Part shown: piece after piece, positions 1 to 64,000 of the stretch
Layout: the number at the start of each line of letters is the position of its first letter
Position numbering within the stretch: position 1 is the stretch's first letter
Assembly (NCBI GenBank): GCA_950097015.1
Contig: CATNEN010000001.1
Location: forward strand, 24,428,001 to 24,492,000
DNA length: 64,000 nucleotides
Origin: Macrostomum hystrix
Lineage: Eukaryota; Animalia; Platyhelminthes
Direction of reading: 5' to 3'
Program-made: the position numbers and the translations under genes
Notes under the pieces: generated by a model
Databases searched by the model: none
Told to the model about the DNA's origin: nothing
What the model saw: the letters and a program-made list of their open reading frames with translations, nothing else

Positions 1-854
1 GAGTCAGTCTGCAGAGGTCGGGACGGTTTCTGTCGCTCGGCTCTAGTGCGGGTAGTCAGTGGTGTAGGGGGTCGAAGGTTGGAGCGCATTAGACGACCAG
101 TGCGGGCCTTAGTGCCACTTGAAGTCTCTGAATAGCTATTTGTTGTTTCAGTGTATGCCTTGAAGTTTCCATAATCAATGTGAAATAAACTTCAAGCAAA
201 TTTTCTTGTGCTTTGTCCATTTAAGATTGTAATTCATTCGCTTATCCAGTCTCTCATCCGTGCTTATCTCGTATTAGCGTTAAGTAATTTCGCCTATGGT
301 GTTGGTGTATTTATTAAAATTTCTTCACCAGTCAGCAATGGCTACTCACTCTAAACTGTTACGCATGCTTGTTACTTCGCTCGTGTTTCGCCTTGGTGTT
401 GGTGTATTTTTCCCCATATTTTCAATCCAAAAAACCATGCTTATTCCCTTTGAACTGTCACGCCTGCTTTTGAGCAAGGTCTCGTTTTATTAAATTTTTC
501 ATGAAAAATGGTTCCCATTTTTGGGGGAGTGTCGCGGAAATCATTATTGTTAAACTGTTATCTATCTATTATCGATTTTTCCCCGTGTCCCTTTCCATAC
601 TGACCCCCCCTCCAGTCTAGCTTCTGCACCCACCTTGTTTTCTCTCCCTCTACGCACGTTATTGTATGTTAACCCCAATGTACATCCACCCAGGGTTTCG
701 TACCCTCTTTTGTCTCTCCTCACTGTCGGCCCCAATTCCTTCCTTGCATATCGAAATATAATATAGTTAGAGGCCCGGGGCAAGGCCTTTGTCGGTCGTT
801 CACTTTTGTAGCCCGTTCAAATCAACACCATTAGTTAACCTCATTTTCTTAACA

Positions 855-1100
855 GTCAGTGCCTGGTTGGTGTGGATCAGCTGATGAGGTCAGTGCCTGG
901 CAGATGTGGATCAGCTGTTGAGGTCAGTGCCTGGTAGATGTGGATCAGCTCATGAGGTCAGTGCCTGGTAGATGTGGATCAGCTCATGAGGTCAGTGCCT
1001 GGTAGATGTGGATCAGCTGATGAGGTCAGTGTCTGGTAGATGTGGATCAGCTGATGAGGTCAGTGCCTGGCAGATGTGGATCAGCTGTTGAGGTCAGTGT
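855..1100. repeat. 34-bp minisatellite (TGGATCAGCTGATGAGGTCAGTGCCTGGTAGATG), about 7 copies, probably intronic
   Basis: Tandem copies are directly visible just upstream of the exon at 1223. Confidence 0.9.
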
Positions 1101-1222
1101 CTGCTACTCGTTGATGTGCATCAGCGGATGTGGTCTGTGCCTGTTAGATGTGGAGCCGCTGAGTTCTGGATTTGACTCGATCAATCAGGTTTCGTCTATT
1201 TCTCAAAACGTTGCCACTGCAG

Positions 1223-1321
1223 GTTTTTGACCACACCAAAAAGGCGGCGCCAAAGTTCAGCTTTGGAATTCGCCATTCGCAATACAAGGGCGAGTTCATC
1301 ACGGATGCCGATCTTGAATAG
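1223..1321 (+). CDS. ODF3: Terminal exon of an ODF3/SHIPPO-repeat (CIMAP1-like) axonemal protein; upstream exons not identified
   Basis: After the acceptor ctgcag| the frame reads VFDHTKKAAPKFSFGIRHSQYKGEFITDADLE*. APxFSFGIRHS-x-Y resembles the C-terminal motif of ODF3-family proteins. Confidence 0.6.
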   Translation, partial: VFDHTKKAAPKFSFGIRHSQYKGEFITDADLE

Positions 1322-2532
1322 AGACACAAACTCGGCACGGCAGCTGACAAGCAAATGGAAAAATTACCATTTTATCACTGTTGATTTTGTTTAAACTTTT
1401 CTCCCCCCTTCGTTGCAACTTTCCTTGTTTTTAATTTCTTTAATCTTCGTTTTTGTTTCGTTTAATTTTGCTTCTCTAGTCTGTGTGCCTCTAATGTAAT
1501 AAAAAACTTGGCATTTTGTTTGGAGTTTTCGAATAATTAAAGAAATCGTAAAAATCCTTTTGCTAAGAGAACTACAGCGAACCCTAAGCGAACACTGCTG
1601 AATCATGGCTTGTTTTTGCCATTCACGTGGCTAGCATAACTGGCACAACGTAGCAACCCGATCGCAGAATATCAGTGCACATTTTCAGTTTGATTTTTAA
1701 TTCCAATTTAGGAAACATTTTCTAGTCACAAATTTGATTCCTATTTTCATGAATTTACTTCTTCTCTTTCTTTCTATCACGAGTAGTAACTAAAGGAAGT
1801 TTAAAGATCTAGTCTATTTTTAGTCAGTCACCAGAACAAGATTTCAATGTGTTTGGATTCACGTACATGTAAATGTACACTAATGCGACAACGTTTGTAA
1901 GAATAAATCTAAAATAAATTATTATGGGATTGCTAAAGGACTACTTCTCTAGACCTGTCGCAAGGCGCTCATATATTTTTCCCTGTTTTTTAGTCTACAC
2001 TTTGCGAATTTTAATTAGTCAGAGGAGCAAGACTCAAGACTTTCTTGCTTTTCGGTATCTGTGTGCGTGTGTGCTCAGGAGTCAGCGAAATGGGCAGAGT
2101 TGCTGTGGGTCTAGTGTCAACCAATTAAGTGCCTTTGCCTACACCCTCCTGGAAAAAATGTTTTTTTCACAGGTTTAATCCTTAAACAAATCATTTCAAT
2201 AGGACATTATTCTCAATCAAATGAAAATTGAACCACGAAATAATCTGTTGAACAATATCTATTGCTGCACTAGCGATTTTATATATTTCAAAGAGATCTG
2301 GATAACTCAAGTCACCAAAAACGATAGAAGAGATTAACTTTTTTAATTATTAACTTAGATACGTTCGTACGCGCTCGTATTAACTTATTAGATTGTCTTT
2401 GTATGATACGAGTATAACCAACACCAAATTAGGCGAGTGCGGAGGTTGTCAATGTGTCACTTGTCAGTCAACGCCCAAGTTCCAGTTTGAATCTGAAAGA
2501 AGCAAAAAAGCGTAAAAAAATGAGACTTTGAT

Positions 2533-2538
2533 TTTATT
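2533..2538 (-). promoter_or_regulatory. Putative polyadenylation signal AATAAA of the giant K/R protein gene
   Basis: TTTATT on + (AATAAA on -) lies about 85 nt downstream of the TGA at 2623. Confidence 0.5.
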
Positions 2539-2622
2539 TTCATTGAAATGGTAACCAAACAGACAGTCAGGTAGGTTCATTGCAAAAATAAAATAAATAA
2601 GGCTTACAAGAACTTGCCGAGT

Positions 2623-5600
2623 TCATTGAAGAACCATCATCTTTGCGTAAGTTCTTTGCCGATAGTGCGAACGTGGAACTCGCTTGATCGCTTGTCGAGT
2701 GACGCTTCCGCGACTTCTGGTCTGTTTCTTGGCATATCGTCGAGATCTTCGAACCTGACGTCTGATTCTTCGAGATGATCGTCGAACTCGATTGATCGCT
2801 CGCCGAGTCACGCTTCTTCGCCGTCGGATCTGTCTCTTGGCATATCGTCGGGATCTTCGAACCTGAAGTCTGATTCTTCGAGATGATCGACGAACTCGCT
2901 TGATCGCTCGTCGAGTAGGGCTTCTACGTCGTCTGATCTGTCTCTTGGCATATCGTCGGGATCTTCGAACCTGAAGTCTGATTCTTCGAGATGATCGACG
3001 AACTCGCTTGATCGCTCGTCGAGTAGGGCTTCTACGCCGTCTGATCTGTCTCTTGGCATATCGTCGGGATCTTCGAACCTGACGTCTGATTCTTTGAGAT
3101 GATCGTCGAACTCGCTTGATCGCTCGCCGAGTCACGCTTCTTCGCCGTCGGATCTGTCTCTTAGCGTATCGTCGAGATCTTCGAACCTGACGTCTGATTC
3201 TTCGAGATGATCGTCGAACTCGCTTGATCGCTCGTCGAGTCGGGCTTCTTCGCCGTCGGATCTGTCTCTTAGCGTATCGTCGAGATCTTCGAACCTGACG
3301 TCTGATTCTTCGAGATGATCGTCGAACTCGCTTGATCGCTCGCCGAGTCACGCTTCTTCGCCGTCGGATCTGTCTCTTGGCATATCGTCGGGATCTTCGA
3401 ACCTGAAGTCTGATTCTTCGAGATGATCGACGAACTCGCTTGATCGCTCGTCGAGTAGGGCTTCTACGTCGTCTGATCTGTCTCTTGGCATATCGTCGGG
3501 ATCTTCGAACCTGAAGTCTGATTCTTCGAGATGATCGACGAACTCGCTTGATCGCTCGTCGAGTAGGGCTTCTACGCCGTCTGATCTGTCTCTTGGCATA
3601 TCGTCGGGATCTTCGAACCTGACGTCTGATTCTTCGAGATGATCGTCGAACTCGCTTGATCGCTCGCCGAGTCACGCTTCTTCGCCGTCGGATCTGTCTC
3701 TTAGCGTATCGTCGAGATCTTCGAACCTGACGTCTGATTCTTCGAGATGATCGTCGAACTCGTTTGATCGCTCGTCGAGTCGGGCTTCTTCGCCGTCGGA
3801 TCTGTCTCTTAGCGTATCGTCGAGATCTTCGAACCTGAATTCTGATTCTTCGAGATGATCGACGAACTCGCTTGATCGCTCGTCGAGTAGGGCTTCTACG
3901 TCGTCTGATCTGTCTCTTGGCATATCGTCGGGATCTTCGAACCTGACGTCTGATTCTTCGGGATGATCGTCGAACTCGCTTGATCGCTCGTCGAGTGGGG
4001 CTTCTACGCCGTCTGATCTGTCTCTTGGCATATCGTCGGGATCTTCGAACCTGACGTCTGATTCTTCGAGATGATCGTCGAACTCGCTTGATCGCTCGTC
4101 GAGTCGGGCTTCTTCGCCGTCGGATCTGTCTCTTAGCGTATCGTCGAGATCTTCGAACCTGAATTCTGATTCTTCGGGATGATCGACGAACTCGCTTGAT
4201 CGCTCGTCGAGTAGGGCTTCTACGTCGTCTGATCTGTCTCTTGGCATATCGTCGGGATCTTCGAACCTGACGTCTGATTCTTCGAGATGATCGTCGAACT
4301 CGCTTGATCGCTCGCCGAGTCACGCTTCTTCGCCGTCGGATCTGTCTCTTAGCGTATCGTCGAGATCTTCGAACCTGAAGTCTGATTCTTCGAGATGATC
4401 GACGAACTCGCTTGATCGCTCGTCGAGTCACGCTTCTTCGCCGTCGGATCTGTCTCTTGGCATATCGTCGGGATCTTCGAACCTGAAGTCTGATTCTTCG
4501 AGATGATCGACGAACTCGCTTGATCGCTCGTCGAGTAGGGCTTCTACGCCGTCTGATCTGTCTCTTGGCATATCGTCGGGATCTTCGAACCTGACGTCTG
4601 ATTCTTCGAGATGATCGTCGAACTCGCTTGATCGCTCGCCGAGTCACACTTCTTCGCCGTCGGATCTGTCTCTTAGCGTATCGTCGAGATCTTCGAACCT
4701 GACGTCTGATTCTTCGAGATGATCGTCGAACTCGCTTGATCGCTCGTCGAGTCGGGCTTCTACGCCGTCGGATCTGTCTCTTAGCGTATCGTCGAGATCT
4801 TCGAACCTGAATTCTGATTCTTCGAGATGATCGACGAACTCGCTTGATCGCTCGTCGAGTAGGGCTTCTACGTCGTCTGATCTGTCTCTTGGCATATCGT
4901 CGGGATCTTCGAACCTGACGTCTGATTCTTCGGGATGATCGTCGAACTCGCTTGATCGCTCGTCGAGTGGGGCTTCTACGCCGTCTGATCTGTCTCTTGG
5001 CATATCGTCGCGATCTTCGAACCTGACGTCTGATTCTTCGAGATGATCGTCGAACTCGCTTGATCGCTCGTCGAGTCGGGCTTCTTCGCCGTCGGATCTG
5101 TCTCTTAGCGTATCGTCGAGATCTTCGAACCTGAATTCTGATTCTTCGGGATGATCGACGAACTCGCTTGATCGCTCGTCGAGTAGGGCTTCTACGTCGT
5201 CTGATCTGTCTCTTGGCATATCGTCGGGATCTTCGAACCTGACGTCTGATTCTTCGAGATGATCGTCGAACTCGCTTGATCGCTCGCCGAGTCACGCTTC
5301 TTCGCCGTCGGATCTGTCTCTTAGCGTATCGTCGAGATCTTCGAACCTGACGTCTGATTCTTCGAGATGATCGTCGAACTCGCTTGATCGCTCGTCGAGT
5401 CGGGCTTCTACGCCGTCTGATCTGTCTCTTGGCATATCGTCGGGATCTTCGAACCTGACGTCTGATTCTTCGGGATGATCGTCGAACTCGCTTGATCGCT
5501 CGTCGAGTGGGGCTTCTACGCCGTCTGATCTGTCTCTTGGCATATCGTCGGGATCTTCGAACCTGACGTCTGATTCTTCGGGATGATCGTCGAACTCGCT

Positions 5601-8600
5601 TGATCGCTCGTCGAGTGGGGCTTCTACGCCGTCTGATCTGTCTCTTGGCATATCGTCGGGATCTTCGAACCTGACGTCTGATTCTTCGAGATGATCGTCG
5701 AACTCGCTTGATCGCTCGCCGAGTCACGCTTCTTCGCCGTCGGATCTGTCTCTTAGCGTATCGTCGAGATCTTCGAACCTGAAGTCTGATTCTTCGAGAT
5801 GATCGACGAACTCGCTTGATCGCTCGTCGAGTCACGCTTCTTCGCCGTCGGATCTGTCTCTTGGCATATCGTCGGGATCTTCGAACCTGAAGTCTGATTC
5901 TTCGAGATGATCGACGAACTCGCTTGATCGCTCGTCGAGTAGGGCTTCTACGCCGTCTGATCTGTCTCTTGGCATATCGTCGGGATCTTCGAACCTGACG
6001 TCTGATTCTTCGAGATGATCGTCGAACTCGCTTGATCGCTCGCCGAGTCACGCTTCTTCGCCGTCTGATCTGTCTCTTAGCGTATCGTCGAGATCTTCGA
6101 ACCTGACGTCTGATTCTTCGAGATGATCGTCGAACTCGCTTGATCGCTCGTCGAGTCGGGCTTCTACGCCGTCTGATCTGTCTCTTAGCGTATCGTCGAG
6201 ATCTTCGAACCTGACGTCTGATTCTTCGGGATGATCGTCGAACTCGCTTGATCGCTCGTCGAGTGGGGCTTCTACGCCGTCTGATCTGTCTCTTGGCATA
6301 TCGTCGGGATCTTCGAACCTGACGTCTGATTCTTCGGGATGATCGTCGAACTCGCTTGATCGCTCGCCGAGTCACGCTTCTTCGCCGTCGGATCTGTCTC
6401 TTGGCATATCGTCGGGATCTTCGAACCTGACGTCTGATTCTTCGAGATGATCGTCGAACTCGCTTGATCGCTCGCCGAGTCACGCTTCTTCGCCGTCGGA
6501 TCTGTCTCTTGGCATATCGTCGATATCTTCGAACCTGACGTCTGATTCTTCGGGATGATCGTCGAACTCGCTTGATCGCTCGTCGAGTAGGGCTTCTACG
6601 CCGTCGGATCTGTCTCTTGGCATATCGTCGATATCTTCGAACCTGACGTCTGATTCTTCGGGATGATCGTCGAACTCGCTTGATCGCTCGTCGAGTGGGG
6701 CTTCTACGCCGTCGGATCTGTCTCTTGGCATATCGTCGGGATCTTCGAACCTGACGTCTGATTCTTCGAGATGATCGTCGAACTCGCTTGATCGCTCGCC
6801 GAGTCACGCTTCTTCGCCGTCGGATCTGTCTCTTAGCATATCGTCGATATCTTCGAACCTGACGTCTGATTCTTCGGGATGATCGTCGAACTCGATTGAT
6901 CGCTCGTCGAGTGGGGCTTCTACGCCGTCGGATCTGTCTCTTGGCATATCGTCGATATCTTCGAACCTGACGTCTGATTCTTCGGGATGATCGTCGAACT
7001 CGCTTGATCGCTCGTCGAGTGGGGCTTCTACGCCGTCGGATCTGTCTCTTGGCATATCGTCGGGATCTTCGAACCTGACGTCTGATTCTTCGAGATGATC
7101 GTCGAACTCGCTTGATCGCTCGCCGAGTCACGCTTCTTCGCCGTCGGATCTGTCTCTTGGCATATCGTCGAGATCTTCGAACCTGACGTCTGATTCTTCG
7201 GGATGATCGTCGAACGCGCTTGATCGCTCGTCGAGTCGGGCTTCTGCGCCGTCTGATCTGTCTCTTGGCATATCGTCGGGATCTTCGAACCTGACGTCTG
7301 ATTCTTCGAGATGATCGTCGAACTCGCTTGATCGCTCGCCGAGTCACGCTTCTTCGCCGTCGGATCTGTCTCTTAGCGTATCGTCGAGATCTTCGAACCT
7401 GAATTCTGATTCTTCGAGATGATCGACGAACTCGCTTGATCGCTCGTCGAGTGGGGCTTCTACGCCGTCTGATCTGTCTCTTGGCATATCGTCGGGATCT
7501 TCGAACCTGACGTCTGATTCTTCGAGATGATCGTCGAACTCGCTTGATCGCTCGCCGAGTCACGCTTCTTCGCCGTCGGATCTGTCTCTTGGCATATCGT
7601 CGATATCTTCGAACCTGACGTCTGATTCTTCGGGATGATCGACGAACTCGCTTGATCGCTCGTCGAGTAGGGCTTCTACGTCGTCTGATCTGTCTCTTGG
7701 CATATCGTCGGGATCTTCGAACCTGACGTCTGATTCTTCGGGATGATCGTCGAACTCGCTTGATCGCTCGCCGAGTCACGCTTCTTCGCCGTCGGATCTG
7801 TCTCTTAGCGTATCGTCGAGATCTTCGAACCTGACGTCTGATTCTTCGGGATGATCGTCGAACGCGCTTGATCGCTCGTCGAGTCGGGCTTCTGCGCCGT
7901 CGGATCTGTCTCTTAGCATATCGTCGATATCTTCGAACCTGACGTCTGATTCTTCGAGACGATCTTCGAACTCGCTTGATCGCTCGTCGAGTCGGGCTTC
8001 TTCGCCGTCTGATCTGTCTCTTAGCGTATCGTCGAGATCTTCGAACCTGAAGTCTGATTCTTCGGGATGATCGACGAACTCGCTTGATCGCTCGTCGAGT
8101 CGGGCTTCTGCGCCGTCGGATCTGTCTCTTAGCATATCGTCGATATCTTCGAAACTGACGTCTGATTCTTCGAGACGATCGTCGAACTCGCTTGATCGCT
8201 CGCCGAGTCACGCTTCTTCGCCGTCGGATCTGTCTCTTAGCGTATCGTCGGGATCTTCGAGCCTGACGTCTGATTCTTCGAGATGATCGTCGAATTTGCG
8301 AAGCGCGTCCGTCGGATTTATCTGTCTTAACAGATGAGGCCTGAGCGAGGAGATCGTGCAGACAAGTCAGCCTGTCGGACTGCTCTGGAAGTTTTAGGGA
8401 GGCTTGGTAATTTTTTTAACAAAAAGAAACCGCAATGGTTGAAAATGTCTTACTAGGTAAACAAACTCGAACTCCTCGAACAGCCGCTTCATACTTTTCC
8501 TTTGCCATGGCTAGTTTGGCATTTACAGAGGCGATAAAGCTTCGCTTGTCTGCCTCCGACAAGTCTCGCGAACCAGCATGTTCCAATGACTTTTGCAGAA

Positions 8601-11600
8601 GATCCTGCACATTGCGCCAAATAGCGACATCTCTTTCTGACGAAACTGTGTAGCACTCTTCACTAGTAGAAATACCAAGGGATCCACCGAAAAACTTCAA
8701 AAGCTCATTAGTTGAAGCAAATCGAACAGAGCTGTCTTGTGTCGTCGAGGAGAGATCCAGACTTGAAACATCATCTTCGTTTTGTGTAACATTCCGGCTT
8801 TTAGATCGGCTCCTACGCACGGCTCGTCGTCGTCGGACAGGTCGTCGTCGATTTACACGGCGTCTTCGAACATATCCTCGTCGAGCCTGCTTTGGTCTTT
8901 GTGAAGACTTTCTCTGGCGCCTTCTGTTCTTCCTTGTCGCCTTTCTCTGGCGTCGTCTGGTCTTTCGAGTGGCCTTCCTCGATCTTCGTGAAGCCTTTCT
9001 TTGACGTCGTCTGTACCTCCTTGTCGCCTTTCTCTGTCTTCGTCTGTTCTTCCTTGACGCCCTTCTCTGACGCCTTCTCGTCCTTCCAGCGGCCTTCTTT
9101 GGTCTTCGTGAAGACTTTCTCTGGCGCCTTCTGTTCTTCCTTGTCGCCTTTCTCTGGCGTCGTCTGGTCTTTCGAGTGGCCTTCCTCGATCTTCGTGAAG
9201 CCTTTCTTTGACGTCGTCTGTACCTCCTTGTCGCCTTTCTCTGTCTTCGTCTGTTCTTCCTTGACGCCCTTCTCTGACGCCTTCTCGTCCTTCGAGCGGC
9301 CTTCTTTGGTCTTCGTGAAGACTTTCTCTGGCGCCTTCTGTTCTTCCTTGTCGCCTTTCTCTGGCGTCGTCTGGACTTTCGAGTGGCCTTCCTCGATCTT
9401 CGTGAAGCCTTTCTTTGACGTCGTCTGTACCTCCTTGTCGCCTTTCTCTGTCTTCGTCTGTTCTTCCTTGACGCCCTTCTCTGACGCCTTCTCGTCCTTC
9501 GAGCGGCCTTCTTTGGTCTTCGTGAAGACTTTCTCTGGCGCCTTCTGTTCTTCCTTGTCGCCTTTCTCTGGCGTCGTCTGGACTTTCGAGTGGCCTTCCT
9601 CGATCTTCGTGAAGCCTTTCTTTGACGTCGTCTGTACCTCCTTGTCGCCTTTCTCTGTCTTCGTCTGTTCTTCCTTGACGCCCTTCTCTGACGCCTTCTC
9701 GTCCTTCGAGCGGCCTTCTTTGGTCTTCGTGAAGACTTTCTCTGGCGCCTTCTGTTCTTCCTTGTCGCCTTTCTCTGGCTTCGTCTGGTCTTTCGAGTGG
9801 CCTTCCTCGATCTTCGTGAAGCCTTTCTTTGACGTCGTCTGTACCTCCTTGTCGCCTTTCTCTGTCTTCGTCTGTTCTTCCTTGACGCCCTTCTCTGACG
9901 CCTTCTCGTCCTTCGAGCGGCCTGCTTTGGTCTTCGTGAAGACTTTCTCTGGCGCCTTCTGTTCTTCCTTGTCGCCTTTCTCTGGCGTCGTCTGGTCTTT
10001 CGAGTGGCCTTCCTCGATCTTCGTGAAGCCTTTCTTTGACGTCGTCTGTACCTCCTTGTCGCCTTTCTCTGTCTTCGTCTGTTCTTCCTTGACGCCCTTC
10101 TCTGACGCCTTCTCGTCCTTCGAGCGGCCTTCTTTGGTCTTCGTGAAGACTTTCTCTGGCGCCTTCTGTTCTTCCTTGTCGCCTTTCTCTGGCGTCGTCT
10201 GGACTTTCGAGTGGCCTTCCTCGATCTTCGTGAAGCCTTTCTTTGACGTCGTCTGTACCTCCTTGTCGCCTTTCTCTGTCTTCGTCTGTTCTTCCTTGAC
10301 GCCCTTCTCTGACGCCTTCTCGTCCTTCGAGCGGCCTTCTTTGGTCTTCGTGAAGACTTTCTCTGGCGCCTTCTGTTCTTCCTTGTCGCCTTTCTCTGGC
10401 GTCGTCTGGACTTTCGAGTGGCCTTCCTCGATCTTCGTGAAGCCTTTCTTTGACGTCGTCTGTACCTCCTTGTCGCCTTTCTCTGTCTTCGTCTGTTCTT
10501 CCTTGACGCCCTTCTCTGACGCCTTCTCGTCCTTCGAGCGGCCTTCTTTGGTCTTCGTGAAGACTTTCTCTGGCGCCTTCTGTTCTTCCTTGTCGCCTTT
10601 CTCTGGCGTCGTCTGGTCTTTCGAGTGGCCTTCCTCGATCTTCGTGAAGCCTTTCTTTGACGTCGTCTGTACCTCCTTGTCGCCTTTCTCTGTCTTCGTC
10701 TGTTCTTCCTTGACGCCCTTCTCTGACGCCTTCTCGTCCTTCGAGCGGTCTTCTTTGGTCTTCGTGAAGACTTTCTCTGGCGCCTTCTGTTCTTCCTTGT
10801 CGCCTTTCTCTGGCGTCGTCTGGACTTTCGAGTGGCCTTCCTCGATCTTCGTGAAGCCTTTCTTTGACGTCGTCTGTACCTCCTTGTCGCCTTTCTCTGT
10901 CTTCGTCTGTTCTTCCTTGACGCCCTTCTCTGACGCCTTCTCGTCCTTCGAGCGGCCTTCTTTGGTCTTCGTGAAGACTTTCTCTGGCGCCTTCTGTTCT
11001 TCCTTGTCGCCTTTCTCTGGCGTCGTCTGGACTTTCGAGTGGCCTTCCTCGATCTTCGTGAAGCCTTTCTTTGACGTCGTCTGTACCTCCTTGTCGCCTT
11101 TCTCTGTCTTCGTCTGTTCTTCCTTGACGCCCTTCTCTGACGCCTTCTCGTCCTTCGAGCGGCCTTCTTTGGTCTTCGTGAAGACTTTCTCTGACGCCTT
11201 CTGTTCTTCCTTGTCGCCTTTCTCTGGCGTCGTCTGGTCTTTCGAGTGGCCTTCCTCGATCTTCGTGAAGCCTTTCTTTGACGTCGTCTGTACCTCCTTG
11301 TCGCCTTTCTCTGTCTTCGTCTGTTCTTCCTTGACGCCCTTCTCTGACGCCTTCTCGTCCTTCGAGCGGCCTTCTTTGGTCTTCGTGAAGACTTTCTCTG
11401 ACGCCTTCTGTTCTTCCTTGTCGCCTTTCTCTGGCGTCGTCTGGTCTTTCGAGTGGCCTTCCTCGATCTTCGTGAAGCCTTTCTTTGACGTCGTCTGTAC
11501 CTCCTTGTCGCCTTTCTCTGTCTTCGTCTGTTCTTCCTTGACGCCCTTCTCTGACGCCTTCTCGTCCTTCGAGCGGCCTTCTTTGGTCTTCGTGAAGACT

Positions 11601-14600
11601 TTCTCTGGCGCCTTCTGTTCTTCCTTGTCGCCTTTCTCTGGCGTCGTCTGGTCTTTCGAGTGGCCTTCCTCGATCTTCGTGAAGCCTTTCTTTGACGTCG
11701 TCTGTACCTCCTTGTCGCCTTTCTCTGTCTTCGTCTGTTCTTCCTTGACGCCCTTCTCTGACGCCTTCTCGTCCTTCGAGCGGCCTTCTTTGGTCTTCGT
11801 GAAGACTTTCTCTGGCGCCTTCTGTTCTTCCTTGTCGCCTTTCTCTGGCGTCGTCTGGTCTTTCGAGTGGCCTTCCTCGATCTTCGTGAAGCCTTTCTTT
11901 GACGTCGTCTGTACCTCCTTGTCGCCTTTCTCTGTCTTCGTCTGTTCTTCCTTGACGCCCTTCTCTGACGCCTTCTCGTCCTTCGAGCGGCCTTCTTTGG
12001 TCTTCGTGAAGACTTTCTCTGTCGTCGTTTGCTCTTCCTTGTCGCCTTTCTCTGTCGTCGTTTGCTCTTCCTTGTCGCCTTTCTCTGTCGTCGTTTGCTC
12101 TTCCTTGTCGCCTTTCTCTGTCGCCTTCTATTCCTCTTTGTCGCCTTTCTCTGTCGGCTTCTGTTCTTCTTTGTCGCCTTTCTCTGTCGGCTTCTGTTCT
12201 TCCTTGAGGCCTTTCTCTGTCGCCTTCTCGACCTTCGAGCGGCCTTCTTTGTTCTTCTAGAAGCCTTTCTCTGTCGTCGTCTGGTCTTCCTTGTCGCCTT
12301 TCTCTGTCGCCTTCTGTTCTTCCTTGTCGCCTTTCTCTGTCGCCTTCTGTTCTTCCTTAAGGCCTTTCTCTGTCGCCTTCTCGACCTTCGAGCGGCCTTC
12401 TTTGTTCTTCTAGAAACCTTTCTTTGACGTCTTCTGTTCTTCTTCGCAGACTTTCTCTGACGGCGACTGTTCTTCCTTGAGGCTTTTCTCTGACGCCTTC
12501 TCGACCTTCGAGCGGCCTTCTTTGTTCTTCTAGAAACCTTTCTCTGTCGTCGTCTCGACCTTCGAGCGGACTTCTTTGGTCTTCTGGAAGATTTTGTCTG
12601 ACGCCTTCTTGTTCTTCGAGCGGCCTTCTTCGTTCTTCTAGTCGCCTTTCTCTGTTGCCTTCTGTTCTGCTTTGTCGCCTTTCTCTGTCGCTTTCTGTTC
12701 TTCCTTGTCGCCTTTCTCTGACGCTTTCTCGTTCGTCGAGCGGCCTTCTTTGTTCTTCTAGAAGCCTTTCTCTGTCGCCTTCTGTTCTTCTTTGTCGCCT
12801 TTCTCTGTCGGCTTCTGTTCTTCCTTGAGGCCTTTCTCTGTCGCCTTCTCGACCTTCGAGCGGCCTTCTTTGTTCTTCTAGAAGCCTTTCTCTGTCGTCG
12901 TCTGGTCTTCCTTGTCGCCTTTCTCTGTCGCCTTCTGTTCTTCCTTGTCGCCTTTCTCTGACGCCTTCTCGTTCGTCGAGCGGCCTTCTTTGTTCTTCTA
13001 GAAGCCTTTCTCTGTCGCCTTCTGTTCTTCTTTGTCGCCTTTCTCTGTCGGCTTCTGTTCTTCCTTGTCGCCTTTCTCTGTCGCCTTCTCGTCCTTCGTG
13101 TGGCCTTCTTTGTTCTTCTAGAAGCCTTTCTCTGTCGTCGTCTGGTCTTCCTTGTCGCCTTTCTCTGACGCCTTCTCGTCCTTCGAGCGGCCTTCTTGGG
13201 TCTTCTGAAAGATTTTCTCTGACGCCTTCTCGTTCTTCGAGCGGCCTTCTTTGTTCTTCTAGAAGCCTTTCTCTGTTGCCTTCTGTTCTTCTTTGTCGCC
13301 TTTCTCTGTCGCCTTCTGTCCTTCCTTGTCGCCTTTCTCTGTCGTCGTCTCGTCCTTCGAGCGGACTTCTTTGGTCTTCTGGAAGATTTTCTCTGACGCC
13401 TTCTCGTTCTTCGAGCGGCCTTCTTTGTTCTTCTAGAAGCCTTTCTCTGTCGCCTTCTGTTCTTCTTTGTCGCCTTTCTCTGTCGCCTTCTCGTCCTTCG
13501 TGTGGCCTTCTTTGTTCTTTTAGAAGCCTTTCTCTGTCGTCGTCTGGTCTTCCTTGTCGCCTTTCTCTGTCGGCTTCTGTTCTTCCTTGTCGCCTTTCTC
13601 TGACGTCTTCTCGACCTTCGAGCGGCCTTCTTTGTTCTTCTAGTCGCCTTTCTATGTCGCCTTCTGTTCTTCCTTGAGGCCTTTCTCTGTCGCCTTCTCG
13701 TCCTTCGAGCGGCCTTCTTTGTTCTTCTAGTCGCCTTTCTCTGTTGCCTTCTGTTCTTCTTTGTCGCCTTTCTCTGTCGTCGTCTGGTCTTCCTTGTCGC
13801 CTTTCTCTGACGCCTTCTCGTCCTTCGAGCGGCCTTCTTGGGTCTTCTGAAAGATTTTCTCTGACGCCTTCTCGTTCTTCGAGCGGCCTTCTTTGTTCTT
13901 CTAGAAGCCTTTCTCTGTCGCCTTCTGTTCTTCTTTGTCGCCTTTCTCTGTCGCCTTCTGTCCTTCCTTGTCGCCTTTCTCTGTCGTCGTCTCGTCCTTC
14001 GAGCGGACTTCTTTGGTCTTCTGGAAGATTTTCTCTGACGCCTTCTCGTTCTTCGAGCGGCCTTCTTTGTTCTTCTAGAAGCCTTTCTCTGTCGCCTTCT
14101 GTTCTTCTTTGTCGCCTTTCTCTGTCGCCTTCTCGTCCTTCGTGTGGCCTTTTTTGTTCTTTTAGAAGCCTTTCTCTGTCGTCGTCTGGTCTTCCTTGTC
14201 GCCTTTCTCTGTCGGCTTCTGTTCTTCCTTGTCGCCTTTCTCTGACGTCTTCTCGACCTTCGAGCGGCCTTCTTTGTTCTTCTAGTCGCCTTTCTATGTC
14301 GCCTTCTGTTCTTCCTTGAGGCCTTTCTCTGTCGCCTTCTCGTCCTTCGAGCGGCCTTCTTTGTTCTTCTAGTCGCCTTTCTCTGTTGCCTTCTGTTCTT
14401 CTTTGTCGCCTTTCTCTGTCGGCTTCTGTTCTTCCTTGAGGCCTTTCTCTGTCGCCTTCTCGACCTTCGAGCGGCCTTCTTGGGTCTTCTGAAAGATTTT
14501 CTCTGACGCCTTCTCGTTCTTCGAGCGGCCTTCTTTGTTCTTCTAGAAGCCTTTCTCTGTCGCCTTCTGTTCTTCTTTGTCGCCTTTCTCTGTCGGCTTC

Positions 14601-17600
14601 TGTTCTTCCTTGAGGCCTTTCTCTGTCGCCTTCTCGACCTTCGAGCGGCCTTCTTTGTTCTTCTAGAAGCCTTTCTCTGTCGTCGTCTGGTCTTCCTTGT
14701 CGCCTTTCTCTGTCGCCTTCTGTTCTTCCTTGTCGCCTTTCTCTGACGCCTTCTCGTTCGTCGAGCGGCCTTCTTTGTTCTTCTAGAAGCCTTTCTCTGT
14801 CGCCTTCTGTTCTTCTTTGTCGCCTTTCTCTGTCGGCTTCTGTTCTTCCTTGAGGCCTTTCTCTGTCGCCTTCTCGTCCTTCGTGTGGCCTTCTTTGTTC
14901 TTCTAGAAGCCTTTCTCTGTCGTCGTCTGGTCTTCCTTGTCGCCTTTCTCTGACGCCTTCTCGTCCTTCGAGCGGCCTTCTTGGGTCTTCTGAAAGATTT
15001 TCTCTGACGCCTTCTCGTTCTTCGAGCGGCCTTCTTTGTTCTTCTAGAAGCCTTTCTCTGTCGCCTTCTGTTCTTCTTTGTCGCCTTTCTCTGTCGCCTT
15101 CTGTCCTTCCTTGTCGCCTTTCTCTGTCGTCGTCTCGTCCTTCGAGCGGACTTCTTTGGTCTTCTGGAAGATTTTCTCTGACGCCTTCTCGTTCTTCGAG
15201 CGGCCTTCTTTGTTCTTCTAGAAGCCTTTCTCTGTCGCCTTCTGTTCTTCTTTGTCGCCTTTCTCTGTCGCCTTCTCGTCCTTCGTGTGGCCTTCTTTGT
15301 TCTTTTAGAAGCCTTTCTCTGTCGTCGTCTGGTCTTCCTTGTCGCCTTTCTCTGTCGGCTTCTGTTCTTCCTTGTCGCCTTTCTCTGACGTCTTCTCGAC
15401 CTTCGAGCGGCCTTCTTTGTTCTTCTAGTCGCCTTTCTATGTCGCCTTCTGTTCTTCCTTGAGGCCTTTCTCTGTCGCCTTCTCGTCCTTCGAGCGGCCT
15501 TCTTTGTTCTTCTAGTCGCCTTTCTCTGTTGCCTTCTGTTCTTCTTTGTCGCCTTTCTCTGTCGGCTTCTGTTCTTCCTTGAGGCCTTTCTCTGTCGCCT
15601 TCTCGACCTTCGAGCGGCCTTCTTGGGTCTTCTGAAAGATTTTCTCTGACGCCTTCTCGTTCTTCGAGCGGCCTTCTTTGTTCTTCTAGAAGCCTTTCTC
15701 TGTCGCCTTCTGTTCTTCTTTGTCGCCTTTCTCTGTCGGCTTCTGTTCTTCCTTGAGGCCTTTCTCTGTCGCCTTCTCGACCTTCGAGCGGCCTTCTTTG
15801 TTCTTCTAGAAGCCTTTCTCTGTCGTCGTCTGGTCTTCCTTGTCGCCTTTCTCTGACGCCTTCTCGTCCTTCGAGCGGCCTTCTTGGGTCTTCTGAAAGA
15901 TTTTCTCTGACGCCTTCTCGTTCTTCGAGCGGCCTTCTTTGTTCTTCTAGAAGCCTTTCTCTGTCGTCGTCTGGTCTTCCTTGTCGCCTTTCTCTGACGC
16001 CTTCTGTTCTTCCTCGTCGCCTTTCTCTGACGCCTTCTCGACCTTCGAGCGGCCTTCTTTGTTCTTCTAGAAACCTTTCTCTGTCGTCGTCTCGTCCTTC
16101 GAGCGGCCTTCTTGGGTCTTCTAGAAGCCTTTCTTCGACGCTTTCTGTTCTTCTTCGCAGACTTTCTTTGTTGCCTTCCGTTCTTCTTTGTCGCCTTTCT
16201 CTGTCGCCTTCTCGTCCTTCGAGCGGCCTTCTTTGTTCTTCTAGAAGCCTTTCTTTGTCGCCTTCCGTTCTTCTTTGTCGCCTTTCTCTGTCGCCTTCTC
16301 GACCTTCGAGCGGCCTTCTTTGTTCTTCTAGAAACCTTTCTCTGTCGTCGTCTCGTCCTTCGAGCGGCCTTCTTGGGTCTTCTAGAAGCCTTTCTTCGAC
16401 GCTTTCTGTTCTTCTTCGCAGACTTTCTTTGTTGCCTTCCGTTCTTCTTTGTCGCCTTTCTCTGTCGCCTTCTCGACCTTCGAGCGGCCTTCTTTGGTCT
16501 TCTGGAAGATTTTCTCTGACGCCTTTTTGTTGCCCTTTTTCTTAATTGACGCCTCTTTTTCAGTAGTCGCTTTAGTCTTCGAAACGCCCTGCTTCGCTTG
16601 ATATGTGCTCCAGAACGTCGCTTGAGCAGAAGGCGTACGCTTCGCCTTACAATGTCATTCTGAAGCTTTCTTTCATCTGCGCACTGGACTTCGCTTCGTC
16701 TGGCCCGCCGCGCTTTTTGCTTTAACACCTTGGTCACCTTGGCCAATCTATTTTTTAGTGCCAATGTTGTCTCTCTCAACTGTCTTGTAAAGCTACGCGC
16801 TCTTCGGCGCTGGGAAACGCAGACCTGGTGCCTTCTGACTTCTGTTTTGAGCTGCGCCGTCAAGCTCTTTAAGCTGGCCAGGTGTTGCTGTCCCAGCCTG
16901 GCCACGGTGTTTCGGTATCGGACATCCACAGCCGCCCTTGCCGCTTTAACACTAGCTTCAGTTCTTTGGCAGGTGTGCTGCACCAGCATGTACTTGTAGG
17001 TGCCTGGGCAGGGGTCACCGAAAACGGCGTTGCTCGATCTCAGCTGGCAGGCCTGCTTGCCGTCACAAGCGGCTCGAACTCGGACTGCTGCGTTGCGGGC
17101 CTGGCATTTTACGGTGTGGATTTGCGGGTGCGGGCAGCTGGAGGCGTCTTTGCGGCCATAGAAGACACTTTGTAGCTTGACCACGTATCCGGCTGGGCAG
17201 CCGACGCTGAGGACGCTGTTTTCACAGGTGCGTGTCTCCGGATTGGCTGCGTTTCGAATTTGTGGAACAAAGGGTTTAATTATAAATCTCGTTTGCGGTT
17301 AAAATAGATCCCGATTAAGAGAAAAAAGTCACAGAATTTTAGACTCACTGATGACTCGGTTCCTGTCGGCGTTTGCCAACTCAGCAGTCCGAGCCCGCTG
17401 TACGTTCGCCAGCGCAGTCTTGTGCCTCTGCTGCTCCGCAGCGATAGCCTGCTTCAGCGCCTTGCCCTTTCCGCTCTGGCAGGACACTGGAATGCAAGGT
17501 GTGCTGCACTGAATTATTCAGCTCCACTATCATACAAGCTGCTCTACTCTTTGAATCCTAGTAAAATCTGATTTCTTAACAACTATAAGTCACAAGCGCA

Positions 17601-19226
17601 ACTCACTTCCGCCAAGACACCTCTTGTACTGCCGCTTCTCAGTGATGATTCGTGCCTTCAGACTCATCTTCTCCGCTCGGAACCGGGCCATCAGTTGCCT
17701 CTTGCTGGCCTGGTATCTCTTCCGGGCGGCCTGCAACTCGTCTCTCACCTGGCCAGGCTGCAGCTCGCACTGGTACCTGACCTCCAGGTACTTGAAGGTT
17801 CCCGGGCAGGGATCGCCGAAGATATTGTTCCTAGCTGGCACTTGGCAGGACTGCCGACCGCTGCAGCGAGCCTTTGCGACGTCGAGCGCCTTCTTGGCGG
17901 CGCAGTTCGTGCGGGCGGACAAGCGACCTCTCGGGCAGAGCCTGGTCGACTGGCGACCGTACAGAGCCTGCTGGATGCTGACTGTGTAGCCCTTGGGGCA
18001 GGTGAATGTGCTGACGCTGTGCTCGCAGGTGCGTCGCATTGGCATGGCTGTGAATCAGATTGGAGCTCAGTTGAGTGTTAGGGAAGACTGACCATCAGTA
18101 GGTCACATAGAAAACCACATGAGTTTGCATTGACTCACCTTTGACCTTCCGCTGGGCAACAGAGCTGGCAGTCTTGGTGAAGAGGGCCCGCGCATGCCGG
18201 ATGCCGCGCTTCAAGAGCTGCTTCGCTGTCAGGAGCTTCTTGGACAGCTGCTGGGCTGCCACCTTGCTGCAACTGCCTGCACAAATAGACCAGTTGACCA
18301 AATTGACCTTTCAGAAATAAAAAAGAATAAATAAAACAATTTTATGATATCTCACCTGGAGGCCGCACTGGCCATCCGATGATCTGAACCTCGCACAGAG
18401 TCAGGATAGTGCCACCGGTGTTGACGATGCGCACCACTCGGCCGTCACGATTGCAGGCGAGCTTCTTGACGTCGAACGGCTTGGCCGACTTGTGCACGGC
18501 GCAGACTTTGCCGTCCACCAGGACGGAGAAGCTGTTAAGCCGCTCAGCGCAACAGTCAGCCCGGTTGAAAATGCGCACGGCCTTCACCCTCGAGACGGTC
18601 TTGAGGGTGGCCTGCCACCAAGGCCGTACCTGCTGGCGAGTGTGCGTGCACGACTTGCGCGCGAAGTTGCGCGCCGTATTGCCGTCCAGGGCGCGGCCGC
18701 AGTGGCCGTCGAAATCCACGGAGCTCTGCGTGCAGTTTAGAGTCTCGAGGACGCGGCCTGATTTAGAAATATGGATCGGCGTGGTTAAGGACTGGACAAT
18801 ATACTCGTATTTTGAACAATGTAAAAAGCTACTGGACAATCTAACAAGCTTCTGGACAATGGAACAAGCTTCTGGACAATGGAACAAGCTTCTGGACAAT
18901 GGAACAAGCTTCTGGACAATGGAACAAGCTTCTGGACAATGGAACAAGCTTCTGGACAATGGAAAAAGCTTCTGGACAATGGAACAAGCTAGTGGACAGT
19001 TTATCAACTGGACAGTTTATCAAGCTACTGGACAGTTTATCAAGCTACTGGACAGTTGATCAAGCTACTGGACAGTTTATCAAGCTACTGGACAGTTTAT
19101 CAAGCTACTAGAAAGTTGAACAAGCTTCTGGAACAGGCCCCTGAACTTACCGAAGGCCGCTTCGGAGCACAGGGCGATGACAGCGAGCCATAGAAGGCCG
19201 CTGGCAGCCCGACTGACGCCTGTCAT
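2623..19226 (-). CDS. Giant secreted lectin/polycationic repeat protein (~5,249 aa): signal peptide, F-type lectin (FTP), two SUEL/rhamnose-binding lectin domains, two K/R-rich repeat regions; candidate adhesive/glue protein
   Basis: Hand-built exons: 19226-19151 (MTGVSRAASGLLWLAVIALCSEAAFG), 18757-18356 (FTP: SCTHT...PWW...RADCCAERL...LCEV), 18276-18139, 18047-17607 (SUEL: CE..C..A.YGR...C...FGDPCPGTFKYL), 17486-17349, 17246-8454 (second SUEL then K/R repeats), 8384-2623. All six introns are GT-AG and phase 1, and the frame is continuous. CDS total is 15,750 nt. Confidence 0.88.
2700..8290 (-). repeat. Coding tandem repeat, 108-bp/36-aa unit (TRRAIKRVRRSSRRIRRQVRRSRRYAKRQIRRRRS[P/V]), about 51 copies
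   Basis: The periodicity is visible in DNA and translation, with no frameshift over about 5.6 kb. Confidence 0.95.
8894..12020 (-). repeat. Coding tandem repeat, 207-bp/69-aa unit, about 15 near-identical copies
   Basis: The motif GGTCTTCGTGAAGACT recurs at 9101, 9308 and so on, with period 207. Confidence 0.93.
12020..16520 (-). repeat. Coding modular K/R repeat built from ~11-aa and ~18-aa blocks (KATRKNRRRQR; KASRRTKKAARRTRRRQR) with higher-order duplications
   Basis: Seen in the translation of ORF 8416-17184. Confidence 0.9.
18826..19135. repeat. 20-bp minisatellite in intron 1 of the giant gene
   Basis: (GGACAATGGAACAAGCTTCT)n and the variant (GGACAGTTTATCAAGCTACT)n. Confidence 0.9.
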
Positions 19227-19959
19227 GCTTCTGCCGATGCAAGCAGGCGAGTTGGAATCTGCAGGATTTCTTCCGGTTGGAAACTTCTATTCTCCACTGA
19301 TTTGTGCCTTCAATTCCTTGCCAAGGCAAGCTGCGATGCTGCTGTGAACTGCGGCGAAGTCCGCCAAGTTATATGGCGAAAAAATTGCTGAAATCGCAGG
19401 ATCGAACGGCGAGAGTTTCGGATTTCTCCGCACACTTCAAATTTTGCTCCAGTTACCACGTGGCGGGAATCTGAGCTGAAATCTGAGCCAGCTGTAACTC
19501 TTGGAGAACTCTGAAATCCAAAATTTAACTTTTTTGTGTCAATCAGCACTTCAATGTTCGTTTTCTTGTGTTAACACAGAACTCCTGTGGTACAGGTGCA
19601 GCCGGGATTGAGTTTCAACAATTGTTACTGATTTATCATATTACGCATTTTTTCTTCAAAAAGTGTGACTTTCCAACAAGTGCTTTACAAAATCAGAGCA
19701 CAATTGCTGGAAAAGAAGTGCGATTGTGCCAGATGTTTGAAGTGTCTCGCCCGGCCCAGAAAGGCTGTGTCAGCGAAGTTCAGAGGCACACAAAAAAGTG
19801 GAGTTCTTCCGACCATCTGCCTCCGGAAAGTTTCAAATCAGATTGCTCTGAACTTTGGTTGTTTTAACGGCCTGAGATTTTCCTGTTTACTGAAGCTGTC
19901 AGCGGAGATGCCTTCTTATGACTAGCCTCCCATCTCAATCAAACAGTCCCATTTTAAAT

Positions 19960-20930
19960 CTCTCAATACTATCTCAATCTCCCAATCCCATCTCAGTCTC
20001 CCAACCCCATCTCAATCTCCTAATCCCATCTCAATCTCCCAATTCCAACTCAGTCTCCCAATTCCTACTCAGTCTCCCAATTCCTACTCAATCTCCCAAT
20101 TCCTACTCAATCTCCCAATTCCTACTCAGTCTCCCAATTCCTACTCAGTCTCCCAATTCCTACTCAATCTCCCAATTCCTACTCAATCTCCCAATTCCTA
20201 CTCAGTCTCCCAATTCCTACTCAGTCTCCCAATTCCTACTCAGTCTCCCAATTCCTACTCAGTCTCCCAATTCCTACTCAGTCTCCCAATTCCTACTCAA
20301 TCTCCCAATTCCTACTCAGTCTCCCAATTCCTACTCAGTCTCCCAATTCCTACTCAGTCTCCCAATTCCTACTCAGTCTCCCAATCCCATCTCAATCTCC
20401 CAATTCCAACTCAGTCTCCCAATTCCTACTCAGTCTCCCAATTCCTACTCAGTCTCCCAATTCCTACTCAGTCTCCCAATTCCTACTCAGTCTCCCAATT
20501 CCTACTCAGTCTCCCAACCCCATCTCAATCTCCCAATCCCATCTCAATCTCCTAATCCCATCTCAATCTCCTAACCCCATCTCAGTCTCCCAACCCCATC
20601 TCAGTCTCCCAACCCCATCTCAGTCTCCCAACCCCATCTCAGTCTCCCATTCCATCTCAGTCTCCCAACCCCATCTCAGTCTCCCATTCCATCTCAGTCT
20701 CCCAACCCCATCTCAGTCTCCCAATCCCATCTCAGTCTCCCAATCCCATCTCAATCTCCCAATCCCATCTCAGTCTCCCAACCACATCTCAGTCTCCCAA
20801 CCCCATCTCAGTCTCCCAACCCCATCTCAGTCTCCCAATCCCATCTCAATCTCCTAATCCCATCTTAATCTCATAATCCCATCTCAATCTCCCTATCCCT
20901 ACTTAATCTCCTAATCCCATGTCTATCTCC
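19960..20930. repeat. 19-bp minisatellite (TCAGTCTCCCAATTCCTAC and variants)
   Basis: Direct tandem array; it explains the spurious ORF 19918-20574. Confidence 0.92.
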
Positions 20931-21229
20931 GAATCCCCACTCTAGATGTAGCTCCACTCTTTCTCGACACTACGAAGGTGAAAACTCCATTAAGCATTTT
21001 TACTCAGCAGTCACTTCATTTCCCCTATAGCATGGTAGATTATTTAACAATCACTGTATTATTTAGTAATTCCATTACATATTCTATGCGACGCCGGCAT
21101 AGTGCAAATATCAGAACAATAAGATTGTACTATAACAAGTCCAGTATAAAGATGTGTTACAGTCGGGATGATAACTTATAACAATGAGACGGTCTCAGAC
21201 CTGTGAGGCTACTCACTGCGACTACCAGA

Positions 21230-21601
21230 ATGCGAGTCAGAGAGCAGCTAGCTGCAGCCCTGTTACTAGCAGCAGTTTCATGTGCTGCTGCTGCTGATCA
21301 ACAGGGTAAGACTGTGATTTCTCAATCTAGCAAAACTGAATCTCACCGAAATTATTGTTTTACAGCCACAATCTGCTTCACACTGTTCGTGAGTCGAATG
21401 AACTCCACAAATCAACAGCAGCTCAGAGCCGTGTTCTGTGGCCAGGTCGAAGCTCTGCTAGCACTGGAGTTTGCAGACGAGATCATCAGTGGCGCCCAGG
21501 GGACTGCCGGCCTGCAGGTGCAGTTCCCGTCGAGTCAGTGGGGAGCGAACTTCAGACTCGTCGGCTGCACCTACGAGCTCAGCGAAATTAGAGGCTCCGA
21601 G
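21230..21601 (+). CDS. Possible 5' exons of a small secreted protein or a gene relic
   Basis: MRVREQLAAALLLAAVSCAAAADQQG looks like a signal peptide and is followed by GTAAG. A GC-rich exon-like block at ~21419-21601 ends in GTGAG. The splice phase could not be reconciled cleanly. Confidence 0.3.
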
Positions 21602-22208
21602 GTGAGATCCATGGGGTCTAATTAAAGTAAACCCAATATAAAAAATGCCCCGTTTCTAAGAAATAATCTATTCGAAATCCTGAATCATTATCTGAACACT
21701 TCCGTAGGATTACCTGGAACGCCTGAAAAAGATTATCTCAGGAGCACATCAGATTATTACCTGAACATTATCTAACTATTAACTGAATATTATCAAGTCA
21801 TCACCTGAAACTTTTCAAACGATTACCTGAACATTTTCATACCATTACCTAAAAATCCTCAAAACATAACCTAAAAAAATTACAAATTATCACCTGAACA
21901 TTTTTTAAACTATTAGCTGAACACTTCCTTGAATTTCACAAGAAAAAAAGCTAGAGAACGAGCTTATCAATGTTCCAAAACTGATTATTTGTAAAACTCT
22001 AGAGTGTTACATTCACTATTGGACTACCTCGTATGAAATTTCAGGTCTGCCTGAAGTGACTACCTAACTGCCAGGCCAACTTGTTTATTAGCTGCGACTG
22101 ATCTTTGCGCAGAGTTTAATGGAAATCATTTCAAAATTGGACATCTTTGTGCCTTAAAAAATGCTAAATAAAATTTGCAGGAGGGCTGTGGGTTATGTAT
22201 GGCATAGC

Positions 22209-22415
22209 TAGCGAGGAGGCAATTCTATCCATTCCGTTGACTCCTGAGCACACGCTCACACAGGTGTGTACCCTGACTTTTTCATCGTCACGCAGTGTAC
22301 ATTCTCACTGTGCCCTTGGAGGTTGGCCCTCAAGGGCGTAAATTGCACGACAAGCCCCCAAGCCTTCTCGCCGCGGAGTCGAGCTCAGGGACCTTGTTGC
22401 GAGAGGCAACCGCTC
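22209..22415 (-). mobile_element. tRNA-derived SINE-like dispersed repeat, family A (partial)
   Basis: Shares long blocks (AGCGAGGAGGCAATTCT...AATTGCACGACAAGCC...TCGAGCTCAGGGACC...GCGAGAGGCAA) with copies at ~44270-44425 and ~54090-54340. Confidence 0.65.
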
Positions 22416-23095
22416 TGCCACTGGACCCCACACACAAGCTCCAACGGTGTTGATAAAATGAATCAAATAAATACTCTTTTGTTCTGTGACTTATCAAAAC
22501 ATTTCCTGGCTGTAAATTCAATTACGAACGTTATCCTGCTTGTCTTTATTAATTTAATTTGAACAGTGAAGACAAATCCTTCTATTAATACTAGTAGAAT
22601 TAACAAATTTGAAATGTTGGAAAACTATTTTCGACCTTTGCCGTAGTGAAGTGCATTTTTCTGTTAGTTTATTGCTCATTTATTACTTGGGATTGTAGGA
22701 AAAAGCAATCCTTATTCCGATAATGAAAGAACACAAGCCCACACGTAATACGAGTACCTGAAAGCAGTCACAAATACAAGCGCAAAGCGCATAAACGATG
22801 AGCACTGCTCATATTTGGGGGGGGGGTTGGGAAGCTTTATGGGATACGGGCACTGCTGCTCCCTGAAAAGAAATGTCACTATAATATTGCTGCTGCCACT
22901 GCCTCCCGGATAGGGATGGTCAGAATATTTTGTCTCTTCTCTTCTGTCGCATTGCTGGAAGCTCAGTTTCCATGGCAACCATCACGGCTTTAAAATAGCG
23001 AAGAATTGGAAAACGGAATTCTGTATCGGACACTGGCAAAGAAAAAAAGTGCTCCAAATATATCTCAGCTTCTTTTAGTGCTTTTTCTAAAACGA

Positions 23096-24519
23096 ATGTC
23101 CACTCAGCAACAGCAGCAGCAGCAGCAGCAGCAGACTCCGGCGATTGCTCAAGCGGAGCGACTCAACCGGGCCGAAGCGGAGGCGTTGCGGCAGCGGCTG
23201 AGCTTCTTGGAGTGGCGCAAGCGCGGTCTGGTCAGCCGGCACGATTTCCGGGTCCAGGATCTGCGGAGGAACGCAAAAATGTTTGCTCTAACTTCAGGTA
23301 GGCTAGTTCTGCCGCTTTTCTGCTAGAGATATGTGCCATAGGTGAACTAGACAGGTGTCAATTTATCGATCTCTCATGGCTACCTGAATTTACATATATT
23401 TATGTACATCTGTATGTACATCTGTATGTACATCTGTATGTACATCAGTATGTACATCAGTATCTGCTTCTGCATGTACATCTGTATGCACATCTGCATG
23501 TACATCTGTATGTACATCTGTATGTACATATGTAACATCTCATCCAACTAAGCTAGGTGTGTTTTATCTATTACTTTTTAAATCTGACCAAACAAATAAT
23601 CTAGCAGGCTATTTTAGCAGGTTCAAATCTATTTTGCAGCTACTAATATTAATTGCTTACTGCCTTACTGCCTGCCTTAATCGGGTCAGATGTGCAGCCG
23701 ACAGCACAGGCGCAACCGAAGGCAGCGTACAGCTGTTCAGTCCATGGACTGTTGGGACGCCATATTCACCCTCAATTACCCATTAAATAGCTGATTGCTA
23801 AATTACACAAATTGTTCTAGTGAAGTCGGGAATCGAACCCCCGACCTTTAAGTCGTGAGTTCGAAGCTCTAAGCACTAGGCCAAAACCCCCTAAATGGTT
23901 GATTTTTTTTATTTCTCCAACTTCGTTGAGAAGATTACCGCTCACACACATTGTGTCCCCCTGAAAAGCCGAAGCCTCTCATTCACACCGGTCAGGCAGC
24001 AGCCATTGCTCAGAGCCTTGCCTTGCTCAGCCCGATGGCTACCCCAGGCTGAAGCTGCGGACCGACTACCAGGCTCCCAAGCTGCGAGTCGGCTTTCAAA
24101 CTCCGGAGCCAGTCCAGGAACGGACAGGCGATCAGCATCGACAGACGACCCTGAAATGGGATCTGAAGCTGCAGTCCCATTGTGCCGAAGAGCCGGCACT
24201 TGATGAGCAGCTCTTCTCGCTGGCGAACATGCGAAGATGGCGCGGCCCTGGAGGCACATCTCTCGGTCGCCAGGCCAATCATGTACACCTGCCGAGCCTG
24301 GAGACTATTAATGAGGGAGCCGCCGCGCGCAGCTATCGGCGAAGTCGCCGACGGGTCCGCTTTCTAGCCGCCAGGGCGCGGTGCTGTTCTGGCCGGCTGC
24401 GCCTACTGCAGCTCCAACGACAGCCGGACGGTGGCAGCGGCGATGAAGGCACCGAAGAAGCTGGGGCTGACACTGGGATAGCCGGCTTTGGTCAGGTAAT
24501 GAACAGATTGTCCATTTAG
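23096..24519 (+). CDS. Orphan two-exon gene (~241 aa) with an N-terminal poly-Q tract, function unknown
   Basis: Exon 1 is 23096-23297 (tcag|GTAGG). Exon 2 is 23996-24519 (gtcAG|gc). The phase-1 join gives a continuous frame into ORF 24229-24519. The GC-rich exons flank an AT-rich, repeat-containing intron. Confidence 0.55.
23400..23532. repeat. 12-bp minisatellite (TGTACATCTGTA) in an intron
   Basis: Direct tandem copies. Confidence 0.85.
23821..23890 (-). mobile_element. tRNA-like SINE head or tRNA pseudogene, family B
   Basis: The minus strand reads GGGGTTTTGGCCTAGTGCTTAGAG...GGTCGGGGGTTCGATTCCCGACTTCA, with A- and B-box-like motifs. A diverged copy lies at ~62773-62845. Confidence 0.55.
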
Positions 24520-24976
24520 TTGATAACTAATAGACATGAGCTCCAGGCCAGTCACTTAGGGCTCAGTGCAGGAAAGACCTCAGCAAATAGGTTCCTTAAT
24601 TACCGCTGGCTTCGGGTCGACTTAAAATTTGCAACAGCTGAAACCTAACAATGCTTTTTATAAAGTGAATAAAGAGTTGAATCTGCAAATATATTGGTAT
24701 GACAATAACATTTGCACTTTATAAACAAACGGATGCTGATAAAGTGCATATGTAATCTCTCCTTTTTATTTCTTTTGTACCTATTTTTATTTGATAGTCT
24801 CAACTTACGAGAATAAATAAATTTAACAATCTTATTAACAGTAGAAATACCACAGGGGAGCATTTAAAATATGTTTTCTCTTTTTTCTGTATCCCTCAAA
24901 ATAATTAAACAATCTAAAAAATCCAGAACACGGGATAACATATTCCGCTCTATCCGATGAACAGCAGGCCATCGCG

Positions 24977-26452
24977 CTACTCCATCGCAGCACGCGCCTG
25001 CATAGCGCGTGCTCGCCGCAGTCGAAGCTCTTCGTCCGGCGCCACCAGGCTGTGCCAGCTGCACTTGGACACTGGCTGCTGAGTCCTCGACTGCGTTACG
25101 GCCAGCCAGTGCTCCCTGGCCTGGAGGAATCGCCGGTCTCCAGAGTCGTCAGTCTCATCGTCGGCTGCTAGTTCAACAGAGCCGATGGCGTGCTTCGCCC
25201 GCAGGAAGTCGCTGACGTGCACGAGGCTGATTCGGAGGGCGCACTGACGCAGCCGCTCGGCGGGCATTGCCGGGAAGCTGAACTCCTCGTTGAAGTAGGG
25301 ATTGCGGCTCTTGCTCACCGTGTCGCTGCGCTTGGCGTGAATCCGGCCGTGGGGCTCCATGAGCATCAGGTCGACGTACGTGTTGGGCAGCTTGCGCTTG
25401 TCAGCCTGACCATCCGACTGCCTGAGGTGCACCCCCTTGCACTCGATCACCCGAACCAGCAACGGCGCCTCCTCGCCGGCTGAGCGACGCAGGAGGATGC
25501 AGATTTCGCCAGGGCCGGAGTCTGGTGCCGGCTGACCGCACTTCAGCCGAGTATGGAAGATGCGCCCGTCAGGATCCAGCAGGTGGTCGACCTCGCGACA
25601 GTTGCGCGAGTCCTGCAAAATGTGTCTGCCGCGAGCCACCAAAGCTGCCGGCTCCTTTGAAGCCTCGTCCTGATCAAAAACTTCAAACTTCACAATGGCC
25701 TTCGCGAGGTCCGCCTGGGCTACTTTGAACTTGCACGGAAAGTTGAACTCCGGACTGGTCGTGCCGCTTTCAACTGGCGTTGCGGAGGCCTCTGTATCGC
25801 TCAGAGTGTTCGAGCCAGTCTTGTCCAAAATTCGAACTAGAACGTAGGGATTCAGGGAACCGCAGGCGTTTCTAGGCAAATCGGAACAGCCCTTCACAAT
25901 CACCAGCAGGTGGCCACTTTCTTGGTAATACTTCAGCTGGTACCGGATGACACCGTACGGCGACGGACAGTCTGTGATGGCGGCGTCTTTGCAGACGGAC
26001 CCAGCATCCGAGCAGTCGTCAGTCGTTGCTGAAGATGGTCTGCGACAGTTGATCTCCGGACAGAGCGGAGAGCAGACGATGCACAGGAACAACAGTGTGA
26101 TGATGGACACGCAGGCAGCCGAGATGCCACCGATGAGGAACGACCTCGCGCGCCACCAGTTCCGGGGCTCTCGACCTGTCAAGTTTCTCGCCCGCTCGTC
26201 TATTGTCAATTCGCCGTCGAAGTCGGAAACTGGCCCTGTCTCGCTTCCATTGCGGCGCTTGATAGCGTCGGCGACAATGCTTCTGAGCTGGAGCAGCTGC
26301 TCTCGTTGCTTCCCAGTTGCTGGGTGCCTGTGTGCCGCGGTGGTGCGCCCTGTGACGCCGAGCTTCTCCGATGCACCAGCGGCGGACTGAGGAAGGCTGC
26401 TGATGGCGAGGGCGGCCAACAGCAGCGGCAATGAGAGCAGGCAGGGACGCAT
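24977..26452 (-). CDS. Synaptotagmin-like protein: signal peptide, TM helix, Cys-rich linker, tandem C2A/C2B domains; intronless
   Basis: 491-aa ORF. Hydrophobic N-terminus; TM FLIGGISAACVSIITLLFLCIVC; C2A (LLVIVKGCSDLP..NPYVLV..SPEFN..FEVFDQD); C2B (LLVRVIECKGV..NTYV..NPYFNEEFSF..IGSVEL..HW). Confidence 0.85.
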   Translation of the reverse strand: MRPCLLSLPLLLAALAISSLPQSAAGASEKLGVTGRTTAAHRHPATGKQREQLLQLRSIVADAIKRRNGSETGPVSDFDGELTIDERARNLTGREPRNWWRARSFLIGGISAACVSIITLLFLCIVCSPLCPEINCRRPSSATTDDCSDAGSVCKDAAITDCPSPYGVIRYQLKYYQESGHLLVIVKGCSDLPRNACGSLNPYVLVRILDKTGSNTLSDTEASATPVESGTTSPEFNFPCKFKVAQADLAKAIVKFEVFDQDEASKEPAALVARGRHILQDSRNCREVDHLLDPDGRIFHTRLKCGQPAPDSGPGEICILLRRSAGEEAPLLVRVIECKGVHLRQSDGQADKRKLPNTYVDLMLMEPHGRIHAKRSDTVSKSRNPYFNEEFSFPAMPAERLRQCALRISLVHVSDFLRAKHAIGSVELAADDETDDSGDRRFLQAREHWLAVTQSRTQQPVSKCSWHSLVAPDEELRLRRARAMQARAAME

Positions 26453-27094
26453 GAAGCTGCCAATCTGGATATTGCAGGACTGCTGCTTCGCGTGGCGTCT
26501 TTGCTTTTTTATTCTTTTGTGCCGCCTCGCTGTGAGCTTGTTGCTTCGTATTTATAACTGCAGCCTTAGCCTTAATTCCAGATGCTGTTTCTCTTCACCT
26601 TGACCCTGCAATGCCAGCTAGCATTTAAGGGAGTGGCGCTTAGTTAGTCTGCCAGGGTATGGCTTGAGAGTACGCACAATGGGGTCGAAACCCTCAACTG
26701 AGTTTCTTGTTTAAGCCAGTCGCCTAAAATCTGAAAATATCCATTGTCTATCTCGCTTGTTTAAGCTTTTGTTCCGAGACTCTGAGAAGCTATACTCAGA
26801 GACAGTTTAAGGGCCGAGTCTGTAGCCATTTCCGCTCGGTTGTTTACCAGCTGTGCCATGGCTCTCTGCGTGTACCTGGGCGCACGAGTCTGCTGGGCTC
26901 ATGCTGCTGCCTTTTGCATTTTAAATTATTAACTAAATGGTTTTTCATCACTGAGGTAACTAAAAACAATTGCGCCTCTGCTTTAATACCCCTTTTTTAC
27001 TATCCCAATTGATAAATACTACTGCTAATAAGTAGTAAAACCAAGAAGAGTTAACAAATTATTTTTTATTACAGTTGGCATTGCCAAAGACTCG

Positions 27095-27735
27095 CTGAAG
27101 AAGAGGGGGTAGCGGAGAAGACTCCCTGAAGAAGAGGGGGCAGTAGTGGAGAAGACTCCCTGAAGAAGGGGGGCAGTGGAGAAGACTCCCTGAAGAAGAG
27201 GAGGTAGTGGAGAAGACTCCCTGAAAAAGAGGAGTGGAGAAGACTTCCTGAAGGAGGTAGCGGAGAAGACTCCCTGAAGAAGAGGAGGTAGCGGAGAAGA
27301 CTCCCTGAAGAAGAGGGGGCAGTGGAGAAGACTCCCTGAAGAAGAGGAGGTAGCGGAGAAGACTCCCTGAAGAAGAGGAGGTAGCGGAGAAGACTCCCTG
27401 AAGGACGTAGCGGAGAAGACTCCCTGAAGAAGAGGAGGTAGCGGAGAAGACTCCCTGAAGAAGAGGAGGTAGCGGAGAAGACTCCCTGAAGAAGAGGAGG
27501 TAGTGGAGAAGACTCCCTGAAGAAGAGGAGGTAGCGGAGAAGACTCCCTGAAGAAGAGGAGGTAGCGGAGAAGACTCCCTGAAGAAGAGGAGGTAGCGGA
27601 GAAGACTCCCTGAAGGACGTAGCGGAGAAGACTCCCTGAAGAAGAGGGGGCAGTGGAGAGGACTCCCTGAAGAAGAGGGGGCAGCGGAGAAGACTCCCTG
27701 AAGAAAAGGGGGCAGTGGAGAAGACTCCCTGAAGA
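27095..27735. repeat. 31-bp purine-rich minisatellite (GAAGACTCCCTGAAGAAGAGGAGGTAGCGGA)
   Basis: Direct tandem array. Confidence 0.92.
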
Positions 27736-28249
27736 ACTGGGTGCAGCATTCTTAGAAGCGTTGTGATAAATTACGATCCGTTTGCAAAATGACTGAATAC
27801 GCATAGTACGAGTAGATAGCTATTTAAACATTGAGTCAATTAGCTAACAAGCCCACGAAACAAATTATTTTTTTTCTGGTAATTATATTTATTCTGAAAT
27901 ACGCTTTAATCCACGATGTCAGTTGAAACTGAAGCAGTACATTGTGAACTATGTGAACTATATTGTGTAAATTCAAGCACCAAATAAACAATGCGAAAAA
28001 CGCATATAGAATTGTATAACATGTAAATGTAATATGCAGAATCAATTGATTGCTGATTCTTGCGAAACTATTAAAAGCGAGCATTTATAAAATAATATCT
28101 TGGACTAACCTAAGACTATAGCATTTAGCTTAGCTAAACAAGAATACAAAAATATGTTGAGAAAATATAATCTACGGACAAAGCCAGAACAAAACCAACA
28201 ATTATAAAACACGTGCTAGAACTATCAAGAGATATAGTAGACTGTGTGA

Positions 28250-28960
28250 CCCGTGGGAGGACCAGGAGATGGTCTATGGCCCGTGGAAGGACCAGGAGAT
28301 GGTCTATGGCCCGTGGAAGGACCAGGAGATGGTCTATGGCCCGTGGAAGGACCAGGAGATGGTCTATGGCCCGTGGAAGGACCAGGAGATGGTCTATGGC
28401 CCGTGGAAGGACCAGGAGATGATCTATGGCCCGTGGAAGGACCAGGAGATGGGGTAGTCTATAGTCCATGGGAGGACCAGGAGATGGTCTATGGCCCGTG
28501 GAAGGACCAGGAGATCGGGTAGTCTATGGCCCGTGGAAGGACCAGGAGATGGGGTAGTCTATAGTCCATGGGAGGACCAGGAGTTGGTCTATGGCCCGTG
28601 GAAGGACCAGGAGATCGGGTAGTCTATGGCCCGTGGAAGGACCAGGAGATGGGGTAGTCTATAGTCCATGGGAGGACCAGGAGATGGTCTATGGCCCGTG
28701 GAAGGACCAGGGATGGGGTAGTCTATAGTCCATGGGAGGACCAGGAGATGTTCTATGGCCCGTGGAAGGACCAAGAGATGTTCTATGGCCCGTGGAAGGT
28801 CCAGGAGATGGTCTATGGCCCGTGGAAGGACCAGGAGATGGTCTATGGCCCGTAGAAGGACCAGGAGATGGGGTAGTCTATAGTCCATGGGAGGACTAGG
28901 AGATGGTCTATGGCCCGTGGAAGGACCAGGGTTGGGGTAGTCTATGATCCGTGGGAGGAC
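28250..28960. repeat. 30/35-bp minisatellite (CCGTGGAAGGACCAGGAGATGGTCTATGGC)
   Basis: Direct tandem array. Confidence 0.92.
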
Positions 28961-29040
28961 TAGAAGATTAGGTTGTCAGCGGTCTATGGGACAACTTGGA
29001 GATGGATGGCCTGTGGGAGAATAGATAGGGCGTCTGCGAC

Positions 29041-29853
29041 TTACCCATTGGAGGACAAAAGTGGGGATTGAAGGGGTTGTGTGCCTATTGCAGCTACTTG
29101 GCTAGCAGTTGCTGCTGCAGTCTCACAGTTTGAGGCGAGCCTTACAAGCGACATCAGATCAAGTAGCTGGGACATTGAGGTCAGATGAGTAGATCTGGGA
29201 AATATGTGATCGCAGTACAACGCCAGGGATTTCAGATTGTCGTGGAAGACGGTCACCCGTAGCTGCCTGCTGACAACGATGCTGCTCTGTACAGCGGGAG
29301 ACGGCCCAGCCGAGATCAGCATGATGCTGAATGTATCGCCAGTGAGCAGCGTCACGAATCCGGGAGGCTTCAACTGGCAGGCCTCGAGTTTGTGCGGCAA
29401 TTGGTCAAACGATTGAATGGCATCGTCAAGGCTCTCCTCCTGCTGGTGCTGAGCATTCTCAGCCTCGTGACACCGCAGAACCTTGCCGGATCTGTGCTTA
29501 CTGGCTCTAGACAGCATGCTGGAGATGTCAAATATCGCAGGAACCGCATCCGGCTTCAGGCGCCGTTGGGACAGACTAGGGTTGCCGATGGCACCTTTGA
29601 CGCTCGCCATTTTCTTCCTTCTAGACATGTTGCTGTCCTGACTCTTAGTCACAAAGTCAGACTCTGAGAAGTGCAGCGAACAGACGCGAGTGTGCTTAGT
29701 TGGCTTAAATGTTGACTCTTTTAACAAATTTCTTAGCCATTTATTTAGGATATCCTTCTGCTTCGGAAATCTGTGAAACGACACGCCCTTAAATGATTGC
29801 TCGCTAGAGTCGTAGCCGGACCTACAGCCGTAAACTGTGCACTTGTAGGGCAT
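29041..29853 (-). CDS. THAP-domain protein, probably derived from a P-element transposase N-terminus; may continue by splicing
   Basis: MPYKCTVYGC...SFHRFP...KW...RVCSLHF...LKPDAVPAIF is a C2CH THAP signature with the AVP box. The stop TAA lies inside a GTAAGT donor-like motif. Confidence 0.85.
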   Translation of the reverse strand: MPYKCTVYGCRSGYDSSEQSFKGVSFHRFPKQKDILNKWLRNLLKESTFKPTKHTRVCSLHFSESDFVTKSQDSNMSRRKKMASVKGAIGNPSLSQRRLKPDAVPAIFDISSMLSRASKHRSGKVLRCHEAENAQHQQEESLDDAIQSFDQLPHKLEACQLKPPGFVTLLTGDTFSIMLISAGPSPAVQSSIVVSRQLRVTVFHDNLKSLALYCDHIFPRSTHLTSMSQLLDLMSLVRLASNCETAAATASQVAAIGTQPLQSPLLSSNG

Positions 29854-30041
29854 GAGGTGAAGTTTAATATTGAAAAAAAGACTTAGGATCCTAAATGCAA
29901 GCGGAACCTTGATTTCTTTCAATCGGACTTTGAACTCAGTCCAGCTTTTTGTAATAGGAAGAAAATGTGACACTTCTGTAGCTCCAAAATGTGACACTTT
30001 TATGCGAACTCTTGTAGGGCCATAGACCCCATGCGTTTATT

Positions 30042-30127
30042 CATCTAACGGCCGCCGGCTAGCCGACACTTCCACTAGTCAAAAAATACTCGGCTAGCCG
30101 GGTGATTCCACGTGGACCCACGGGGGG
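30042..30127 (+). repeat. Left terminal inverted repeat
   Basis: CATCTAACGGCCGCCGGCTAGCCGACACTTCCACTAGTCAAAAAATACTCGGCTAGCCGGGTGATTCCACGTGGACCCACGGGGGG. Confidence 0.9.
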
Positions 30128-30207
30128 CTAGCCTTACTGGCGGTGGCCTTGGGGGAATTGCATTCCTAACCCACGTGCATGTAGTAAGAAACTATATAAA
30201 TAACTTA

Positions 30208-31139
30208 TTTCCAAACATATAGGGAAGCCATTTTTACGGCGTAGTGTAGAATAACTTCGACTAAGTAGCTCAATGAGATACATGAGATACATACATGACA
30301 AGGCCATTTTTCAAAAGAAACCAAACTAGAATCCTTGTCCCTAGAACTCAAAGAACTCGATATGGAAAACTCTTGCATAATGAATTATAGCTTTTTGGCT
30401 AGAACGGCAAGAACTATATACAACACAGGCATATATGCATTTTAGAAATGAAATAGATGACAGATTAATAGAAAGGAGGAATGAAAAGAAAAAATGACAA
30501 AAAGTGAAAAAGTTTTATTTCGTCAATTACAAAAATCAGTAGTGGTTGGTAATCGAGCTAGGGACCTTCCGCATGCGAGGATTCAGCGCTACTCAACAAT
30601 CTACACAGACTTAATACAAGTGAAGGGAAAAAATATTATTATACTGGCTGGCCATAACACTAGCCATTTCTAGACATTTCCAAACATATAGGGAAGCCAT
30701 TTTTACGGCGTAGTGTAGAATAACTTCGACTAAGTAGCTCAATGAGATACATGAGATACATACATGACAAAGCCATTTTTCAAAAGAAACCAAACTTGTC
30801 CCTAGAACTCGAAAGAACTCGAAGCAGTGGCGAACGAATTTCGTATATGGAAAACTCTTGCATAATGAATTATATCTTTTTGGCTAGAACGGCAAGAACT
30901 ATAATACAACACAGGCATATTATATGCATTTTAGAAATGAAATAGATGACAGATCAATAGAAAGGAGGAATGAAAAGAATAAATGACAAAAAGTGATAAG
31001 TTTTATTTCGTCAATTACAAAAATCAAATGTAATTGGTAATCGAGCTAGGGACCTTCCGCATGCGAGGATTCAGCGCTACTCAACAATCTACACGGACTT
31101 GATAGAAGTGAAGGGAAAAAATGTTATTATACTGGCTGG
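30208..31139. repeat. Subterminal tandem duplication, 2 x ~450-470 bp
   Basis: The block TTCCAAACATATAGGGAAGCC...TATACTGGCTGG starts at ~30209 and again at ~30678. A short inverted echo (CCTATATGTTTGGAAA) lies near the right end at ~52150. Confidence 0.85.
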
Positions 31140-33639
31140 TAGAAAGCCCAACTTAAAAGTTCTTTATCGTTCTTAATCGTTCTTTCATTCTTATTTATTC
31201 TATACCGTAACAGTTGAACCTAAAATCTGTAATTTAGAAGATACAAGAGAGAATAAGTATACAATTATAAATATAGGAATGAATAAGTAGAAGCTAGGTA
31301 TGTAAGTATGCATAATTTAAAAATTTGGCGCGTTCCGATGCACAAGATTGAGATTCTAAATAGAGGAAGAGGGACTGTGTTTCGTACATTAATAAGGTAA
31401 TAGTTTGGTATCTTATCTCCCTCCCGAGTTCCGGCCAACAAATGAATTAGTAATGAATTTCGATTGCTAGGGACCATTGAAAGGTTACACGATCGATCAT
31501 AACCAATTGTGAATTATTTGATATTTTTTGTTTTCTGCAATCTAAATTCGAAATTTATTCATATACATTCTGTTTTTATTAAACGTTGCTTCATTTTGTG
31601 TTCATATGTGTTTATTTTGGTACGTCCCAATTCCTTCACGCAAACTAAACTCCCGGACGATAAAATGTTACGTAAACACGTTAAAACAAAACAAACGCTA
31701 AAAACAAAACGTAGAATTAGTAAAAAATCTCATTTTATTGCACAAAAATTAAAATTGCTTTAACAGTTTTTAGTTACAGACAAGCGCTTTATTGACTTGA
31801 AATTTAAATTTTAAATTACAGTTTTTGCGGTTGTTTTATTCCTATCCAATATTCTATCCTATTCTATTGTAGTATAACTGGGTTTGAAGGCCGCGAATTT
31901 AAACAGTTTTACTACAGCAATTTAACGTCTTCAGTTTACACGCCGCGCCGCGCCTTACACTTACAATCGATTGCAGCGCGCTTTTCAAACTGGTGCGATT
32001 ATATTTTAATTAGACAACGATTAAAATAATTTATAATTTATATTTGCATTATTTTCAAGGGTCATAAAAGTAGAAATTAATAACATAATAATGTTATTTG
32101 CAATCGCTATAGTTACTGTATAGCAACAATTAAATATTTAGCGCAATTTTAAAAGAACATTTCCAGCCGCACTACACTATGCTATCCTAAACCGATTAGG
32201 TTACTTGTGTTAATTATCTACTGATACTACTACTAGATAATAGATCGATTCTTAAATCTTTAATTTATTTTGAAGTCTCAGTCAAAAGCATTGCGATTTT
32301 TTTGTCGCAGCGCATTTTTATTGCAAAATAGTAAATATAAAGTTTCTAATTAATTTAGATTAAATCGTCAAATTAGCTATTTGTTAAGGTAAGTATGACT
32401 GTCAGTGCTTTCTATTCACTCATAGGCCCCTATTTTCCTTAAATATGTTGCCCGTAGTTGTATAGACAACTAATATAATTAATAATTTTTTATTAACCAT
32501 GCTTCCAGGGCCTAGCTGTGTCCCATAGGAAGTGCTTATTCACATGGTCCTATGCTGATAATTTCAATTTTATCCACGTGGTCCTATGCTGATAATTTCA
32601 ATTTTATCCACGTGGTCCTATGCTTATAATTTCAATTTTATCCATATGAATCCATGCTCAAAATTTATGCTTATCTGCTGGTGTTTTGTTTTGCAATCAG
32701 TCCTAAAAACAGACTGGCTGGCTGCCTATATCGATCACCCTCAAACTGCAGCCAATTAAACCTGCCACAGAAAATGAATTCCACTGAGCAATGTAGAGAG
32801 CCTGGCACTTGCTGTCACAGCTAAGACCTGTGATTTCCTTTGGCAAATCAAAATCCCTCTGGGCTTTGAGACAGACAGACCCATCAATTGAAAAGGCAAG
32901 AATCTCATAACTTTAGTCTCCATGTAAAACGGAACAAAAAGGGAGCCTCACAGTGATATCACCTGCACAATTCTCTCTCACTAGCTGGCCTGAAGAATCA
33001 GCAACAAAAGTTTTAGTGTTGGAGCACAATGCAATAAATCTAGGATTGCCTAGACTTTCCAGCTCACCAGACTGGAATAAACATAATCCAACAATCATAT
33101 GTACAAAAACATTCAAGACACAATAGTTTTGATGACTATAGTTGGTTGTAGTGTCTCAAACAAACTTTTCTTGTACAACACTTAAGCATGCAGATAACGC
33201 CTATGCCATATCTATCCATAGTGTGGATCATGTAGTGCAGACAAGAATTTTCCTGTGTGTATTTTCAGAAGTGGCATGCAGTGGTGTACAAATTGGTCAG
33301 TGGCCTGCATAATGCACACTACATAATTACACTGGCATGGCAATGTTGCCAATGCATTTATGCATGCAGCAAAAAACATATTCAACTTTTTTTTAAATCT
33401 ATTGTATATTAACAGTATAAATAGAGAAACAAAAATTAACATTTGTCTCCACTTGATTTGTGTTGCCTATGGATGAGTTAGCTCTATGTAGCAATGTATG
33501 CAGTGCGCTGCACGTGGCCTACATCTTGAATGTGCATTGACTTCCAAATTGCAGGTACTGCTTGACTGTTTTCACCTGCCTGTGACCAGTCACTTTACAG
33601 ATATTGGCATTTGAGTAACCAACATCAGAAAACTCCTTG

Positions 33640-33786
33640 CAGAGCTATTGCTGCGGCTGCCTCATGGAATGGTTGGAGCAGCAAATCAAACATGTCGACA
33701 CCGGTGACGCCCATCTGAAGTGGTCCCAGACCCTCTGACTTGGCCACCAGCTGGAACACGTCCATGGCGGCAAGAAGGTCGCTGCT
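33640..33786 (-). pseudogene. Second partial copy of the SAM-methyltransferase exon
   Basis: Near-identical to 43172-43322 (SDLLAAMDV...GVTGVDMFD) but with CAA where the other copy has TAG. Confidence 0.6.
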
Positions 33787-34029
33787 GTTAGCGGCCTGAT
33801 TATGCGAACATCCGATGGGATTCCAATTGCTCTAACAGACATTTGACATTGTTCTAAAATAAGAAAATGCAATGAAATTTACAGAATTTTATCATGTAGT
33901 CTAAAAATTTACTGCAACATGCTAACAAAATATGTGTTAAATTATATTCACCTCATTGAAATTGGAAGGAAATCCATGGAAGTAAAGATGAAAATTTTCA
34001 AAGTCGTTTCTGAAATATTTGTTTTTATA

Positions 34030-34990
34030 CGTAGGGTGTCCCAGAAATAGCGGGAAAAATCGATGCACAGGCAAACTGGTGCAACATAGTTTATTGAAAC
34101 TTACGTCACTGATATATAAACATTCAGCAGTTCTAATGCTTTTTAAATCAAGTAAATATGTCAACTCATTAAAAAGTTTTAGCTAAAATTAGAACAAGGG
34201 GTAAGGGGTAGAGTTACACCAAGTCAAGGCCAGCGGAATCGGTCACGCAGCATCGCCATTGCTGACCTACTTCTTTGACTTAGCGGCAGGGAGCCTCCAT
34301 GACAGACGCAGCGAGGAGGCGGCCGGTGCCGCCCATATCGCTAACCCCTGGCAGCATCGCCATCGCCGTCGACTGACGACTTTTCGACGAAGTCCCCCTT
34401 AGCTCGCAGCACTTAGTCCATCGCGTGAGAAGCGCATTGATGGCATCTGCATAAGCTCGACGCGGAATTTCGTGCAGCAGAACCCGCCTGAATTCACCTT
34501 CCAAGTTGTCGCGATGGTCAAAGATGCGCCCCCGCAGGTGCTTCTTTAACTGAGGGAAAATTGCGTAGTCGCAAGGAGCTAAGTCTGGTGAGTAGGGTGG
34601 GTGCGCAAGCAGATCAAAATTGAGTTCGTTGATACGATCAAGCGTTTTCTTGGCCGTGTGAGGTCGAGCGTTGTCGTGCAACAGGAGGTGAGGCTTCATC
34701 GCAGCCCTGCGCTTGTTGCGGATGTCTGATTTCATCTTAGTCAGCGTCTCCGTGTACCGGTCCGAGTTAACCGTGCTGTTAGGCCCAAGGAAGTCGATGG
34801 TCAGGGTTAGACCCAGAAGGGTCAGGTCAACCTTCTTGATCGAAGAAAAGGGTCAGCATGATCTTCTTGCAGTGCTGGTCTCGCTTCGCTTTCACAGGTG
34901 GATCTGAACCCTTCAACGCCCACACCTTGCTTTCTGCTTGGTCTCAGGGTCAAAGTGCGGTATCCAGGTTTCATTGCCGGTCACCAGATA
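34030..34990 (-). mobile_element. 5'-truncated, frameshifted mariner (DD34D) transposon nested in the large element
   Basis: LLLHDNARPH...HPPYSPDLAPCDY..F..LK..LRG in ORF 34280-34735. VTGNETWI-like motif near 34960-34990. TIR-like TAGGGTGTCCCAG at ~34032. Confidence 0.85.
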
Positions 34991-35762
34991 GGGTGTATCT
35001 GGTATTCGCTCGTATTTTAAGCGAATTTTTTTGAAGTTCTGTAAATTCTGTAAATTACCGAACTAGGCTACAACAAGCAAAAACAATTACAGTTTAGCAT
35101 ATGATAGCTGCCTAAATTCCTGATGTACATAAATATATATCTCGGCTCCATTAGTAAAAAAACACTAACCTGGCAGTTCAATCGCCCAACAGGCTACCTT
35201 CTGCCGCATTCATTTGAGCTGAAATTGGTAGGGATATTATACTCAAATCGCCAGAAGTATAATATCGCCAACTTAAATACTAACGTTAGTTTCCCTTTTG
35301 ATTAGTCAAGATTAGTAAACATAGAAGCACAGCCGTTAATTGGCTGCGAACTTTTAATATCTGATTCAATATTGGGAACACTTTGAACTGCAGACTTCAC
35401 CTCTAAGTTGTTTAAAGTACTTATTGGTCTCAGTTGCTGCAAGCTGTTGAAACATGGCACAATGATTTCAACCGCTACAACATATTGAACAGAAACTACT
35501 TAAAAATAAATGAAAACGAAAAGTAATAAATTCCAGATCTACCTATCAATCAGACGAGCCAAGAGCTTTCACCTTTAAAGGCATTTTCCGGTAGATTATT
35601 TAACTCTTAGTCGTTATGATTATATTATTATATATTTTGCGGTGCCCTAAAGTAGTGGATACAAATAATAAGGATTCAAATAGTCCTGGTCAAACATGAT
35701 ATTTGTTGCATTATTAAACTTCATTAAATCAAATTAAAGTAAGTACATTTTACTTATTTCAG

Positions 35763-38442
35763 ATGTACCGTTTTAAAACCCTGAAGAAAACACGCAAGGT
35801 AACTTACGTTTCTGGCCTGCGTGGACGACCAAGATCAACAAAATACTCTGCCGGTAAAGACTGTTGGAATCAACATAGTGCTAAATCTGCAGTTCAAAAC
35901 ACTTCTGGCACGTCCAGTTCTGTTTTTCAAGAAGCAGATTTCGACTTTGAAAGTTCGTCCGATTGCTTTATCGAGTGGGAAAATTATGATTCATTTGTTG
36001 AAAATTGTTCACCGAGTTATCGGAAGTCATTTATTTTGAGCCAGTGCATACGCTGCCGAGAAAACCAAGGTATTTTTCGCTGTATAACCTGTAACGTGGA
36101 TCTATGTGCTGACTGCAAGGAAGTAACTCATGGAGATTTCGTTGCTCATAAATTTCTACTCTGGAATGTAAGCAAACCTACATATATTTAGTGATCTTTA
36201 GCTCATAAGTGCACTTTTTTAAACGAAACAAGAAAAAAAGATCTCAACAGCAATTTTAGCAATCTATGCCAATCAAAAATGTAAACTAAAATGTAACTTC
36301 CTCCCGCAGATCGATCTACTGATGTTTAGTGAGGAAACTTCCGGGGCAGCCATATCTTTTCCAAAACTTTACTGCTGTAATGACTGTGCGAGAGGCAAAG
36401 TATTTAATGCAGCGAGCAACGTGCAGTTAATTAACATAACCGGAAGCGTCCAGGCAAAAGTTTTTACATGTGCAGCATGCGACACCTGTTGTGCTTTGCT
36501 GTCTCAGGGCTACTTCCCTGCAACGGCTTCATCAGATGGCGAATGTTTAACTTTTTTTTTCCTTTAGTTTCCTTTCACTTCTTGATTCAATGTGCATGGA
36601 TGGACAGTTGCCTATGCATAGAGCAATTCACTCATTCTTTAAGGGCACAGTCGTGGGACAAGGTTGCTGGAGTCCAGACTTAGCGAAGAGTGTCTACCAA
36701 CGTATTCAGCGGTACGGTGTACTTTTGCGCTTTCGCGAGTTGCAAAACCATAATTCATGTTGGCCAAAAACATGCCTAAGTTGCCCAGAAAAAAACTCTA
36801 AACGCAAGACTGTTCTATGTGGTGATGGTCTCTTCGGTTGGCAGCAATTTGCAGCGTCGGGTGGAAAGCAGAAGGATTTACCAGGTGATGGTCGTATTTT
36901 GCCTGAACCTCTTATTTACGTAGATGGAAATTCTCAACAAGGTTCTACTGTCCATCATCCTGAGCCTGACAGTTGTCCTAACTGGAGAGCTGGTAGTACA
37001 ACTAAAGAGACCTCGAGAGGTGCCTCACGGAACAACGTCTATGGATTCTTTGGTCTGTTCTGCAGACACAATAGGCTTGTGACAGGGTGTAATATAAATA
37101 CTCCAGGAGAGCGTCTTTGCTATCCAGAGGAATGCCTGCTTCATTATTTAAAAACGACGCCAGTGTCAAAGCATCTACTGTTTATTTATGACGTTGGTGA
37201 GTAATCCGATTTAACATGCGTACAGTTTAAATCATATCATTATAATTCATACTTCGTGCAAAATATTTTTAACAGTTTTCCAAAAAATATTGAAAGTGGC
37301 ATAAAAAGTTTTCTTGCTCGAATATACTCGAAATCGTTTCAATTTCAGGTTGTCGTGTCTCCAATCGGGTCAAGTCTATCGTTGCACAGTCCGGGGCTGA
37401 TGTCCATAGCAGCATGTGTGCTGTTAATGCGTTTCACGTCCTTGGACATAAAACTAGCTGTCAGCTGAATTTATCCGTACGCGTTACTCCGGGAGCTGGC
37501 TTGTGTGACGGTGAGCATTCTGAACGAGCCTGGGCTGCCTTAAGACCGTATGGAAAGTTTTTTAAGTACATGCGGAATGATCGGAGGACAATGTCCATAT
37601 CCCATATTTTACACAATTTCAATGCTCAACAACTTTTAAATGCACATGTGTGGTTTGCGCAAAGGTTGAAATTGATTACAACTACCTCTACAGCAATAAA
37701 AAACGAAATTCAAGCTCTAATGCATGAAATGGCTGTCTTAAAAAATTCTGGTTGTATTGACACTCGCTTTGACGTATCGGATGAGCAGATTCTGGTCTTA
37801 GGCCAGCAATGGCATATGGAATCAATTTCGGGTCACGCCTCTCTTGAAGAAGATACGCTGGGCTCTTTAAGGTCAGTTGCCACTCAAAGAATATATTGGC
37901 TTAGAGAACTTGGTACTTCCACAGGTCAAAGTCGAACAAAAAGTTGTGCTCGTAGAGTTTTTAGTCTAACTTCGGAAATGCAGAAACTCTATTCCAAATT
38001 GCCACAAAACTATAGACCAACTTTTACAGAACTTCAAAACCCTAAGCATAGCTTCTATTCCGGAATTGCTAAAAACGATTTTACAGGAAGCTTTCGTAGA
38101 CGCGCCATTGACGTAAGTCATAAAAAAGAGAGGCTTGATGAGGAAAAAAACTTTCTTTTTGATGAATGGCGTGATATTCAGAAGCGTATTCAAGAGCATT
38201 GTATAACTTTAGAAGGTCAACCAGGTCTACCGGCACACTTTCACCGACTGTTTCAGATTATTTACCGGCAAATTGAAAGTGTCCCTATAGCAATGCTCTC
38301 AGTCAACCAAGACTCAATCCAAAGTTTAACTCCCACGGTTGACAGTTTAGACAAAAATGATTCTAACGAACGACTGGACGATCTAGATAACTCATTCAAT
38401 TCAGCATCAGATGATTCTGATGATGACGAGACCGCGTGTTAA
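35763..38442 (+). CDS. KDZ (Kyakuja-Dileera-Zisupton) superfamily transposase with N-terminal B-box-like/CxC zinc clusters (~794 aa); one +1 frameshift in a T9 run
   Basis: Exons 35763-36167, 36310-37196, 37349-38442 (GT-AG). Motifs: CxxC..CxxC..LCxxC..H..H; GYFPA; CLSCP; CGDG; GFFGLFCRH; GER..YP; IYDVGC; NAFHVLGH..C; GAGLCDGEHSERAW. These match the KDZ catalytic core (D, D, E with the H/C cluster). Removing one T at 36552-36560 restores the frame. Confidence 0.85.
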
Positions 38443-38544
38443 ATATATATTAGCAGCTAAGTGCATCAAACCAAAAAGTCTCATAATATTTAAGTCAAAA
38501 TGCAACACTTTACTATTAAGTATCTGCTATCTGACACAAAAAAA

Positions 38545-39221
38545 TGCTGGGACTGTCAATGTGCATTCATTGCTTTGACATTTTTCCCTCTGCAAAAAAC
38601 TAATGCTGGGATTGTCAATGTGCATTCATTGCTTTGACATTTTTCCCTCTGCAAAAAACTAATGCTGGGATTGTCAATGTGCATTCATTGCTTTGACATT
38701 TTCCCTCTGCATAAAACTAATGCTGGGATTGTCAATGTGCATTCATTGCTTTGACATTTTTCCCTCTGCATAAAACTAATGCTGGGATTGTCAATGGGCA
38801 TTCATTGCTTTGACATTTTTCCCTCTGCATAAAACTAATGCTGGGATTGTCAATGGGCATTCATTGCTTTGACATTTTTCCCTCTGCATAAAACTAATGC
38901 TGGGATTGTCAATGTGCATTCATTGCTTTGACATTTTTCCCTCTGCATAAAACTAATGCTGGGATTGTCAATGTGCATTCATTGCTTTGACATTTTCCCT
39001 CTGCATAAAACTAATGCTGGGATTGTCAATGTGCATTCATTGCTTTGACATTTTTCCCTCTGCATAAAACTAATGCTGGGATTGTCAATGTGCATTCATT
39101 GCTTTGACATTTTCCCTCTGCATTTGTCAGATAAATTTTTCTTTCACGAACGTGACGCGCCTCATCGTGGCGTGAAAGTGAACAGTGCGCGTTTCAATCT
39201 TTTGCACTGGCCAAGACGTCA
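38545..39221 (+). repeat. Internal inverted repeat, left copy: ~10 x 58/59-bp units plus ~100-bp unique end (...GGCCAAGACGTCAC)
   Basis: Reverse complement of 46980-47360. Confidence 0.9.
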
Positions 39222-40634
39222 CTACTAGTTAGTCTAGGTGTTTTACAACCTTCTGTACTGAATATCCACGAACCAATCACTTCATATATTTTATTCTATC
39301 TATTCACATTCTTTATACCCAGAAATTTGCTGTTATAGTAGACTCCCTCTCACAAAGTTGACCTATTTTGTCTTGTTTCCGGTACGTAAATCAAGAAATC
39401 AAAGCAATGAACGCTACTTTTAGTTTAAGATTTAGTATCATTTGCGATTCAGCTCTCAATCTGCGTGTTCTCAATATAATTTCCTGCTTTCATTCATTTT
39501 TTCCCTATGTTCCGTGGTGCACAACTGCTGGACTGGAGAACAATCGCACTCGGCACCAAAAGATGTAGTGGCACTTTTAGGCTTAAATACAGGTAAAAGA
39601 TGCTTTTAATTACTTAAATTTGTGACTTATTTATTGAATTTTATATTCAAGTTCAATTCCCACCCTGCCAGGAAATGCGAACTGGACTCGACAGTTTAGA
39701 TTATTCGGAGGCAGCCTTTCAAAAACAGTGGCGAAGCCTGTCTGTCACGAGCAGAAACCGTAGCCGGCCGTCAGTGTCGGCCACCTTCGCGATGCGCGGT
39801 TTCTCAATGTACGACGGAAGATAATTGCATATTATGCACTGTCTGCATCTACCCATCTAGCCGACTAGCGGGCCTGCCATCCCACCAATGCAGCGCTGGA
39901 ATACTGAGTACTGGTTGCTAACTGCAAAGATACATGCTTCTCACCTTAATTTGATATTATTTTGCGCATTCTCAAGTCCGTGTACTCTGTACTTACCCCC
40001 TGTTGAGCAGTTATTGCAATATGCACATTTTTCTTATTTACGAGTAGCTAGTAAATATACAAATTGTACTTCGTCTTACTGCTTGCTAATAAATAAGTAG
40101 CTTACGAAATGCGCCCGATACCATCCCGTATAAAGCCAGTCTTAAATGGCGCATATTTTGTTACACCTACTGTGAGAAGCCTACTATGAAAGTGGTTGAT
40201 AGTATATAACGACGTGTTATTCTTTGGAAATTATATGCTTAACATATCGCCATTCCAGCATTAAAATAATTTTGTGTACAATTTGTTACTTAATAAAAAA
40301 TTAATCAATTTTCGATATGTACAGCAAGCAAACCGATGCCTTAAGTACCCAAGTTCAGCCGACTGTACTTTTGAAAAAACAAGAAAGTGTTTCGTGTTTA
40401 AGATTTTAACAGTAACGGCATTGAGGTCGATTGCTGGTAATGTACTGTACGTATCGAGTACAATCGTAACAAGTAGCTCTACATGTACCTCAATCTCAGC
40501 AAAAATTAGATTAATTGGATGTCAGTATAGAAGTGGATTTCTCATCTCAATCTGATACGAATTTAACGCCAAAAGCCCCAGAACTCTGTTTCCTGAAGTG
40601 CAAGTGTAAATTAATTGTCATGATAGTCGAATTT

Positions 40635-42001
40635 AAGCAGTATGTATTCAACTCAGTGTAACCACTGATGAATCCGTAAATGTACCCTCACTTCAACAGT
40701 TCAGATAGTCAACTATAAGCCGTATATATTCAACTCAGTGTAACCACTGATGAATCCGTAAATGTACCCCCACTTCAACAGTTCAGATAGTCAACTATAA
40801 GCCGTATATATTCAACTCAGTGTAACCACTGATGAATCCGTAAATGTACCCCCACTTCAACAGTTCAGATAGTCAACTATAAGCAGTATATATTCAACTC
40901 AGTGTAACCACTGATGAATCCGTAAATGTACCCTCACTTCAACAGTTCAGATAGTCAACTATAAGCAGTATATATTCAACTCAGTGTAACCACTGATGAA
41001 TCCGTAAATGTACCCCCACTTCGACAGTTCAGATAGTCAACTATAAGCCGTATATATTCAACTCAGTGTAACCACTGATGAATCCGTAAATGTACCCTCA
41101 CTTCAACAGTTCAGATAGTCAACTATAAGCCGTATATATTCAACTCAGTGTAACCACTGATGAATCCGTAAATGTACCCCCACTTCAACAGTTCAGATAG
41201 TCAACTATAAGCCGTATATATTCAACTCAGTGTAACCACTGATGAATCCGTAAATGTACCCCCACTTCAACAGTTCAGATAGTCAACTATAAGCCGTATA
41301 TATTCAACTCAGTGTAACCACTGATGAATCCGTAAATGTACCCCCACTTCAACAGTTCAGATAGTCAACTATAAGCCGTATATATTCAACTCAGTGTAAC
41401 CACTGATGAATCCGTAAATGTACCCCCACTTCAACAGTTCAGATAGTCAACTATAAGCCGTATATATTCAACTCAGTGTAACCACTGATGAATCCGTAAA
41501 TGTACCCCCACTTCAACAGTTCAGATAGTCAACTATAAGCAGTATATATTCAACTCAGTGTAACCACTGATGAATCCGTAAATGTACCCTCACTTCAACA
41601 GTTCAGATAGTCAACTATAAGCCGTATATATTCAACTCAGTGTAACCACTGATGAATCCGTAAATGTACCCCCACTTCAACAGTTCAGATAGTCAACTAT
41701 AAGCAGTACATATTCAACTCAGTGTAACCACTGATGAATCCGTAAATGTACCCTCACTTCAACAGTTCAGATAGTCAACTATAAGCCGTATATATTCAAC
41801 TCAGTGTAACCACTGATGAATCCGTAAATGTACCCCCACTTCAACAGTTCAGATAGTCAACTATAAGCAGTATATATTCAACTCAGTGTAACCACTGATG
41901 AATCCGTAAATGTACCCCCACTTCAACAGTTCAGATAGTCAACTATAAGCCGTATATATTCAACTCAGTGTAACCACTGATGAATCCGTAAATGTACCCC
42001 C
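40635..42001. repeat. 82-bp satellite, about 16.5 highly homogeneous copies
   Basis: TATTCAACTCAGTGTAACC recurs at 40645, 40727, 40809 and onward, with period 82 and no unique spacers. Confidence 0.95.
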
Positions 42002-42659
42002 TAAGTTTGTAGAACAGGTGCACATCTGGAATCGCGCATGCCGTTATTGGATAGCCCCTGATGTGCCGTCAAAAATTCAGCATCCGAAACTTAAAAAAAT
42101 AACGATATTCGCACTTCAAAAAACTAACTTTTAGCTTTTGATGAATAAAAGTGCTAATTTTCTAAAACGCATAACAAAAATTAAGAGATTTTAAAGCTAA
42201 GGCCCTATTTGGCTATCACCGGGGTCATTATGTTTTACACTTGCTTCCGTTAGAAGCTCATAGCGGATGAAAGTTACGGGATAGATGAAGTTGAGGGTAG
42301 AAGCTTGCCCACTGAGCTCAGGCAGAATGCCGAATAAAATAAAGAACGCTGATAATAGAAAGGCCAAAAGTATTAAAATTGGTGAGCGTAATGTCTTTTG
42401 CTCGCCTCAGATTTGAACTCAAGTGACTCTGGGTTTTCGCTCATGCAAGTAATAGCTGGTTTACTAATAACGCAGACTCAAACCACACAAGGGATGATTC
42501 ACACGAAGGAATAAACGACTCAATGAACTTAATAAACAGGTTAGAGCCTAATAAACAAATAAACACAGAGGATAAGCGAGGCTGCTTACTAATAGAATTG
42601 ATAAGGTGATGCTGCTTACTCATAAAATTGATAAGGGTTTCAAACAATTTTCCTAAGAT

Positions 42660-44160
42660 CTGCGTCTAGCACCAGCAGCAGATAATCAACAACAGCGTTA
42701 ATAGCAAAAATGACAACACAAATTATTGCACTTTTAGCAGCTGCGGCAGCCAGTCGGTGACGAAACTTGTCTTAGAGCCGCACCTCGGCATAGCTCAGCA
42801 GGATAAGGTCGTAGCAACATCCGTAGTCCCACGTAGTCTCCGTAGTCTGCTAGTTAGTAATAAAAAATTGAAAATTATGAAAAATATATTCAAGTTTTTT
42901 TATAAAATAACTAAAATTAATAAATAATAAATAAATAGAGCAAAGAAGTAAAATCAGGGACATTCCATCGTGGGCCAATTCCTTATATACTTATTTATAA
43001 CAAACATATTTATAACGAACGTTTCAATAATATATAAAATACAAACTACAAACCAAGATTAAATTAAGTTAACGGATGCGCACCTGACATGACTTATAGA
43101 CTTTTCTTTGGGTTTTAGTTGTCCCTGGCTGTGGCCCAGGTGAAACTGCTCCGGGAAGCTGCTGATTAGCCCCTGCAGAGCTAACGCTGCGGCTGCCTCA
43201 TGGAATGGCTAGAGCAGCCAATCAAACATGTCGACACCGGTGACGCCCATCTGAAGTGGTCCCAGACCCTCTGACTTGGCCACCAGCTGGGACACGTCCA
43301 TGGCGGCAAGAAGGTCGCTGCCTGGGCCGCAGCCGAGTGACAGGACCTCATAGCTGGTGCTGCTGGTGTTTGAGCCCATGATGGCGTCATAGAGCTCAGC
43401 TTGAATCAGCTGGCGAATGGACAACCGCTTCTTCGGGAGCTCGCACACTGTGTATGCGGCCCTAAATTCACTAGATTGGTAGAACCCTAAGTTTCCTTTG
43501 TCGCCTGACTGACTGGAAAACAAAAGTAGAATATTTTACTAATTTCAACAAAAATGTTTTTAAAATATATTTTGTGAGCACAGGCTATGGAATCTGAGTC
43601 TCTATAGCACCTGAGTCTATCCTATCTAGGCCAATGAGATCTGAGTCTATGCCATGAATTTCTATCTGAGTATGAAAAGGCAAAATAATGAAAATAGGAG
43701 ACAAACACATCAAACACATTGAGATTAACCCGGCTTAATTATATAATAATTAATTAAGAAGTCATATTGCTTAAAAAAACACAGAGGATAAGCGAGGCTG
43801 CTTACTAATAGAATTGATAAGGTGATGCTGCTTACTAATAGAATTGATAAGGTGATGCTGCTTACTCATAGAATTGATAATGTTTAACGGGTTTCAAACA
43901 ATTTTACTAAAGCACTCCCGCTGGCGCACCGGCTCGATGTCATTGTCGATGACGAATATTCGGCTGCCAAGTCTTAACACGTGAAACAAAGCAACTATGA
44001 TGATTTCTAGAGAAGCATCATAGTTGCTTCTATGATGCTGCAGCAGCAGTCAGTCAGCAGTCAGCCAGTCAGTGACTGATCTACCAGACTGGATGCTCGT
44101 TGACACTACGTACTTTCCCTCCGAGGTCCACATCGCCGAACTGGCTGGCGGGCTGGAAAA
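42660..44160 (-). pseudogene. Scrambled, stop-containing exons of a class I SAM-dependent methyltransferase
   Basis: 43513-43085 reads VLSLGCGPGSDL (motif I) ... GVD (motif II) with an in-frame TAG. ~42830-42780 reads YDLILLSY (motif IV-like) then TAA. ~43990-43910 reads LFHVLRLGSRIFVID (LKPGG-like). An intron/acceptor segment is duplicated at 43516 and 44153. Confidence 0.6.
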
Positions 44161-44269
44161 CAAAAGTAGAATATTTTACTAATTTCAACAAATATGTTTT
44201 TAGAGAGGCAGTCGATATCGAAATAATTATGGAAATTCGTCAGTAATAAGATAGGGCTTATAGGGCCCG

Positions 44270-44425
44270 ACTTTCTCATCGTCTGGCAGTGTACACTATC
44301 GCTGTGCCCCTAAGTCTTCTCTCCGCGGCTGCGTTCAAAATGAATGTGGCCTCGCCGCGGAATCGAGCTCAGGGACCTCGGTGCGAGAGGCCAACGCGTT
44401 AGACCGATTTGCCACTCACCCGGCC
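44270..44425 (-). mobile_element. tRNA-derived SINE family A, head region
   Basis: The minus strand reads GCCGGGTGAGTGGCAAATCGGTCTAACGCGTTGGCCTCTCGCACCGAGGTCCCTGAGCTCGATTCCGCGGCGAGG, which is tRNA-like. Homologous to the copies at 22209 and 54090. Confidence 0.65.
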
Positions 44426-45581
44426 CTAACCAATGTTACAAGCTCACTGAGTAGGAATTTTGTAGCTTATCTCAGCTGTTTACTACACAAAATGATTGAA
44501 GCAAACAACAATTTTTTTCTAATTGTTGCTTTATTTGAATGGAATAAAATGAGCATATGATGAGCAGCGATAAGTAAATAACAAAACAGAGCATTAGTAG
44601 AGCTAACTAACATTAACACAATACAAGAACGGTACGTTTTTTGTATTTTACTACTGCAATATCTATAAGAAAGTATTAAAATAACAGTGCACTATATCTG
44701 AATAACAATTTTATATTAATTAATAAAGGTTTGTACTAGCTAACTATATTTTTGTAGAAAGCTTTGCACGTTAAAAAAAAAGAACGGGAATTTAATTTGG
44801 CATAGAATTTAATTAGCGAGACATTGTAAACATATATGCTCATACTTAATTACATTCGTGGAGCTTAGTAAAATAACTTTCGGAGCACTAACACAAGCTC
44901 CAAAATTTATGGCAATCATTTTTCATCTCCATTTTTGGATATTTTCATTTTGAATTAGTGCTACTGATACTGATACTGATACTGGCACTGCTACTGACGT
45001 GTCAGAAAGACGTGGCAGTGTCTATGGAAAGTGTGAACGAACTGTTCTGTGTTTTATTGTTTAAAATCATTTTCATAGATTTTTGAGCTTGTGTAACACT
45101 ACCCCTGACCTTCGCGCACGTTTCTTGCTGCAGCTCCTGAATAGAAAAAGATATGAACATGATTTTAATTTTGTTTTCTTTCTGACAAAATTTCCTTTCA
45201 TTTGACACCATGGGCGTGAAATTTCATGGCTCCGTTGAAGAGCAACGTTGGACATTCCGGGAACTTTTGGGACACCCCTCGTAATATTTATAAAAAATCG
45301 AATGCTTTTAGTTCAGAAAAACACACGCAAAGGATGAATGTATAAGTACTTATAGGCATTGTAGTTTACAGACAAGCAAGCGGCGACAAAAATCGCAGTT
45401 TTTATCTTACTGAGTACGGAGATACACCCGAATTAGTAGTAGTAAAAACTAAAATTATTAATCGTTTAAAGTCATTTTTACCATAAAAAAACTAAAAAAA
45501 TTAAAAAGCAGCTGTCGCATTTTCGCTAGAGAAAAACGAACAAAACTTGCCTAATTTTCTACCTAAATAAATGTTAGCCCA

Positions 45582-46429
45582 TCAATGTACGCCGGCACCA
45601 TTGTTGCCAATGCCACCGGTGCCGCTCTCGCCTAGCAACAGCCGCGAGTCGTCCATCAGGCTGGGCTGCGGTCTCTTAGCAACCAATGCGCGAGGCAGCT
45701 TGTCGTGGTACAACTGATAGACGTCACGGTCGGCCGGACAGCTACAACGGAAGGCCTCGCATTCGTACATGGCCGAATAATAGGCTTGCAGATGCTGCAG
45801 CTCTGATGGCACATCGAAGTCGCGATAGAACTGAAATGTATCGACGATGCGAACAATTGAATCACGCCTGTCTCATCTCTCTGATCTCACCCAAGACGTC
45901 TCATCTCTCCGATCTCACCTCACCCCTGTCTCGTCTCTCCGATCTCACCTCACCCCTGTCTCATCTCTCCTCTGTCTAATCTGAACACTGTCACATGCAT
46001 CTTGGCCCTGATTCATGTCTTCACTGTCTCATATCTTCCCTGTTTTATCTCCCGTCTTATCTCTCCTCTGTATAAAACTGTGCCGTGTCTTACATCTTCC
46101 ATGTCACATCTCTCGCCTGTCTCATCTTTATCCTGTCTCATCTCTTTCCTATCTGATTTCACAGTCAATACCGACCCGCATTCATTTTAGAATCTATCTT
46201 TAGCCCGCTGGAGCTAAATAGACTCTGAGATTAAAAAAGCATTCGAACCCTGGCAGACAAACAGGGAATTCTACCTTAGCGGCCATTTTCAGATGATGCA
46301 GTTTAGGCATGAGTTGGCAATCCGCGTAGGTTAGCTCATCTGAGAGCAGGTAGCGACAACTTAGCGACAATTTGTACATGTGGTTCGGACTGCGCGGCTT
46401 CGGTCGATACTTAAGGCGCAGAGGCTCAA
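45582..46429 (-). pseudogene. CLIC: Captured 3' fragment (last two exons plus intron) of a chloride intracellular channel (CLIC/EXC-4-like) gene
   Basis: Exon 46429-46275 (...RYLLSDELTYADCQLMPKLHHLKMAAK|GT) and exon 45830-45582 (FYRDFDVPSELQHLQAYYSAMYECEAFRCSCPADRDVYQLY...) match the invertebrate CLIC C-terminal domain (DCxLMPxLxH..A.K; AF..SCPAD). No upstream exons were found before the internal IR at 46980. Confidence 0.75.
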
Positions 46430-46439
46430 CTGGATCACA

Positions 46440-46985
46440 CCATCAGCAACATCACCTCATCAATTCTATGTGACAGCAGCATCATATTATCAATTCTATA
46501 AGTTAGCAACATCATATTATCAATTCTATAAGTCAGCAGCATCATATTATCAATTCTATGTGACAGCAGCATCATATTATCAATTCTATGTGTCAGCAGC
46601 ATCATATTATCAATTCTATGTGACAGCAGCATCATATTATCAATTCTATGTGTCAGCATCATCATATTATCAATTCTATAAGTCAGCAGCATCATATTAT
46701 TAATTCTATGTGACAGCAGCATCATATTATCAATTCTGTAAGTCAGCAGCATCATATTATCAATTCTATGTGTCAGCAGCATCATATTATCAATTCTATG
46801 TGACAGCAGCATCATATTATCAATTCTATAAGTCAGCAGCATGATATTATCAATTCTATGTGACAGCAGCATCATATTATCAATTCTATAAGTCAGCAGC
46901 ATCATATTATCAATTCTATGAGTCAGCAGCATCATATTATCAATTCTATAAGTCAGCAGCATCATATTATCAATTCTATGTGACG
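46440..46985. repeat. 30-bp minisatellite (CAGCAGCATCATATTATCAATTCTATGTGA) in the CLIC intron
   Basis: Direct array. Related inverted units occur at ~42580-42635 and ~43795-43880. Confidence 0.92.
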
Positions 46986-47360
46986 TCTTGGCAAGTGCAA
47001 AAGATTGAAACGCGCACTGTTCACTTTCACGCCACGATGAGGCGCGTCACGTTCGTGAAAGAAAAATTTATCTGACAAATGCAGAGGGAAAATGTCAAAG
47101 CAATGAATGCACATTGACAATCCCAGCATTAGTTTTATGCAGAGGGAAAAATGTCAAAGCAATGAATGCACAGTGACAATCCCAGCATTAGTTTTATGCA
47201 GAGGAAAAATGTCAAAGCAATGAATGCACAGTGACAATCCCAGCATTAGTTTTATGCAGAGGAAAAATGTCAAAGCAATGAATGCACAGTGACAATCCCA
47301 GCATTAGTTTTATGCAGAGGAAAAATGTCAAAGCAATAAATGCACATTGACAATCCCAGC
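46980..47360 (-). repeat. Internal inverted repeat, right copy (GTGACGTCTTGG... plus ~5 x 58/59-bp units)
   Basis: Reverse complement of the distal part of 38545-39221. Confidence 0.9.
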
Positions 47361-47532
47361 AATATTTGACAGAATATAGACTCTAGTCCCTGTAAAGATA
47401 GCAGCTCTCTGCACAGTGACTATTTTCGGCTGAAAACATTGAAAACCATAGCATATTGCATCTTAAATATACTATCTAATATTAAGCTATTGGCGTCGTG
47501 TGGGCCTCTAATAATTGTTTCATATTAAAATT

Positions 47533-48785
47533 TCATTCCGTTTGTCTAGTATCTAGTCTAAGCGTAATGTTGGGTGCAGAGCTCGCCCCATATAAAGATG
47601 ACTGAGCAAGTCTATTTGCGTCATTTACAAATGGAGTATTGAAAGGATTAAAATTTGTTGAACTTTCACTTTCGTGAAAGTGTTGCCGATATTTCGCGGT
47701 TACAGAAGTCAGTGCCGTATCTCCTTCACTCTCCAAGTCACTTGTGGTGATATTATGGTAGTCATCGACTTGTAGCCCTTCTTCCATCACTTGAGCCTGT
47801 TGTTGATGCAGATGAGAGGCACTTATTGGTGTATCATGATCAGGTGATACATCAATGGAAACTGAATTACAAAATGTCAGTTCTGTATTTTCGAGTTCCT
47901 TTAAAATGGCTACACATTTTTCTCTGGATAAGTGATGGGGGTCCTTCAATTCTGGAATGAATTTGCAACTTCTTCCGACAAGGCTCCATGGAATCTTGCC
48001 GTCGAAACCTGTCGCTGTTTTATGTGCAATTTTAGCCCTTAAAAAAATTTCTTGTCGCATTTTTTTCACATCGCTATAAACAGAAGCTAGGTTTCGTGGC
48101 TGACTAGTTTCAGCAAGCTGAACATCACTGCGCTCATTTGCCATATTTTGTTGTTCTGCTTTTTTCGCGTCATCCATTAGTTCTGCTATTTTATTTATAT
48201 GGGGCTCCATAGCGCTTCTAACATTAGGCGATATGTCATTGGACGTGGTAAAATCGGTTCCACGTCGGGTTAATATAATAAGTACGTATGTCTCACCTGT
48301 ACGTTTTAAATCATTTACCACTTTTCTTATTTTCTTCTGCTGATTTTTAGCTTCTTCTTGAAGACGTCGCTTTTCTTCGATTGGCAGACTCATATACTCG
48401 CGACGCAGTTCGGCGGTCCACACTAGAATTAAAGGAAGATTTGAATTTTTAAATTTTACCAAAACATAGTGACTAATTATTATATTTATTTATTTCTAGC
48501 TTTTATGTAAATTAATAGATGCACCCCACAGAGAATATAACATATGATGTAGCCTAGAAAATACAACAATATTCAAGACTTTTAGAAAAAAACAATGTTA
48601 TGCTGCATAAATGGACTAAAATGTTTTGTATTAAAAATAATGCTGCCTACTCATACATTACTATTTCTTGAGTTCTAGTCTTACTATATATCCCTGTAGT
48701 ATATTTTTAAGTAATACTGACCATAAGAAAACTTACCTGCCTTTCCTTTGTTTTGCAAAAACACATTGGCACCAGTTAGAACCAT
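47533..48785 (-). CDS. Two-exon element-borne gene (~312 aa) with a degenerate HMG-box-like N-terminus
   Basis: Exon 48785-48737 (MVLTGANVFLQNKGKA, g|GTAAGT) joins exon 48422-47533 in phase 1 to give MVLTGANVFLQNKGKAVWTAELRREYMSLPIEEKRRLQEEAK. The HMG-like assignment rests on pattern only. Confidence 0.6.
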
Positions 48786-49192
48786 CTGTGTGTAAGAAAA
48801 AAATTAGAATTACAAAATAAAACCATTTTATTGCACTATTTCTTATGCACTTTAATTTAAGACTCAAACTGAAATACGAAGCTTTAGTGCCTACTTTATG
48901 CTTTAAAATTTGAGTTAATTTAAATTTAAATTTCCTTTGTTTCTTTTTTTGGTTTGATAATCTCAATTTCTTATAATATTGGCACCAGTTAGAACCATCT
49001 GTGTGTAAGAAAAAAATTAGAATTACAAAATAAAACCATTTTATTGCACTATTTCTTATGCACTTTAATTTAAGACTCAAACTGAAATACGAAGCTTTAG
49101 TGCCTACTTTATGCTTTAAAATTTGAGTTAATTTAAATTTAAATTTCCTTTGTTTCTTTTTTTGGTTTGATAATCTCAATTTCTTATAATAT
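48767..49192. repeat. ~212-bp tandem duplication covering the acceptor/start of the HMG-like gene
   Basis: Visible as the duplicated peptide in ORF 48733-49179. Confidence 0.85.
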
Positions 49193-49687
49193 AATCAGTA
49201 CTGACCATAATAATCTTATTTCATCTTGTAACTCTTGTATTATGTATGCCTGTACCATAATAATATAAAAATATTATAGGGGTAGGGCCTAGTGAGAATA
49301 TTATGTCACAAAAGGGTTGCTGTTCTATAAAAAGGTGTACAAGCGCATGGCATAAATTTACTTTTGTTTGCAAAATTATTTTTATGAATAAATTTAAAAT
49401 TGCGCTAAATGAAACAAAAAGTGCAGTGCAGAAACAATTCAGTTTATAGTATTCGTAACAATTCAGTTCAATTCAGTTCAGTTCAGGTTAGTTTAGTTTA
49501 CTTGGCTGTTATATAGCCACAGGGTAGTAGTGACAAATCCAGTAAAAAATGCTACAGAATGCTTGGAAGTTGGAAGCTTGGAAATATTGCCTGATTGAAG
49601 TCACTAATAAAGGTTAGAAATGTAGCTGCGATTCTTTCTGCTCTTTGGATGCTGCCGAGCTGGTTATGGCCAAAGATAATTATGAAA

Positions 49688-50169
49688 GGCAGTGCTTATC
49701 CCCACGGTACCGTAGAAATAATTTTTGTCTTATTCCTACGGTACAGTGGGAATAATTTCCTGCTTATCTGCACGGCACACTGATGAGATAGCTGTCCTAT
49801 CTTCAACATAGCTCCAGAGATGCGTAAAGAAATAGACTGGATTATAGGCTTAGAAGGCTTGAGCTATAAGATTATAAAAATACACACTTCAGTTGTATTC
49901 TTTTAAATATATAAATAATAGCAATATATATTTTTTATACTTAAAAAGCCACCGTATTGGTTAACTAATTGCAAAAAAGCAGAAAACTTTTATTTGTTTA
50001 CTTGCTTTTAAAAACCGGAAGAAAAAAAATTGCAGTCACGATAAAAAGATAGATGATTAGGACAGCTATCTTATCAGTGTGCCGTGCGGATAAGCAGGAA
50101 ATTATTCCCACGGTACCGTAGGAAAAAGACAAAAATTATTTCTACAGTACCATGGGGATAAGCACTGCC
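49688..50169. mobile_element. 482-bp MITE with ~110-bp TIRs and a 9-bp TSD (Mutator-like by TSD length)
   Basis: GGCAGTGCTTATCCCC...AGCTGTCCTA is inverted at 50058-50169. ATTATGAAA lies at 49679-49687 and 50170-50178. Confidence 0.88.
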
Positions 50170-52299
50170 ATTATGAAAAATTCCACACCACATTATTTAT
50201 GCCAGGTATATTAATTATTATTGTTGCAAGGCAGGTAGTAACGTTGTACAATTTTGGGAGGAGCAAAAAATTGTTTTGACATGCACTCTACCACTTTTCT
50301 GACTATGGCATGGTAGGGGGTTAAAGCTATAACAAATCTGATTAAAAATGAAATCAGCACATCAAAAAGCCTTAGTAGCCACAGATTTATCATCCTATCA
50401 AAACAAGAACTATTTTATATAGACCTAAAGTTCAAGAGACCCTCGCCTCCCCGCTGGGTCCATGGACCACCCTGCAGCTAAGTCTAGTAAGTCAAAGTTC
50501 AAGAAGCCCAAAAAGCAAGCAAAGTTAAAATGTATTAAAAACTTGAAGTCTATACTTTATAGCAATTATCATTTTGGTTTAAAAAATTTAGCTAGTCAGC
50601 CAGACCACTGACTGATAATTTGGATATAAGTTGCATTAGTAACACTCTTAGTAGTTTAGTCTTAGGTTTTAACTAACATCTATTATTAACTTTACATGTA
50701 ACATTTTCATTGTGTCAGTTAATAAATGTTGAAAATCAAAACAATTGGATTGGGATTTCGATTTGCTGGCATAAGTAGTACTAGTAACTAAATTTAAAAC
50801 GAAAAAACATTTGTTATAACCTTTGTTATAAAAAAATTAATAGAAAATTTCAATACTTAAATTGACAAAGTAACTTTAAAAAATACCTTCTCTAGACACA
50901 GTAAAGTACAATCTGTTATGGATGTAATGATATCCTAAGTGTAAAATACCAACTAAACTAGTTTGGTGGCGCAGCGCATTAGGGCGCGTTTTTTATTTAA
51001 ACAATTCTAAACTATTGAATAAAAACTTAAATAAAAAATTATACTACAACGTAACTAAGAAAATCTTTTTTTGAGAAGTACTAATACACTTTTTTTAATG
51101 CGCATACTTAGTTCTGTATAATTATTTGTTATACCATACGCACGTAAAGTTATGAAATTGACGTAAAATCCGGACTATTCAGACTCGTTTTTGACATGTA
51201 AAAAGAGTATTTATAAAAATACAATTCTTTCTTTCCATGTAACACTAAAAAAGTGACGAATTCTATAGACAAATGAATACAATTATATTGAGAATGATTG
51301 CAGAAGGACTGCGGGCAATGGCACATCATTTAGTGACACTAGACCCACAGCGAGCTATTTTTTGCTAATACCTTATTCGGATCATTGTCATAAATAATTA
51401 CGAGTACATAATCAGTCTTACTTGTTTCTGTTTCGTTTCTTTTAAGGCACTGTAGAGTTATACCGCTATACTTTCTGGAATTTTAGAACTGATTCTGGTT
51501 CTGGAATTCTGGGTAGAATGAATGACTGATTCTGATTTCTGGGTAGAATGAAAAGCCTATTTTACGGGTTGGAGAGCTGGGTAAAACAGCTTTAATTTAA
51601 TTTTTTAATTAACTGCCCGCCGTCAAAAATAAAGCCAATATAATCTAGCAACCAAGTTATATAAATATGAGTAATTTAAAATTAAAATAAATATGATTTG
51701 ATTTTGTTTTTGTCTTATAACTAGTATAAATATGTCTTTCTATGCATGTATAACTCAACCTGTGTGGCGTGTTGATAGAGAGAGCGCTCTGTTTGAGTGT
51801 TACGAGGGGGGTTCGAATTTTTTCCGTATTATTTTTACTAATGAATTTTTTTGATCCGATATTTTATTGTGATGCTAAATATTTACTAATTATTTCGTTT
51901 TATAGCCATTTTATACAGTGGATGTGTTGTAATTTTAGTTCTGGCTTCTGATAAGCCATTAAGCCCTCGCTGTTAAGGTGGAAGTATCATTTGTTTGAGA
52001 CGGGGTGATCACTTCTTGGTTCTTACTTAGCACGATAGAAAAGCGTCATATATCTATTACACGTAAAATCCACTTAATCAGTAAGTCCCATCTAAACTCA
52101 TTCAGCTTTAGTTGTATTGTATTAATTAGTATGAACTGTGGTTTGCTTGCCTATATGTTTGGAAATAAATGATTATCAGTGCAAAGGAAAAATATTTAGA
52201 TAGCCAGTTACATACTTCATATTTCATACTTTCTACTTGCAGTAGACGAGTAGCATGATCCATGTAAAATTTATCGGAAGTCTACCCCCTACCCCCTAC

Positions 52300-52385
52300 C
52301 CCCCCGTGGGTCCACATGGATTCACCCGGCTAGCCGAGTATTTTTTGACTAGTGGAAGTGTCGGCTAGCCGGCGGCCGCGAGCTG
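52300..52385 (-). repeat. Right terminal inverted repeat
   Basis: Reverse complement of 30042-30127. Confidence 0.9.
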
Positions 52386-52936
52386 GTTTATTCCAAGTTA
52401 TAAAGTGGAGAAAAAGACGAGATTTTATAGTCTATGAATTCACCCTCCTCTGCTGGACGAGGGAGGGTTTGAATGTACATTAAAGTCCTGTCAAGGCCTT
52501 TCGCTTAGAACGCACAAACCCCCAACCCCCACAGACTGTACATTAGGGCTTGTAGAGAGAGGGGGATAGAGATTTTCACGAGTTATCTAAAATCTTGCGA
52601 CATGCCTGACCCTTGTAGGTTTTTAACCGTAACCCCTACTATAATATTTAAGCACAATCTGTAAAACACAAAAACGGTGGAGGAACTTGGGCAACTATCG
52701 CACAATACGGTCATAGGCAAGCTAACTAGACTCGACTTAATAAAGCGAAGAGAAAAGGAAGAATACTGCGTACAGGCACTGCAGTGTAAGAGAATGGGCA
52801 ACAGCTGTTACCCAGGAAAAGAATTAGTGAATGAAAGAGGGAGCTAGAAGGCGAGCTCAGATAAGATCTGAATTACGTTGATCCTGCCGACCCGAGGGCT
52901 ACCTGAACTTGCCACTAGAAGAAAAATCTGTCCAAT

Positions 52937-55900
52937 ATGAGCACCACCAGCGCTAGAAAGTCACTGGAGCCAGCTCTGCCATCTATTGAACTGCTAGCCT
53001 ACGCTTTGTGGTTCTCGACCGTTTTAGCCTACGGCGGCTATGCATTCAAGACTCAAGTTAGTGCGGATAGCTGTGAGTTGTGTTTCAAGCACATGCCATA
53101 CTGCATTACTGCAGGTTCAGCAAATCATAATATTTGAAATCAACATGTTTGTTTCATTTTCAGTGCTTAGCTTGGATCCGTCAAGTCTCAATGAAGGTCT
53201 CAACGGCTACATGAGGGTAAATTATAAATATTTATCAGTGGAACAGGGGTAGCTAATAATAATAGAGTTGAAAAACGGATATAAGATGAAAGAGCAATCC
53301 AGTAGGGGAGAATCGGGTTAAAGGAATTCTAGTTGAGGGAAATCAAGTAGGGGAAAATCGAGTAGGGGAGAATCTGGTTGGGGAAAATCGAGTAGGGGAG
53401 AATCTGGTTGGGGAAAATCGAGTAGGGGAGAATCTGGTTGGGAAAAATCGAGTAGAGGAGAATCTGGTAGGGAAAAATCGAGTAAGGGAAAATCGAGTAG
53501 GGGAGAATCTGGTTGGGAAAAATCGAGTAGAGGAGAATCTGGTAGGGAAAAATCGAGTAGGGGAAAATCGAGTAGGGGAGAATCTGGTTGGGGAAAATCG
53601 AGTAGGGTAGAATCTGATAGGGGAAAATCGAGTAGGGGAGAATCGAGTAGGGGAAAATAAAGTAGAGGAAAATCGAGTAGGGGAGAATGGGGTAGGGAAG
53701 TTTTGGGTAGAAGAGAATTAAGGGGAGAATTCAGTGGGGAATTAGCATGGGGAGAATTGTTTAGCAGTAGAGCCGGTTAGGGAGAATGGGATCGGAGATT
53801 TAAAATGTAGCCAGATATGAAAGAATCTCAACTCCACTACACCCTAGGACAACACTTACGCAGACTGGAACCTGTACCTCAACATGCTGCCTTCAATGCT
53901 CGTCCTGCTGTCGCTGCACCTGCTGATTAGCCGCGTCACGCTGCGCTACTGCCATCTGCAGGTGAGGCTTCAGAGAGATGCGTCCCACTCACTGCCAGCG
54001 GAGATTGGGAGAATAAGTGAGAGAAATAAGATGGGAGAGTTATGAGAATGTGAGATGGTAGGCATATTATTTTGTGACACTAGACCAGCAGCCAGCGAGG
54101 AGGCAATTCTGCCCAGTTTGTTGACTCCTGAGTGCACAATCACACAGGTGAGTACATCTGCCCTGACTTGCTCATTGTCAGGGAGTGTACACTTCACTGT
54201 GCCTTGGACGTGGGCCCTCAAAGGCGCAAATTGCACGACAAGCCGCCAAGCCTTCTCTCCGTGGCTGCGCCCCAAATAAATGTGGCCTCGCCGTGGAATC
54301 GAGCTCAGGGACCGTGGTGCGAGAGGCAAACGCGTTAACCGCTCTTAAAACTCTCGAGATTGGATAATTATCGAGACAGTGAGATGGGAGAATTCTTAAG
54401 AAAACGAGCTGAGACAAATCTATAGGATACTTCTGAGACAAAACTGGGGGAATTTAAAGACACCGAGATGGGAGAATTCTAGGAAAGCGAGATGGAAGAA
54501 TTCTAAGAAAGTGAGATGGGAGAATTCTAGGAAAGCGAAGTAGGAGAATTCTAAAAAAAATAAGATGGGAGAATTCTAGGAAAGCGAAATGGGGAATTGT
54601 AGTAAAGCGAAATGGGGGAATTCTAGGAAAGCGAAAGGGAATTCTAGTAAAGTGAAATGGGGGAATTCTAGGAAAGCGAAATGGGGGAATTCTAGAAAAG
54701 CGAAATGGGGGAATTCTAGGAAAGCGAAATGGCAAAATTCTAGGAAAGCGCAATAGGAAAACTCTGGTAAACAGTATAAATAAATGCGATGAGTAAATTA
54801 AAAATCTGTATGGAAACATTGCCTGTCTTTGACAGAAGAAGGATAGACTCGAAGCCAATTCCCCATCATTCCGTCTCCCAATCCTCCAGCTGCATCACCT
54901 GACCTGCGCCAGCGTCACTCTGCTGCTGAGCTGCCGGCTGCTGTCAGTCCGCTGCACGGCCATGCTGCTCGGCTTGCACCTCACCTGCCTAGCCTCAGCC
55001 TGTCTGGCCGGCCGCCTGGCGGTCTGGCCCGCTGTTGGCCTGGCCTTCTGGCAATTCAACGGTGTCGCGTTTGGCGATAATCGACAATTGAGAAACAGCC
55101 TGCAACTGGACTCAACTGGGACTCACCTGTACTATCCTATCACTGGCTACCTGTACTGCAGGTGATATTTACTGGGCGATGTGCAAGTTAGGGAATGTGC
55201 AAGTTGGGGTATGTGAAAGTCTGAGAATGTGCAAGTTGGGAATGTGCAAATTATGGAGCGTGAAAGTTGAAGAATGTGCAAGTTAGGGAATGTGCAAGTT
55301 GGGGAATGTGCAAGTTGGGGAATGTGCAAGTTGGGCAATGTGCAAGTTGGGCAATGTGCAAGTTGGGGAATGTGCAAGTTGGGGAATGTGCAAGTTGGGG
55401 AATGTGCAAGTTGGGCAATGTGCAAGTTGGGCAATGTGCAAGTTGGGGAATGTGCAAGTTGGGGAATGTGCAAGTTGAGGAATGTGCAAGTTGGGGAATG
55501 TGCAAGTTAGGGAATGTGCAAGTTGGGGAATGTGCAAGTTGGGGAATGTGCAAGTTGGGGAATGTGCAAGTTAGCGAATGTGCAAGTTGGTGGCAAAAAC
55601 ATCCAATATAGGCATAATTTTTCTGCTCACAAAATTCCATCATGTAACCAAGTTTTGATTGTTCAGTTGATTAAATAATAATATTATTCAACCAATATAG
55701 ATCATACGCCATAGATGGTTGTACATAGCAATGTTAGCTGTCATTGTTAGCAGGTCTGACGGCTTTGAAAGTGAGTTCGTTAGAACTGAATTAAAATTAT
55801 CGCGGTTTCACGCCAAGCAACAGTAGCATGTCGCAGGAGAGTTTCTAAGAAATCAGACCCCCCATCAACCCAGGTTCCTGTCCATGGGTTTGTGTCTGGC

Positions 55901-58680
55901 AGGCAGTCCCGCAGTGCAATCGGATCCGAACAGGTTGAGGCGGATAATTAGACACCTGCCTGAGTCGCTGCACTATGCATTCTATCTGCCCAACTTTCTT
56001 GGAGCCCCGGTGGTTACAATGGACGAGTTTGTCCGACAGCGGAGCAGAACAGTCGAGTCTCTGCCGATGCGACAGATTGTCTCGCGGCTGTGTCGACTGG
56101 CCCTGTGGCTGGCTGTCACTGTGGCAATTGTGCAGTGCTTTCACGCTGGCGCCTACCTTGAGACACTGCCTATTAGACTGGTGAGAGAAGAACTAGGGAG
56201 ATGGAGAATGAGACAAACAGAGAGAGATGAGAGAAACAGAGAGAAACAGAGAGAGATGGAGCAGAGAAATAGAGAGATGGATCAGAGAAGTAGAGAGATG
56301 GAACAGAGAAATAGAGAGATGGAACAGAGAAATAGAGAGATGGAACAGAGAAATAGAGAATGACAATCTTGGAGCTGTCCATCAGACAGGAAGCCCACCT
56401 GTGACCTGTCCCGCCGCAGGTGCGCTTTCGCCGCCCATTAAGCTTCGCCCAGCTGTCGTTCGCGCTGTACACCCGTGGCCAGCTGTTCCAGCTGGAGTAC
56501 ATGCAGTACTATGGCTGGCCGGCCCTACTAGCCAGCTTAGACGGCATTCAGCTGCCTCACTGGCCTGCCTGCATCTGCCGGGTGGCCTCCTACAGGGAGA
56601 TGTGGCGCCTGTTCGACCGCGGCCTGTTCGCCATAGTTCGCGACCATGTGTACATACCGCTGGGCGGTAGTCAGCGCGGCCTGGCGCGTCAGCTGCTGGC
56701 CACGGCTGCCTCCTTCGGCTTCATCTGCGTCTACCATGGCAACTATGACTCCGTGCAGGCCTGGATACTGCTCAACCTGCTGCTGGTGGCTGTGGAACTC
56801 GCAGCTGTGCGAGTGTACAGGGCTGGACTGCGAGACCAACTGGTGAGGCTTCAGATCCTCAGCTTGTGTCTGTTATCCCCTCAGATCCTCAGTTCGTGTC
56901 TGTTATCCCCTCAGATCCTCAGCTTGTCTGTTATCCCCTCAGATCCTCAGTTCGTGTCTGTTATCCCCTCAGATCCTCAGCTTGTGTCTGTTATCCCCTC
57001 AGATCCTCAGCTTGTCTGTTATCCCCTCAGATCCTCAGTTTGTGTCTGTTATCCCCTCAGATCCTCAGCTTGTGTCTGTTATCCCCTCAGATCCTCAGTT
57101 TGTGTCTGTTATCCCCTCAGATCCTCAGTTTGTGTCTGTTATCCCTCAGATCCTCAGTTTGTGTCTGTTATCCCCTCAGATCCTCAGCTTGTGTCTGTTA
57201 TCCCCTCAGATCCTCAGCTTGTGTCTGTTATCCCCTCAGATCCTCAGTTTGTGTCTGTTATCCCCTCAGATCCTCAGCTTGTGTCTGTTATCTCCTCAGA
57301 TCCTCAACTTGTCTGTTATCCCCTCAGATCCTCAGTTTGTGTCTGTTATCCCCTCAGATCCTCAGTTTGTGTCTGTTATCCCCTCAGATCCTCAGCTTGT
57401 GTCTGTTATCTCCTCAGATCCTCAGCTTGTGTCTGTTATCCCCTCAGATCCTTAGTTTGTGTCAGTTTTCCCTTCAGATCCTCAGCTTGTGTCTGTTATC
57501 CCCTCAGATCCTTAGTTTGTGTCAGTTTTCCCTTCAGATCCTCAGCTTGTGTCTGTTATCACCTCAGATCCTCATGTTGTCTGTTATCTTCCCAAATCCT
57601 CAAAAAACGGCACGCATTTCTGTGCTCACGCAGCTCCACTGGATGAGTCCAACGAATCTGCGCCGTCTAGTTGCGGGCCTGGCGGCAGCGAATCTGATCC
57701 CGCCGTCCATGGGGATATTTTTCTTCTTCTACGGAACTCAGGTCGGCTGGCTGGTGATGCGGGAGATGCTCTGGCTGCCGCTTACGGGTCAATGTGAGTC
57801 GGGCTCTGGGCCAGGGAGGCTCGAATTCTGGGTATAGGTGAGCAGCTAGGAGAATTTTGGGTCAGGTGGGATCGAGTGTTGAGTCAGGTGGGATCGAGTG
57901 TTGAGTCAGGTGGGATCGAGTGTTGAGTCAGGTGGGATCGAGTGTTGAGTCAGGTGGGATCGAGTGTTGAGTCAGGTGGGATCGAGTGTTGAGTCAGGTG
58001 GGATCGAGTGTTGAGTCAGGTGGGATCGAGTGTTGAGTCAGGTGGGATCGGGCCTTCGTCTAGTGTTTGAACTTTAGACAAAGTTTGATTGAAGTTTCAG
58101 ACGAAATTTAGATGAAGGGATTGGCGACCTTAATATTCCTAGCGGGCTAAATTTAGAATTCCAAAGACGAGAGCATTGACCGTGGAACAAGACATGAAAT
58201 AGAGAGGGAGATTAGACAGGAGTGAGATTAGACTGGGGAGATGAGACAGGAGTGAGGTGAGACAGGGGAGATGAGACAGGAGTGAGGTGAGACAGGAGTG
58301 AGGTGAGACAGGAATGAAGTGAGACAGGAATGAAGTGAGACAGGAATGAGGTGAGACAGGTGACATAAGACAGGGGTGATGAGATCGGGGAGAAATGTGA
58401 CATCAAGAGAAAACACAAGGGGAGATGAAATAGGAAATATAAGACAGTAGAGTAGGCACTAAAAGGGTCTATTACCTGGATCGCCCAATTGTCCAAAATG
58501 AAGTTATGATAACTCTAATTGGTATGAATATAATTATTAGTAATTAGTATTGATTAGAAAACTAACCATTCGATTTCAGCCCCTATCGCTGGCTTGCTGC
58601 TGCTCTACTCAGCATTCTACTGCTCAGTCCAGCTGGCGTTTGAGTACAAGCGAAGGCGCAACAACTCGGCAGAGGATTGA
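52937..58680 (+). CDS. HHAT: MBOAT O-acyltransferase, Hedgehog acyltransferase/GUP1 type; multi-exon (middle exon boundaries approximate)
   Basis: Exons at about 52937-53072, 53164-53217, 53848-53961, 54890-55161, ~55900-56180, 56420-56842, 57633-57790, 58580-58680. Motifs YYGWP..LASLDG..P..P.CI, MWRLFDRGL, HVYIPLGG and ICVYHG (catalytic His) are present. Confidence 0.8.
53300..53700. repeat. 15/20-bp intronic minisatellite (GGGGAAAATCGAGTA)
   Basis: Direct array. Confidence 0.85.
54090..54340 (-). mobile_element. tRNA-derived SINE family A, longest copy, intronic
   Basis: Homologous to the copies at 22209 and 44270. Confidence 0.65.
54460..54745. repeat. ~22-24-bp intronic minisatellite (GAATTCTAGGAAAGCGAAATGGGG)
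   Basis: Direct array. Confidence 0.85.
55178..55590. repeat. 16-bp intronic minisatellite (GGGAATGTGCAAGTTG)
   Basis: Direct array. Confidence 0.9.
56850..57590. repeat. 30-bp intronic minisatellite (TCAGATCCTCAGCTTGTGTCTGTTATCCCC)
   Basis: Direct array. Confidence 0.9.
57862..58050. repeat. 22-bp intronic minisatellite (TCAGGTGGGATCGAGTGTTGAG)
   Basis: Direct array. Confidence 0.9.
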
Positions 58681-59249
58681 GCACTTCCAAGTCCTTTATT
58701 GATTCCAATTTCGTAAGCTACTATTAGTACTCATAGTAGTAGTAGACTCTAACGATCAACAATATCACAGTAATTCAGGTTTCGCGACACACTTCCACTA
58801 GTCCGCATAAATTCACATTCAATGTTTATGCACTATGAAATATTACTTCTAAGAAAATGAGATTCTGTGCCAATCAGCATTTGAGTGCTATTGTGAAGGT
58901 TACAATTTACAAATCACCTTATTGATCTTAAATTATCCAACTTAATATAATCTATTGTCTTGAAATGCCTAAAAATCTAACAATTATATTGTTCTTAAAA
59001 GCAAAATACTTTCTTTCCATTTTTTCAATTTGAAGCAAAACTTAGGGAGATCAAAAAATGTTTTTGAACTGTTCGAAATGCTTCGCATATTGAAACAAAT
59101 CTTCAGGTGGCATATATTTGAAAGCAAATAAAAAAAGCTACTTGACAAATGGAAACTAGCAATATTAGTTTAAAAGCACAATTTTTTTAACTTGCAACTA
59201 TTCGGATGCTAAAAATAGATAATTTGAAATCTATTACACGATTGCAACT

Positions 59250-60165
59250 AATCTAAACCCGAATCCCAAGAATCTAAACCCGAATCCCAAGAATCTAAAC
59301 CCGAATCCCAAGAATCTAAACCCGAATCCCAAGAATCTAAACCCGAATCTCAAGAATCTAAACCCGAATCCCAAGAATCTAAACCCGAATCCCATGAATC
59401 TAAACACGAATCCGATTAATCTAAACCCGAATCTGGTGAATCTAAACCCGAATCCGATGAATCTAAACCCGAATCTGATGAATCTAAACCCGAATCCGAT
59501 GAATCTAAACCCGAATCTGATGAATCTAAACCCGAATCCCAAGAATCTAAACCCGAATCCCAAGAATCTAAACCCGAATCCCAAGAATCTAAACCCGAAT
59601 CCGATGAATCTAAACCCGAATCTGATGAATCTAAACCCGAATCCCAAGAATCTAAACCCGAATCCCAAGAATCTAAACCCGAATCCCAAGAATCTAAACC
59701 CGAATCCCAAGAATCTAAACCCGAATCCCAAGAATCTAAACCCGAATCCCAAGAATCTAAACCCGAATCCGATGAATCTAAACCCGAATCTGATGAATCT
59801 AAACCCGAATCCCAAGAATCTAAACCCGAATCCCAAGAATCTAAACCCGAATCCCAAGAATCTAAACCCGAATCCCAAGAATCTAAACCCGAATCCCAAG
59901 AATCTAAACCCAAATCCCAAGAATCTAAACCCAAATCCCAAGAATCTAAACCCAAATCCCAGGAATCTAAACCCAAATCCCAAGAATCTAAACCCAAATC
60001 CCAAGAATCTAAACCCAAATCCCAAGAATCTAAACCCAAATCCCAGGAATCTAAACCCAAATCCCAAGAATCTAAACCCAAATCCCAAGAATCTAAACCC
60101 AAATCCCAGGAATCTAAAACCGAGTCTCAAGAATTTAAAACCGAATCACAAGAATCCAAACCCAA
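59250..60165. repeat. 21-bp minisatellite (AATCTAAACCCGAATCCCAAG) just 3' of the GUF1 stop
   Basis: Direct array; it explains the spurious ORFs at 59234-60182. Confidence 0.92.
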
Positions 60166-60236
60166 ATGTCCAATGGCCATAAATTCATTCCGAATGTCAA
60201 ATCTGAACTCAAATCCGAAGACTCAAGACATCAGGT

Positions 60237-63200
60237 TCAGGACTTGAGCACCTTGATAAATGTGTCCCTGGGTATTTCAATCTCGCCAATCATTCGCAGT
60301 CGCCGTTTGCCCTCTCGTTGTGAGGCCAGCAGTTTCTGCCGCCTTGTCCGGTCTGTGCCGCTTTTCTAAGAAACGGGTTGGGGATTTCGCTTAAAATATC
60401 TACTTACAATAAATGTTCCTATATATTACACAATAGGCATTTACATTCTCTCCGTAAACTTCACACCATCTTCTAATAAATATCCCACACCTTCTACCAT
60501 CTATCCCACACGCCTTTTACCATCTATCCCACATCTTCTATTATCTATCCCACACGTTCTACCATCTATCCGACGCCTTTTACCATCTATCCCACACCTT
60601 CTATTATCTATCCCACACCTTCTATTATCTATCCCACACCTTCTACCATCTATCCGACGCCTTTTACCATCTATCCCACACCTTCTATTATCTATCCCAC
60701 ACGCCTTTTACCATCTATCCCACACCTTCTATTATCTATCCCACACGCCTTTTACCATCTATCCCACATCTTCTATTATCTATCCCACACCTTCTACCAT
60801 CTATCCCACACGCCTTTTACCATCTATCCCACACGCATTTTACCATCTATCCCACACCTTCTATTATCTATCCCACACGCCTTTTACCATCTATCCCACA
60901 CCTTCAACCATCTATCCCACACCTTCTATTATCTATCCCACACCTTCTACCATCTATCCGACGCCTTTTACCATCTATCCCACACCTTCTATTATCTATC
61001 CCACACCTTCTATTATCTATCCCACACCTTCTACCATCTATCCGACGCCTTTTACCATCTATCCCACACCTTCTATTATCTATCCCACACGCCTTTTACC
61101 ATCTATCCCACACCTTCTATTATCTATCCCACACGCCTTTTACCATCTATCCCACACCTTCTATTATCTATCCCACACGCCTTTTACCATCTATCCCACA
61201 CCTTCAACCATCTATCCCACACCTTCTATTATCTATCCCACACCTTCTACCATCTATCCGACGCCTTTTACCATCTATCCCACACCTTCTATTATCTATC
61301 CCACACCTTCTATTATCTATCCCACACCTTCTACCATCTATCCGACGCCTTTTACCATCTATCCCACACCTTCTATTATCTATCCCACACGCCTTTTACC
61401 ATCTATCCCACACCTTCTATTATCTATCCCACACGCCTTTTACCATCTATCCCACACCTTCTATTATCTATCCCACACGCCTTTTACCATCTATCCCACA
61501 CCTTCAACCATCTATCCCACACCTTCAACCATCTATCCCACACCTTCAACCATCCCACACCACAGCTATTCTTTCTCCTCAATACTGCAGCCTCACAAAT
61601 AGGAGCTCACAATTTTCTGCAACACGTCCTTCCTGTACGGCTTGATCTGGCTGCTCGCCAGCACCTTGCTGCCGGCTTTGATTTGTACTTTAATTAGAAA
61701 CTGCTGTCTCGGCAGCTCCTCGGCTAGCTTGGTTGCCATGACAACCGCTCGCTGTCTGGCCCTATCTGTGGGCATCATGACGGTGAGCTCCTCAACTGGT
61801 CGGTCATTGAGATGCGGCACCAGCTTCACCAGGTGGGTGCTCTGCCAGCCGGACTCCTCGTAGTGAAAGCTGGCGTAGCCGGAGGAGCGGGTCTTTAGGA
61901 CGTCGACCAGATCGATGACGATCTCGCTGAGCGGCAGGCTGGCCTCAACCAGGATTCGCTCGGTGTCGATGTAGGACTGGCTCAGGACACTGCCGCGACG
62001 CTCCTGTGGGTGGGATCATGGTTCCCGGTGGGATCAGGAACTGAAGCTTATTGCTAAGGGAACTGAAGCTTATTGCTTAGGGAACTGAAGCTTATTGCTT
62101 AGGGAACTGAAGATTGTTGCTTAGGGAACTGAAGCTTATTGCTTAGGGAACTGAAGATTGTTGCTTAGGGAACTGAAGCTTATTTGCTTAGGGAACAATT
62201 GTGGACACATTGGACGGCGGATCCAGCCTCACCACCATGAGCTGCGTGACGCTATCCAGATACTTGGCGGGCGTGATGACCGTGGCTCGGCACACTGGCT
62301 CAAAGTGCTCAGCCACAGCCTCATCTGGCGGCATCAGTGCTGGGCTGGTCACATCGATGATCCCACCGCTGCCACCATCTGCCGCATCTGCCCAGTCCCG
62401 CATGGCCCGCTCCGAGTTCAGGCGCACTCGGTAGGGAATCGACGGCGCAGTGAGGATCACCTCGGTATTGTACTCCTCTTCGAGGCGCTGACGAAACACG
62501 TCCATGTGGAGCAGGCCCAGGAAGCCAATGCGCCAGCCCCGGCCGAGGGCGGCGTTCGAGTCCGGAGCGACGGACACTGAGGCATCGTTCAGCGTCAGCT
62601 TAAGTAAGGACGCCTCCAGTCTGTCGATGTCCTCCTGGGAGATCGGGTATAGGCCGCAGAACACCATCGGCTGGGCCGGCTGCGGAGAAACGGCAAAATG
62701 GAAGTCTTTTTTTTCAACAGTCAATAGTTTCAAATCGATAGCTTTGTCCGGTTGTTACTTTTATCCCGTTAAGGGGTTCTAGCCTAGTGCTTTGGATTCC
62801 TACCAAGTGCTTTGAAGGTCGTAGGTTCGATTCCCGACTCCACTGGAAATGATGACTGAGAAGCCGTACGCAATCTCTCTACCCACCCCTCTCTCTATCT
62901 ATCATTATCTATCATTGTCCAACCTGAAACGGTGTTAGCGGCTTCTCCCCATCTGGCAGGTGGGCGCAGCTGACCACCGTGTCACCGACCAGGGCCTCCT
63001 TGGTGCTTCGCATACTGCTGATCAAGTAGCCAACCAGACCGGCTGAGAGACAGTCGATCGGCTGCTGATGAGGCCGGAAGACGCCGACCTCCTTGACGGT
63101 GTGCACCGCGGTCGGCTGATGCAGCGAGCGGAACTCGTCCCCGGGCCTCAACTGGCCGGCCTTGGCTGCCACCAGGCACACGGCGCCTTTGTATGGCTCG

Positions 63201-63334
63201 AACCAGGAGTCAACAATGAGGCCCTTGAAATTGACTGAAGTATTGCTGACTGGCTTTGGCGGTGGAATCCGTTGTACAATGGCCTCCAATAGCTGGTCGA
63301 TGCCGACGCCCTTTTTGGCGGACACTTCCAGCAC
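60237..63334 (-). CDS. GUF1: Mitochondrial translation factor GUF1 (LepA/EF4), 3' exons; the 5' part lies beyond the window
   Basis: Phase-0 exons 63334-62924 ([23 protein letters not shown]...[11 protein letters not shown]), 62679-62233 ([44 protein letters not shown]), 62003-61611 (SSGYASF...ELPRQQF..YRKDV), 60365-60237 ([21 protein letters not shown]). Confidence 0.93.
60480..61560. repeat. ~21-23-bp intronic minisatellite (TCTATCCCACACCTTCTATTA)
   Basis: Direct array in a GUF1 intron. Confidence 0.9.
62038..62195. repeat. 22-bp intronic minisatellite (GGAACTGAAGCTTATTGCTTAG)
   Basis: Direct array. Confidence 0.88.
62773..62845 (+). mobile_element. tRNA-like SINE head, family B, intronic
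   Basis: GGGGTTCTAGCCTAGTGCTT...GGTCGTAGGTTCGATTCCCGACTCCACT, similar to the reverse complement of 23821-23890. Confidence 0.55.
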
Positions 63335-63364
63335 CTGAATATTTCGCATGATTGAGAACTGACA

Positions 63365-64000
63365 GATCAGGGAACTGAAGGATCAGGGAACTGAAGGATC
63401 AGGAAACTGAAGGATCAGGAAACTGAAGGATCAGGGAACTGAAGGATCAGGGAACTGAAGGATCAGGGAACTGAAAGATCAGGGAACTGAAGGATCAGGG
63501 AACTGAAGGATCAGGCAGCTGAAAGATCAGGGAACTGAAGGATCAGGGAACTGAAGGATCAGGGAACTGAGGGATCTGGGAACTGAAGGATCAAGGAACT
63601 GAAGGATCAGGGAACTGAAGAATCAGGGAACTGAAGGATCAGGCAGCTGAAAGATCAGGGAACTGAAGGATCAGGGAATTGAAAGATCAGGGAACTGAAG
63701 GATCAGGGAACTGAAGGATCAGGGAACTGAAGAATCAGGGAACTGAAGGATCAGGCAGCTGAAAGATCAGGGAACTGAAGGATCAGGGAATTGAAAGATC
63801 AGGGAACTGAAGGATCAGGGAACTGAAGGATCAGGGAACTGAGGGATCAGGGAACTGAAGGATCAGGAAACTGAAGGATCAGGGAACTGAAGGATCAGGG
63901 AACTGAAGAATCAGGGAACTGAAGGATCAGGCAGCTGAAAGATCAGGGAACTGAAGGATCAGGGAATTGAAAGATCAGGGAACTGAAGGATCAGGGAACT
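63365..64000. repeat. 16-bp intronic minisatellite (GATCAGGGAACTGAAG), runs off the window
   Basis: Direct array. Confidence 0.92.

Follow-up and report, generated by a model that had tools for sequence, protein, structure and literature searches.

A 22.3-kb element with a KDZ transposase gene belongs to a recently amplified family in the flatworm Macrostomum hystrix

The window analysed here, a stretch of 64,000 nucleotides from the genome of Macrostomum hystrix, contains at positions 30042-52385 what is very probably one member of a family of large cut-and-paste KDZ transposons that has amplified recently and carries two genes and non-coding ballast. In this reading the KDZ protein would bind the 90-bp ends of the element and would catalyse DDE-type excision and integration with 7-bp staggered cuts. 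The first gene would supply this protein as a spliced transposase of ~795 aa that has a B-box-like finger and a CxC cysteine cluster besides its KDZ catalytic domain, and the second, convergent gene would encode a 318-aa product with no known domain. The ballast would comprise three internal tandem arrays, which set the length of a copy through their number of units, together with remnants of other mobile elements and a small piece of a host methyltransferase-like gene acquired by transduplication. KDZ transposons with defined ends have so far been known mainly from fungi and fish, and an animal KDZ family is now defined with its ends, target-site duplication (TSD), gene models, transcripts and copy history. 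Macrostomum is a laboratory model for regeneration for which the transgenesis tools are limited, so that a native cut-and-paste system of large capacity is of practical interest. The features of the element, in window coordinates, are as follows.

30035-30041, no strand: left copy of the TSD, GTTTATT, read directly and compared across copies
30042-30131, plus strand: left terminal inverted repeat (TIR), starting CATCTAAC..., 100% identical at 13 genomic loci
30207-31139, plus strand: two tandem units of ~450 bp, ~90% alike (element positions 166-610 and 635-1098); a single unit in copies E5 and E6
32357-32388, plus strand: 3' end of the non-coding 5' exon, from the loose end of RNA contig X1; donor GTAAGT at 32389, cis-spliced to 35763
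32536-32666, plus strand: weak 34-bp tandem repeat with the motif TCCACGTGG, shared with the TIRs
33625-33872, minus strand: second short part of the methyltransferase-like fragment, lying in the 5' intron of 3.4 kb
34280-34735, minus strand: C-terminal fragment of a Tc1/mariner-type DDE transposase, a nested relic (Pfam DDE_3, 29.7 bits), in all copies as judged by colinearity
35763-36167, plus strand: coding exon 1, 135 aa, with the B-box-like zinc finger; RNA joint 36167>36310; aligns with M. lignano N-termini
36310-37196, plus strand: exon 2, with the CxC cluster and the first half of the KDZ domain; in the window copy a T9 run at 36552-36560 leads to a TAG at 36565-36567
37349-38442, plus strand: exon 3, with the second half of the KDZ domain, a coiled C-terminal region and an acidic tail; open in the window copy; RNA joint 37195>37348
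38543-39222, plus strand: 59-bp tandem array, ~10-11 units in the window copy, the unit number differing among copies
40622-42001, plus strand: 82-bp tandem array, 16.8 units in the window copy and ~5.9 kb long in copy E2; main source of the length differences between copies
42736-43523, minus strand: class-I methyltransferase-like host-gene fragment with a 104-aa ORF at 43209-43523; 92% (aa) and 95% (nt) identical to a single locus, C41:768729-769232
44891-45286, no strand: short dispersed repeat nested in the centre, with >25 genomic copies, often in inverted pairs
46443-46982, plus strand: 30-bp tandem array, 18 units, from the tandem-repeat search
46980-47367, minus strand: 59-bp tandem array, inverted relative to 38543-39222 (288 nt, 98% complementary)
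47533-48489, minus strand: second gene, an open frame of 318 codons convergent with the transposase; no known domain; paralogues of 30% identity belong to a second KDZ family
48765-49192, plus strand: 213-bp tandem duplication in the AT-rich right arm, from the tandem-repeat search
52296-52385, minus strand: right TIR, finishing ...GAGCTG, from the inverted-repeat search and copy comparison
52386-52392, no strand: right copy of the TSD, GTTTATT, read directly and compared across copies

The element is 22,344 bp long with the termini 5'-CA...TG-3', and its TIRs measure 90 nt, are 93% complementary and have 22,164 nt between them, which bears out the inverted termini and the length given in an earlier note on this DNA. 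GTTTATT lies directly outside both termini. The earlier note had written this direct repeat as GTTTATT(C), of which the seven bases stand and the final C falls away: when paired TIR copies elsewhere in the genome were checked for duplications, as had been proposed, all 12 readable insertion events of the KDZ family carried a TSD, in each case of exactly 7 bp. In copy E2, for instance, the TSD is TGTACGC and the eighth base does not match. An 8-bp TSD (GTTTATTC) was discarded because the eighth base is not kept in other copies, and the C beside the window copy is therefore a coincidence. The termini of all copies read CATCTAAC...GAGCTG. A search for empty sites had likewise been suggested, and uninterrupted paralogous target sites were found for two other copies, E3 and E5. 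An apparent head-to-tail dimer on C7 had been considered as a circle junction or tandem unit and was discarded in favour of a nested insertion, in which copy C7-B entered bases 2-8 (ATCTAAC) of the end of C7-A and duplicated those 7 bp. The locus C38:27980650-27984713, a candidate for a short non-autonomous derivative, was rejected as such; its flanks too are inverted copies of each other, so that it represents a diverged end duplicated as a palindrome.

About 13 (at least 13) full-length copies with the same ends, 22.3-32 kb in size, are present in the M. hystrix assembly, a right end being found 22-32 kb away from the left end at each of the 13 loci. The seven copies that were compared are colinear from end to end, centre included, with a divergence of 0.02-0.7%, and the mean pairwise substitutions among them amount to 0.23% in the left arm, 0.28% in the centre and 0.44% in the right arm. 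As the centre is colinear and has diverged as little as the arms, the whole 22.3-kb block moves as one unit, in agreement with the earlier proposal. C7-B is without transposase exon 2, yet has transposed, and a copy without a complete transposase was thus mobilised in trans. The family is very young and recently amplified, is transcribed, can be mobilised in trans and tolerates 22-32 kb between its ends. An extra 4.5-kb block in copy E1 was considered as cargo and rejected as such; it has 34-nt TIRs of its own and is a distinct element nested in that copy. The assembly was made from PacBio reads and polished with Illumina data, and the near-identical 25-kb repeats, which contain internal satellites and add up to ~0.3 Mb, are likely sources of errors in assembly and polishing.

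The transposase gene lies in the left arm on the plus strand and consists of three coding exons (~795 aa) preceded by a 5' exon. All searches and the alignment were carried out exon by exon, and on this basis the KDZ profile PF18758 (cut-off 26.6 bits) matched exon 3 with 54-59 bits and exon 2 with 27-28 bits, profile positions 4-125 falling in exon 2 and 125-217 in exon 3, so that the two parts meet at the splice junction. The KDZ transposase assigned to this arm and strand is confirmed by the very search that had been recommended for it. For the CxC cluster the same search gave 19 bits with CxC1, below its cut-off of 26.9, and 12.8 bits with CxC2; the cysteine pattern aligns with homologues that pass CxC1/CxC2. 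No match to CxC4 or SWIM was obtained with Pfam at E<=1 in any exon. The D of GDGLFG, the D of IYDVG and the E of CDGE are matched by identical residues in an alignment with nine homologues and are the putative catalytic triad. RNA contigs from two studies show GT..AG joints exactly at 36167>36310 and 37195>37348 and begin either with the 5' exon from 32357-32388 or with the 35-nt Macrostomum spliced leader; the gene is transcribed, cis-spliced and trans-spliced to this leader. Taken together, the translations of the three exons cover the full-length M. lignano proteins P0001 and P0002 from one end to the other, with 37-50% identity to P0001, and the match continues through both splice junctions and the T-run.

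The gene on the minus strand of the right arm had been called HMG-like, an identity that was discarded because it found no support in Pfam (no HMG-family match at E<=10), in a protein search of 5.8 billion clusters (no homologues) or in the ESM Atlas, where the best score of 0.89 was to unnamed Basidiomycota clusters and serves as a lead only. The single-sequence AlphaFold model of the product reached a pLDDT of 48 and was unusable. The frame is open in 7-8 of the 13 copies. A second M. hystrix KDZ family, present for example around C7:10.98-11.01 Mb, has paralogues of it with 30% identity, which lie ~20 kb downstream of the transposases of that family and in convergent orientation to them. 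Judged from these sequences, it is a second gene conserved between divergent KDZ families of the M. hystrix genome, and a two-gene plan is common to flatworm KDZ elements, the second gene being without known function.

The ~7.8-kb centre had been described as composed of host-derived fragments, which can be demonstrated for ~0.5-0.8 kb of methyltransferase-like sequence (a 104-aa frame as against a 248-aa frame at the source on C41), whereas the remainder consists mostly of tandem arrays together with the small dispersed repeat and sequence unique to the family. If the element were of a Pack or composite type, the segment between the inverted 59-bp arrays would be cargo captured from the host or an inner unit able to move by itself, and both the flanking position of these arrays and the 95% identity of the fragment to its C41 source could be taken in that sense. 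We consider this very improbable, as all seven copies share one centre, in one orientation and at 99.5-99.98% identity, the host match covers a fragment only, and no solitary centre units were found in the genome, where the other matches are only a rearranged family copy (C1, 14.63 Mb) and a relative of 84-86% identity (C11). The centre is a family-constant part of the element and not copy-specific cargo, and the Pack-type gene-capturing system advanced in the earlier note is not upheld. It is extremely improbable that the ends are those of another superfamily making 7-8-bp TSDs, such as P or the hAT7-like group, with the KDZ gene as a passenger. TSDs of 7-8 bp are also made by P elements and some hAT elements, and a THAP-domain ORF (29041-29997) is located 44 bp outside the left end; however, this ORF lies beyond the TSD, and the 12 other copies are flanked by unrelated sequence. 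The KDZ gene is found at the same place inside every full-length copy except C7-B, from which exon 2 is deleted, so that the TIRs were not seen to bound a different transposase, a point on which the earlier note had wanted them checked. No other complete transposase is present inside, the only other trace being the intronic 151-aa Tc1-type relic on the opposite strand, and the Tc1 superfamily makes TA duplications. The combination of a 7-bp TSD with CA..TG is moreover the reported signature of Kyakuja, a KDZ group (PMC12730594).

The window copy is open throughout apart from the T9 run in exon 2, in which one extra base shifts the frame, and a full-length transposase is therefore impossible from it by standard decoding (two copies have T8). 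In all 13 assembly copies the transposase frame is interrupted; the lesions among them are the frameshift at T9, a TAA at 38128 and a stop created by a 3-bp insertion at 37999. Given the frameshift, the window copy is either passive, moved in trans, or dependent on recoding. Under recoding, the normal route to the transposase would be either a ribosome shifting by +1 at CUU-UAG (36562-36567) or a polymerase slipping on T9, and the window copy would be functional. Both sequence subgroups contain T9, while T8 is confined to E1, E2 and probably C2, nested within one of them, so that by parsimony the founder of the burst would have carried T9. The otherwise open frame of the window copy, the restoration of the conserved frame by a +1 shift at CUU-UAG with only two residues changed, and the presence of both T9 and T8 transcripts point in the same direction. 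On the other hand, homopolymers are recurrent sites of mutation and are prone to errors when a genome is assembled and polished, and in a 13-copy repeat assembled from PacBio reads and polished with Illumina data their lengths may be unreliable for any single copy. The T8 transcript can be explained by copies of the E1/E2 type, and the broken majority needs no recoding because C7-B demonstrates mobilisation in trans. We therefore regard as unlikely both that the window copy is functional through recoding and that a T9 founder made its transposase by the +1 shift or by slippage. If true, a eukaryotic cut-and-paste transposon would have its transposase gated by a frameshift; such gating is known mainly from bacterial IS elements and retroelements.

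Taking the window element as a copy of a KDZ cut-and-paste family, we compared it with the described KDZ groups, among which Kyakuja has 7-bp TSDs and CA..TG ends and Zisupton and Dileera have 8-bp TSDs (PMC12730594). By TSD length and termini, the family matches Kyakuja rather than Zisupton. The earlier label of a Zisupton-like element with an 8-bp TSD does not fit the 7-bp TSDs of 12 out of 12 events, the CA..TG ends and the exons without a CxC4 or SWIM match. The 7-bp TSD also differs from the 8 bp of Dileera, and the 90-nt TIRs with 93% complementarity differ from the lack of TIRs described for the fungal Kyakuja families. The 7-bp TSD and CA..TG of fungal Kyakuja are hence found in a flatworm as well and are compatible with long TIRs.

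Kyakuja-1_LB and Kyakuja-2_LB of the Agaricomycete Laccaria bicolor share with the M. hystrix element the KDZ domain, 7-bp TSD, CA..TG, large size and extra genes (PMC12730594). Fungal Kyakuja are described without TIRs and often with TET/JBP genes (PMC12730594), whereas the M. hystrix element has 90-bp TIRs, an animal host and an N-terminal B-box-like finger. The link to TET/JBP known for fungal KDZ elements and mentioned in the earlier note does not extend to this family, the only PF12851 matches in the genome being at C1:5.26 Mb and C38:11.08 Mb and none inside any copy. Zisupton of fish, as summarised from Bohne et al. 2012 in PMC12730594 and PMC8226300, and Cryptococcus KDZx1 have the KDZ transposase, recent activity and, in fish, TIRs in common with it, but Zisupton has an 8-bp TSD and a canonical protein with CxC4 and SWIM, as against a 7-bp TSD and neither domain here. 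KDZ1-3 of Cryptococcus neoformans (Dileera clade; bioRxiv 10.1101/2024.08.15.608186), whose movement has been seen in experiment, are likewise "gigantic" cut-and-paste elements with long TIRs, a CxC1-type cluster and domainless extra ORFs, though of 6-11 kb with 8-bp TSDs and 236-bp TIRs in comparison with 22-32 kb, 7 bp and 90 bp in M. hystrix. Pack-MULE and Pack-CACTA elements also contain host-gene fragments but are non-autonomous with cargo varying per copy, unlike the one small, fixed fragment and own transposase gene found here. The "B box-type / CxC2 domain-containing" proteins of M. lignano (PAA68011.1, PAA74961.1 and relatives; 808-830 aa), annotated merely as hypothetical proteins and compared here as proteins, have an equal domain order, are 42-50% identical to the exon translations and are multicopy in the M. 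lignano genome.

The M. hystrix assembly, obtained from an inbred line with PacBio reads and Illumina polishing, was published with its repeat content left uncharacterised (PMC10468722), and we searched all of it (220,453,370 bases in 42 contigs, the longest of 35,345,953 bases). The window element opens with CATCTAAC, closes with GAGCTG and has GTTTATT immediately outside each end. When the terminal repeat was run against the genome, as the earlier note had proposed, the left end was found 100% identical at 13 loci, nearly all with a properly oriented right-end partner 22-32 kb away, so the inverted ends of the window element are not a chance pairing and the termini with flanking GTTTATT described in that note are real.

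Features of the window element (window coordinates; strand where it applies)
30042-30131 and 52296-52385: inverted repeat, 90 nt, 93% complementary, 22,164 nt apart
33625-33872: second, shorter piece of the methyltransferase-like fragment
35763-36167, 36310-37196 and 37349-38442, +: transposase exons, with GT..AG introns, in phase (read from the sequence)
38543-39222, inverted at 46980-47367: 59-bp tandem array, unit number varying between copies
40622-42001: 82-bp tandem array, unit number varying between copies
43209-43523, -: methyltransferase-like ORF, 104 aa, with 92% identity to an open frame of 248 aa at a locus on contig C41
44891-45286: short dispersed repeat, >25 genomic copies
46443-46982: 30-bp tandem array, unit number varying between copies
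47536-48489, -: second gene, a 318-codon open frame

The six other copies that were fetched (E1-E6; 22.9-30.5 kb, loci L031-L049) aligned end to end and colinearly with the window copy. Their length differences had three sources, namely the unit numbers of the tandem arrays, a 450-bp unit near the left end present once or twice per element, and a few private indels, the largest being a 4.5-kb block in E1 that is a nested element with 34-nt TIRs of its own. Pairwise substitutions ranged from 0.02 to 0.68%, with means of 0.23% (left arm), 0.28% (centre) and 0.44% (right arm), and therefore the centre moved together with the ends throughout the burst. That the block is a single mobile unit carrying a KDZ transposase was correctly proposed, and the copies form a genuine, clearly delimited KDZ transposon family that is very young and has two genes.

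Both flanks were read for nine TIR-locus pairs and the six fully fetched copies, and in every case the target-site duplication was 7 bp (CCACTAT, TGTACGC, ACAGTCT, AGCCCAC, GAGACTG, AGTAGAC, CACCAGC, CTGCAAA, CTCGGCC, GTTTATT); the bracketed eighth base of GTTTATT(C) fails in the other copies. Two abutting copies on contig C7 were considered as a dimer, which was rejected in favour of a nested insertion in which each event has its own 7-bp duplication: GCGCCTC lies on both outer flanks (loci L010, L014, L025), and copy B sits after base 8 of the left end of copy A with ATCTAAC duplicated on either side. Copy B lacks transposase exon 2 yet has transposed, and therefore trans-mobilisation occurs. 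Since E3, E5, E6 and two solitary ends are located in separate members of a single dispersed repeat, its paralogues could stand in for the empty state: with the insertion site reconstructed as uninterrupted sequence, E5 gave a gapless alignment to L013:2913-3057 and E3 an alignment to the flank of E5, both paralogous sites. In all, five of about 17 family insertions or solitary ends were seen in this repeat, which contains GGGGGCCAGTAGACAGTCT (flanks of L003, L005, L006, L013, L020, L022 and L026), at differing positions and orientations, reflecting either a target preference or simply the abundance of the repeat.

Zisupton and Dileera are reported to have 8-bp duplications, and Kyakuja to combine a 7-bp duplication and CA..TG termini with an absence of TIRs (PMC12730594). 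The window element shares the 7-bp duplication and CA..TG ends of Kyakuja but differs from it in having 90-bp TIRs, while Cryptococcus KDZ1-3 are 6-11 kb long with 8-bp duplications, against 22,344 bp and 7 bp here. A canonical Zisupton protein has CxC4 and SWIM domains, whereas a Pfam search of the window transposase exons found neither, and a profile search found no TET/JBP gene in the element. With these domains missing and a 7-bp duplication, the label Zisupton-like was not borne out, nor was a TET/JBP linkage; the window element is a KDZ element whose duplication and termini make its integration features Kyakuja-like.

The Pfam KDZ profile (PF18758) matched two open frames, profile positions 4-125 ending at window 37196 and positions 125-217 beginning at 37349. 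RNA contigs from three runs of two studies contained the joints 36167>36310 and 37195>37348, both GT..AG, which confirmed the exon model read from sequence; one contig also had 88 nt spliced out within exon 2 (window 36881-36970, GT..AG ends), a minor variant whose frame would be shifted. The transcript 5' ends varied between runs. In one contig the upstream 30 letters map to window 32357-32386, followed by a GTAAGT donor, and mark a left-arm 5' exon and a 3.4-kb intron. Another carries CTGCGAAGACTCAATTTATTGCAT, joined at window 35762/35763. This sequence, which the window lacks, is present 75 times in the genome, in part as tandem units of 11.6 kb, and corresponds to the M. lignano spliced leader of 35 nt (PMC8629364) at positions 11-34. 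Cis- and trans-splicing thus both act on the transposase mRNA. The leader units, spaced at intervals of about 11.6 kb on three small contigs (C15, C17, C42), are presumably the M. hystrix SL RNA gene arrays. The exons were searched one at a time and never joined. Exon 3, run against 1.84 billion representatives, retrieved just seven proteins below 1e-10, all from M. lignano; the best, 808 and 830 aa long, bear the names 'B box-type' or 'CxC2 domain-containing'. The next relatives were sea cucumber and amphioxus proteins with CxC1/CxC2 and KDZ domains. In a protein alignment (A1) the three exon translations tile the full-length M. lignano homologues P0001 and P0002 from N- to C-terminus across both splice junctions (IYDVG|CRVS), with GDGLFG, IYDVG and CDGE conserved.

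A single base makes the window copy defective: its run of nine T at 36552-36560 leads to a TAG at 36565-36567. In E1 and E2 the run is of eight T and the frame stays open for 326 codons. The T8-frame peptide ECLTFFSFSFLSLLDS aligns with ELLTFFSISFLSTLDS of P0002 in A1, and therefore the T8 frame is the conserved one. E1-E4 have a TAA at 38128, and E1, E2 and E4 an additional stop created by 3 bp inserted at 37999; genome-wide, no copy with exons 2 and 3 both open was found. Both T9 and T8 forms were seen in transcripts, the abundant T9 contigs also carrying the 38128 stop. As T9 occurs in both sequence subgroups and T8 is confined to a nested pair or trio, the founder was, by parsimony, T9. 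This pattern may be due to recurrent homopolymer change, a polishing error, an open copy left unassembled or, improbably, recoding at CUU-UAG.

The second gene, previously described as HMG-like, gave no HMG match in the Pfam search and no homologue in the protein database search, and its predicted structure model was unusable. Of the 13 copies, 7-8 keep its frame open. A second KDZ family in the assembly, with transposases 45-51% identical in amino acids to that of the window family, has paralogues of this gene (30% identity over residues 20-209; 394-codon open frames) in convergent orientation about 20 kb downstream of its transposases (for example C7:11004598 vs 10980838; C25:9666150 vs 9642667; C26:1277590 vs 1254394). 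Having held this relative place across such divergence, the gene belongs to the plan of the element and is not random cargo. At least 14 near-identical copies with open frames of 447 and 390 codons represent this second family (C1:19183998-19184867, C7:10980838-10982895, C25:9642667-9644724 and at least 10 more loci); a convergent partner gene lies about 20 kb from each, and the family looks larger and more intact than that of the window.

Within the centre, window 42736-42834 and 43128-43512 matched a single locus, C41:768729-769232, at 95-96%, located in a tandem cluster of paralogues; Pfam gave the methyltransferase-like fragment weak methyltransferase matches only (E 0.05-0.3). A small transduplicated gene fragment is therefore present but fixed in the family, and with the centre common to all compared copies, the Pack-type gene capture suggested by the earlier note did not hold. 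Two methyltransferase-like open frames of 439 and 512 codons also flank E1, 4-9 kb on either side (C39:1180572-1180817 and 1221636-1221881); they are 37-38% identical to the element's fragment and may be a coincidence.

The 4.5-kb insert, in E1 only (L032:2732-7286, C39), is non-coding, with TIRs beginning CCCTAGAAAAAAAAAC and subterminal 42- and 95-bp repeats, and is a different DNA transposon, likewise recently mobile. Beside the window copy, a THAP-domain ORF of 318 aa (window 29041-29997, -; N-terminal THAP, 66.9 bits) ends 44 bp beyond the left end and is a neighbour outside the element. A 4-kb palindrome at C38:27980650-27984713 consists of two diverged (93%) left ends plus their flanks and contains part of the 82-bp array. 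The palindromic motif TCCACGTGG, a candidate protein-binding site, occurs in both TIRs (window 30107-30115, 52311-52319) and twice more in a 34-bp tandem repeat adjoining the 5' exon (window 32573-32615), with 16 matches in the window vs 6.6 expected.
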